64,000 bases of DNA. Origin: Nymphaea colorata (Eukaryota). Under the pieces are notes generated by a model that made no database searches, was not told the DNA's origin, and saw only the letters and a list, made by a program, of their open reading frames with translations. Below, one piece after another: positions 1 to 64,000 of this stretch. Location: the NCBI RefSeq assembly GCF_008831285.2, contig NC_045138.2, forward strand, positions 24,180,001 to 24,244,000. Reading direction: 5' to 3'. The translations under genes were made by a program, and so were the position numbers. Within the stretch, counting starts at the first letter, position 1; each line of letters starts with the position of its first letter.

Positions 1-134
1 GCAAACACCATGGTCTCAAACAAGGAGGAATTTCCATTATCAAAAAAGATTATCAGTATTAATCCAACTCGAATGGGAGCATATCTGGTGGATGATGGTT
101 GTTTCCTTTTTTATTTTTTCCCCCCTCTTACCAG

Positions 135-1755
135 CTTGTTGAGGCCACAAACACAAACAGTAGTAGCGCTCTCACTATAAAAGCTTACTGGAATGACGTC
201 TTCCCTAGCACTCCCATGCCCAATGCCATTCAAGCTCTCCTACCATCCTCTTCAAAGATAAGAGGTACTTTCTTTTTCTCTCTCTCTCCCAAAAGCGTCG
301 ATCTAGTAAGGATTTGGAGAAATTAGTGGTTTCTTGGGAATGTTTATAGTTGCCCTTTTCTTACATTTTCATTTCTATCGAAGCTATTATTTAGAAGAAA
401 ATTTTAAAATAACATTTCTACGCCTTTCAAAATTCACGGAATTACAGTGCTTGCAGAAAGGCAGGCATGCACTCATGTTAGTTCCTAGCGTTTGTAGAAT
501 GGGGAGCCTTGTGAGCCGAGACGGGCTCACTGGAGGCATATTATCAAATCAGAAAAGAAAATTCAAATCTAACTAACAACCGACTGGAATTGCAGTATAT
601 GTGGTTTTGACGACTGTTTCCCTTCCAATCTTTGCGGCTCGTTGGGGCCACAAACCAAAGAACACGTTTTTAAAGTTTTTTTTTGGTGTTTTTTCACTAT
701 TTTTTCAAAATTTTTAAAGCCAAACAGTTTTTTTTTTTTTTTTTAATTATTACAAATCTACTTATCTTTTGATGTTTGTGTTATTAGTTTCTCACTTATT
801 TTAATTATTTTAAAATTTTAAAAAATTTTGTATTTTTTTCTCTTTTTGCTTTCTTCAAAGTCACTACTGAGAGCAACAGTTTAAAACTTTGAGATGTCAT
901 TTGTGATATATATATTAAGAAATAAGATTGAACAGCGAGCCTTTTTCAATTACTACTGCAGGAGTTGGTTCTGGACCAAGTATTCGCTGGGGTGAAAGGT
1001 GGGGTGTGTTGGGGCACAACCACGATCAGTCTAAGCGTAATTGGTCACCGAACCTTGCACCTCTATATTTCTTAAGGGACGACCTCCACCCTGGTAGCAA
1101 GATGAACGTCACCATAATGATCAGCCCGACAATGGTAGATGGTTCTAAAGGTGGTATCAGCATTGAGCCAACCTTCTTGCCACGCCAACAAGCTCAAGCA
1201 ATTCCCTTCTCCACCTCCAATCTCACTACCATCCTTAAGACGTTCTCCATTCAACCCCACTCTGAGTACGCATCTTTTACAAGGCAAACGCTTCAAGATT
1301 GTGAGGGGCCTGCACTTAAAGGAGAAGTTAAGTACTGTGCAACATCTCTGGAATCCATGATCGATTTCGTTGTCGCAGAACTCGGAAGCCGTGAGATTCA
1401 TGCAGTCGTCACTTCCGTTGTTAACAAAGAGGAGAAGGTGAAGGCGAGGACTTACAGAGTAGGTGATGGAGGGGGGAAAGTGATGTCTTCCAAAGTTGTG
1501 ACATGCCACGACGTCACGTTTCCTTATGCCGTCTTCTACTGCCACAATTTCCAGGGCACAAGGCCATACATGGTTCCATTGATTGCTGATGATGGTAGCC
1601 GAGTAAACGCCATTGCTTTGTGCCATTTTGATACATCAAATTGGAACCCTGGACACGCGAGCTTCCGGTTGCTGGGTGTGAAACCGGGAACTGTTCCCAT
1701 TTGCCACTTCATTCTAAAGGATCTCGCCTGGGTGACCTTCACGCTACCTCCTTAG
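135..1755 (+). CDS. BURP-domain protein copy 1 (exon 2 135-264, exon 3 962-1755; exon 1 lies upstream of the window); A/B chimera
   Basis: Exon 2 LVEATNTNSSSALTIKAYWNDVFPSTPMPNAI with cag/gt boundaries and a phase-1 intron. Exon 3 has the BURP signature CH-X10-CH-X25-CH-X25-CH-X7-W. An 8-bp deletion turns the usual C-terminus WVPN* into WVTFTLPP*. Confidence 0.85.
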
Positions 1756-4700
1756 TATGCGCCGGCTGTGTCCTAACCGGGGAAGCCACATGTGAGCTTA
1801 TGTGGGCAGTTGCCTACACAGTTTCACGTAATCTATTTATTTATATATTAGTTAGTCTCATTTATTTGCATACTAATTTTATATAATAATATTCGTGCAC
1901 CTCAAATATTATTTGCTTATTATCTACGGTGCCCTTGATTCATTTTATTATGTATTGGTTGCGATGACCATGTGGGCAAGTCTGTTTGTCTTCCTTTATT
2001 CACAACTTCTATGACACATGCTCTGGACTTATCAATCGAATCTATTGTCATTGTCAGGAAACTTGGTGAAAGCTTTCCACCAGATTATCTTATTTCATGT
2101 TGTTTTACTCCAACCGAAATTCATGAAGAAAGAAGAGAGAAATATCAACCATGTACACCTGTAAAGGAAATCCAACCTTATAGACTAATAAGCTGGGACC
2201 TCTGCCCTGCATGAAAGGTGAAAAGACAAAAGAAAGGCAAATGAATTATCAACTGTATACGCTGAAAGGCGATGCGTCGTACATGTATACAAAAACAGAG
2301 TATCTCTGTTTACTTGTCTACACAGACCTCTTCCTTGAAAAAGATGATAAAAAAAAAAAGGTTTGACGCCATACATGGTCAATTTTACTGAGCTTTCACT
2401 GCCTTCATGCTCAAAATAGACAAGATTCTGATATTATCTGCCCTGTTTTCTTGGACGTCTCAAACCACAACTTTTTTAACACCATCACCCTATTAACATG
2501 TGATGCAGATTTTTTAAACACTTTTCAACCCCATCACTATATTAATTTGTGATGTAGTTATTTTAATTATTAAATCGCCATATGGCCCTCAATAAACAAA
2601 GGCATCAGCATATGTGTTAATTTGTGATGCAATTGATAACAGGTAGTCAACATGACAATGCCCGTAGAGAAAATATGAGAACCATATGTCCTCTTGGGTG
2701 TCTGGAACTATGTTATTCGTCACCAGTGAAGGCGCCACAGCCCTATGATCAATTGCATAATATTGATGCTTACGTTGAATACCCAACTAACGTAACACCT
2801 TGCTGTCAAACATAAGAAAATGTCCTGATATGTGATCTGCTTAAGATCCAAGGCCTTCTCCAGAAGGGTGACGGATTCCAGAGGGAACAGAGCCTCTGGT
2901 TCTTTGATCACCATGTGCTAACTTAAACAAAGTAAACGCCGCGACATCTGTTGGCATGGTTTTCCCATTTCGACGACAGAATGCGGAGACAGATCTTCCA
3001 TCCCAACTTCCCTCCCTTTTCCAAGTTTTCCGTACTCACCGTCCACTTATTGTTTGGGACATCGATCTTTGAGTTGTCGACCATTGATCAGTTGATTAGT
3101 CCACACTGACTGTCAAACTAATTTGACAGAAGAAGTTGCTTTTGCCTTTCATTTGAGAACGAATTCGGACATATGCAAAGACTATTGAGCAGTTTACTTG
3201 TAAAAACAAGACTTTAGATGTGGGCTAATCAACTTGTCATATTTGGAGGAAAAATCTTTAACTTGCCTTCCGCATATGTCGTCACGTAGAAACTAACAAT
3301 AAATAGAGAAATTTACTAGTAATCTCTCAAACCTTTGACATATTTATAAATCAACAAAATGAACGTAATGGTTCGGAAATTGAAGAAAAGATGCTTGTTA
3401 ATTTCATGATGAGAGAGAAGTAGTAATGAGAAAAAAAACTATCAGTTATGCATTTTTTTTCTTAAATTTTTGACATATTTACGATACTAAATTTGACAAA
3501 ATGGTTCAGCAAAATTAAATATTTCAGAAATGAAGTTGCCCATTTTCACGAACCGTTTCAAGAATGCAACATACCACAGGCTTGAATCGGACCTCCCGTT
3601 AATCAAATCAGAAAAGAAACTTCAACTCTAACTAATGAATTTGAGTTGGCTGCATATTCAATTCTAACAAACATCCCAATCCATTTAGATACAATAATTC
3701 AACTTCATTGTGCATTTCATAGGAATCCAAATCCGAACAAGCAGCATGTGACCAGTTAAAATCACATGATTCAGAACCCTGTTTTAGTTGTCTGCCATTT
3801 TGGATTCCTTCCTGCTCATGACCTAAAAATCTGTTGACTCTCTCTCAAAACCAAAATAATGGATTTACAGTCGATGACACTGGTGATTCTTTTTTGCAGT
3901 ATAGACAATTGATGCATATCAACCCTCACCCGAGCAGTTGCACCAACACCTTTAAGGATTTGTATGCATTGTGTATATGCGCGTAAATACATATAAGAAC
4001 ATGGAGATAATACAAATCAATTCTTTTCTTTTGTTGGAGATAAATTTGTTTAACCTGCGGTATCGACGATGATTCCTCTCTCAACTTTCCTTCCATCAAC
4101 ACTTCCATCTCTGTTGCAGGGGGGAAAGTTTCTTCTCAGAACACATGGAGGTCAATATCGGTTGCTATCCATTGATGTGAACTTTTTCTCAGCAAATCCA
4201 CTTCCGTCCCAGCCTGCATAGGGAAGTGGACCAAATGGGGAGGCCGGAAAATTCAACATTCTGGCCGCTAGATGATCTGTGGAGTAAAAACCGGCCAATT
4301 CACTCACCTACTATTCACCTCAGACTAAAAACGTCGGAGCCGACTTCGAGAAAAAAAAAATACTTGATCATTTTCTAAGTATTTGTGATGTTACCGTATA
4401 TTTTTCTGACCCACAACGTATCCTACCCGTATCAATCCATTCACGTGTGTTTGGTGCGTGGGGACACTCACATTCCCGGGAAACTGTAAAAGAAAAGAAA
4501 AACAGGAATTTTAAAATTTAAAACAAGGGATTTTTATTTGGGTCCTACTTTTTAATTATGATCGGTTTTTAATTTCCAATCTTTGTTTAACAGACCTCAG
4601 TTAGAAAAGGGCAAAAAAAAAAATGTTATCATCTTACACGACGTAGAAATTTGTGCTTTTCATCATTTCATTTTAAAAGCAAAAAAATGAAAAAGTATTT

Positions 4701-5176
4701 TTCTTTTCCTTTTACACTATAAAGGACGTCATGTATTTATTTTCATCATGTTAATTTGATATCTTGTCCAAAGTCAAAAACCAACGGTAAAAACTAATGG
4801 TAATGGCGACATGTTTATTGAGAAACGGCGAAAGAATGTAATGAATAGAGATTACATGGTTCAAGATCTTTGTATCTAGCCATATGGGCGGCGCATGCGA
4901 GGCACTTGGTCAAAACCTCGCGCTCGCCGAAATGGAAACTGAAGCGCCTAGTCGCGCACCACCAACTGGGGACATAAGCTTGTCGGTGTCAGGAGTCGAC
5001 CTAATTGATTGGATCGACCAGCCACCATCGTTTTCTGCTTTTGTAAAATCCGTCGTATCTGGTGAAATACACATTCCAGATTCATATAAAAATGATATTT
5101 TAGATTGAATTTTTGGTAACATTTAAGGACCATTGGCTGGAACCTTTTTGCTATCCAAGATTGCGTTTGAGCCCAA

Positions 5177-6694
5177 ATGGATAACATCATCTCCATCGTC
5201 TCGCTCTCAACCCTCTTTCTCGTAAGTGCTCATTGTCTCTCCTCCATCCAAGTAGCAAACCCTATGATTCAGGCACCGTAGAACTTCCGAGTGAGGGCCA
5301 CCCTACCTGCTGGGAATTGAGCCGGTGTCTACCGCTTTCAGCTTTACCACATCGCTGCACACACGTCTCAAACGAGGGAGCATGTGTTTTCATAACCAAG
5401 CAGTCTTTTTGCACAAAGATTGCCTCCATTATCCGACTTGAATTGCAACCTATATGGTGGATGATGACTGTTTCCTTTTTTCAATCTTAGCAGCTCGTTG
5501 TGGCCACAAACGATGGCTCTTCTACTATAAATTCTTATTGGAACGAGGTCTTCCCGAGAACCCCCATGCCCAATGCCATTAGAGCTCTCCTGCCATCCTC
5601 TCCTGAGATATCAGGTACTCTATTAGTGGTCCTCTTATCTGTTAGCTTTTCAGAAAATAACAGGAACATTTTTTTCTCTGGCCCGTCATGACTGGTGCTG
5701 ATGAATTGAGACTATGGAATTGTGTGTATACACACACACAAAGAAATAGGATTCACCAAGTTACCTTTTTCACTTACTGCAGGATTTAGTCGCGGTCTTC
5801 ACCACTATGACCAAGTGGAAACACCTCTTTATCCTCAACCCTGGGGTAGAAGGTGGGGTGTGTTGGGTAATGACCACGATCAGTTTAAGAGTAATTGGTC
5901 ACCGAACCTTGCACCTCTGTATTTCTTAAGGGACGACCTGCAGCCTGGTAGCAAGATGAACGTCACCATCATGATCAGCCCGACAATAATAGATGGTTCT
6001 AGACTTGAGGCTCCATTTCACATGGAGCTTTCTTGGGCTGGCGTGGGCAGGCGCCCACGCCTGCCCCACGCTGGCTCCGCCACTGGTTCTAGTGGTGGTA
6101 CCAGCATTGAGCCAACCTTCTTGCCACGCCAACGAGCTGAAGCAATTCCCTTCTCGACCTCCAATCTCACTACCATCCTTAATCCTTAAGATGTTCTCCA
6201 TTCAACCCCACTCTGAGCATGCATCTCTTACAAGCCAAACGCTTGCTGATTGCGAGATGCCTGCACTTAAAGGAGAAGTTAAGTATTGTGCAACATCACT
6301 GGAATCCATGATTGATTTCGTTGTCGCAGAACTTGGAAGCCGTGAGATTCATACAGTGGTCACTTCCGTTGTTAACAAAGAGGAAAAAGTGAAGGCCAGG
6401 ACTTATAGGGTAGGTGATGGAGGGGGAAAGGTGATATCTTCCAAAGTTGTGGCATGCCACGATGTGATGTTTCCTTATGTCGTCTTCTACTGCCACATTT
6501 TCCCAGGGACAAGGCCATACATGGTTCCTTTGATTGCTGACGATGGTAGCCAGGTGAATGCCATTGCTTTGTGTCATTTTGATACATCAAAATGGAATCC
6601 TGGGCATGCCAGCTTCCAGTTGCTAGGCGTCAAACCTGGAACTGTTCCCATTTGCCACTTCATTGTTAAAGACCTTGCTTGGGTCCCCAACTAA
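5177..6694 (+). pseudogene. BURP-domain gene copy 2, type B (exons 5177-5221, 5494-5614, 5783-6694), frameshifted
   Basis: Signal-peptide exon MDNIISIVSLSTLFL|gtaagt. A 7-bp tandem duplication ATCCTTA (6175-6188) shifts frame, giving a stop at 6189. There is also a 90-bp in-frame insertion at ~6003-6092. All four CH motifs are in the shifted frame. Confidence 0.85.
5994..6092. mobile_element. Short transposon-like insertion in BURP copy 2 exon 3 (truncated MITE/hAT-like)
   Basis: Absent from paralogues (compare 51031). Flanked by direct repeat TGGTTCTAG (5994-6002, 6084-6092). GC-rich internal hairpins. Right end GCTCCGCCACTG resembles a plant hAT-type terminal inverted repeat. Confidence 0.55.
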
Positions 6695-7882
6695 TCTACA
6701 TGCCGCCTCCTTAGTTCCTTGTGCTGTCTGGAGATCCCTTGAATAAGATCCAGGGCAGAACTCCTCTATCACTGGTTTTGGTTTTGATGGATGATTTTCT
6801 AGAGTTCACGGGATGGGCCAATTGACCAGATCGTTCTGCGAATTAGTCGCGCTAGAGTGGTTTCCATAGATGAATAGCTTTATCTTATCTTACACATGAA
6901 ACGCCAATGAAGGTGTGAGAATGGCAAAGAACATGTATCCATTGAGTCCTTCGAGTGCTCCTCTGTTGCAGACACCTATCTAAAACAGTAGGCACCGGAT
7001 CACATGGCTTTAGTATTTTAATATGGCTTTTGGATGAATAGTTTTTATCAATATGGTTGTAAGAATTTGTCCATATAAAGGTAAAGATTGAGAGAGCAAG
7101 TACTTTCGGACTTAGCAGATGCGAAATTAGAGGCAAATGACTTAGAGATCAGGGTTCAGATATCAGGTTCTTATCGCGTGGAGGCATCTAATGCGCGAGT
7201 TAGAGTTGGAGACCTCCAACGACGTGGATCTAGAAATTCGTTTTAGTTCGCATGACTCCTAATTTCTAGTCGGACTGATTCTGTGTTTAATTCCTACTCC
7301 TAATTCCTATCCAACATATATCATTATGTTGCCACAATAGCTCCAAGTTAATATCAAAAGAGTTTAATTTTTTTTTTTTTATTATGCACTTGCGCAGATG
7401 TTAGCTTTCGTCCATCCGGAAAACCACATCGCTCCACCAGCAGCCAGAAGGGGCTTTCCATTACTCAAGTTGAAATCCACTCACCATCTATTAACTTTTT
7501 CCAATTTTTTGAATCGTGAAAGAGAGTATCAACAGAACCTTTTTCAAATATGGTTTGAATCGTGAAAGAGAGTATCAACAGAACCTTTTTCAAATATGGT
7601 TTGCTCCTTGGCTGGAAATTTCCAGCTCCACAAATCAAATGGTCCAAAAGGTAAAATGGATTGAGTCACAACGTCTACGTAACATGTCCATAACATGGAT
7701 TGACGCATTCACCCGCCGCCGTCTTTTGGTCAGCGGCCATGCAAAATATGAATTTAACTGACCGATTATCTCACTTACCATATCCTATAGCGACTTTTTC
7801 TGGAATAAACAACACTGTGGGCAACGTCTATATATAATTATCAGGCGGAAAAATAAAAAGAAGATATCGGTCTTTATTAGCC

Positions 7883-7889
7883 TATAAAA
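7883..7889 (+). promoter_or_regulatory. TATA box of type A BURP genes (also near 33648, 40045, 53226)
   Basis: CCTATAAA(A/T)TGGAGAG is conserved 55-70 bp upstream of the ATG in type A copies; it is mutated to TACAAAA near 63914. Confidence 0.6.
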
Positions 7890-7952
7890 TGGAGAGATAG
7901 TTGCCGCCTTCTCCATATAGATGATCATTTGAGTTCGAGCCAGCTTACTACA

Positions 7953-8342
7953 ATGGGAAGCTGGATTTCATTCTTCTCACTCTCAACTCTCCTTCTGGTA
8001 AGTGCTCGTATTCATCAACTCCCTTCGTTGCTAGATCTACACTCCGGGCTTCAGGCAGCCGCGGGATTCGGCCTTCCACAACGCTGCAAACACTATGGTC
8101 TCCAACAAGGAGGAATTTCTTTCCGTCATAAAAAAAGATTCAGTATTAATCCAGCAGCATATATGGTGGATGGTGGTTGTTTCCTTTTTTATTTTTTTCC
8201 CCCTCTTACCAGCTTGTTGAGGCCACAAACACAAACAGTAGTAGCGCTCTCACTATAAAAGCTTACTGGAATGACGTCCTCCCCAGCACTCCCATGCCCA
8301 ATGCCATTCAAGCTCTCCTACCATCCTCTACAAAGATATTAG
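7953..8342 (+). pseudogene. BURP gene copy 3, type A; exons 1 (7953-7997) and 2 (8213-8342) only, exon 3 lost
   Basis: MGSWISFFSLSTLLL|gtaagt and exon 2 are intact. Intron 2 is interrupted by the copia element, continues to ~14465, then switches to unrelated intergenic sequence. Confidence 0.8.
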
Positions 8343-8345
8343 GTA

Positions 8346-8389
<44 letters not shown>

Positions 8390-8941
8390 AGCATCGTTCT
8401 AGTAAGGGTTTGGAGAAATTAGTGGTTTCTTGGGCATGCTTATAGTCACCTTTTTCTATTACATTTTTACGCCTTCCCAAATTCACAGAATCACAGTAAT
8501 TGATGAAGGGCAGGCATGCACTCATGTTAGTTCCTAGCATTTGTAGAATGAGGAGCATTGCAGCGTGGGGGCTCACTGGCGGGGAAATGTGAGTGTGGCC
8601 AGTCATCATGGCAGTCCATTTATTTGAGGCATGTTATCAAACATTCCGCGTGCATAAACATTCAACATGGAAGTTGAAGGAATCCCTGTCTTCATCATTT
8701 GATATAGGATATATAGCCTGGTTTGGTTAAGATGGAACATAATCAACTGAATCTACTGCTGTGCCTTCCACCAACAATAAGAGCGTTTCTCTAGACTTTA
8801 GCCACGGTAAAGTCCAAGTCTTCTGCGTTCGACTCGTCATTGCAGGGCAGCATCCCGCGTGTTCTGCGCAGGAGTCAAAATGGATTGCATATGTCCACAA
8901 GGGAGATAGCAGGAGCAAGATATGACATAGATACCATGTGT

Positions 8942-9601
8942 TGTTGGGATACAATGCGGATAAACACGAATCTACTAAAAAAGATTCAACAACGAAGTAT
9001 AGTCCAAACCGATCATGCAAGAAGCAACAAACCAACGACCAAACAATCACAAATGCGCAAGAAGATTTTTACGTGGAAAACCCCTCTAAACAATGAGGGT
9101 AAAAACCATGGGGTACTATGACCCAAACTCAATCCACTATAATCAATGATATAAGTTGTCCCACGAGGGGCTACACAAAGCCAACCCTCCAACAATAATA
9201 TCTCACCAAAGCTATATGAGAAAAACAATGGAAAAATATCACCGATTGAATGCCCAAAACGTGGATTGGGAGGAGATGCGTTTCGCCTCCTCGTTGGAAT
9301 CGAATCTTGCTCTAGCCAAATGCTCGCAACCTTCTCTTGCTCTTCTCCTTTCTTCTTCTCCTTCTCTCCTCTCTTCTTCTCCTTTTCGCCTCTTGTTGTG
9401 CAGCCACCAAGAGAGAGTACGAAAGATCACACCTCTCCTTCTCTTTTCCCAAAAACGGAACCCTAAAGAGAGAGTGAGAGAGAGACGTGAAAAAGAACGA
9501 GTGAGAGTGGGGGGCACCATCGGGTGCCCTCCTTTTCCTTCCGCCCATCACTTAAGTGACAGGCTGGATCGGGTCCACTTGAGGCTGGACCCGACCCAAC
9601 A
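8942..9601 (-). repeat. 3' LTR of copia element
   Basis: Direct repeat of 13675-14334 with 7 substitutions seen by eye; adjacent to PPT. Confidence 0.95.
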
Positions 9602-9652
9602 AGCTCCCCCTCCAGCCTCAAGTGAGGGAACATACCTGCAAAATGAACAAAA

Positions 9653-12600
9653 TTAATATACTGCCTTAGAGGCAGTCATCCCAACTAAGTCTCTACACAT
9701 ATCATGTTTCTCTTTAGGTAGAGACTTCGTCATCATATCTGCAGGATTATCATCTGTATGGATCTTATCAAGAACAAGCTGCTTCGACTCTAGAACATCA
9801 CGTATCCAATGATACCTCACGTCTATATGCTTTGACCTTGCATGAAAAGTAGAATTCTTTCCAAGGTGAATAGCACTCTGACTGTCACAGTAAAGCACGT
9901 ACTCGTCTTGACTGAACTGAAGTTCCTGCATGAACCTCTTCATCCATAGGAGCTCCTTGCTCGCCTCTGTAGCTGCAATAAACTCTGCTTCAGTAGTAGA
10001 TAATGCTACACATTTCTGAAGTCTGGATTGCCAAGAAACTGCACCACCTGCATATGTCAATAAAAAACCAGATGTAGATCTTCTCCCATCAATGTCTCCT
10101 GCCATGTCTGAATCTGTATAGCCAACAAGAATAGGTTTTTCTGCCCCAAAACAAAGTGAAAAACTGCTAGTCCCACGAAGGTATCTCAAAATCCATTTAA
10201 CTGCTTCCCAGTGTTTCTTTCATGGATTTGAGATAAACCGACTAACAACTCCAACTGAATGAGCAATATCAGGTCTAGTACATACCATAGCATACATCAG
10301 ACTACCTGTGACTGAGGCATAGGGAATCTTCTCCATATCTTCCTTTTCTGAATCTGTCCTGCTTGGTGCTCAACTTGAAATGCGCTGCAAGAGGGGTGCT
10401 AACAGGCTTTGCCTTGTCCATATGAAATCTTTGAAGTACATTCTCAATGTACTTCTCTCGAGATAGCCATAGCTTCTTCGACTTCCTATCTCGTATGATC
10501 TTCATACCCAAAATCTGACTAGCAGGTCCCAAGTCTTTCATAGCAAAAGACTTGCTCAACTCCTTTTTCAAGCTTGAAATTCTCGAGATATTATTGCCAA
10601 CAATAAGCATGTCATCAACATAAATCAATAAAATGACAAAATCATTACCTGAGAATTTTTTCACAAAGACGCAGTGATCTGAAGTAGTCTTGGTGTAGCC
10701 ATACTCCCCATAAATGACTCGAACTTCTTGTACCACTGCCTAGGTGCCTGCTTCAGACCATACAAGCTTTTCTTTAATCTGCAAACATGGTTTTCTTTAC
10801 CTTTCATAAGAAAACCTTCTGACTGCATCATGTAAATTTCTTCATCAAGATCACCATGAAGAAAAGCTGTCTTCACATCCATTTGTTCGATCTCCAAATC
10901 AAGACTGGCTGTCAAACTAAGAACAACTCTGATAGATGACATCTTGACCACCGGTGAGAATATCTCGTCGAAGTCAACTCCTTTCCTCTGATTGAACCCC
11001 TTCACAACCAACCTAGCTTTGTATCTTGGGTTTAAAGAGTTTTCATCATGCTTCACTCTAAAAACCCATTTGTTTCTCAATTCCCTCTTGCCTTGGGGCA
11101 ACTCCACAAGCTCGAAGGTGTGGTTGTCGTAAAGTGACTGCATCTCATCTTTCATGGCTTCCATCCACTTTTCCTTGTGCACATCATGCACAGCTTCTTC
11201 ATAGCATTCAGGCTCACCACTGTCAGTCAACAAAATATAGTCATGTGCGGGATATCTAGTTGAGGGACGTCGCTCCCTCGTGGATCTCCGCTGCTGATCT
11301 ACATCTGAGGAAGAACCCTCCAGATTATGATCATCATTTTCATCATCTGAATTAGGAATATATGGCATGTCTACTTGTCCTTCTCTATCATGTATCTGCC
11401 CAACAGCATCATCTGGCACTGCTCTTGAAGTATTCTGCAAGGGAATAGGGTCCACATCAACTGACAAATAGCAGTTATGAGAAGAATCCTTTACTGCTTT
11501 CTGAATATCCTCAATATTCTGATCTTCAGCAAATACCACATCCCTGCTTCTGACAAGCTTCTTCTCAACTGGATCATACAATCTGTAACCAAATTCATCA
11601 TGGCCATAACCCAAAAACATGCACTGCCTGCTTTTTGATTCCAACTTCGATCTCTCATCCTTTGGTATATGCACAAATGCCCTGCATCTAAATACACGTA
11701 AGTGCTCATAGGATACATCTTTCCCATACCAAACTCTGTTAGGAACATCACCATCCAAAGGAACATGTGGAGACAAGTTAATCACATAAGCAGCAATATG
11801 TAAAGCTTCACACCAAAAAGAATCAGATAACTTAGCTTCAGATAGGAGACATCTAACTCTCTCCATGAGTGTCCTGTTCATCCTTTCTGCCACGCCATTC
11901 AATGGAGGAGTCTTAGGTGGAGTCTTCTGGTGCCTGATGCCATGAGATTTGCAATACTCATCAAATGGACCAATATACTCTCCCCCATTATCGCTGCGAA
12001 CACACTTCGGCTTCTTTCCAGACTGCCTTTCAACCAGTGCATGAAAGTCCTTGAAAACACCAAGGACTTGGTCTTTCCTCTTCAAAGAATAGACCCAAAC
12101 TTTTCTTGGAAAAATCATCAATAAACGTGACAAAATAAAGTGCACCACCATGTGAACTTACTTTCATAGGACCGCATACATCTGTATGAACCAGCTCAAG
12201 TGCTTCTGACTTTCTGGAAGGTGGATGACTCTTGAAAGAGACCCGCGTCTGCTTACCTGCAAAACAATGACTGCATTTATCAAGTTTATCCTTCTTTACA
12301 TCTTGTAGAAGATTCTTCTTGATCAAAAATTGTAGTCCCTTGTCACTCATATGTCCCAGCCTCCTGTGCCACAACTCTATAGATTTCTCATCCTGTGTCA
12401 CATGTACCATGTCTCTGGAAATCGATGCCTGCATAGTATAAAGATTATTGCTGCATCTTTTGCCTCGAGCAATAATCAAGGAACCTCTAGTAAGCTTCCA
12501 CTGGCCATCACCAAAAGTGTTGTGATACCCTTCTTCATCGAGCCTTCCTGCAGAAATAAGGTTCAGATGCATGTCAGGTGCATGCCTCACATCTGTCAGC

Positions 12601-13655
12601 TTCAATAGAGCTCCATTCGCATTCTTCAAAATGACGTCGCCTTTGCCTACAACATGAGACAAAGAACCATTACCCATTCTCAAAGTACCAAAATCACCAG
12701 AAATATATGAAGAGAAAAAATCCTTATGGGAAGTAACATGAAGAGCTGAACCACTATCAACAACCCAACAAGTATCGTCTCTAGCAACATTAACCATGTT
12801 AGCATCACAAACAACAAACATTTCATGTTGTGCAGCAGCTGCGACATTGTCATCTCGGTCATTTTTCTTCTCTTGTTTCTCCCCAATTTTATTCTCCTTC
12901 TTCAACTGAAAGCAATACTTTTTTATGTGTCCTTTCTTTCCACAGTGGTGGCATTCCAAATTCTTATATCTCGATTTGGACTTGCTTCTGCTTTTATCTC
13001 TGCCCCTGTCACTCTTGAATTTACTCCTCCCCCTGTTCTCTGTGAAAAGAACCTTTGTCGGAGAAGAGCAAGCCTGAGATTTTCTTCTCATCTCCTCATT
13101 GAGAATACCTGACTTAACAGTCTCTAAAGAAACAACCCCATTAGCTGCAGAGTTAGTAAGCGAGACTCTAAATGTCTCCCACGAATCAGGCAAAGTAGCA
13201 AGCAATAATAATCCCAAAATCTCATCTTCAAATTTAACGCCCATACTGGATAACTGACTAATGACCCCCTAAAAATCATTTAGAAAATCTGACACTGAAC
13301 TGCCCTCCCTGAATCTCAAATTCATCAATCTTTTCAGAAGAAATAATTTACTACTTCCTGTCTTGGAGGCATAAAGATTTTCTAATTTTGCCCACAAACT
13401 ACATGCATGATTTTCATCTTGGATATGGTTATAAACATTTTCATCCACAAATTGTCGAATGAAACCACAAACTTGTTCGTGTTCAAATTCCCATTCTTCG
13501 TCAGACTTAGAATCGGGCTTTTCTTTGGCAAAAACTGGGAGGTGCATAGCCTTCACATATAAGAGATCTTTCATCTTATTTTTCCATAGACTATAATTAG
13601 TCCCATTTAGACTAATCATACGGCTAGTACCAAAATCAATTTTGTTATCCACCAT
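9653..13655 (-). pseudogene. copia gag-pol polyprotein (Gag with CCHC knuckle, protease, integrase, RT, RNase H), disrupted
   Basis: CHHCGKKGHIKKYC, WVVDSG, LWHRRLGH...CSHC, RSDNGGEY, YVDDML, YTDSDMAG/SKHIDVRYHWIR in copia order. In-frame stop at 13269 and frameshifts near 12110, 10710 and 10350. Confidence 0.93.
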
Positions 13656-13674
13656 GTTGGCTCTGATACCACTT

Positions 13675-14334
13675 TGTTGGGATACAATGCGGATAAACAC
13701 GAATCTACTAAAAAAGATTCAACAACGAAGTATAGTCCAAACCGATCATGCAAGAAGCAACAAACCAATGACCAAGCAATCACAAATGCGCAAGAAAATT
13801 TTTACGTGGAAAACCCCTCTAAACAATGAGGGTAAAAACCACGGGGTACTACGACCCAAACTCAATCCACTATAATCAATGATATAAGTTGTCCCACGAG
13901 GGGCTACACAAAGCCAACCCTCCAACAATAATATCTCACCAAAGCTATATGAGAAAAACAATGGAAAAATATCACCGATTGAATGCCCAAAACGTGGATT
14001 GGGAGGAGATGCGTTTCGCCTCCTCGTTGGAATCGAATCTTGCTCTAGCCAAATGCTCGCAACCTTCTCTTGCTCTTCTCCTTTCTTCTTCTCCTTCTCT
14101 CCTCTCTTCTTCTCCTTTTCGCCTCTTGTTGTGCAGCCACCAAGAGAGAGTACGAAAGATCACACCTCTCCTTCTCTTTTCCCAAAAACGGAACCCTAAA
14201 GAGAGAGTGAGAGAGAGACGTGAAAAAGAACGAGTGAGAGTGGGGGGCACCATCGGGTGCCCTCCTTTTCCTTCCGCCCGTCACTTAAGTGACGGGCTGG
14301 ATCGGGTCCACTTGAGGCTGGACCCGACCCAACA
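13675..14334 (-). repeat. 5' LTR of copia element
   Basis: Adjacent to PBS; direct repeat of 8942-9601. Confidence 0.95.
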
Positions 14335-15850
14335 TGTGTCTGTGTGCGTGCATGTGAAATAATTGACGGCAATTTGAGACTCTTTAACCAGCGCTTGTGT
14401 GAAAGTTGTTCCTATTTGAAACATGGTGTAGGAAACATTTGGCGGTGATTGGAAGATATTCAAGATTTGAGTATGTATGTGTCCCGAACAATGATACGGA
14501 GGGCAGGGGAAAGAAGATCTTGTCTCCTGTATTCTGTCATCGAAATGGGAAAATCATGTCGTTAGATTTCTTCCCGTTTACTTTGTTTAAGTTAGCACAT
14601 GGTGATCAAAGAACCAGAGGCTCTGTTCTCTCTACAATCTATCCCCCTTCTAGTGAAGGCCTTGGATCTTAAGCAGATCATATACCAGCACATTTTCTTA
14701 TGTTTGACATCACAGTATCAAGTTAGTTGGGTATTGAACGAAAACATCAATATTATGCAATTGATCATCCGCCTTCACTGGTGACGAATAACATGGTCCC
14801 AGACACCCAAGAGGACGTATGGTTCTCATCGGGCATTGTCAAATTGACTACTTGTTACCATCTGCATCCCAAATTAACACGTACGGTGATGCCTTTGTTT
14901 ATAGAAGACCATATGGTGGTTATTTATAAATATGTCAAAAGTTGAGTTATTATTCATAATTTTTTTTTTCAATCAACGAGCTAAACATATTTTATATGGG
15001 TATACATACAAATATCATTTTCTGACTTATATATACGATGGAAATGGCAACACAGAATATCTAAAGCCATGACTGTCTGTTCGTCAGCCAAAAGGAGCAT
15101 CCTACTATCACTTTCATACCAGTGAAAGCAAATTAAAAATGAAGAAATGGATGAGAAATTAAAGAGAAAAAAAAGGACAGAGAGAAACTGAGTGCGATGA
15201 ATATACAGATCAGAGGACCCACAAACGAAAGATGCTGATTTAGCATGAGGGGCTATCGTAAAGGTCTTCCTAACACCATCTTGCTTTCATTAAAACGACA
15301 CGCTTGTTAACGTCATTTGAGATCCTTCTTTCTAAATTAGAATGAACAACGATTCGAAGGGCAAAACAAATATGCAGAGAAAAAATTGGTCCACGACTAC
15401 TGATAATCTGAAATGGATCACTTGGTCGAGGTCCACAAGTAAGCAATAACGAGGCAGACACCCCCAGCTTGGTAGTCTCCATTATTCGTCTGTTTAATTT
15501 CTTTCTTACTAATGAATTTTTATTCTGAAGCCGATCAGCATCTACATCTGCAGCTAGATCATTTTCTTTCAGAAGAAATGAATGTATGCATTTTATCGGA
15601 TGAAGAAAAAAGGCCCGATTTCTCCATCTTACCTCATTTACCGAATTTTATTTAACCCCACTTTGTTAATTGGACTCATACTACAACATTCCGGAAATTG
15701 AAAACTTTATAGTGTTCCTCAAAGAGTTGGAAACTTCGAGAAGCTTGTACCTCTTTTGTGGGAAACAGATCGCTTCATTTAGAACAAAGAACCTCAATCT
15801 ATTCTGGTATCTGTTTTATCGTTGTATGCTCACTTTTTTTTTATAAAAAT

Positions 15851-16554
15851 CTAAGCAGCAACGAAGAGGCTGAAAGATTAGACTGGGAAAAAAGGGTGAA
15901 CATCATAATTGGTGTTGCCGATGCTTTGTCGTACATGCATCATGATCATTCAGTTCCAGTAATTCATCTGGACATCTCTAGCAACAAGATTTTGTTATAT
16001 CCCGATTTCGATGCATGCATTTCAGACTTTGGAACAGCCAAATTACTGAACCCAGATTCATCAAATTGGACTGGCCTTGCAGGACACACCGCTACATGGC
16101 AACAGGTACGCACTAGAATTTTTTGATCATGCAGCGTTTTTTGCTTTGTCAATAAACCTTGTTTGTTTTTTTGTGGGTGCTAACTAAAGATGACCACTTT
16201 ACTGCAGAGTTGGCATATGCCATGAGAGTAACAGAGAAATGTGATGTCTACAGGTTTGGGGTGGTAGCTCCTGAAATTCTAATGGGAAGGCACCCAGGAG
16301 AACTATTGTCGTCTCTGGTTATTCTCAAAAAGCAAGAGCTTGATGTAAAGCTCTGGGATATGCTGGACCAACGAATACCAGCTCCAGGGGACCAAGAAGC
16401 AGAGTTGGTGGCTGCTGTAGCCAAGCTTGCAGTCATGTGCAAAGACATGAAACTGGTATCACGGCCTACAATGCGCTCTGTTTCTCTGCATCTGTCATCT
16501 CCCAGCAGAAAGCATTATTTGTTCAAAGCCTTACAAGACAATCATGCATCATGA
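15851..16554 (+). pseudogene. MIK2-like LRR-RLK remnant (C-terminal half of kinase only)
   Basis: [18 protein letters not shown]...HLDISSNKILL...DFG, then the conserved intron and last exon. HRD is mutated to HLD, there is a frameshift before APE, and the ectodomain and N-lobe are absent. Confidence 0.9.
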
Positions 16555-18178
16555 GAATGGCCTACACAGTTGTTCAGATACTGCTTCTTTGTACAAAACC
16601 TCTCTGTCCAAGTGAAAGTTGCAAAAGGAGTAATTACACACTCCCAGAATTTTACGTCTTCAAAAGTGGGGCATTTGCCTCTCCGAGTAGGTCTAGCGCT
16701 TGAATTAGAGGATTTGCACGAAATGATTGGAATGGTTCGGAAATTGAAGAAAAGATGCTTGTTAATTTCATGATGAGAGAAGTAGTAATGATAAATCATT
16801 ATCAGTTACGCATTTTTTTTTCTTAAATTTTTTGACATATTTGCGATACTAAATTTGACAAAATGTTTTAACAAAATTAACGATACATATTTCAGAAATG
16901 AAGTTGCTCATTTTCACGAACCGTTTTAAGAATGCAACATACCACAGGTTTGAAACGGACCTCCCGTTAATCAAATCAGAAAAGAAACTTCAACTCTAAC
17001 CAACAACTGAATTTGAGTTAGTCGCATATTCAATTCTAGCAAACATCCCAATCCATTTAGATGCGATAATTCAAGTTCATTGTGCATTTCATTGGAATCC
17101 AAATCCGAACAAGCAGCATGTGACCAGTTAAATCACATGATTCGGAACCCTCTTTTAGTTGTCAGTCACTTGGGATTCTTTCGTGCTTATGACCTAAAAA
17201 TCTGTCGACTCTCGGAAAAGCAAAATAATGGATTTATGCATGCTGGCCCAGTTTTAGTTGTCTGCCATTTGGGATTCTTTCGTGTATATGCGCGCTCATA
17301 TGTGTATCACATAAATACATATATAAGAACATGGAGATAATACAAATCAATTCTTTTCTTTTGTGTTGAAGACCTTACCATTTTCAAAAGAACGAAGCCG
17401 TTGAAAGTTTTTTTCAAAGCTGTACAGAGGATTGACGGCCGAGCCACACTGCCAGCTCTCACGTAATATATATTTACACATAAGTTTTTTAAAAAATTCA
17501 TTTAAGGTATAAAAAAATTTGGAAAAATGATATTTTGATTCTTGTTAAACTTATTTTGAAATTATGATTTGATAGTTCTCGTGAAAAATTTTTTGCTTTC
17601 GCCCTGGCCCCACCCAAGTAGTTCCAAAGATCCTCTAAAAGATTTGTGGTTTGTCTTTTCTCAACCACCACTAGAAAGGGAACCATTGTCTGGAACGGGA
17701 GAAAGTGCTGAACCACACTTGGTATCTGTCGTTTTGGGTTAGTGTTCAAACTTAAATTAGGTCGCACCTACCAATGGGTGGAGCGAGTGGGTCTGCATGG
17801 CGACATGTTTATTAAGAGACCCAAAAGAAACATAATTAATAGAGATTACATGGTTCAAGATCTTTCTATCTAGCCATATGGGCGGCGCATGCAAGGCACT
17901 TTGGTCAAAACCTCGCGCTCGCCGAAATGGAAACTGAAGCGCCTAGTCGCACCACCAACTGAGGAATTAAGCTTGTCGGTATCAGGAGTCGGCCTAATTG
18001 ATTGGATCGACCGGCCACAATCGTTTTCTGCTTTTGTAAAATCTGTCCTATCTTTTGACACACATATTCCAAAGATTATAGATGCATACAAAAATGAAAT
18101 TTTAAATTGAATATTTTGTAGCATTTAAGGACAGTTGGTTGGAACCTTTTAGCTATCCAAGTTTGCGTTTGAGCCTAA

Positions 18179-19513
18179 ATGGATAACATGATCTACTACT
18201 TCTCGCTCTCAATCCTCTTCCTGGTAAGTGCTCATCGTCTCTCCTCCATCTGAGTAGCGAGCCCTTCGATTCAGGCACCGTAGAACTTGAGAGGGAGGGC
18301 CACCCTACCTGCCAGGAATTGAGGCGGTGTCTGCCGTCTTTGGCATTCCCACATCGCCGCACACACGTCTCAAACGAGGAAGCATGCGTTTCCATAACCA
18401 AGCAGTCTTTTCACACAAAGATTGCCTCCATTAGTACGACTTGAATTGCAGTATATATGGTGGATGACGATTGCTTCCTTTTTTCAATCTTAGCAGCTCG
18501 TTGGGGCCAGAAACGATGGCGCTTTTACCATAAGTTCATATTGGAATGAGGTCTTCCCCAGAACCCCCATGCCCCATGCCATTCGAGCTCTCCTGCCATC
18601 CTTCTCAATGATGCCAAGTATTCTATCAGTGGTCTTCTTATCCGTTAGTTTTCCAGAAAAAAAGAAAAGAAAATTCTTTTATAAAAAATATTATATATTG
18701 ACCAGCTAGCCTTTTTCACTTACTGCAGGATATGGTGGTACACCTTGTCGTTGTGCCTGGGGTGGAAGGTGGGGTGTGTTGGGGCACAACCACGATCAAT
18801 CTAAGCGTAATTGGTCACCGAACCTTGCACCTCTATATTTCTTAAGGGACGACCTCCACCCTGGTAGCAAGATGAACGTCACCATAATGATCAGCCCGAC
18901 AATGGTAGATGGTTCTAAAGGTGGTATCAGCATTGAGCCAACCTTCTTGCCACGCCAACAAGCTCAAGCAATTCCCTTCTCCACCTCCAATCTCACTACC
19001 ATCCTTAAGACGTTCTCCATTCAACCCCACTCTGAGTACGCATCTTTTACAAGGCAAACGCTTCAAGATTGTGAGGGGCCTGCACTTAAAGGAGAAGTTA
19101 AGTACTGTGCAACATCTCTGGAATCCATGATCGATTTCGTTGTCGCAGAACTCGGAAGCCGTGAGATTCATGCAGTCGTCACTTCCGTTGTTAACAAAGA
19201 GGAGAAGGTGAAGGCGAGGACTTACAGAGTAGGTGATGGAGGGGGGAAAGTGATGTCTTCCAAAGTTGTGACATGCCACGACGTCACGTTTCCTTATGCC
19301 GTCTTCTACTGCCACAATTTCCAGGGCACAAGGCCATACATGGTTCCATTGATTGCTGATGATGGTAGCCGAGTAAACGCCATTGCTTTGTGCCATTTTG
19401 ATACATCAAATTGGAACCCTGGACACGCGAGCTTCCGGTTGCTGGGTGTGAAACCGGGAACTGTTCCCATTTGCCACTTCATTCTAAAGGATCTCGCCTG
19501 GGTCCCCAACTGA
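18179..19513 (+). CDS. BURP-domain protein copy 4 (exons 18179-18223, 18497-18617, 18729-19513; ~316 aa); type B 5' end with type A 3' end
   Basis: Open spliced frame with signal peptide, YWNEVFP-TPMP motif, variable segment RYGGTPCRCAWGGRW and four CH motifs. The exon 2 donor A|gtattc is weaker than in paralogues. Confidence 0.85.
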
Positions 19514-22243
19514 CCTTCATGCCACCTCCTTAGTATGAGCCTGCCATGTCCTAATGATAAACTTGAATGTACCGATAGAAAATAAAATGGAATTGATCAA
19601 GTAGCTTGCCTTATGTCTGCGACTCTTTGCCGTCAGACTTGTAGCCCAAGTCGAGCCAAGTGTAAGCATCAAATTAAAAAAATACTTTAGTTGTTATTCG
19701 ATATCTTTCCAATATACAAAGGGCCCCCTTTGTATGCCCATCCGCCCAAATGTAAGGTCTTAACATTAAGTCCCACGCAATCTATTTATTTACATATTAG
19801 TTAGTCTCATCTGTTTGCATACTAAGTTTATATAATTATATTGGTGCACCTCAAATATTACTTGCTTATTATCTACGGTGCCCCCTCATTCATTTTAGCG
19901 TAGCGATGCCAATAAATCCCATAGATCTGACCCTACTGCTTTTGAAGAAATCAGACAAGAAAAAAGTTTAACATTCAAATAAGAAATCAAATCCAATTCG
20001 AAATTACATTCGATCAGATTTGGATTTAGGTAAATTTCTGATTGGATGTGGTGAAGGTGGATTATGGTAAAATTTGAGCCCTGCTGTTCCGCCCGGCCGG
20101 TTCCTTAAGGTTTCACCATGAGGAAGGAGCAGGAGCAGAGACAAAAAGTTGTAGCTAAGGAGCACTAAATATAAAATTTTAAATTTTAAGGGCACCAACA
20201 TGTAAGTGAAAAAAATTATTCAGAAATATCAAATACAAAATTAAGAAAATTTTTAGGTTCCCCGTGGGCAGTTGCCCACACATAGCCTCCTCCATCCCTC
20301 AGAAGGAGCCGGTCTGCCTCTTGAATTTGAGCATGGGATTGAACCACCCACGATGTTTGTTGATTTATATATATGTCAAAGGCTTGAGAGGTTACCTGTA
20401 AATTTCTCTATTTATTGTTCCTTTCTATGTCATGACTTAGAAAAAAGACGTTCAATATCTTTTCTCCAAATATGACAAGTTAATTACCCCACATCTAAAA
20501 TCTTGTACTTAACAAGTAAAACTGCTCAATAGCCTTTGGCTATATCCGAACTCATTCTCAGATGAAAGTCAAAAGCAACTTCTTCTGTCAAATTAATTTG
20601 ACAGTCGGTGTGAACTAATCAACTGATCAATGGTCGTCAACCCAAAGATCGATGTCCCAAACAATAAGTGGACGGTGAATATGGCAAACTTGGAAAAGGG
20701 AGGCAAAATGGGATGGAAGATCTGTCTCTGTATTCTGTCATCGAAATGGGGAAATCATGCCATTAGATTTAGCCGCGTTTACTTTGTTTAAGTTAGCACA
20801 TGGTGATCAAAGAACCAGAGGCTCTGTTCTCTCTGGAATCCGTTCACCCTTCTGGAGAATGCCTTGGATCTTAAGCAGATCACATACCAGGACATTTTCT
20901 TATGTTTGACAGCACGGTGTCACGTTAGTTAGGTATTCAACGTAAACATCAATATTATGCAGTTGATCATAGAGCAGTGGCGCCTTCACTACTGGTGACG
21001 AATAACATGGTATGGTTCTCATCTCTTCTCTACGGGCATTGTCAAGTTGACTACTTGTTACCAATTGCATCCCAAATTAACAAGTACGGTGATGCCTTTG
21101 TTTATAGAAGGCCATATGGCGGTTATTTCTAAATATGTCAAAAGTTGAGTTATTATTGATTTTGTTTTTTCAATCAATGAACTAAACATATTTTATACGA
21201 GTATACATACAAATACCATTTTCACAGAATATCTAAAGCCATGACTGTTTGTTTGTCAGCCAAAGGAGCATCCTACTATCATTTTGATACCACTGAATCA
21301 AGAAATGGATGAGAATAAAGAGAAAAAAAGGGAAGAGAGAAACTGAGTGTGATAAATCAAAGGACCCACCAATAAAAGATGCTGACTTTAGCATGACATG
21401 ACTGGCTATCGTAAAGGTCTTCCTGACCCCATCTTGCTTTTATTAAAACGACACGCTTGTTAACGTCATTTGAGATCCTTTTTTCTAAATAAGAATGAAC
21501 AACGATTCGAAGGGCAAAAAAAATACGAAGAGAAAAAATTGGGCCACGACTGCTAATAATCTGAAATGTATCACATGGTCGCGGTCCACAAGTAAGCAAT
21601 AACGAGGCAGACACCCCCTCTCCATTAATCCTCTGTTCAATTTTTTTCTTACTAATGAATTTTTATTCTGAAGCCGATCAGCATATATATCTGCAGCTAG
21701 ATCATTTTCTTTCAGAACAAATGAATGTATGCATTTTATCGGATGAAGAAAAAGAGGCCCGATTTCTCCATCTCACCTCATTTACCGAATTTCATTTAAC
21801 CCGACTTTGATAATTGGACACATATTACAACATTCGGGAATTGAAAACTTTATGGTGTTCCTCAAAGAGTTGGAAACTTCCAGAATCTTGTGCCTCTTTT
21901 GTGGGAAACAGATCGCTTCATTTAGAACCTCAATCTATTCTGGTATCTGTTTTGTCGTTGTATGCTCACTTTTCCTCAATTTGTTCTATACTTTTTTGCA
22001 GTAGTAAATATATCTATATATGACAATAATATGTTGCTGTCACATGTATACAGAATTTTTTTTCCATTTGCTTGTGTTTTATTTTCCCATTTACGTAATT
22101 GTTACTCTTTAACAAGCTTGTGGATACAATCCCATCATCTTTGGTCGGAATGCGTAGTTTGACGTCAGTGGATGTCCTTTAACAGTCTCACGGGGCCTCT
22201 TCCAAACAACTCTGCATTTTATGTGGAGGACTTGCCTTCCAGC

Positions 22244-22555
22244 TGTTAGGAACAACACAATAAACACTCCTCTCACACGCTCAAGAAGGGGTTAGAAGCA
22301 ACAAGGAAGAAGACAACGATTTACGTGGTTCAGAACAATAATCTCCTACGTCCACGGTCGCACAGATCTCTTGTATTCTCTCTCTTCTATGAACACACAG
22401 AACAGACACTCTCAGCGGCGGCCATCCTCAAAACATAAGGATTAGAGCAAACCCGCATTTGTACAAAATGACCCATATGCCCTTACATGAAGAAAAAATT
22501 TCTCAGCCATATTGCAAATGAGTGTCCAGTATGGATCAACTTCCATACACCAACA
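22244..22555. mobile_element. Solo LTR (312 bp)
   Basis: TGTTAG...CCAACA termini; perfect 5-bp TSD CCAGC (22239-22243, 22556-22560); absent from intact RLKs. Confidence 0.88.
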
Positions 22556-23478
22556 CCAGCCATGCAAGCCTCCCTCCGAGGCAAAAAGTCATAAGAAAAG
22601 TCAAAAAATTGAAGTCCATCATTATTCCAGTGATTAGTGATTGGTTGCTGTGCTCATTCTTATATTCCTTGTTATTGGGATGTACAAAGTTTGGCAAAAA
22701 GCAATGCAGAGGGAAGGCCAAAGAAGCATTCTTGCGGAAACAAACCATGCAAAAGATTTATTTTCTATATGAAACTATGATGACAAACTTGCTTATGAGG
22801 ATATTGTCAGTGCTACAGAGAATTTCAGTGATGAGTATGTTATTGGTAGAGGAGCACATGGTAGCGTTTACAGAGTTGAACTACCCACAGGTCAAATTGT
22901 GGCTGCCAAGAAGTTCAATCAGACCGGTAGTGATGTGTTACCAGACATGGGGTTCAGAAATGAGATTAAAGCATTGACAGAAGTCCGCCACAGGAACATA
23001 GTCAAGCTCTATGGATTTTGTAAGCATCCCCAATGCTCATTCTTGGTGTATGAATACATAGAGAGAGGAAGCTTGGCAAGCATACTAAGCAGCAACGAAG
23101 CGGCCAAAAGATTAGACTGGGCAAAAAGGGTGAACATCATAGCTGGTGTTGCCGATGCTTTGTCATGCATGCATCATGATCATTCAGTTCCAGTAATCCA
23201 TAGGGACATCTCTAGCAAGAACATTTTGTTATATTCCGATTTCAATGCATGCATTTCAGACTTTGGAACAACCAGATTACTGAACCCAGATTCATCAAAT
23301 TGGACTGGCGTTGCAGGGACACACGGCTACATAGCACCAGGTAAGCACTAGAAAACTTTGAACATGCAGCGATTTTTGCTTTATAGTGGCCTTACCCCAT
23401 TAGAAATTTAGATCCATCAATAAACTTTGTTTGTCTTTTGTGTGGGTGCTAACTAAAGATGACTGCTTTACTATAGAG

Positions 23479-23767
23479 TGTTAGGAACAGCACACAATAA
23501 ACTCTCCTCTCGCACTCTCAAGATGGGGTTAAAAGCAACAAGGAAGAAGACAACGATTTACGTGGTTCAGAGCAATAATCTTCTACGTCCACGGTTGCAC
23601 TTGTATTCTCTCTCTTCTATGAACACACAGAACAGACACTCACAAGCGGCGATCATCCTCAAAACATAAGGATTAAGGCAAACCCGCATTTGTACAAAAT
23701 GACATATATGTCCTTACATAAAGAAACAAAGAAGTGTCCAGTATAGATCAACTTCCATACACCAACA
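23479..23767. mobile_element. Solo LTR (289 bp), same family as 22244-22555
   Basis: TGTTAG...CCAACA termini; TSD TAGAG/CAGAG (one mismatch) duplicating the RLK splice acceptor. Confidence 0.85.
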
Positions 23768-26002
23768 CAGAGTTGGCATATACCATGAGAGTAACAAAGA
23801 AGTGTGATGTCTACATCTTTGGGGTGGTAGCTCTTGAAATTCTGATGGGAAGGCACCCAGGTGAACTACTATCATCTTTGGTTATTCTCCCAAGTGAAGA
23901 GCTTGATGTAAAGCTCTGGGATATGCTGGACCAACGAATAGCAGCTCCAGGGGACCAGCAAGAAGCAGAGATGGTGGCTGCTGTAGCCAAGCTTGCAGTC
24001 ATGTGCATAAACATGAAACCTGAATCACGGCCTACAATGCGCTCTGTTTCTCTGCATCTGTCCTCTCCCAGCAGAAAGCATTATTTGTTCAAAGCCTTAC
24101 AAGAGAATCACTCAAACAGATACGATGCATCATGAGAATGTACAAAACCTCATTGTCCCATTTGAGTAGGCCGGGTAGCCTCGTCCAGGTGAATGTATTA
24201 AAAACAGTCATTACACACTCCCAGAATTTTACCTCTTCAAAAGTGGGGCATTTGCTTCTACAAGTCGGTGTAGTGCTTGAATTAGAGGGTTTGCACAAAA
24301 TGATTGAAATGGTTCGGAAATTGAAGAAAAGATGCTTGCAGTTTTATGATGAGAGAAGTAGTATTGACAGAAAATTATCAGTCATGCATATTTTTTTTCT
24401 TAAATTTTTTGACATATTTACGATACTAAATTAGACAAAATGGTTTAACAAAATTAACGATACATATTTCAGAAATTAAGTTGCTCATTTTCACTTACCG
24501 TTTTAAGAATGCAACATACCACAGGTTTGAATCGGACCTCCCGTTAATCAAATCAGAAAAGAAACTTCAACTCTAACTAACAACTGAATTTGAGTTGGTT
24601 GCATATTCAATTCTAACAAACATCCCAATCCAATTAGATGCAACAATTCAAATTCATTGTGCATTTCATAGGAATCCAAATCCGAACATGCAGCATGTGA
24701 TGAGTTAAATCACTTGATTCAGAACCCTGTTTTAGTTGTCTGCCATTTGGGATTCTTTCGTGCTCATGACCTAAAAATCTTCTGACTCTGGCAATGCAAA
24801 TTAATGGATTTATAGTCTATCGCACTGATGACCTTTTTTTGCGGCATAGAAAATTGATGCCGCTATCAAGACTCGCGGTTGCACCAACACCTTCAATACA
24901 TAAAGAAATGGAGATAATACATATAAGAACATGGAGATATTACAAACCAATTCTTTTCTTTTGTTGGAGACAAATTAGCTTAGCCTGCGGTATCGACGAG
25001 CTTTGATTCTTCTCTCAACTTTCCTTCCATCTCTGTTGCAGGGGGAAAAGTTTCTTCTCAGAAAACATGGAAGTCAATATCGGTTGCCATGCATTGATGT
25101 GTATGCTTTTCTCAGCAAATCCACTTCCGTCCCAGCATGCATAGGCAATTGAACCAATTGGGGAAGCCGAAGAATTCAACATTCCGGCCTCTAGATTATC
25201 TGTGGAGTCAAAATCGGCCAATTCACTCACCTACTATTCACCTCCGACTAAAAACGTCGGAGCCGACTTCGAGAAAAAAAAATACCAAAGTATTTGTGAT
25301 GTTACCATATATTTTTCTGACCGATAACGTATCCTACCCGTATCAATCCATTCAAGTGTGCTTGGTGCGTGGTGACACCCACATTCCCGGTAAACTGTTG
25401 CCAAGAAAGAAAAAAAAAAACAAAAATTTTTAAAATTTAAAACAGGGGATTTTTATTTGGGTCCTACTTTTTAATTATGATCGGTTTTAATTTCGAATCT
25501 TTTTTTAACAAACCTCAGTTAGAAAAGGGCCAAAAACAAAATTGTATCATCTTAAACGACGTAGAAATTTGTGTTTTTCATCATTTCCTTTTAAAAGCAA
25601 AAAAATGAAAAAGTTTTTTTTTTCCTTTTACACTACAAAGGACATCATTTATTTATTTTCATCATTATCTTGTACACAGTCAAAACCAACGGTAAAAATA
25701 AGCCTTTTTTTACACCACTACATAAAAGTGAGACCAATATGAAAAAAAAAAAATATTCTAGGACCATAAAATTATGGCTAAAGAAAAATACATATAGTTC
25801 AACACTTCTCGTAAAAAATTATTGATTGGATGGACCAGCCACAATCGTTTTCTGCTTTTGTAAAATCTGTCTTATCTTCTGAAATACATACTCCCAACAT
25901 TATAGATTCATATAAAAATGACATTTTCAATTGAATATTTTGTAAAATTTAAGGATCATTGGTTGAAATCTTTTTGCTATCTAAGATTAAGTTTGAGGCT
26001 AA

Positions 26003-27736
26003 ATGGATAACATGATCTCCTTCTTCTCGCTCTCAACCCTCTTCCTGGTAAGTGCCCATCGTCTCTCCTCTATCTGAGTAGCGAGCCCTACGATTCAGGC
26101 ACCGTAGAACTTGCGAGTGAGGGCCACCCTACCTGCCGGGAATTAAGCCGGCGTCTGCCGCCTTCAGCTTTCCCACATCGCCGCACACACGTCTCAAACT
26201 AGGAAGCATGCATTTCCATAACCGAGCAGTGTTTCGCAAAAAGATTGCCTTCATTAGTTCGACTTGAATTGCAGTATATGTGGTGGATGACTGTTTTCTT
26301 TTTTCAATCGATGGCACTTCCACTATAAATTCTTATTGGAATGAGGTCTTCCCAAAAACCCCCATGCCCTATGCCATTCCAGCTCTCCTGCCAACCTCTT
26401 AAGAGAATGGTCCTCTTATCTGTTAGTTTTCCAAAAAAAAAAAAAAAAAGATCAGCAGCAAGATCTGACATAGATACCATGTGTCTGTGTGCGTGCGTGT
26501 AAAATAATTGACGGCAATTTGAGACTCTTTAACCAGCTCTTGTGTGAAAGTTGTGCCTATTTGAAGCATGGTGTTGGAAACATTTGGCGGTGATTGGAAG
26601 ATGTTCAAATATTTTTGTAGTGTGGGAATAACTTTGTGCTTATTTTTGAAAGTTCTTCAATGTAAAGTAACATAAGCTCTAATCACCTTAATATGTCACC
26701 CACTTCAACTAATTGAGAGAGCTGCTGTCATTGCTGCGAGAAGTTATTTAATCGAGTCTTCAATTTGTGTAATCTGAAGACAGCTAAATTTGGTGCTAAA
26801 ATGGTTCTGGCAAACGTTTATGCACAAAAATTGATAAATTTTAATGCTTTTGGTGCAGCATTTTTTATTTTTATGCCACAAGAAAAAAAAACACTCCATT
26901 GTCCTGAAAACATGGACTAGAGAACTAGTAGTATGTCATATATATAAACTCGGAATATTTCCAATGCATAACTAAGATTGAGAAAACTTGTACTTCGTAA
27001 TTACTTCTGGCAGGATTTGGTGGCCCAGGAATCCGACCTTGGATTAGTAGGTGCAGTACACTGGGGCACAACCATGATGGGTCCAACATCAATTGGTCAC
27101 CGGATCTTGCACCTATCTTTATTTCCTAAGAGAAGACCTGCAGCCTGGTAGCAAGATGAACATCACCATGATGCTTCTAGCGGTGGCTTCAGTGTCAGCT
27201 CTGAGCCAACCTTCTTGCCACGCCAACAAGCTGAAGCTATTCCCTTCTCGTCCTCCAATCTCACTACCATCCTTAAGATGTTCTTCATTCAACCCCACCC
27301 TGAGCACGCATCACTTACCAGGCAAATGCTTGCCGATTGCGAGATTCCTGCACTTAAAGGAGAAGTTAAGTACTGTGCAACATTTCTGGAATCCATGATC
27401 AATTTCGTTGTCGCAGAACTCGGAAGCAGTGAGATTCATGCAGTGGTCACTTCCGTTGCTAACAAAGAGGAGAAAGTGAAGGCCAGCACTTACAGGGTAG
27501 GTGTTGGTGGGGGGAGGCTGATGTCCCATAAAGTGGTGACATGCCATGAGACACGGCCATACATGGTGCCATTGGTTGCTGATGATGGTAGCCAAGTAAA
27601 CGCCATTGTTTTGTGCCATTTTGATACATCAAATTGGAATCCTGGACACGCGAGCTTCCGGTTGCTGGGTGTGAAGCCGGGAATTGTTCCAATTTGTCAC
27701 TTCATTCTGAAGGATCTCGCCTGGGTCCCCAACTAA
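26003..27736 (+). pseudogene. BURP gene copy 5; type B exons 1-2 joined to type A intron and exon 3 (27014-27736)
   Basis: Exon 2 acceptor is deleted, there are frameshifts near 27115 and 27170, the second CH motif is deleted (CHETRPY), and the variable motif reads WISRC. Confidence 0.88.
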
Positions 27737-29240
27737 CCTTCATGCTACCTCCTTAGTTTGCGCCGACTAGAATGAACCGGTAGAAAATAAAATCAGGTAG
27801 CTTGCTTTATGTCGCGTGAGGTGTAAGAATCAAATCAAAATATCTAAGGCAACTCCCACCCCATTTAGTTGTTATGTGAGAGCTTTCCAATATGCAAAGG
27901 GTCCCCCTTGTATGCCCATCTGCCCAATTGTAAGGTCTTAACATTAAGTTAAATTATTGTCTGAACTTATCTATGCGCATGTAGCGTTGGAAACATAGAG
28001 TATAGAAGTCTGGAAATTGGTAGTGTCTATGTTTGATAATGAGGCACTCATCAACTGGGGAAGTCACATGTGAGCTAATGTGGGCAAGTGCCCACACAGT
28101 CTCACGCAATCTACGTATTTACATATTAGTTCGCCTCATCTGTTTGCATACTAATTTTATAATAATCATATTACTTTGTTATTATCTGTATCTGGTGCCC
28201 CTCATTTATTTTACTATGTATTTGATGGGTCTGAAATTCTTTGAATTAATCCCCTAAGGGAAAACTTTTTAACTCTGCCACTGGTGGGTCGACAGAATCC
28301 TACTCAGGCAGTTTGGTATTGCTGTAGCAATCATTATCATTGTTGTATGGCCAACAATGCCGTGCACTTACCGATACATGTCATTACTTCTTATTTATCA
28401 ATTTCTGGAATAATTTACAAAAAATTAAACTATTTCCAGTTAAATTTGAAATAAAAAAAATAAAACATATAAACCCGTATCATCCTTGTATCATTTTGTC
28501 AAGGTGCCGATACACTAATGTGGACATGCTCCAAGCTGCAGGTGGAGAATTTTTCCTTGATGTCCATGTCGGTATTGAAGAAGGGGACGACACCAGTGCT
28601 CTTTTCGTCATTAACTGGGAGTCCTCACTAAACTGCAAAGATTCTAAGGATGAGGCTTTACTTTAGCCTAGCGATGTCAATAAATCCCATAGATCGGATC
28701 CTACTACTTTAGGAAAAATCAGACATGAAAAAAAAAAGTTTAATATTCAATTAAAAAATCAAATCCGATTCGAAATTCAGAAATTACATCCGATCGGATT
28801 CGGGTTTTGAATGAATGTGGTGGAGGCAGATTAAGGTAAAATTTGAGGCCCGCTCTTCCGCCGGGCCGGTTGAATTAAAGGGTTCACAATGAGGAAGGAG
28901 CTGGTCTGCCTCTTGAAGGTGAGCATGGGATTGAAGTTTTACTTCTTTTGTCAAATTAGTTTGACAGTCTGTGTGTGTGAATTGATCGACCGATCAATGA
29001 TCTTCAACCCAAGGATGGATGTGTCCCGAACAATGATAAGGAGGGCAGGGGATGGAAGATCTTGTCTCTTGTATTCTGCCATCGAAATGGAAAAATCATG
29101 CCATTAGATTTCCCCGCGTTTACTTTGTTTAAGTTAGCACATGGTGATCAAAGAACCAGAGGCTCTGTTCTCTCTGGAATCCGTCACCCTTCTGGATATT
29201 CAACGCAAGCATCAATATTATCATCTTTGGTTGTTCTCAC

Positions 29241-29367
29241 AAAGCTCTTGGGATATGCTGGACCAACGAATAGCAGCTCCAGGGGACCAGGAAGCAGAGA
29301 TGGTGGCTGCTGTAGCCAAGCTTGCAGTCATGTGCATAGACATGAAACTGGAATCACGGCCTACAAT
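29241..29367 (+). pseudogene. Small fragment of LRR-RLK last exon
   Basis: [39 protein letters not shown] matches the RLK kinase C-terminus. Confidence 0.85.
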
Positions 29368-30537
29368 TTGTGATTTGTTAAAGATTGTATATTAAACTTA
29401 TACAATCATGACCTTGTTTGCCACGCACTGGATGTAAAATCGTTGTATACATACAAATATCATATGTAATCACATGCATACATAAAAAAATCTAAGATTT
29501 TTTTACAATGATCGGCATATGATTTAGTTGTCTGCCATTTCTTTCGTGCTCATGACCTAAAAATCTGTTGATATATAAATTTTTACAAAGTTCATTTAAT
29601 TTTTCATATTTTGACTCTTGTTATAATTTTGAAACTATAATTCAAAAAAATTTTGACTTCAGCCCCACCCCCACCCAAACCGTTTCAACAACGCTCTCAA
29701 AGATTTGTGATTTGTGTGTTCCCTTTATAGGAAAGGAACCATCGTCCAGAACGGGAGAATCTGCCGGAATGTGAGCAGGTTTTGTTTTCCGTTGATATCT
29801 ATTGTTTTCAGTTAGTGATCATACTACTTTCTTTTTGCTGCATCAACGAAATTGAAAATCTTCCATAGACTGAGAAACAAATGTCTTTTTCCAACATATA
29901 TATGTTAAAAATAAAAAGAACTAGAATAAATAAGAACAAACAATGGAAAACGTGTTTTCATTAAACATGCATGGTTTTTCATTATGAAGGGCCAACGTTA
30001 GCATTGATTACACGTAACATGGAAAGAACTTAAACATGTGAAGTTCCTATAATGTTGGCAACAATAAACATGAAAAACTAGAAATATTTTCTTTTCCTTT
30101 ATCATTAATTTTGATTTATCTTGCTCTTTCCTTGAATCTCTCTAAAATGGTTGCCTTTCAACCATTAGCAATATTAAAAAAATTAGGTCACACCTACCAA
30201 TGGGTGGAGCGAGTGGAAAAGAACTTAATTAATGGAGTTTACATGGTTCAAGATCTTTGTATCTAGCCATATGGGCGGCCATGCGAGGCACTTGGTCAAA
30301 CCTCGCGCCCACAGAAATGAAAACTGGAGCGCCTACTGGGACCACCAACCGGGATGTAAGCTTGTCGGTCTCATGAGTAAAAAATGAGGTCATTTTCTGC
30401 TTTCGTAAAATCTGTCGTATCTTTTGAAATATATATTCCAAATTCATATAAAAATGACATTTTAAATTAAATATTTTGCAACATTTAGGGACCATTGGTT
30501 GGAACCCTTTTGCTATCCAAGATTGCGTTGAGCCTGA

Positions 30538-31859
30538 ATGGATAACATCATCTCCTTCTTCTCGCTGTCAACCCTCTTCCTGGTAAGTGCTCATCTTCTC
30601 TCCTCCATCTGAGTAGCGAGCCCTTCGATTCAGGCACCGTAGAACTTGAGAGGGAGGGCCACCCTACCTGCCGGGAATTGAGGCGGTGGCTGCCGTCTCT
30701 GGCTTTTCCACATCGCCGCTCGCACGTCTCAAACAAGGAAGCATGCCTTTCCATAATGCCTCCATTAATCCGACTTGAATTGAATTGCAGTATATATGGT
30801 GGATGACAACTATTTCCTTTTTCCAATCTTATCAGCTCGTTGGGGCCACAAACGATGGCGCTTCTACCATAAGTTCTTATTGGAATGAGGTCTTCCCCAG
30901 AACCCCCATGCCCAATGCCATTCAAGCTCTCCTGCCATCCTCTCTAGAGATATCAGGTACTCTATTAGTAGTCCTCCTATCTGTTAGTTTTCCGTATATA
31001 TATCTAGCATTGACCAACTAGCCTTTTTCCCTGACTGACTGCAGGATTTAGTCGTGGTCTTCACCACTATGACCAAGAGAGAACAAATCCTGGTGGTCGA
31101 GCCTGGGCTAAAGGCTGGGGTGTGTTGGGTAATGACCACGATCAGTTTAAGCGTAATTGGTCACCGAACCTTGCACCTCTGTATTTCTTAAGGGACGACC
31201 TGCAGCCTGGTAGAAAGATGAACGTCACCATGATGATCAGTAGCCCAGTAGTGCATGGTTCTAACGGTGCTATCAACATTGAACCAACCTTCTTACCACG
31301 CCAACAAACTCAAGCAATTCCCTTCTTGACCTCTAATCTCACTACCATCCTTAAGATGTTCTCCATTGAACCCCACTCTGAGCATGCATCTCTTACAAAG
31401 CAAACGCTAGAAGATTGCGAGAGGCCTGCACTTAAAGGAGAAGTTAAGTACTGTGCAACATCTCTGGAATCCATGATCGACTTCGTTGTCGCGGAACTTG
31501 GAAGCCGTGAGATTCATGCAGTGGTCACTTCCGTTGTTAACAAAGAGGAGAAAGTGAAGGCCAGGACTTACAGGGTAGGTGATGGAGGGGGGAAGGTGAT
31601 GTCTCCCAAAGTTGTGACATGCCACGACGTGACGTTTCCTTATGCCGTCTTCTACTGCCATAATTTTCCGGGGACAAGGCCATACATGGTTCCATTGATT
31701 GCTGACGATGGTAGCCTGGTGAATGCCATTGCTTTGTGTCATTTTGATACATCAAAATGGAATCCTGGCCATGCCAGCTTCCGGTTTCTAGGCGTCAAAC
31801 CTGGAACCGTTCCCATTTGCCACTTCATTGTAAAAGACCTTGCTTGGGTCCCCAACTAA
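30538..31859 (+). CDS. BURP-domain protein copy 6, type B (exons 30538-30582, 30836-30956, 31045-31859; ~326 aa)
   Basis: Canonical GT-AG introns, open frame, signal peptide, variable segment GFSRGLHHYDQERTNPGGRAWAKGW, four CH motifs, WVPN*. Confidence 0.92.
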
Positions 31860-33717
31860 TCTACATGCTGCCTGCTTAGTTCCCAACCTTTCCTTGAGCT
31901 GTCTGGAGAGCCCTTGAATAAAATCCAGGGCAGAATTCCTCTATCATTGGTTTATGGCTTTGATGGATGATCTTCTAGAGCTCATGGTTTGGGCCAATTG
32001 ACCAGATTGTTTTGCAAATGAGTCACGCTAGAATGGATTCCATAGATGAAAGGCTTATCTTTTTTTTACGCATGAAACGCCAATGAAGATCTGAGAATGG
32101 CAAGGAACATGTACCCACCGAGTCCTTCGAGTGTTCCCCTGTTGCAGACACCAGGCAACAAACAGTAGGCACCCAATCACATGGCTTTAATATATTAATA
32201 TGGCTTTAAAATGAATAGCTTTTATCAATATGGCTGTAAGAATTTATCCATATAAAGGTAAAGATTGAGAGCAACGACTTTCTGACTTTGCAGATGCGAA
32301 ATCAGAGAAAAATGACCCAGAGATCATCTAATGCGCGACTTAGAGTTGGGGACCTCCAACGACATGGATCTAGAAATTCTTTCCCGCTGGAGCCAATACC
32401 GAGTAATTTACGCAGTCTTCGAAAGGATTAATCGGGATTGAGGGCTTACATTGGGAACAAAAAGATGATTGTGAAGTGGATCTGTGGGAGAGCAGAAGCG
32501 AATGGAATATTGGCCCTTATAAAACGATTTTTCACCATGAAATAAAGGAACGCATGATTGACGATTGAAAAAATTTAGATTGGCCCTTACAAAACTTAAA
32601 AAGGAACATCTTCATAACTGTCGTGAGAAATTGATCGATCCCTAGCTCTTCCTTCCGCAGAGATGTTAGCTTCTTAAATTGCGCTTCCCTTTCCTCCATC
32701 CGGAAGACCACATGCTCCACCAGCAGCCAAAAGGGGTCTTTCCATTACTCAAGTCTCCGGTTGAGCGCGTGAAAGAGAGTCTGGTCGTGTCCTCTCGTAG
32801 ACCTTGTTCATCGCGCAATTTCTTTCTCGACAGCCATGGGAAGAAGAAGACTTGCTTTTGGAAAATGAGTAGAGAATCAGCTGAACGACACCTCCCGTGA
32901 CTCCACTTTGCAATTTTGTCAATGTTGGGTCAATGTCGTTTCTTCGTGATTATCCGTATTTATTGTCCTTTTCATGCAACAACGATTCGAAAATCATATT
33001 TTCTTAAATTTTCCAACATGTTCGTCCTTTTTCTTTTCGGAAATTGGTAGGATAAACCTTGGCCCTCGTGAGAGTAATAATGCAATCTAAAAGACTTTCT
33101 CGAACCTCAGATGCACGTCTCTTTAACATCTTCGTTAAAGGTATTAATATATCCAATTTAAATATGATATCCGATTAAACTGTGTTCGCAAAAAACATCA
33201 CTGGTTATATTCAGATTTAAGAAATAATGTCCGATCAAATTTAAATTAAAATCAGATTTAGTTTTTAATAATATTCCATAGCTAATGCCCTTATGTTTTA
33301 ATTCAGATTTTGATGCTACTTTTTCACCCAAATTTAAACCTGACTATGTGAACAAAAAAAAAAGAAAAAAATTTGCTCCTTGGCTGGAAATTTCCAGCTC
33401 CACTGATCAAATGGTCCAAAGTGTAAAATGGAATGAGTCACGTTGTCTACCTAACATGTCCATCAAATGCATTGACGCATTGACTGGCGGTCAGCGGCCA
33501 TGCAATCTATGAATTTAACGCACCGATGACCTCACTTACCATATCTTATCGCGATATTTTCAGGATATAAACAACACTATGAGCAGCGTCTAGATATAAT
33601 TATCAGGCGGAAAAAGAAAAGAAGAAGATATCGGCCCTTATTAGCCCTATAAAATGGAGAGACGATTGCCGCCTTCTCCATGCAGATGATCATTTGAGTT
33701 CGAGCCAGCTTACTACA

Positions 33718-35451
33718 ATGGGCTGCTGGATTTCATTCTTCTCACTCTCAACTTTCCTCCTGGTAAGTGCTCCTATTCATCAACACCCACAACGCTGCAA
33801 ACACCATGGTCTCAAACAAGGAGGAATTTCTATTATAAAAAAAGATTCTCAGCATTAATCGAGCAGCATATATGGTGGATGATGGTTGTTTACTTTTCTT
33901 TTTGTTTTTGTTTTTGTTTTTTCCTTCTTACCAGCTTGTTGAGGCCACAAACACAAACAATGGCTCTCTCACTATAAAAGCTTACTGGAATGAGGTCTTC
34001 CCCACCACTCCCATGCCCAATGCCATTCAAGGTCTCCTACCATCCTCAACAAAGTTCTTAGGTACTCTCTCTTTCTCTCTCTCTCAAAAGCATCGCTCTA
34101 GCGAGAGTTTGGAGAAATTAGTGGTTTCTTAGGCATGTTTATACATGCCCTTTTCTTGCTTTTTCGTTTCTATCTAAGCTATTATTGAGAAGAAAAAGTT
34201 AAAATTACATTTCTACGGCTTCCCAAATTCACAGAATCACAGTTCTTGCTGAAAGGCAGGCATGCCCTCATGTTAGTTCCTAGCATTTGTAGAATGAGGA
34301 GCGTTGTGGGCGTGCACGGACTCACTGGCTGGGAAAAGTGAGTGTAGCCAGTCATCAAGGCAGTCCATTTATTTGAGGCATATTATCAAACATTCTGCGT
34401 GTATAAACGTTCAATATGAAAGTTGAAGGAAATATATTGTCGTCATTGCAGGAAGGCATCCCGCATGTTCTGCGCACAAGTCCAAATGGATTGCATATGT
34501 CTACCAGATACCATGTGTCTGTGTGTGTGCGTGTAAAATAATTGACGGCAATTTGAGACTCTTTAACCAGCTTTTGTGTGAAAGTTGTGCCTATTTAAAA
34601 CTCGAATTTTTTCAAAAGCATAACTAACTAAGATTGACAAAACTTTAACTTAATTTCTTCCTGCAGGATTTGGTGGCCCAGGAATCAGACCTTGGATTAG
34701 TAGGTGGGGCGCACTGGGGCACAACCATGATTCGTCCAACGTCAATTGGTCACCGGATCTTGCACCTCTTTATTTCCTAAGAGAAGACCTCCAACCTGGT
34801 AGCAAAATGAACGTCACCATGATGATCAGACCTGAATCATATGCTTCTAGCGATGGCCGCAATGTCAGCTCTGAGCCAACCTTCTTGCCACGCCAACAAG
34901 CTGAGGCTATTCCCTTCGCATCCTCCAATCTCACTGCCATCCTTAAGATGTTCTCCATTCAACCCCACTCTGAGCACGCATCTCTTACCAGGCAAACGCT
35001 TGCCGATTGCGAGATGCCTGCACTTAAAGGAGAAGTTAAGTACTGCGCAACATCTCTGGAATCCTTGATCGATTTCGTTGTTGCTGAATTCAGAACCAGT
35101 AAGATTCACGCCGCCGTCACTTCTGTTGTTAACAGAGAGGAGGAGGTGAAAGCCAGGAGTTACAGGGTAGGTGTTGGTGGGGGGAGGCTGATGTCCCATA
35201 AAGTCGTGACATGCCATGAGACGATGTTTCCTTGTGCAGTGTTCTACTGCCACAATTTTGCAGGGACACGGCCATACATGGTGCCATTGGTTGCTGATGA
35301 TGGTAGCCGAGTAAACGCCATTGCTTTGTGCCATTTTGATACATCAAATTGGAATCCTGGACACGCGAGCTTCCAGTTGCTGGGTGTTAAACCGGGAACT
35401 GTTCCCATTTGCCACTTCATTCTGAAGGATCTCGCCTGGGTCCCCAACTGA
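33718..35451 (+). CDS. BURP-domain protein copy 7, type A (exons 33718-33762, 33935-34061, 34667-35451; ~318 aa)
   Basis: TATA box, canonical introns, open frame, variable segment GFGGPGIRPWISRW, four CH motifs. Confidence 0.92.
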
Positions 35452-36706
35452 CCTTCATGCTACCTCCTTAGTGTGCACGGCGGTGTCCTAATGGTAAACT
35501 AGAATGAACCGATATTAAAATAAAATGGCATTGATCAGGTAGCTTGCCTTGTGTCTGGCCGTCAGACATGTAGTCTGTCAAGTGAAGTGTAAGCGTTAAG
35601 TTAAAAATACTTAATGCAACTCCCACCCTATTTAGTTGTTATGTGATAGCTTTCCAATACACAAAGGGTCCCCCTTGTTTGCACATCTGCCCAAATGTAA
35701 GGTCTTAACATTAAGTTAAATTATTGTCTGAACTTACATATGAGCATGTAGCATTTGAAACACAGAGTATGAAAGTTTGGAAATTGGTAGTTTATATATT
35801 TGATAATGAGGCACACATCAACAGCTGAAGCCACATGTGGGCAGTTGCCTACACAGTCCCACGCAATCGATTTATTTACATATTAATTAGTCTCGTCTGT
35901 ATGCATATTAATTTTATATAATTGTAATGGTGCACCTATCTATGTGTGAATTAATCGACCGATCAGTGGTCCTCAACCCAAGGATGGATGTGACCCGAAC
36001 AATGATAAGTGGACGGGTGGGCTTGGAAAAGGAGGACAGGGGATGGAAGTTCTTGTCTCCTGTATTCTGTCATCGAAATGAAAAAATCATGTCATTAGAT
36101 TTCCCCGCGTTTACTTTTGTTCAAGTTAGCGCATGGTGGTCAAAGAACCAGAGGCTCTGTTCTCTCTGGAATCCGTCATCCTGCTAGAGAAGGCCTTGGA
36201 TCTGAAGAATGTCACAGACCAGGACATTTTTTTATGTTTGACAGCAAGGTGTTACTATAGTCGGGTATTTAACATAAGCATCAATATTATGCAATTGATC
36301 ATAGAGCAGTGGCGCCTTCCCTGGTGACGAGTAACATAGTCCCAGACACCCAAGAGGACGTATGTTTCTCATCTTTTCTTTACGGGCATTGTCAAGTTGA
36401 CTACTTAGTTACCAATTGATTAGAAATTAACACACATGGTGATGCCTTTTGTTTATAGGTTGGATTTCCATTACAGTTTATTTAATGTATTTTTTTTCAT
36501 ATAAAAATGGGGCTGGATTGATTGCTTGTATGAAAAGGGCCTTACTCTTGATCTCATTTGTATACACCAAGATTTTCAGGTTACAAACAACATTGTGAAT
36601 AATATTCAGAACATTTTAATATTTCTCATCACCATGTAAGATGAAATCTTTAAGTCATTTGGATGTCTCAGCTCTCCAATTGTATTGCAACTGGCTGCAT
36701 GCGTGA

Positions 36707-36709
<3 letters not shown>

Positions 36710-36772
<63 letters not shown>

Positions 36773-36784
36773 TATATATATATA
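36710..36784. repeat. (AT)n microsatellite
   Basis: About 35 AT units with one interruption. Other microsatellites: (CT)n ~8345-8386, (AT)n ~38240-38276, ~41422-41455, ~41796-41830, (GA)n ~45053-45073. Confidence 0.95.
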
Positions 36785-36893
36785 CTTGTTGAAGCCACAA
36801 ACAATGGCCCGTGATCATAAATGCTTATCAGAACCACCACGCCCAATGCCAATGCCATTCGAGCTCTCTTACCATCCTCTGCAAAGATATCGG
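36785..36893 (+). pseudogene. Degenerate BURP exon 2 remnant
   Basis: CTTGTTGAAGCCACAAAC...AATGCCATTCGAGCTCTCTTACCATCCTCTGCAAAGATATCG|gta is homologous to exon 2, with a stop and indels. Confidence 0.7.
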
Positions 36894-38160
36894 TATGGTT
36901 AATAACAAAAATACCTCCAGTGCACAAAGAAAAAGAAAACTTTTTTATAAGGACAAAAATGAAAATTGAAAAAAAATAAAAAAAAAATAGAAAAAACATT
37001 TTTTTAATTGCAAAAATGTCCCCTCTGTTCTTACCACGTATATGTGTAGAGTATGCTGCGTACACAGCAACGAATCAAAAATCTTTTATATGAGCATATT
37101 TTTTCGAAACGTATTCTGTCACAAAGAGATGATAGGATATTTTTTAGATTCGGTCACAGAGAGATGGTAGAATATTTTTCTTATTCATGCGCTGCATTTT
37201 TGACCTAACTTTAAGAATGAATGGTAGAATCGACACGGGTTTGGATAACTCAAGCTTTACCAACTCAAGTTCTTCTTAAAAGGAACCACAATTCTCTACA
37301 AATTTGCAAACTAGACGCCCAACAAAATTGAAAAAATTGCATCCCAAATTTCTTACACACCAAATTGGTCGATCCGCTAATTTTAATAAACCTAAATCAT
37401 CTCCGTTTGCGTAATTATTATGTCACTGAAGCCAGTGGTAAGGCTAAAGGCTGACCGAACTTAATAATATACAACATATTAGTGGACAAATTTTTCATGT
37501 GTCCGTATGGTTAAAAACAAAAATACCTCCAGTTCAGAGTGGAGATAAAAAAAAAAAAAAAAACATTTTTGTAAGGACAAAAATGAAAATAGGAAAAAGT
37601 AAAAAAAAAATAGAAAGAACATTCTTTTTAAAAAAATTTACAAAAATGTTCCCTCTGTTCTTACACTTTGTGTAGTGTATGCTGTGCGCGCATCAACGAA
37701 TCAAAAATATTTTCTATGAGCATATTTTTTTGAACGTATTCTGTCACAGACAAATGGTAGGATATTTTTTAAATTCTGTCACAGAGAGATGGTAGGATAT
37801 TTTATAGATTCATGGGGTGCATTTTTTGACCTAACTTAAGAGGGAATGGTATAAATCTACAAGTGTCGTATGGTTAATGACGAAAATACATTCAGTTCAG
37901 ATAGAAAAAGAAAACTTTCTTGTAAGGAGAAAATCGAAAAAAAGTAAGATGACGAGAAATAAAAATTACAAAAATACCCCTCTATTCTTACAACATATTT
38001 GTGTTGTGTACGCTGCGCAACAACAATGAATCGAAAATCTTTTCTATGAGCATATTTTTTGAAACGTATTCTATCACATATAGATGCTAGCATATTTTTT
38101 TAGGTTCATGGGGTGCATTGTTTTGACCTAACTTAAGAAGGAATGGTAGAAATCGACAAG
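36894..38160 (+). repeat. Three diverged tandem copies of an AT-rich non-coding unit (related pieces at ~42980-43435 and ~45340-45445)
   Basis: Recurrent GTATGGTTAA...AAAATAC...GAGCATATTTTTT...CGTATTCT...TTTGACCTAACTT at ~36894, ~37505 and ~37868. Confidence 0.75.
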
Positions 38161-38237
38161 TGCAGTTGAGTGCTTAAAACAATTGGTCCAACATGTTCAT
38201 CCCACTCATTTTCACATTCTGGTGAAAATGTGCAGTT

Positions 38238-38277
<40 letters not shown>

Positions 38278-40101
38278 CAGGATCTATGGAAAACAGTAGA
38301 ACTGGACCCCATTTGCAATTTGCTTGCTGACACATATATATGGCTAGCAGTTGCAGAATTAAGAGCAAAAGAAGAGAGGAAAGCTTCAGCTTTGGATGCT
38401 TCTGTAAATTTGCTAGTGTTCATTACTGTCTATTTATGGACCATGGACTGAACCTAACAGCAGGAGACTCAATTATCGATGGGGACATGGAGATAATTGG
38501 TGTTTGCAAGTGGGTTCACATGTCTCTGACTCCCATCAATTTCTTATTGTTGTTTCCATTGAGAGAGAGAGAGAGAGTCCAAACGGAGATGCAAGGCCCA
38601 ACTGCAAATAATTTTGGTCAAAGCCTTTGGTCCATATGAAACTATCCCAACTGTTGAGACAATGTTCATGAGACAATTACATTTTGTTATGGCTGCCAAA
38701 GGGCCATTAAAGTTAAAGACAACATCAAACCGTGACAAAACCATCTAAACTTTCTTTATACAATAACCAACAAGGGTGTGTGAAGATGGTTGGAGACACT
38801 GTGTACCGACCGACAAGACAACAATATCGTGGTGGAGCTAATTAAACGTTTTAAAGATTTAAACGCCAATAACTACGTAACCGACGAGAATTATAATTAT
38901 ATTAAAGATATATCATCTACACGACTAGACTCCAACCAGGTTTGCTACGCCAGATAAAAGTGATGGAAGATTCATTTTGCTTGTATTAAAGGAATAAACC
39001 AATACAAGTTTGTGTTTGGTGCACGTAGGAACGACTCTTTGCCTGTCATATACTTGGCACGTGACAAGCTATAAGACAAGGAAGCCTGCCATAATCTGAC
39101 GACTGTACTAAGAGTTCACTCCAGCTCAGTATGAGTTGAGTTGAGTTTGGGTTAAGCCCCCCACTAAAACGATTAAAAATTTTATTTTTTCTTTTCTTTT
39201 AGTAAGTCCAAACAAACATGATTTTAGCAATTCCTTCCTTTTTATGTCAAAACAAGCTTTATAACATAATTACAAAAAATGTTTCGGAGTTTTAAATAGT
39301 GAAGTTTTTTCGGGTATAATACGGCGGGCTTGAAAAATATAAAAAAAAAACAAGGAAAAAATGATATTTAAAAAAAATTTAAAAACTAAAAATGAGAAAA
39401 AATAAAATAAGTGACAAATGATAACACAAATATCAAAAGACAAGTAAATTTGTAAAAAAAAAAAAAAAAAAAACTGTTTGGCATTAAAGAAATGAAAAAT
39501 GAGAAAAGCGAAAAAAGTTTTTTTTTTTTTTTCAACTTTTTTCTCAAAAAATGGGCTTTTATTAGTTTTAAACGACATTTCATTTTCTCACGTTTTTTTT
39601 TAAATTTTATTAAAAAATAAAGTGTTTTTTTATGTCTATTTTCGTCGTTTCGTTTCTTTTCTATTTTTTTTTTTTGCTTTTCTATTTCCTTTCCTTTCCT
39701 TTCCTTTCTTTTCCATTCTTCCATTTCTTTTTTCCTTCATCCTCCATCCTTCCATTTCTTTTTCCCTTCATCCAAACAAAGCCTAAAGCCTAAGGTCCAT
39801 TGGTGGGACCTTTTTGCTATCCAATATTGCGTTTGAGTCTAAATGGATAACATGAGATCATTCTTCTGCCTCTCAGCCCTTTTCCAAGATTGTGTTTGCT
39901 ATTCTTCATTGTCCTTATCGTCCCTCCTCCATCGACATTCGACAGTGAGCCCCATGATTCATAAAACTTGCCAGTGAGGGCCAATACTGAGTTCGAGACC
40001 TCCAACAACGGGGATCTACTACAAAATATCGGTCCTTATTAGCCTATAAATTGGAGAGACAGTTGCCGCCTTCTCCATACAGTTCGAGCCAGCTTGCTGC
40101 A

Positions 40102-41418
40102 ATGGACAGCTGGATTTCATTCTTCTCACTCTCAGCTCTCCTCCTGGTAAGTGCTCCTATTCATCAACTCCCACAACACTGCAAACACCATGGCTCAAAC
40201 AAGGAGGAATTTCCATTATCAGAAAAAGATTCTCTCAGTATGAATCTAGCAGCATATATGGTGGGTGATGGTTGTTTCTTTTTTTCACCTTCTTACCAGC
40301 TTGTTGAGGCCACAAACAGAAACAGCAGTAGCTCTCTCACTATAAAAGCTTACTGGAATGAGGTCTTCCCCAGCACTCCCATGCCTAATGCCATTCAAGC
40401 TCTCCTACCATCCTCTACAAATATATCAGGTACGCCCTTTCACTCTCTCTCCGAAAAGCGTCGTTCTAGTAATGGTTTGGAGACATTAATGGCTTCCTGG
40501 GCATGTTTATGGTTGCCCTTTTCTTACTTTTCAGTTTTATCTAAGCTATTATTGAGAAATAAAATGTTAAAATTAATTTTTTCTATGCCTTCCCAAATTC
40601 ACGGGATCACAGTAATTGCAGAAAGGCAGGCAGTTCCAACGCTCTCGGAGACCTTCGCGTCTAACCATTTGGGGGTGGGGGGCGCATGCCCCCACACGCA
40701 AACCACTTGGTCAAAGGAGCGCCTACTGGCACCACCAACCAAGGACATAAGCTTGTCGGTCTCATGAGTCGGCCTAGTTGATTGGATCGACCAGCCAATC
40801 AATCGTTTTCTCTTTTTTGTAAAATCTGCCGTATCTTGTGAAATGCATATTCCAAATTCATATAAAAATGACATTTTATTTTGTAACATTTAAGGACCAT
40901 TAGTTGGAACGTTTGAGCCTAAATGGATAACACGATCTCCTTCTCGCTCTCAACCCTCTTCCTAGTAAGTGCTCATTGTTTCTCGTCCATCCCTACGATT
41001 GAGGCACAGTAGAACTTGCGAGTGACGGCCACCCAACCTGCCGGAAACTGAGGCGGTATCTGCCGTCTTTGGCTTTCCCACATCGCCGCACACATGTCCC
41101 AAACGGGGAAGCATGCTTTCCCATAACCATGCACCTCTTTTCGTCACTAATGCGACTTGAATTGCAGAATATATGGTGGATGACGACTGTTTCCCTTTTT
41201 CAATCTTAGCAGCTCGTTGGGGGCCACAAACGATCATAAGTTCTTACTGGAATGAGGTCTTCCGCAGAAACCCCATGGCCAATTCCATTCGAGCTCTCCT
41301 GCCGTCCTCTAGTACTCTATTAGTGGTCCGCTTATTTGATAGTTTTCCAAAAAAAAAAGAAACATTCTTTACTCTTGCCCGTCATGACTAAACTAGTGCA
41401 GGTGAATTGAGACCAGGG

Positions 41419-41456
<38 letters not shown>

Positions 41457-41794
41457 TAGTCAAACAAAACGTGTTACTTTTAAAAAAATGTGATAAATTA
41501 AATGGCAGTTTAAAATTTGAAAAAAAATGCTTTTTTTTAAAAGGTTAAAAATGAAAAAAAGGTTTTAAAACTTTTTTTTTGTGTTTTTCACATTTTTTTA
41601 TTTTTTTAATGCCAAACAGTTTTTTTTATTTTTTATTTATTGCAAATCTACTTATCTTTTGATGTTTCTCACTTATTTTAATTTTCTAATTTTTTAAATT
41701 TTTAAGAAATTTCATATTTTTTCTTTTTTTTGTTTTTTTTACACTCACCGTATTATATTTGAAAAAAACCATTTAAAACACCGAGATGTCATTT

Positions 41795-41834
<40 letters not shown>

Positions 41835-42692
41835 GAAATAAGATTGACCAACTAGCGTTTTTCACTTACAGAATTTGGTTATAGATATGGTGGCCCTTTT
41901 CGCTATCGCTATCGCTGGATTCAGAGGTGGGGTGTGTTGGGTAATGACCACGAACAGTCTAAGCGTAACCACGAACAGTCTAAGCGTAATTGGTCACCGA
42001 ACCTTGCACCTCTGTATTTCTTAAGGGACGACCTGCAGGCTGGTAGCAAGATGAACGTCACCATGATGATCAGCCCGACAATAATAGATGGTTCTAGCGG
42101 TGGTATCAGCATTGAGCCAACCTTCTTGCCACGCCAACAAGCTCAAGCAATTCCCTTCTCCACCTCCAATCTCACTACCATCCTTATGATGTTCTCCATT
42201 CAACCCCACTCTGAGCATGCATCTCTTACAAGCCAAACGCTAGAAGATTGCGAGAGGCCTGCACTTAAAGGAGAAGTTAAGTACTGTGCAACATCTTTGG
42301 AATCCATGATCGATTTCGTTGTTGCAGAACTTGGAAGCCATGAGATTCATTCAGTGGTCACTTCCGTTGTTAACAAAAAGGAGAAAGTGAAGGCCAAGAC
42401 TTACAGGGTAGGTGATGGAGGGGGGAAGGTGATGTCTCCCAAAGTTGTGACATGCCACGACGTGACGTTTCCTTATGCCGTCTTCTACTGCCACAATTTC
42501 CCGGGGACAAGGCCATACATGGTTCCATTGATTGCTGAGGATGGTAGCCAGGTGAATGCCATTGCTTTGTGTCATTTTGATACATCAAAATGGAATCCTG
42601 GCCATGCCAGCTTCCGGTTTCTAGGCGTCAAACCTGGAACCGTTCCCATTTGCCACTTCATTGTAAAAGATCTTGCTTGGGTCCCTAACTAA
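40102..42692 (+). CDS. BURP-domain protein copy 8/9: type A exons 1-2 (40102-40146, 40300-40429) plausibly spliced to type B exon 3 (41872-42692); ~331 aa
   Basis: Intron phases are compatible and the joined frame is open. Variable segment EFGYRYGGPFRYRYRWIQRW; four CH motifs. The native type B exon 2 in between is frameshifted. Confidence 0.65.
40923..41315 (+). pseudogene. Decayed type B exons 1-2 nested in the intron of copy 8/9
   Basis: MDNTISFSLSTLFL|gtaagt (40923-40964); exon 2 from 41213 has +1 and -11 indels giving an early TAA, and a shortened donor region. Confidence 0.75.
41456..41795 (+). mobile_element. AT-rich dispersed repeat, MITE-like (other copies ~655-910 + and ~39265-39600 -)
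   Basis: Shared GCCAAACAGTTTTT...AAATCTACTTATCTTTTGATGTTT...GAGATGTCATTTGTG. Flanked by (TA)n on both sides here; the reverse-complement copy is at 39.3-39.6 kb. Confidence 0.55.
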
Positions 42693-43977
42693 TCTACATT
42701 CTACCTCCTTCCTTCCCAACCTTTCCTTGATCTGCCTGGAGAGCCCTTGAATAATAAAATCCAGGGGAGAATTCCTCTGCCACCCGTTTATGGTTTTGAT
42801 GAATGATTTTCTAGAGTTCATGTAATGGGCCAATTGACCAGGTTGTTTTGTAAATTAGTCACGCTATAATGGTTTCCATACATGCATAGTTTATCTTATT
42901 TTAGACATGAAACGCCAATGAAGATCTGAGAATGGTTTCCATATATGTACCCACGGGAAAATTTAAATTTTCATGAGGTGTGCATTTTTTTTTACCTAAC
43001 TTAAGAAGAAACGGTAGAAATCGACACGTGTCTGCCTAACTCCAGCCGACCAACTCAAGTTCTTATTGAAAGGAACCTCCACTTCCCTACAAATTTGCAA
43101 ACTAGACACCCAACAAAATTGAAAAAATTGCATCTCAAATTTCTTACACCCCAAATTGGTCGATCCCCTAATTTTAATAAGCCTATATGATCTTCATTTA
43201 CATAACTATTCTGTCTTTGAAGCTAGTGGTAAGGGCAAGGGCGGACCGAACCTGATTTACAACATATTAGTACACAAAATTTTCGTGTGTCGATGTGGTT
43301 AAAGACGAAAATACCTCCAGTTCAGAAAAAAAAAAAGTTTTTTGTAAGTTCGAAAATGAAAATAAAAAAAGTAAAAAAGACTAAAATGAACATTCTTTTC
43401 TAAAAAAAATTACAAAAATGTCTCCTTTGTTCTTACAGGACAAACTTTTTATGGGTGTTCTAGGGCCCGAAACATTCACAGTGAAGAATATCTCTGCTAT
43501 CAAGCATGATTAAACAGATTTTTTAGGAGCCTAAGTAAACTGCTAGTCTGTTTATCTCACTTAGAGGATCAGACGGCAAGCAAGCGCGCAAGCGAGATAG
43601 AGAGATTTCACCAAGTAACATAAACCACACGCCGTCTTATTACTAATAAGGATAAGAATAATACAATGCCCAGAAAATCACATGAACTCAAAGATCCATA
43701 TCCCTAGCCTCTCCTAAAAATAATGAAAAATGGAACATGCAAATGGAAACGAAAAATAGGAAGCTCCAATCTAGAAGGACCCAGCAGAAGTGGCACATGA
43801 AATGAGGAAGACGATAGCGAGTGTCATGAGTGAAGGAGCGGAGTTCATGGGCCTCTATTGGTTGGAGGATTAACCGATGCAGATGTCCCTCCAATACCAA
43901 CCAGTAAAGAATGTATATTCAGATCATAAATCAACATATATAGCTCGTTTAATTTTTAGGTCTTCAGCTGGGTTCAA

Positions 43978-44235
43978 GCTTTATATGAACCCAGACCCAA
44001 GTGATCTTAGACCCAGGGTAAATTGGTCTTGATCAACTGGTGTAGCTTTATATGAACCCAGACCCAAGTGAACTTAGACCAGGGTAAATTGGTCTTGATC
44101 AACTGGTGTAGCTTTATATGAACCCAGACCCAAGTGGGCCAGTGCCTGATCTTAGACCCAGGGTGAAGTGGTCTTGATCAACTGGGTCTAGCTTTATATG
44201 AACCCACAGCCAAGTGGGTCAGGACCTGATCTTAC
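43978..44235. repeat. Minisatellite, ~3.5 copies of a 66-80 bp unit
   Basis: GCTTTATATGAACCCAGACCCAAGTG...CTTAGACCCAGGGTAAATTGGTCTTGATCAACTGG starts at 43978, 44045, 44110 and 44191. Confidence 0.9.
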
Positions 44236-44583
44236 ACCAAGATCCTCTTCATTACCTGTTGGTGTGGCTCGTGAACCGTTCGGAGCAGATGGCAAGACCG
44301 AGCTTGGTGGTGCAGTAGTTAGAGTCGAAGGAGAAGCAGTGGAGGAGCCGCCATTGATAGCTGCGAAAAAGAGGGAAAGAGAAAAGTTAATGCTAGAAAT
44401 CTGCAGTTGAGACTTTAAAACAATTGGTGCAAGAAGTGGAAATCCAACAATTTCATCCCACTCGTTTTCACATTGTGGTGAAATGTCCAGTTCATTAGTT
44501 CATTAAGTACCTCTATGGCTGTGGCTATATATATATATATATATATAGCGGGATCTATCAAAAACAGTAGAACTCGACCCCAT
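44194..44583 (-). other. Possible small spliced gene or gene remnant encoding a Ser/Thr/Pro-rich peptide (exons 44583-44511, 44360-44194)
   Basis: Donor AG|GTACTT and strong acceptor TTTTCTCTTTCCCTCTTTTTCGCAG in matching phase; product MGSSSTVFDRSRYIYIYIYSHSHRAINGGSSTASPSTLTTAPPSSVLPSAPNGSRATPTGNEEDLGVRSGPDPLGCGFI*. Confidence 0.35.
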
Positions 44584-46074
44584 TTGCAATTTGCTTGCTG
44601 ACACATATATATGGCTAGCAGTTGCAGAATTAGGAGCACAAGAAGAAAGGAAAGCTTCAGCTTTGGATGCTTTCTGGATAAGCCCTGTAAATTTGCTAGT
44701 GTTAATTCCCTCCTCTCGATGCACCTTTCCGTTTTCCACTCTCTCATCATGGGTCGCCTTCCATATTCTTTTTCACTATTACTGTCTATGTATGGACCAC
44801 GGACAGCAGGAGACTGAATTATCGATGGGGACATGGCGGACTTTGAGATAATTGGTGAACTTGGAGATACTTGGTGTTTGCAAGTGGGTTCACATGTCCC
44901 TGACTCTCATCAATTTCTTCTTCTTGTTACCTAACAGCAGAAGACTCAATTATCGATGGGGACATTGAGATAATTGGTGGACTTGGAGATAATTGGTGTT
45001 CGCAAGTGGGTTCACATGTCCTTGACTCTCATCAATTTCTTATTGCTGTTTTGAGAGAGAGAGAGAGAGAGAGAATCCAAAGGGAAGGCAAATGCCAGCA
45101 GCAATAATTTTGGTCAAAGCTTTTGGTACATTTTGTTATCTAAACTTTTTTTATACATAAAAAGAATGACCAACAAGGGTGTGCGAAGATGGTTGGATTG
45201 TTTTTTTTTTCACATTAAAACTGCTTTCTTTCTTGCTTTCTAAATTCAATGGAGAGAGACACTCTGTACCGACAAGACAATAATATGGTGGTAGAGCTAA
45301 TTAAATGTATCGAGAAGACAATAATGTGGTGGTGGAGATATAGAAAACTCTTTTGTAAGGACAAAATGAAAATAGGTAAAAAGTAAAAAAAACTAGAAAG
45401 AACATTCTTTTTTTTAAATTACAAAAATGTCTCCTCTGTTCTTAAAATCAGATTTAGTTTTTAATAAATATTCTATAGCTAATGCTTATATATTTTGAAA
45501 GTCAGCTGAATTCTACTTAAAATTCAGATTCAAATATTGAATTAAGAATACGAAATTGGATCTCAGATTCATATTTTGATACTACTTTTTTTCATTCAAA
45601 TTTAAACCTGTCTATGTGAACAAAAAAAAAGCAATATAACTGAAAGTAGATCCCATTTGAATCTGATCTGTTAACATCCTCAATCTTCCTAAGCATATGT
45701 TGGGTGCAACATGTTGGTATCCCTTTTCATAGAGACAAAATTAATGCACTAAAAGCAGTCTCCAATTTAAGATCTTTTCTGTACATTAATAGGAATGGAC
45801 AAAAGAAATTGACAAAAGAACAAGTACACATGTAAGATTGAGCTCGTATAGAATGAACAACGATCGAAAGGGCAAAAAAATAATAACCTGAAATGGATCA
45901 CATGCTCTAGGTCCACAAGTAAGCGATAACGCGGTCCATTTCTCATGAATTGGGTCTTCTCGTCAACAAAAGTCCACTCTCCAAATCTTGTCACGACCCT
46001 CAAGTCTCCCTCCCACCTTTATATTTATATTAATGAATTCCAAATAACAGTCTATCTCTGTGGCACCAGAAACG

Positions 46075-49000
46075 ATGGCATCAACCATGAGAACGGAGTC
46101 GCTGCTGCAGCTTTTGTTCTTTCTTTTGAGTATATGTTCACCAAGAAACACGGCTGCTCAGCCGCTAAAGGCAGAAGCAGAAGCGCTTCTCAAGTGGAGA
46201 GACAGTCTCCAAGCTGCCCATCTACTGAATTCTTCTTGGTCGTTCCTCAACTCTAACTATCGCCCCTGCCACTGGGATGGGATAGCATGCGGCGGTGACA
46301 ACACGAGTATCGTCAAGATAAGTCTTCAAAACCATGATCTTCAAGGTACGCTCGACCATTTCGACTTTGCTGCCTTCCCAAGTCTTGCATATTTGGATCT
46401 TAGAGGTAACAATTTTTATGGAAGCATTCCCGATGGTATAGGCAACCTCTCCAAACTTTCCTTCCTTGACCTGTCGGTGAATCAGTTTTCTGGCAGCTTA
46501 CCGGAAAGTATGGCCAATCTTAAGAACCTTGTTTCTATAAACATGTCATTCAACTCGCTCACGGGTCCTCTCCCTACTTCTATTGGACAACTGCCTAGTC
46601 TTGTGAATTTAATCATCAGTGACAACCTTCTGACTGGTGCTATTCCTCAGACGATAGGAGAGCTTAAGAATCTCAACTTCTTGGACCTTGATACGAACTC
46701 ACTTACAGGTTCAATTCCAGCCCAAATTGGAAATTTGTCCAATCTGCACCTTCTGTTCCTTGAGGACAATTTCTTGACTGGCACCATTCCACCTGAACTA
46801 TGGAAGCTTAGTAAGCTCACTCAGTTAGATTTGACATCTAACTTTCTTCCAGGTAGAATCCCTCCTTCGATAGGTAACATGTCTAATCTTTACTTCTTGG
46901 CTTTGAACAATAATAGCCTTTCTGGTTCTCTACCTCCGCAGATGAAAAATTTCACGAGTCTAGGCTTTTTGTACCTTTCACAAAATAATCTCTCTGGTTC
47001 TTTACCATCAGACATATGTAAGGGTGGTAAACTCATCCAATTTGCCGCTTACAACAACCATTTCTCTGGACCAATACCAAAAAGCTTGAGGAATTGTACA
47101 AGCTTGTCTAGACTTAGATTACATGGGAACCAACTTAATGGCAGCATTTCAGAGGCATTTGGATCCTACCCCAACTTGTCCTACATTGACATGAGCAACA
47201 ATCAATTAACAGGAGAGCTCTCACAAAACTGGGGCGGATGCCCTAGACTTGAACACTTGGATTTCTCTAACAACCACATCACTGGCAAGATCCCAAGTTC
47301 GATATCCCAAATGGCACAATTGAAGGAGATAAATATTTCTACCAATTATTTAACAGGAGAGGTTCCAGGAGGAATAGGGGAACTGTCATTCTTGTTGAAG
47401 ATGGACTTGAGCAACAATCAAATTTCAGGGGGCATACCATTTGAGATTGGCAGGTTGACAAAATTGCAAGAACTGGATTTATCATCCAACAACATCCAAG
47501 GACCAATACCTGAAGAGCTTGGGAATTGTGATGAATTGATTCTATTGAAGATGAGCAACAACAGCTTAAGCGGAACAATTCCTTTTCAGATAGGAAACTT
47601 GGCACAATTGCAGATACTACTAGATCTTAGCAATAACATGCTATTGGGGTCGATACCAAGCCAACTTGGGAAGTTAAATCGTCTGGAGAGACTCCGTCTT
47701 TCCCATAACAAGCTTGTGGGTACAATACCATCATCATTGGTCGGAATGAGTAGTTTGACGTCAGTCGATTTGTCCTTTAACAATCTCACGGGGCCTCTTC
47801 CAAACAACCCTGCATTTCTGAATGCTTCAACAGAATCATTCATAGGTAACCTTAACTTATGTGGAGGACATGCCTTGCAGCTATGCAAGCCTCCCTCAGA
47901 GGTAAAAAGTCAAAAAATGATGTCCATTATTATTCCAGTAGTTGCTGTGCTCATTCTTATATTCCTTGTTATTGGAATTTACAAAGTTTGGCCAAAAGCG
48001 ATGCAGAGGCAAGACAAAAGAAGCATTCTTGCCGAAACAAACCATGGAAAGGATCTATTTTCTATATGGAACTATGATGGCAAACTTGCTTATGAAGATA
48101 TTGTCAGTGCTACAGACAATTTCAGTGATGAGTATGTTATTGGTAGAGGAGCACATGGAAGCGTTTACAGAGTTGAACTGCCCACAGGTCAAATTGTGGC
48201 TGTCAAGAAGTTCAACCAAACCGGTAGTGATATGTTAACAGACTTGGGCTTCAGAAATGAGATTAAAGCATTGACAGAAGTCCGCCACAGGAACATAGTC
48301 AAGCTCTATGGATTTTGTAAGCATCCTCAATGCTCATTCTTGGTGTATGAATACATAGAGAGAGGAAGCTTGGCAAGCATACTAAGCAGCAACGAAGCCT
48401 CTGAAAGATTGGACTGGCCAAAAAGGGTGAACATCATAACTGGAGTTGCCGATGCTTTGTCATATATGCATCATGATCACTCAGTTCCAGTAATTCATCG
48501 GGACATCTCTAGCAAGAACATCTTGTTATATCCCGATTTCGATGCATGCATTTCAGACTTTGGAACAGCCAAATTACTGAACCCAGATTCATCAAATTGG
48601 ACTGGCCTTGCAGGGACACACGGCTACATGGCACCAGGTACGCACTAGAATTTTTTGAACATGCAGCGATTTTTGCTTTAAAGTGGCCTTATTCCATTAG
48701 ATCCATCAATAAACTTTGTTTGTTTTTTTGTGGGTGATAACTAAAGATGACTACTTTACTGCAGAGTTGGCATACACCATGAGAGTAACAGAGAAGTGTG
48801 ATGTCTACAGCTTTGGGGTAGTAGCTCTTGAAATTTTGATGGGAAGGCACCCAGGAGAACTATTATCATCTTTGGTTATTCTCACAAGGCAAGAGCTTGA
48901 TGTAAAGCTCAGGGATATGCTGGATCAACGAATACCAGCTCCAGGGGACCAAGAAGCAGAGATGGTGGCTGCTGTAGCCAAGCTTGCAGTCATGTGCATA

Positions 49001-49126
49001 GGCATGAAACCGGAATCACGGCCTACAATGCGCTCTGTTTCTCTGCATCTTTCCTCTCCCAGCAGAAAGCATTATTTGTTCAAAGCCTTACAAGACAATC
49101 ACTCAAACAGATATGATGCATCATGA
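46075..49126 (+). CDS. MIK2-like LRR receptor-like Ser/Thr kinase (exons 46075-48637, 48765-49126; ~974 aa)
   Basis: Signal peptide, C-x-W-x-G-I-x-C cap, ~21 plant LRRs, [17 protein letters not shown] juxtamembrane, [24 protein letters not shown] motifs typical of the MIK2 clade; phase-1 intron in GYMAP|E. Confidence 0.95.
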
Positions 49127-50243
49127 GAATGACCTACACAGCTGTTCAGATGCGGCTTCTTTGTTCAAAACCTCAGTGTACCATTTGAGTAGGCCGGGTA
49201 GCCTCGTCCAGGTGAATGTTGTAAAAAGAGTAATTACACACTCCCAGAATTTTACATCTTCAAAAGTGGGGGGGCATTTGCCTCTCCAAGTAGGTCTTGC
49301 GCTAGAATTAGAGGATTTGCACAAATTGATTGAAATGGCTCGGAAATTGAAGAAAAGATGCTTGTTAATTTCATGATGAGAGGAGTAGTAATGATAAAAA
49401 AATTATCAGTTATGCATATTTTTTCCCAAGTTTTCATGAAGTCGTAATTCATGAAGAAAAGATGCTTGTTAATTTTTCCCAAGTTTTTTGACATGTTTAC
49501 GATACTAAATTAGACAAAAATGGTTGAACAAAATTAAATATTTCAGAATTGAAGTTGCTCGTTTTCACGAACCGTTTTAAGAACGCGACATACCACAGGT
49601 TTGAATCGGACCTCCCGTTAAATAAATCAGAAAAGAAACTTCAACTCTAACTAACAACTGAATTCGATTTGGTTGCATATTCAATTCTAACAAACATCAC
49701 ATTCCAATTAGATGCAAACATTCAAATTCATTGTGCATTTACCAAATCCCGACAAGCAGCATGTGATCAGTTAAATCAAATGATTCAGAACCAATTTTTA
49801 GTTGTCTGCCATTTCTTTCGTGATCATGACCTAAAAATCTGTTGAGCTATAAATTTACATGGTGACATGTTTCTTGAGAGACGCAGAAAGAATATAATTA
49901 ATAGAGTTTACATGGTTCAAGATCGTCCTCTCTAGCCATATGGGCGGCGCATTCCCCCACATGCGGGGCACTTGGTCAAACCTTGTGCTCACGGAAATGG
50001 AAATTGAAGCTCCTACTGGCACCACCAACCCAAGATGTAAGCTCATGAGTCGGCCAAGTTGATTGGATCGACCAGACACAATCAATCGTTTTCTAATTCT
50101 GTAAAATTTGTCGTATCTTTTGAAATACATATTCCAATCATTATAGATTCATATCAAAATGACATTTTAAATTGGATATTTTGTAATATTTAAGGACCAT
50201 TGGCTGGAACCTTTTTGCTATCCAAGATTGCGTTTGAGCCGAA

Positions 50244-51807
50244 ATGGATTACATGATCTCCTTCTTCTCGCTCTCAACCCTCTTCCTGGTAAGTGCTCAT
50301 CGTCTCTCCTCCATTCGAGTAGCGAGCCCTACGCATCAGGCACTGTAAAACTTGCAAGTGCGGGCCACCCTACCAGCCGGGAATTGAGGCGGTGTCTGCA
50401 GTCTTTGGCTTTCCCACATCGCCACACACAAGTCTCGAACCAGGAAGCATTCTTTTCCATAACCAAGCAATCTTTTGGCACAAAGATTGCATTCTTTTCC
50501 ATAACCAAGCAGTCTTTTGGTACAAAGGTTGCCTCCATTAATCCGACTTGAATTGGAGTATACATGGTGAATGACGACTGTTTCCTGTTTTCAATCTCAG
50601 CAGCTCGTTGGGGCCACAAACGATGGCGCTTCTACCATAAGTTCTTATTGGAATGAGGTGTTCCCCATAACCCCCATGCCCAATGCCATTCGAGCTCTCC
50701 TGCCATCCTCTCCAGAGATATCAGGTACTCTATTAGTGGTCCTCTTATCTGTTAGTTTTACATATATATATATATATATATATAGCATTGACTAACTAGT
50801 CTTTTTCCCTGATTTGCTCAGGATTTAGTCGTGGTCTTCACCACTATGACCAAGTGAGACCATCTCCTCGTGGTCAAGCCTGGGTTAGAAGGTGGGGTGT
50901 GTTGGGGCATGACTACGATCAGTCTAAGCGTAATTGGTCACCGAACCTTGCACCCCTGTATTTCTTAAGGGACGACCTGCAGCCCGGTAGCAAGATGAAC
51001 GTCACCATGATGATCAGCCCGACAATAATAGATGGTTCTAGTGGTGGTACCAGCATTGAGCCAACCTTCTTGCCACGCCAACGAGCTCAAGCAGTTCCCT
51101 TCTCGACCTCCAATCTCACTACCATCCTTGAGATGTTCTCCATTCAACCCCACTCTGAGCATGCATCTCTTACAAGGCAAACACTTGAAGATTGCGAGAG
51201 GCTTGCACTTAAAGGAGAAGTTAAGTACTGTGCAACATCTCTGGAATCCATGATCGATTTCGTGGTCGCAAAACTCGGAAGTAGTGAGATTCATGCAGTG
51301 GTCACTTCAGTGGAAGTAGTGAGATTCATGCAGTGGTCACTTCAGTGGTTAACAAAGAGGAGAAAGTGAAGGCCAAGACTTACAGGGTAGGTGATGGAGG
51401 GGGGAAGGTGATGTCTCCAAAAGTTGTGACATGCCACAACATGATGTTTCCCTTTGCCATCTTCTACTGCCACAATTTTCCGGGAGCAAGGCCATACATG
51501 GTTCCATTAATTGCTGACGATGGTAGCCGGGTGAATGCCATTGCTTTGTGTCATTTTGATATGTCAAAACCACAACATGATGTTTCCTTTTGCCGTCTTC
51601 TACTGCCACAATTTTCTGGGAGCAAGGCCATACATGGTTCCATTGATTGCTGACGACGGTAGCCGGGTGAATGCCCTTGCTTTGTGTCATTTTGATACGT
51701 CAAAATGGAATTCTGGCCATGCCAGCTTCCGGTTACTAGGCGTCAAACCTGGAACTGTTCCCATTTGCCAGTTTATTGTAAAAAACCATGCTTGGGTCCC
51801 CAACTAA
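50244..51807 (+). pseudogene. BURP gene copy 10, type B (exons 50244-50288, 50604-50724, 50822-51807), frameshifted
   Basis: A 35-bp tandem duplication (51277-51346) gives a stop at 51369; there is also a 136-bp duplication (51434-51705). Variable segment ...QVRPSPRGQAWVRRW. Confidence 0.88.
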
Positions 51808-53295
51808 TCTATCTGCATGCTACCTCCTTAGTTCCCAACCTTTGCTTGAGAGATTTGGAGAGCCCTTCAATAAAATCCGAGGCAGAATTCCTGTATCACT
51901 GGTTTATGGTTTGGATAGATGATTTTCTAGAGCTCATGGGATGGGCCATGTACCCACTGAGTCCTTCGAGTGCTCCCCTGTTGCAGACACCAGGCAAAAA
52001 ACAGTAGGCACCGGATCACATGGCTTTAATATATTAATATGGCTTTGAGATGAATTATTTTTATCAATATGGCATGAGAAATTGATCGATCCCTAGCTCT
52101 TCCGCAGAGATGTTAGCTTGTTAAGATTCGCTTCGCTTTCCTCCATCCGGAAGACCACATGCTCCACCAGAAGCCAAAAGCGTCTTTCCATTACTCAAGT
52201 CGCCGGTGGAGCGCGTGAAATCCACTCACCATTTTTTTTCCAATCGTAAAAGAGAGTCTGGTCGTGTCCACTGCGCAGTTTCTTTCTGAACAACCATGGG
52301 AAGAAGAAGATTCGCTTTTGGAAAATGAGTAGAATATCAGCCCAACGACACCTCGCGTGACTCCACCTTGCAATTTTGTCAATGTTGGGTATACGTCGTT
52401 TCTTCGTGATTATGCATGTTTATTTTCCTTTTCATGCAACAACGAATCGAAAATCATAATTTTTAAAATTTTCCAACATATTTGTCTTTCTTTTTTTTGG
52501 AATTCGGTAGGATAAACCTTGGCCCTCGGGAGAGTAACAATGCAATCTAAAAGGCTTTCTGGAACCTCTTTAGCATCTTAGTTAGAGATATAAAAAGGTA
52601 CCTAATTAAGAAATCTGGTTAGATTCAGATTTAAGAAATAATTTCCAATCAAATTCAAATTAAAATCAGATTTAGTTTTTAATAAATATTCCATAGCTAA
52701 TGCCTTTATGTTTTGAGTTTCAAATTCGGATTCAAATATTGAATTCAGATTATGAAATTGGATTTCAGATTCAGATTTTGATACTACTTTTTTTCACCCA
52801 AATTTAAACATGGCTATGTGAAGAACCAAAAAAAAAAAAAACCCATATAACTGAAAGTAGATCCCATTTGAATCTGATTTGTTAACATCCTTCAATCTTC
52901 CTAACCACTAATTTGCTGATTCAGTTCCCCAGCTTTTTTTTTTTCTGAAGAAAAAATGAATTTCCTCCTTGGCTGGAAATTTCCAGCTCCAGTCCAAAAT
53001 GTAAAATGGATTGAGTCAGGTCGTCTACCTAACATGGATTGACGCATTGACCCGCCCCAGTCAATCGGTCAGCGGCCATGGAAAATATGCATTTACCTGA
53101 TGGAGTACCTCACTTACCATATCTTATCGCGATATTTTCAGGATATAAACAACACTATGAGCAGCGTCTAGATATAATTATCAGGCGGAAAAAGAAAAGA
53201 AGAAGATATCGGCCCTTATTAGCCCTATAAAATGGAGAGACGATTGCCGCCTTCTCCATGCAGATGATCATTTGAGTTCGAGCCAGCTTACTACA

Positions 53296-54880
53296 ATGGG
53301 CTGCTGGATTTCATTCTTCTCACTCTCAACTCTCCTCTTGGTAAGTGCTCCTATTCATCAACACCCACAACGCTGCAAACACCATCGTCTCAAACAAGGA
53401 GGAATTTTCATTATCAAAAAAGGTTCTCAGTATTTATCCAACTCGAAGTGCAGCATATATGGTGGATGATGGTTGTTTCCCTTTCTTTTTTGTTTTTTTT
53501 CTCCCTCTTACCAGCTTGTTGAGGCAACAAACACAAACAGTAGCTCTCTCACTATAAAAGCTTACTGGAATGAGGTCTTCCCCAGCACTCCCATGCCCAA
53601 TGCCATTCAAGCTCCCATACCATCCTCTTCAAAGATATTAGGTACTCTCTCTCTCTCTCTCTCAAAAGCATCTAGTAAGGGTTGAAAGTAACTTTTTGAA
53701 AGAGCTGCTGTCATTGCTGCGAGAACTCATTGAATCGAGTCTTCAATTTAGAGAAAGAAGCTACCAATTCTTTTCTGTTCACAAGCAAAAGGTGTGTAAT
53801 CTGAAGACACGGCTAAATTTGGTGGGAAAATGGTTTCGGCAAACGTTTGTGCACAAAAAATGATAAATTTTATTGTTTTTGGTGCGGTATTTTTTATTTT
53901 TATGCCACAACAAAAAAAACACTCCATTTTCTGGAACATATGGACTAGAGAACTAGTAGTATGTCATATATATATATATATATATAATCGAGTTTTTCCA
54001 AATCATAACTAAGTAAGTTGACAAAACTTGTCCTTCTTAATTACTTCCTGCAGGATTTGGTGGCCCAGGAATCCGGCCTTGGATTAGTAGGTGGGGTGCA
54101 CTGGGGCAAAACCATGATTCGTCCAACGTCAATTGGTCACCGGATCTTGCACCTCTTTATTTCCTAAGAGAAGACCTGCAGCCTGGTAGCAAGATGAACA
54201 TCACCATCCATGATGATCAGACCTGAATCATATGCCTCTAGCGGTGGCCACAATGTCAGCTCTGAGCCAACTTTGTTGCCACGCCAACAAGCCGAAGCTA
54301 TTCCTTTCTCATCCACCAATCTCACTACCATCCTTAAGATGCTCTCCATTCAACCCAACTCTGAGCACGCATCTCTTACTAGGCAAACGCTTGCCAATTG
54401 CGAGATGCCTGTACTTAAATGGGAAGTTAAGTATTGTGCAACATCACTGGAATCCTTGATCGATTTCATCGTCGCAGAATTCGGAACCAGTGAGATTCAC
54501 GCCGCCGTCACTTCTGTTGTTAACAAAGAGGAGGAGGTGAAGGCCAGGAGTTACAGGGTAGGTGTTGGTGGGGGGAGGCTGATGTCCCATAAAGTCGTGA
54601 CATGCCATGAGACGATGTTTCCTTGTGCAGTGTTCTACTGCCACAATTTTGCAGGAACACGGCCATATATGGTGCCATTGGTTGCCGAGTAAACGCTATT
54701 GCTTTGTGCCATTTTGATACATCAAATTGGAATCCTGGACACGCGAGCTTCCTGTTGCTGGGTGTGAAACCGGGAACTGTTCCCATTTGCCACTTCATTC
54801 TAAAGGATCTCGCCTGGGTTCCAGATGACCTTCCTGCTACCTCCTTAGTATGCGCCAGCCGTGTCCTAGTGATAAACTAG
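53296..54880 (+). pseudogene. BURP gene copy 11, type A (exons 53296-53340, 53515-53641, 54054 onward), frameshifted
   Basis: A 4-bp duplication CCAT at ~54204-54211 gives TGA at 54224-54226; 13-bp deletion near 54685; altered stop region. Confidence 0.88.
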
Positions 54881-57800
54881 AATGAACCGATAGAAAATAA
54901 AATGGCATTGATCCGGTAGCTTGCCTTATGTCTACGACTCTTTGACACGACTCTTTGTCGTTTGGCGTCAGAAAGCTATAGCTTGCCTTATGTCTGCTGC
55001 TCTTTGCCGTCAGACGTGTAGCCCAAGTCGCGTCAAGTGTAAGCATTAAGTTAAAAATACTTGATGCAACTCCCACCCTATTTAGTTGTTATGTGATAGC
55101 TTTTCCAATATAGAATGTGTCACGCTTGTATGCTCATCTGCCCAAATGTAAGGTCTTAACATTATGTTAAATTATTGTCTGAACTTATATATGCATGTTG
55201 CGTTGGAAACATAGAGTATGGAAGTTTGGAAATTGGTAGTTTATATGTTTGATAATGAGGCACGCACTAACGGGGGAAGCTACATGTGAGCTTATGTGGG
55301 CAGTTGCCTACACAGTTCCAGCAATCTATTTATTTACATATTAGTTAGTCTCATCTATTTTTATACTAATTTTATATAATAATATTGGTGCACCTCAAAA
55401 ATTATTTGCTTATTATCTACGGTGACCGTCATTCATTTTATTATGAATTGGTTGCGATGACCATGTGGGCAAGTCTGTTTGTCTTCCTTTATTCTCAGCT
55501 GCTAGACACATGCTCTGGACCTATCAATCGAATCTATTGTCATTGTCAGGAAACTTGCTGAATGCTTTGCACCAGATTATCTTATTTCATGTTGTTTTAC
55601 TCCAACCGAAATTCATGGAGAAAGGAAGAGAGAAATATCAACCATGTACACCTGTAAAGGAAACCCAACCTTATAAGCTGAGACCTCTGCCCTGCATGAA
55701 AGGTGAAAAAACAAAAGAAAGGCAAATGAATTATGAACTGTATACGCTGAAAGGCGATGCATCGTACATGTATACAAAAACAGAGTATCTCTGTTTACTT
55801 GTCTACACAAACCTCTTCGTTGAAAAAGATGATAAAAAAAAAGGTTGGACGCCATACATGGTCAATTTTACTGAGCTTTCACTGCCTTCATGCTCAAAAT
55901 AGACAAGATTCTAATATTATCTGCCCTGTTTTCTTGGACGTCTCAAACCACAACTTTTTTAACATCATCACCATATTAACATATGCAGATTTTTAAACAT
56001 TTTCCAACACCATCACTATATTAATTTGTGATGCAGCTATTTTAATTAGTAAATCGCCATATGGCCCTCTATAAGCAAAGGCGTCACCATACGTGTTAAT
56101 TTTTTATGCAATGGGTAACAAGCAGTCAACTTGACAATGCCCGTAGAGAAAAGATGAGAACCAAACACTTCACGAGAAGGCGCCACGCTCTATGATCAAT
56201 TACACAATATTGATGTTTACGTTGAATACCCAACTAACGTAAGAAAATGTCCTGGTATGTGATCTTCTTAAGATCCAAGGCCTCCTCGTGAAGGGTGACG
56301 GGTTCCAGAGAGAACAGAGCCTCTGGTTCTTTGATCACCATGTGCTATTACCATTTCGATGACAGAATACAGCGACAGATCTTCCATCCCAGCGGCGAAA
56401 TCTAATGGCATGATTTTCCCATTTTGATGACAGAATACAGAGACAGATCTTCCATCCCAGCTTGCCTTCCTTTTCCAAGTTTTCCATATTCACCGTCCAC
56501 TTATTGTTTGGGACGTCGATCTTTGAGTTGACGACCATTGATCAGTTGATTAACTTGTCATATTTGGAGGAAAGATATTGAACATGTCTCCTGTATATGT
56601 CATGACATACAAAGGAACAATAAATCGAGAAAATTAACAAGTAACCGCTCAAACCTTTGACATATTTATAAATCAACGAACATCAGGGGTGGTTCAATCC
56701 CATGCTCAAATTCAAGAGGCAGATCGGCTCCTTCCGAGGGGCGGAGGAGTGTGGGCAACTGCCAGAGTAGGATACTGTCAGTCCACCAGTCCTCCCACCC
56801 AATACATAGTAAAATGATCTGTCACAGCGGTAGAGAATAAAGGAGGAGAAACGAGAACAGAAAGAGCTGGGATCTAAATGCTTAGGTTCAGCCATTTCCG
56901 GCAATCGCTTAACAATAACTATAATTTTTTGTTGTTGAAAAGATTCATACCCTTTTATATGACAACACATATTAGTTGCAGCACACGTCTTTTGGGTCGC
57001 CTGGTTCTAAACGACGACCACATGCTAGTGTCTATAGAGTTGGCATGAAAGAAGACAAGAATTGTTTGATGATAGAGATGCATTCAAGAACAATGAAATA
57101 TTAGGACTAACTTGACAAAATCAAGTTAAATCGTAACATTTTAATGCTTGTTATCCCGATGCATTTGATGTAATAAAGCATATTTGAACTGATCAGTGGT
57201 GGGCCATTAAGCAATCCCTTATTGGCTTCGAAGACAGAGCTAGCATGATGCTTAATCAAATAAATAATTGCAAAAATTTAGGTAATTATTTCTGGACCAA
57301 ATGTCATGCAATTAAAATCTAAACAAAACTCTAAAAATGAAAGGAAAGTGGAATATGAAAACTTGGGAGTCACAAAGGTTCTTTTTGCTAGGCATATATA
57401 AAAGCAATAAAGCCTAAGATATTTAATTTCTTATCCACGAACGCACGTCCCTGTGACTCACCCCACAAGTGGTACCCATAAAAATCTAAAGTTCCTCAGC
57501 GGTATCAATTTTTTTTTAAAAAAAAAATTATAATATGTAAGACCATTTTGAAACAAATTTTTGTATTAGGGAATTAAAAAAGGTAAAATTTTAATGCATT
57601 TTTCTTCATATAAAAATGGGGCTGGATCGATTGGTGAGAGAGGGGCTTGCAATGTGAGAATGCAACATACCACAGGTTTGAATCGGACCTCCCGTTAATG
57701 AAATCAGAACCCTGCTTTAGTTGTATGCCATTTTGGATTCTTTCGCGCTCATGACCTAAATAAAAATCTGTTGAAGGCAAAAGCAAAAGAATGGACTTAT

Positions 57801-60530
57801 GCATGGTGACCCTGTTTTAGTTGTCTGCCATTTGGGATTATTTCGTGGATATGCGTGCTCAAATGTGTAGACATAAATACATATAAGAACATCTTTTCCT
57901 TTGTGCTAAAGACCTTACCATCTTCAAAAGAACCGAGCCGTTGAAAGTTTTTTTCACAGCAGTACAGAGGATTGACGGACATGCCACACTGCCAGCATAT
58001 ATATATATATATATATACATAAATTTTTAAAAAATTCATTTTAAGTATACAAAAATTTTGAAAAATAAATATTTCCACTCTTGTGAAAATTATTTTGAAA
58101 CTACAATTTAACATTTTTCGTGAAAAAATTTTGGCTCTCGCCCTAGCCACACCCAAGCAGTTCCAACAACCCTCTAAAAGATTTGTGACTTGTCTTTTCT
58201 CAAACACCACTAGAAAAGGAAGCATTGTCGGGAAGGGGAGAATGTGGTGAACCACACCTCGCGTGAGCCCAATTGCGGTTTTGTCGATGTTGGTATCTGT
58301 CGTTTTTGGTTAGTGTTCATACTATTTTCTTTTTCTTTTTTTTGCTGCATCAACGAATTGAAAATCTTCCATAGACTGGGTCCAACATATATAAAAAAAA
58401 AAGTTTAGGTCACACCTACCAATGGGTGGAGCGAGTGGGTCTGCATGGCAACATGTTTATTCAGAGGCAGGCGCAGAAAGAAAGTCATTAATAGAGTTTA
58501 CATGGTTCATGATCTTCCTATGGTTAACCATGGGGGGGGGGAGGCACTTGGTCAAACCTCGCGCTCACGGAAATGGAAATTGGAGCATCTACTGACACCA
58601 CGAACCCAGGACGTAAGCTTGTCGCTCTCATGAGTAGGCCTAGTTGATTGGATCAACCAGCCACAATCAATCGTTTTCTTCTTTTGTAAAATCTGTCGTG
58701 TCTTTTAAGATACATATTCCAAATTCATATAAAAATGACATTTTAAGTTGAATTTTTGGTAAAGCTATCCAAGATCGTGAAGTGGATCTGTGGGAGAGCA
58801 GAAGCGAATGGAATATTGGCCCTTATAAAACGATTTTTCACCATGAAATAAAGGAACGCATGATTGACGTTTGAAAAAAATTAGATTGGCTTATAAAGGA
58901 ACATCTTCATAACTGGCATGAGAAATTGGTCGATCTCTAGCTCTTCCTTCCGCAGAGATGTTAGCTTGTTAAAGAAGAAGAAGCCTCGCTTTTGGAAAAT
59001 GAGTAGAGTATCAGCCCAACGACACCTCCCGTGACTCCACCTTGCATTTGGGCATACGTCGTTTCTTCGTGATTATGCATAATATTTATTTTCGAAAATC
59101 ATAATTTTTAAAATTTTCCAACATATTTGTCTTTCTTTTTTTTGGAATTCGGTAAGATAAACCTTGGCCCTCGTGAGAGTAACAATGCAATCTAAAAGGC
59201 TTTCTGGAACCTCTTTAACATCTTAGTTAGAGATATAAAAAGGTACCTGAGGTTAGATTCATATTTAAGAAATAATGTCCAATCAAATTCAAATTAAAAT
59301 CAGATTTAGTTTTTAATAAATATTCCATAGCTAATGCCCTTACGTTTTGAATTTAAAATTCGGATTCAAATATTGAATTCAGATTATGAAATTAGATTTC
59401 AGATTGAGATTTTGACACTACTTTTTTCACCCAAATTTAAACCTGACTATGTGAACAACCAAAAAAAAAAACAAAAAAAAGCCAATATAACTGAAAGTAG
59501 ATCGCATTTGAATCTGATCTGTTAACATCCTCAATCTTCCAAAGCATATGTTGGGTACAACATGTTGGTATCCGACAAAATTAATGCACTAAAAGCAGTC
59601 TCCAATTTAAGATCTTTTCTGTACATTAGTAGGAATGGACAAAAGAAATTGACAAAAGAACAAGTACACATGTAAGCTTGAGCTCCTACAGGCAATTGCT
59701 TACTCTTGGCAGACAATGCGGGATTGAAACCAGACCGATCGACGACGCCTTAATTTGCTGATTCATATATTATTGTTCCCCAACCTTTTCTTTTTTTTTT
59801 TTTTTTTGAAGAAAAAAAAAGAATTTGCTTCTTGGCTGGAAATTTCTGTCAAGAAAAATGTATATGTTAAATTTTACAAAATTTTGAAAAATCCTACATA
59901 AAAATTTTTGAAAAATTATATTTTGGCCCCTGTTAAAGTTTTGAAAATATAATTTAACATTCATGAATAATTCCTAGGCGGTTATTTATAAATATGTCAA
60001 AAGTTGAGTTATTATTCATAAATTTTTTTTTTTAATAAATAAATGAAACATATTTTATATGAGTATACATACAAATATCATTTTCTGACATATATATACG
60101 ATCTAAAGCCATGACTGTCTGTTTGTCAGCCAAAAGGAGAATCCTACTGTCACTTTGATACCACTGAAAGAAAATTAAAAATGAAGCAATGGATGAGAAA
60201 TAAAGAGAAAAAAAAAAGGGTGCCTTTATTAAAAACACAAGGTTGTTGTCGGCTTCGGCGGTATGAAATAATAATCTTATCTCATTTGAGATCCGTTTTT
60301 CTAAAAAAGAATGAACAACGATTCAAACGGCAAAGAAATAATAATCTGAAAGCAATAACGCGGTCCTTTCCTCATGAATTGGTCCTCCTCGTCAACATCA
60401 TGCTCTCGGTATTCACCCCACGCAAAGTTCACTCTCCAAATCTTGTCACGATCCTCAAGTCTAGCCTCCCACCTTTATATTTATATTAATGAATTCCAAA
60501 TAACAGTTAATCTCTGTGGCACCAGAAACG

Positions 60531-63500
60531 ATGGCATCAACCATGAGAAGGGAACTGCTGCTGCAGCTTTTGTTCTTTCTTTTGAGTATATGTTCACCAA
60601 GAAAGACGGCTGCACAGCCGCTGAAGGCAGAAGCAGAAGCGCTTCTCAAGTGGAGAGACAGTCTCCAAGCTGCCCATGTACTGAATTCTTCTTGGTCGTT
60701 CCTCAACTCTAGCTATGCCCCCTGCCACTGGGATGGGATAGCTTGCAGCGGTGACAACACGAGTCTTGTCAAGATAAGTCTTCAAAACCAGGATCTTCGA
60801 GGTACGCTCGACCATTTCGACTTTGCTGCCTTCCCAAGTCTTGCATATTTGGATCTTAGAGGTAACAATTTTTATGGAAGCATTCCGGACGGTATAGGCA
60901 ACCTCTCCAAACTTTCCTTCCTTGACCTGTCGGTGAATCAGTTTTCTGGCAGCTTACCGGAAAGTATGGCCAATCTTAAGAACCTTGTTTCTATAGACAT
61001 GTCATTCAACTCGCTCACGGGCCCTCTCCCTACTTCTATTGGACAATTATCTAGTCTAGTGAATTTACTCATCCGTGACAACCATCTTACTGGGACTATT
61101 CCACAGACGGTAGGAGAGCTCACAATTCTCAACTTCTTGGACCTTGATACCAACTCACTTACTGGTTCAATTCCAACTCAGATAGGTAACTTGTCCAATC
61201 TGCACAGTTTGTTCCTAGGCTTTAATTTTTTGACTGGGACCATTCCACCAGAATTGTGGAAGCTCAATAAGCTCATCCAATTAGATCTGCAATCTAATGT
61301 TCTTCCAGGATCAATCCCTCCTTCAATAGGTAACTTGTCTGGCCTTTACTATTTAAATCTGAGCAATAACAGCCTCTTTGGCACTCTACCTCCTCAAATG
61401 AATAATGTCACAGGTCTAGGCTGGTTACTCCTTTCAGTTAACAATCTCTCTGGTTCTTTACCATCAGAAGTATGTAAGGGTGGTAAGCTCGTCAAATTTT
61501 CTGCTTACAACAACCATTTCACTGGATCAATACCAGAAAGCTTGAGGAATTGTACAAGCTTACATAAACTCACTTTAAGTAGGAATCAACTTAGTGGAAA
61601 CATTTCAGAGGCATTTGGATCCTATCCGATCCTGTCCCGCATTTGCATGAGCAACAATCAACTAATGGGAGAGCTCTCACCAAACTGGAGCAGATGCCGT
61701 AATCTTCAATACATGGATTTCTCTAATAACCACGTCACTGGGAAGATCCCGAGTTCAATCTCTCAAATGCCAAAATTAGTGGAAATACACATTTCTACCA
61801 ATTACATAACAGGAGAGATTCCAAGAGGAATAGGGGAACTTTCGTTCTTGCTGAAGATAGATATGAGCAACAATCATATTTCAGGTGGCATACCATCAGA
61901 GATTGGTATGTTAAAAAATTTGCTACAATTGGATTTGTCATCCAACAACCTTAGCGGACCAATACCTGAAGAGCTTGGGAACTTGGCAGGACTATCTATG
62001 CTGCTAGATCTTAGCCGTAACATGCTAACAGGGTCAATACCAGACCAACTTGGGAAGTTAAATCATCTGGCGAAGCTCAATCTTTCCCATAACAAGCTCA
62101 TAGGTACAATCCCATCATCTTTGGCTGGAATGGTTAGTTTGACTTCAGTTGATTTGTCCTTTAACAGTCTCACAGGCCCGCTCCCAAAGAACCCTGCTTT
62201 CCAGAATGCTTCAGCACAATCATTTACAGGTAACCTTGACTTATGTGGAGGAGTTAATTTGCAACCATGCAAGCCTCCCGAGGGGGCGAAAAGTCAAAAG
62301 AAAAGTCGAACACTGGCGGCCATTATTACTCCAGTTTCTGCAGTTCTCGTCCTCCTATTCCTTGTCATTGGAAGTTTTACAGTTTGTCAAAAAGTAACCC
62401 AAAGAAGGCAAGATAAGGGGAGCATCAACTTCGAAACTTACCATGGAAATGATCTGTTTTCCGTGTGGAACTATGATGGTAGACTTGCTTATGAGGATAT
62501 TGTCAATGCTACAAAGAATTTCAGTGACGAGTATATTGTTGGTACAGGAGCACATGGTAGTGTTTATAAGGTTGAACTCCCCACAAGTCAAATAGTGGCC
62601 GTGAAGAAGTTCAATCAAATGGATAATGATGTGCTAACAGACTCAGGATTTAGAAATGAGATTAAGACATTGACGGAAGTCCGCCACAGAAACATAGTCA
62701 AGCTCTATGGATCTTGTAAGCATCCTCAATGCTCATTTTTGGTCTATGAATATGTAGAGAGGGGATGCTTGGCAAAAATACTAAGCAATAATGAAGAGGC
62801 AAAGAGATTAGATTGGGAAAAGAGGGTGAATATCGTAAATGGTGTTGCCAATGCTTTGTCATACATGCATCATGATCATTCAATTCCAATAATCCATCGC
62901 GACATCTCTAGCAAGAATATTTTGTTACATCCAGATTTTGATGCATGTGTTTCTGACTTTGGAACCGCAAGATTACTAAACCCAGATTCATCAAATTGGA
63001 CTGGCCTTGCAGGGACACAAGGCTACATGGCACCAGGTACGCAATAGAATTTTTTTAGCATGCAGCGATTTTTGCTTTATAGTGGCCTTACCCCATTAGA
63101 TCCATCAATAAACCATGTTTATTTTTTGTGGGTGCTAACTAAAGATGACTAATTTGCTGCAGAGTTGGCATATACCATGAGAGTAACAGAGAAGTGTGAT
63201 GTCTACAGCTTTGGGGTGGTAGCTCTTGAAATTCTAATGGGAAGGCACCCAGGGGAACTACTATCATCTTTGGTTATTCTCACAAAGCAAAAGCTTGATG
63301 TAAAGCTCTGGGATGTGCTGGACCAACGAATACCAGCTCCAGGGGACCAAGAAGCAGAGATGGTGGCTGCTGTAGCCAAGCTTGCAGTCATGTGCATAGA
63401 CATGAAACCGGAATCACGGCCTACAATGCGCTCTGTTTCTCTGCATCTTTCCTCTCCCGGCAGAACGCATCATTTGTTCAAAGCCTTAAAGACAATCACT

Positions 63501-63554
63501 CAAACCGATATGAAGAATTGGAGCGCCTACTGGCACCACCAACCGAGGAAGTAA
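60531..63554 (+). CDS. MIK2-like LRR receptor-like kinase, second intact copy (exons 60531-63036, 63163-63554; ~965 aa)
   Basis: Same architecture as 46075-49126 with one fewer LRR and an intact RD kinase; altered C-terminal tail. Confidence 0.93.
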
Positions 63555-63983
63555 GCTTGTCGGTCTCATGAGTCGGCCTAGTTGATTGGATGGACAAGCC
63601 ACAATCGTTTTCTGCTTTTGTAAAATCTGTGGTATCTTTTAAAATCCAGATTGCCAACATTGTCGGTTCATATAAAATGACATTGTAAAATTTAAGGACC
63701 ATTGGTTGGAACTTTGTTGCAATCCAAGATTGCGTTTGAGCCAAATGGATAACATGAGCTCTCTACTCTTCTTCTTTGTTGTCATCGTCTCTCCTCTATC
63801 CGAGTAGTGAGCCCTACGATTCGGGCACCATAGAACTTGCGAGTGAAGGCCAACACCAAGTTGGAGACCTCCAACGACGGGGATCTACTATAAAATATCG
63901 GTCCTTATTAGCCTACAAAATGGAGAGACAGTTGCCGCCTTCTCCATACAGACGATTATTGAGTTCGAGCCAGCTTTACTACA

Positions 63984-64000
63984 ATGGACAGCTGGATTTC
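63984..64000 (+). CDS. Start of another type A BURP gene (exon 1, cut by the window end)
   Basis: ATGGACAGCTGGATTTC and its upstream context match 40102. It is preceded by a decayed type B exon 1 at ~63745, as at 39843. Confidence 0.75.

Follow-up and report, generated by a model that had tools for sequence, protein, structure and literature searches.

Nine RD22-type BURP copies stand in tandem, all on the + strand, in a stretch of 64,000 nucleotides of Nymphaea colorata (the window, by which the whole stretch is meant), and just ahead of the BURP domain each carries a short cassette built on the frame W-x-x-x-W. The reading that we favor, at a probability of roughly 0.55, is that the array encodes single-core fused burpitide precursor-cyclases, which would have been diversified by gene duplication and not by core repeats. 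Judged from their sequences, the W-x-x-x-W BURP genes arose by a tandem expansion of RD22-type BURP proteins that is specific to water lilies, and the variable residues of the cassette carry what reads as a strong signature of diversifying selection between lineages, being conserved within one lineage.

The tandem array and its cassette

The copies (c1 to c9) and the pieces that accompany them are as follows.

135..1755, + strand: c1; exon 2 at 135-264, exon 3 at 962-1755, exon 1 beyond the window edge; frame open, with four CH motifs; cassette WGERW at 988-1002
5177..6694, + strand: c2; broken by an in-frame insertion and a frameshift from a 7-nt duplication; cassette QP-WGRRW, Trp to Trp 5842-5856
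7953..8342, + strand: orphan BURP exons 1-2 without exon 3, followed by a Copia element
18179..19513, + strand: c3; intact, 316 aa; cassette WGGRW at 18758-18772
26003..27736, + strand: c4; broken by a frameshift, second CH motif lost by deletion; cassette WISRC at 27040-27054
30538..31859, + strand: c5; intact, 326 aa (database protein P0004); cassette WAKGW at 31104-31118
31047..31118, + strand: type example of the cassette, in c5; 10 conserved codons, 9 hypervariable codons and W-x-x-x-W; equal in length and gap-free in c2, c5 and c8
33718..35451, + strand: c6; intact, 318 aa; cassette WISRW at 34693-34707
40102..42692, + strand: c7; 331 aa (database protein P0003); cassette RYRYR-WIQRW, Trp to Trp 41916-41930
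50244..51807, + strand: c8; broken by two internal duplications; cassette WVRRW at 50881-50895
53296..54835, + strand: c9; broken by frameshifts; cassette WISRW at 54080-54094
after 63554, at the window end, + strand: broken BURP exon 1 (broken start at 63745), then the start of a further copy, downstream of the second receptor kinase

Five of the nine copies (c1, c3, c5, c6 and c7) are intact with all four CH motifs, spaced 10/25/25 within the family pattern CH-x10-CH-x25-27-CH-x25-26-CH, and their exon-3 frames all match PF03181 of Pfam (5/5, E<=5e-68); the other four (c2, c4, c8 and c9) are broken and cannot encode the domain in frame, so that the preliminary description, in which the CH motifs were called intact, holds for the former only. 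The inclusion of c7 depends on a predicted splicing, in which exons 40102-40146 and 40300-40429 join exon 3 at 41872; the intron before this exon contains a broken exon 1-2 pair, and c7 has short tandem units. Correct splicing was found in both copies tested: the two introns of c5 are spliced in 9 and 13 RNA reads of run X19, and the three exons of c6 lie on one contig of run X1 and are covered by RNA reads of X19. Database protein P0002 is 100% identical to c1 exon 3, and copies beyond the window are known only as database proteins. The RefSeq-type models P0005, P0012 and P0015, which bridge broken copies, were rejected as real proteins, P0015 fusing a receptor-kinase remnant to c4. The nine copies are paralogs (BURP-domain nucleotide identity 82-100%), and the recurrence of the cassette among them therefore reflects descent and not nine independent events. 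The BURP DNA of c1 and c3 is identical from nucleotide offset 42 to 745 after the first Trp (~700 nt), but their cassettes differ. Among the 30 of 107 long frames of the window scanned with Pfam there was no tailoring enzyme (protease, glutaminyl cyclase, methyltransferase or oxygenase), and of 2 candidate short proteins screened for the N-terminal region, 0 matched.

The encoded proteins begin with a hydrophobic N-terminus and the RD22 N-terminal helix; a single low-confidence segment follows, with the motif at its end, and then the BURP domain. The cassette lies at the start of exon 3, as had been reported, 9-20 codons past the phase-1 acceptor in each copy, and the nine motifs with their upstream residues all translate on the + strand where they had been placed. 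The two Trp had been taken as fixed, which is true of the first (9/9) and nearly so of the second (8/9, c4 having WISRC). The residues between them, described as varying, do so at position +2, which takes six residues, but +1 is restricted to Gly, Ala, Val or Ile and +3 is Arg in 8/9 copies, so that the inner residues are not all hypervariable. The only copy without the second Trp is indeed a pseudogene with a lost CH motif, yet this argument is weak because three other pseudogenes, c2, c8 and c9, also frameshifted, retain both Trp. There is one motif per gene in 9/9 copies, with no tandem core repeats (protein P0001 alone has an overlapping W-x3-W-x3-W), and no invariant N-terminal Gln, a Gln at -2 occurring only in the broken c2 and c8. 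From the last Trp to the start of the BURP domain there are 21 residues in c1, c3, c5 and c6 and 28 in c7 (five copies measured). Between the exon-3 start and the second Trp, the seven copies examined hold 2-5 Arg/Lys and 0-2 acidic residues, c1, c3 and c6 being only weakly basic. The bare pattern W-x-x-x-W has 66 matches in the six-frame translation of the window, 8 of them the cassette.

A signature of diversifying selection on the cassette

An invariant Trp is unremarkable by itself, as the BURP domain is invariant in 132/225 columns; what exceeds chance is the contrast between the fixed Trp and the flanking residues. Of 244 downstream three-codon windows, 0 reach the diversity of the three inner codons; for the six upstream codons the count is 0/241 six-codon windows. 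In the comparison of c2, c5 and c8, three copies of which two (c2 and c8) are pseudogenes and on which the strongest test rests, the 12 cassette codons show 19 changes at codon positions 1 and 2 against 1 at position 3, whereas the 243 background codons show 44 against 46 (Fisher p=1e-4). The corresponding omega is 6.1 in the cassette and 0.48 in the background, and omega>1 still holds for the cassette with a free local rate (p=1e-4). None of 3000 simulated, fully neutral genes had any 12-codon window reaching 19, the codon-position pattern has p about 0.001 under a faster neutral rate, and intron 1 has diverged by 14-16% against 28-44% for the cassette. Variation at a neutral rate, which the preliminary description had named as the finding that would speak against it, does not explain this codon-position excess, the simulations or the intron comparison.

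The site-wise dN/dS check that had been suggested gave a divided answer. The model on all nine copies has p=0.001 and places positions -1, +1 and +2 at posterior >=0.99, but it also flags 17 sites that do not belong to the cassette, and pseudogenes and conversion weaken it; the unbiased site-model test, M1a/M2a on c2, c5 and c8, is not significant (p=0.26). Within the lineage of c4, c6 and c9, the 11 cassette codons carry 2 changes, both silent, and 0 replacements. The strongest selection falls on the residues before the Trp pair, a weighting that would also suit any exposed loop engaged in a conflict with a pest.

Known burpitides and RD22 relatives

The class-defining feature of a fused burpitide precursor-cyclase is a macrocyclic bond installed by the BURP domain (PMC11253845). 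The CH motifs occur family-wide in BURP proteins and are no mark of catalysis, and the repeated cores of characterized RD22-type cyclases are usual but do not define the class. With the RD22-type fused cyclases compared, namely GheBURP (glechomanin), OmaBURP1, KjaBURP (moroidin), CcaBURP1 (cercic acid), LbaLycA (lyciumin) and SkrBURP (selanine), the array has in common a hydrophobic N-terminus, an N-terminal helix and a segment that ends in Trp about 20 residues ahead of a domain with four CH motifs. The last Trp lies 24 residues before the domain in GheBURP and 19 in OmaBURP1, by count on their sequences, and for two database proteins that have moroidin-type repeats the figures are 20 and 15; the 21 or 28 residues of the array compare with 15-24 in these four proteins, a necessary but insufficient likeness. 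This architecture and spacing, with splicing correct in 2/2 copies, partly bear out the earlier proposal of fused precursor-cyclases, its pseudogene argument apart. The array differs in having one core per gene, no fixed N-terminal Gln and a Trp at core position 1, and its core variety is spread over paralogs, whereas the other cyclases use tandem repeats. AhyBURP, a USP-type protein and the only PDB relative (8SY2/8SY3; E 7e-32 by sequence, TM about 0.74 on target), shares the single core and the fold, but its core lies inside the BURP domain while the water-lily segment precedes it.

No copy matches the lyciumin motif QPx5W, the nearest being c2 with QPWGRRW, one residue short, nor the motif QLxxW of stephanotic acid, moroidin and glechomanin, since position 1 is Trp and position 2 Gly, Ala, Val or Ile in 9/9; the C-terminal aromatic residue is Trp and not the Tyr whose phenol ether marks the cyclopeptide-alkaloid type. 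Matches to known core patterns in Prunus proteins were discarded as residues of the signal region. A close frame is that of nanamin from Nicotiana (core QPWGLMY; PMC12037056), aromatic-Gly-x-x-aromatic with the first Trp outside the ring, and the QPWGRRW of c2 fits QPWGxx-aromatic. Recent birth and pseudogenization of paralogs are also common to both, but the array has a C-terminal Trp in place of Tyr and a single core, and the likeness is probably convergent because the water-lily clade nests among Nymphaeaceae RD22 proteins. Arabipeptin A (FLWGY, split pathway) and cercic and stephanotic acid (QIxxW, QLxxW) share the frame of five residues, aliphatic at position 2 and aromatic at position 5, whereas the array is fused and not split, with Trp1 and Trp5 and Arg at position 4 in 8/9. 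In known cores, Gly, Val and Ile acceptors mostly lie three residues before the C-terminal aromatic residue, as in cercic acid (Ile2-Trp5), glechomanin (Val4-Trp7) and nanamin (Gly4-Tyr7; PMC12037056), and Leu serves in stephanotic acid (Leu2-Trp5) and in arabipeptin, where Leu2 is bonded to the C-terminal Tyr of FLWGY.

W-x-x-x-W is not the ordinary RD22 feature that it might have been: 2/198 other BURP proteins have it, neither near the domain, and it is restricted to a water-lily clade. Both Trp are retained in contigs of two further organisms (B and C) and in three other Nymphaea proteins. It stands at the place where 81/198 other BURP proteins have an F-x-Y-x-Y-type motif. In the tree, in which no Solanaceae cyclase was knowingly included, the water-lily clade sits on a long stem (0.48) and nests with Nymphaeaceae RD22 proteins carrying F-x-Y-x-Y (P0019/P0020 branch, 99/99), so that ordinary RD22 proteins are its nearest relatives. 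These keep a conserved F-x-Y-x-Y behind a Gly/Val-rich region; in 71 homologs it stands 14-15 residues ahead of the domain, with the same i/i+4 aromatic spacing, and its cyclization was not found reported in the literature; the array copies, in contrast, have a short N-terminal region, a diversifying cassette and the Trp pair 21 residues away.

This correspondence, with the single motif and the lack of a fixed Gln, favors the alternative that each gene makes a whole apoplastic or vacuolar RD22-like protein, in which the Trp pair is the lineage version of F-x-Y-x-Y and may be cross-linked in situ or to partners in the wall, while the loop diversifies because it is bound or cut by proteins of pathogens or herbivores. 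We regard this as unlikely, if worth keeping in view, because RD22 motifs are conserved while in the array the flanks between the anchors diversify and, once within a lineage, stay frozen. There is no support for a purely structural role, since neither motif is a confident part of the predicted fold (pLDDT <50 at residues 58-98, the cassette segment of the c5 model, and about 53 in the RD22 motif region). More doubtful is a linear Trp/Arg-rich peptide, membrane-active or binding, that is released or displayed without a BURP cross-link and would carry its i/i+4 Trp on one helix face, in the manner of Trp/Arg antimicrobial peptides. The Arg/Lys content of seven copies, RYRYRWIQRW in c7 and the diversifying selection suit it, but not the weakly basic c1, c3 and c6, and it leaves unexplained both the fusion at substrate distance to a four-CH domain and the Gly, Ala, Val or Ile at +1.

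Neighboring receptors and proposed peptides

MIK2-like receptor kinases have been co-duplicated with the array.

15806..16554, + strand: kinase-only remnant of a MIK2-like receptor, upstream of c3
22548..24135, + strand: transmembrane-plus-kinase remnant of a MIK2-like receptor, upstream of c4
29252..29368, + strand: 39-codon remnant of a MIK2-like receptor, upstream of c5
46048..49126, + strand: MIK2-like LRR receptor kinase with open frames in both exons; c8 starts 1118 bp downstream
60504..63554, + strand: second MIK2-like LRR receptor kinase with open frames in both exons; the broken BURP exon 1 comes next

Five BURP starts (c3, c4, c5, c8 and the broken start at 63745) thus have a receptor or remnant 0.2-1.9 kb upstream, MIK2-clade receptors perceive peptides, and divergence is faster at exposed LRR positions than elsewhere (pN 0.22 vs 0.09). 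That the cassette peptides are ligands of the interleaved receptors, as linked ligand-receptor pairs, would be compatible with the burpitide reading, but it is improbable. Both intact receptors stand before broken BURP starts, and upstream of the intact c3 and c5 there are remnants, an order that argues against strict pairing. At the exposed positions pN is no higher than pS (0.22 vs 0.25), in many species genes of the MIK2 clade are prone to duplicate, and block duplication alone accounts for the adjacency. No N. thermarum or Victoria receptor was found among the best 120 of 7928 matches. Hardly credible, and already disfavored by the nearly unchanged third positions and the far less diverged introns, is a neutrally drifting linker that looks variable since conversion homogenizes the domain and slippage alters length, even with the c1/c3 identity, the tandem units of c7 and the non-significant three-copy site model in its favor.

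For the precursor-cyclase reading, a mechanism modeled on the characterized cyclases may be proposed. The BURP protein would enter the secretory pathway, and its BURP domain would carry out a Cu/O2-dependent intramolecular oxidation on its own segment, by which the indole of the last Trp would be bonded to the sp3 carbon of the Gly, Ala, Val or Ile three residues upstream. By analogy, this linkage is more likely than one to the first Trp; a direct Trp-Trp ring link is ranked lower because, according to a review, Trp-His is the only bond between two aromatic residues in burpitides. The first Trp could be an exocyclic anchor or close a second ring, and the peptide, still joined to a part of the nine variable residues before it, would be freed by proteases. 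Diversity would arise by gene duplication and conversion, the cyclase domain being homogenized and the cassette left out. A defense role for the putative peptides is a guess from the selection pattern. It would be a long shot to suppose that in water lilies the RD22 F-x-Y-x-Y independently became a single-core Trp burpitide class, possibly with an unprecedented Trp-Trp link, whose peptides are ligands of the co-duplicated MIK2-like receptors, in a first plant cyclic-peptide/receptor array.

The literature searched, mainly non-subscription, holds no description of these genes or of a W-x-x-x-W burpitide core, and the burpitide literature searched lists no producer for Nymphaeales; a split-precursor survey, from which BURP-fused transcripts had been removed, gives N. 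colorata as not a known producer. Single-core genes are missed by published burpitide mining because it seeks repeated cores or fixed Gln-start motifs. If active, the array would provide, within the literature searched, the first burpitides from an early-diverging angiosperm together with a new core frame, and hidden cores would become findable by diversifying selection beside a fixed aromatic residue. That the cassette and the RD22 F-x-Y-x-Y occupy matching positions bears on the origin of fused cores, and it also raises the question of whether ordinary RD22 proteins self-modify.

Gene copies, cassettes and neighbouring receptor kinases

The cassette, a W-x-x-x-W segment (W1, W2) with variable residues upstream, ahead of the BURP domain, is a real feature of the nine RD22-type BURP gene copies (c1–c9, in coordinate order), and all nine motifs of the preliminary description were found on the + strand where it had placed them. 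W1 is present in 9/9 copies and W2 in 8/9. The residues between them had been described as variable, which holds for the second (+2), the most variable, but not for +1, which is only Gly, Ala, Val or Ile, nor for +3, which is Arg in eight of nine. Gene models built from the coordinates have GT-AG introns, and c1, c3, c5, c6 and c7 have open frames with four CH motifs at a spacing of 10/25/25 (exon 1 of c1 lies off-window); c2, c4, c8 and c9 are broken. The database labels place the window in Nymphaea colorata, protein P0002 matching exon 3 of c1 with 100% identity. As had been noted, c4 lacks W2 and one CH motif, but the argument that the only such copy is a pseudogene carries little weight, because three further pseudogenes retain both Trp. 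The array extends past the window end, and four homologs (P0006, P0013, P0016 and P0017) are encoded outside the window. The genes tested for expression, c5 and c6, are expressed. In RNA sequencing run X19 (about 6% sampled), 383 reads mapped on 30480-35520, both c5 introns were spliced out (9 and 13 reads), and c6 was covered at a lower depth than c5; the three exons of c6 also lie on a single contig of run X1, whose RNA nature is a guess. Run X20 yielded no reads for this stretch.

Other features of the window are the following, the receptor kinases and their remnants alternating with the BURP genes:

15806-16554, + strand, MIK2-like LRR receptor kinase or remnant
22548-24135, + strand, MIK2-like LRR receptor kinase or remnant
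29252-29368, + strand, MIK2-like LRR receptor kinase or remnant
46048-49126, + strand, MIK2-like LRR receptor kinase or remnant
60504-63554, + strand, MIK2-like LRR receptor kinase or remnant
8942-14334, - strand, Copia-type LTR retrotransposon (LTRs of about 660 bp, 98.9% identical; 5-bp target-site duplication)

The coding region of the Copia-type element is split over several frames, and orphan BURP exons 1-2 immediately precede the element. The second intron of c7 contains a broken exon 1-2 pair (40923-41311), so that this copy is a chimera that combines two gene types. At 63745-64000 there is a broken exon 1, together with the beginning of another BURP copy.

The duplicated unit includes the receptor kinase, with two open-frame copies and three remnants, each 0.2-1.9 kb ahead of a BURP start. 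The two full receptors share 77% identity, one has an LRR more than the other, and their variation is greatest at exposed LRR positions. A strict receptor–BURP pairing is unlikely, because the intact receptors precede broken BURP starts and the intact c3 and c5 follow remnants; the default reading is that the receptors hitch-hike in block duplications.

Selection and stability of the cassette

The cassette is under diversifying selection. In the gap-free alignment used for the test (c2, c5 and c8), ten conserved codons with one silent change are followed by nine variable codons and then by the motif. Changes at codon positions 1, 2 and 3 number 9, 10 and 1 in the 12 variable codons, as against 23, 21 and 46 in 243 background codons (Fisher p=1e-4), and fixed-site omega is 6.1 versus 0.48. 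Controls were run because the tested region had been picked after inspection: omega>1 persists in these copies when the local rate is left free (p=1e-4), the top score among 235 background windows is nine changes at positions 1 and 2, and 19 such changes were reached in any 12-codon window in none of 3000 simulated fully neutral genes. Under faster neutral evolution, at most one third-position change has a p of about 0.001; divergence is 14-16% in intron 1 and 28-44% in the cassette. The preliminary description had asked for a dN/dS check and had named variation at a neutral rate as speaking against its reading; such variation is not what these counts reveal, although the unbiased M1a/M2a site model on the same three copies is not significant (p=0.26). 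Applied to all nine copies, this model gives p=0.001, with positions -1 (before W1), +1 and +2 at a posterior of at least 0.99, a test weakened by pseudogenes and conversion and flagging 17 further sites too. BURP sites earlier reported as positively selected all lie in the C-terminal domain, according to PMC6102523.

A second variable, indel-prone loop lies just within the BURP domain (31240-31275 and paralogs, codons +46 to +56 after W1), roughly at the internal-core site of AhyBURP-type proteins; several of its positions score as selected, and aromatic residues are almost absent.

Inside single lineages, and on small numbers, the cassette remains stable: its 11 codons in c4, c6 and c9 show no replacement and two silent changes, and 193 BURP codons show 36 and 28. 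Contigs of organism B, read by hand, retain WAKGW, with two silent changes in runs X6 and X7, and three replacements upstream plus one silent change in X5; one contig of organism C, likewise read by hand, has WVRRW after a shorter leader. Over some 700 nt, the BURP coding sequences of c1 (1030-1733) and c3 (18800-19503) are the same, whereas the two copies differ in cassette, in 3' end and in the type of exons 1 and 2; either a recent gene conversion that affected the enzyme part or an artefact of assembly would explain this.

Proposed ring chemistry

Among PDB entries, the structure model has a single significant match, the copper cyclase AhyBURP. The last Trp precedes the domain by 21 residues, or by 28 in c7, which falls inside or close to the range of 15-24 found for GheBURP, OmaBURP1 and two database proteins that carry repeats of the moroidin type. 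In many characterised burpitides (peptides cyclised by a BURP domain), the C-terminal aromatic residue is bonded to an sp3 carbon of the residue three positions before it, the acceptors including Ile (cercic acid), Leu (stephanotic acid and arabipeptin), Val (glechomanin) and Gly (nanamin, PMC12037056); the lyciumin acceptor is a Gly four upstream. Because +1 is always Gly, Ala, Val or Ile, the ring would run from the last Trp to this residue; W1 would then either be exocyclic, like the first Trp of nanamin, or close another ring. A possible alternative, at lyciumin spacing, is that the W1 beta carbon takes part in the bond; a Trp–Trp ring-to-ring bond is without precedent in the accessible part of the review PMC11253845. 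Because selection reaches nine residues upstream, some of that stretch probably belongs to the mature product. We infer all steps of this chemistry, as well as localisation and proteolysis.

By architecture, the cassette genes are candidate fused burpitide precursors, core and cyclase in one protein, a reading to which we give a probability of roughly 0.55; membership of the class depends on the macrocyclic bond. Neither these genes nor a WxxxW core were found in the literature searched, as far as its accessible parts extend (PMC11253845, PMC12056006, PMC12037056, PMC12186524, PMC11250218, PMC8672867, PMC11991032, PMC8448819 and bioRxiv 10.1101/2025.05.22.655486); key subscription papers and bioRxiv supplements might list such candidates. 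Two array-specific linker motifs are absent from eight supplements of PMC12056006.

Relation to other BURP proteins

The homolog set comprised 262 proteins. The start of the domain served as an anchor in 220 of them, and 208 had upstream sequence of 45 residues or more. That WxxxW might be an ordinary RD22 motif, a possibility the preliminary description had set against its own reading, is contradicted by its presence in just two of 198 proteins outside the clade of the window copies, in neither close to the domain. Near the domain, 81 of these 198 have an aromatic-x-aromatic-x-aromatic motif, and 71 proteins have F-x-Y-x-Y at 14-15 residues ahead of it. Among off-window clade members, P0001, P0006 and P0017 carry W-x3-W, P0010 (Victoria) carries Y-x3-W and P0013 has the last Trp only. 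In P0001 (N. thermarum), Trp at i, i+4 and i+8 before the domain form an overlapping double motif. Cys residues surround the first aromatic in P0006, P0010 and P0013 (C-P-W-C, C-P-Y-C and CCC) and in c3 (C-R-C, 18740-18772); they could form a disulfide alongside the Trp ring, or a redox pair.

In a midpoint-rooted tree of five window copies and 60 proteins from the set of 262, with no characterised cyclase knowingly in it, the clade (support 100/100, stem 0.48) is nested in a Nymphaeaceae RD22 group (99/99). The simplest view is therefore that this lineage has replaced the RD22 aromatic motif with the cassette. In the predicted structures, neither segment is folded with confidence, pLDDT being <50 at residues 58-98 of c5 and about 53 for the RD22 motif and its surroundings. 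F-x-Y-x-Y (e.g., residues 114-118 of P0020, a Nymphaea RD22 relative) resembles the arabipeptin core FLWGY in frame and is of low confidence in the fold, which suggests that an ancestral self-substrate may be present in RD22 proteins.
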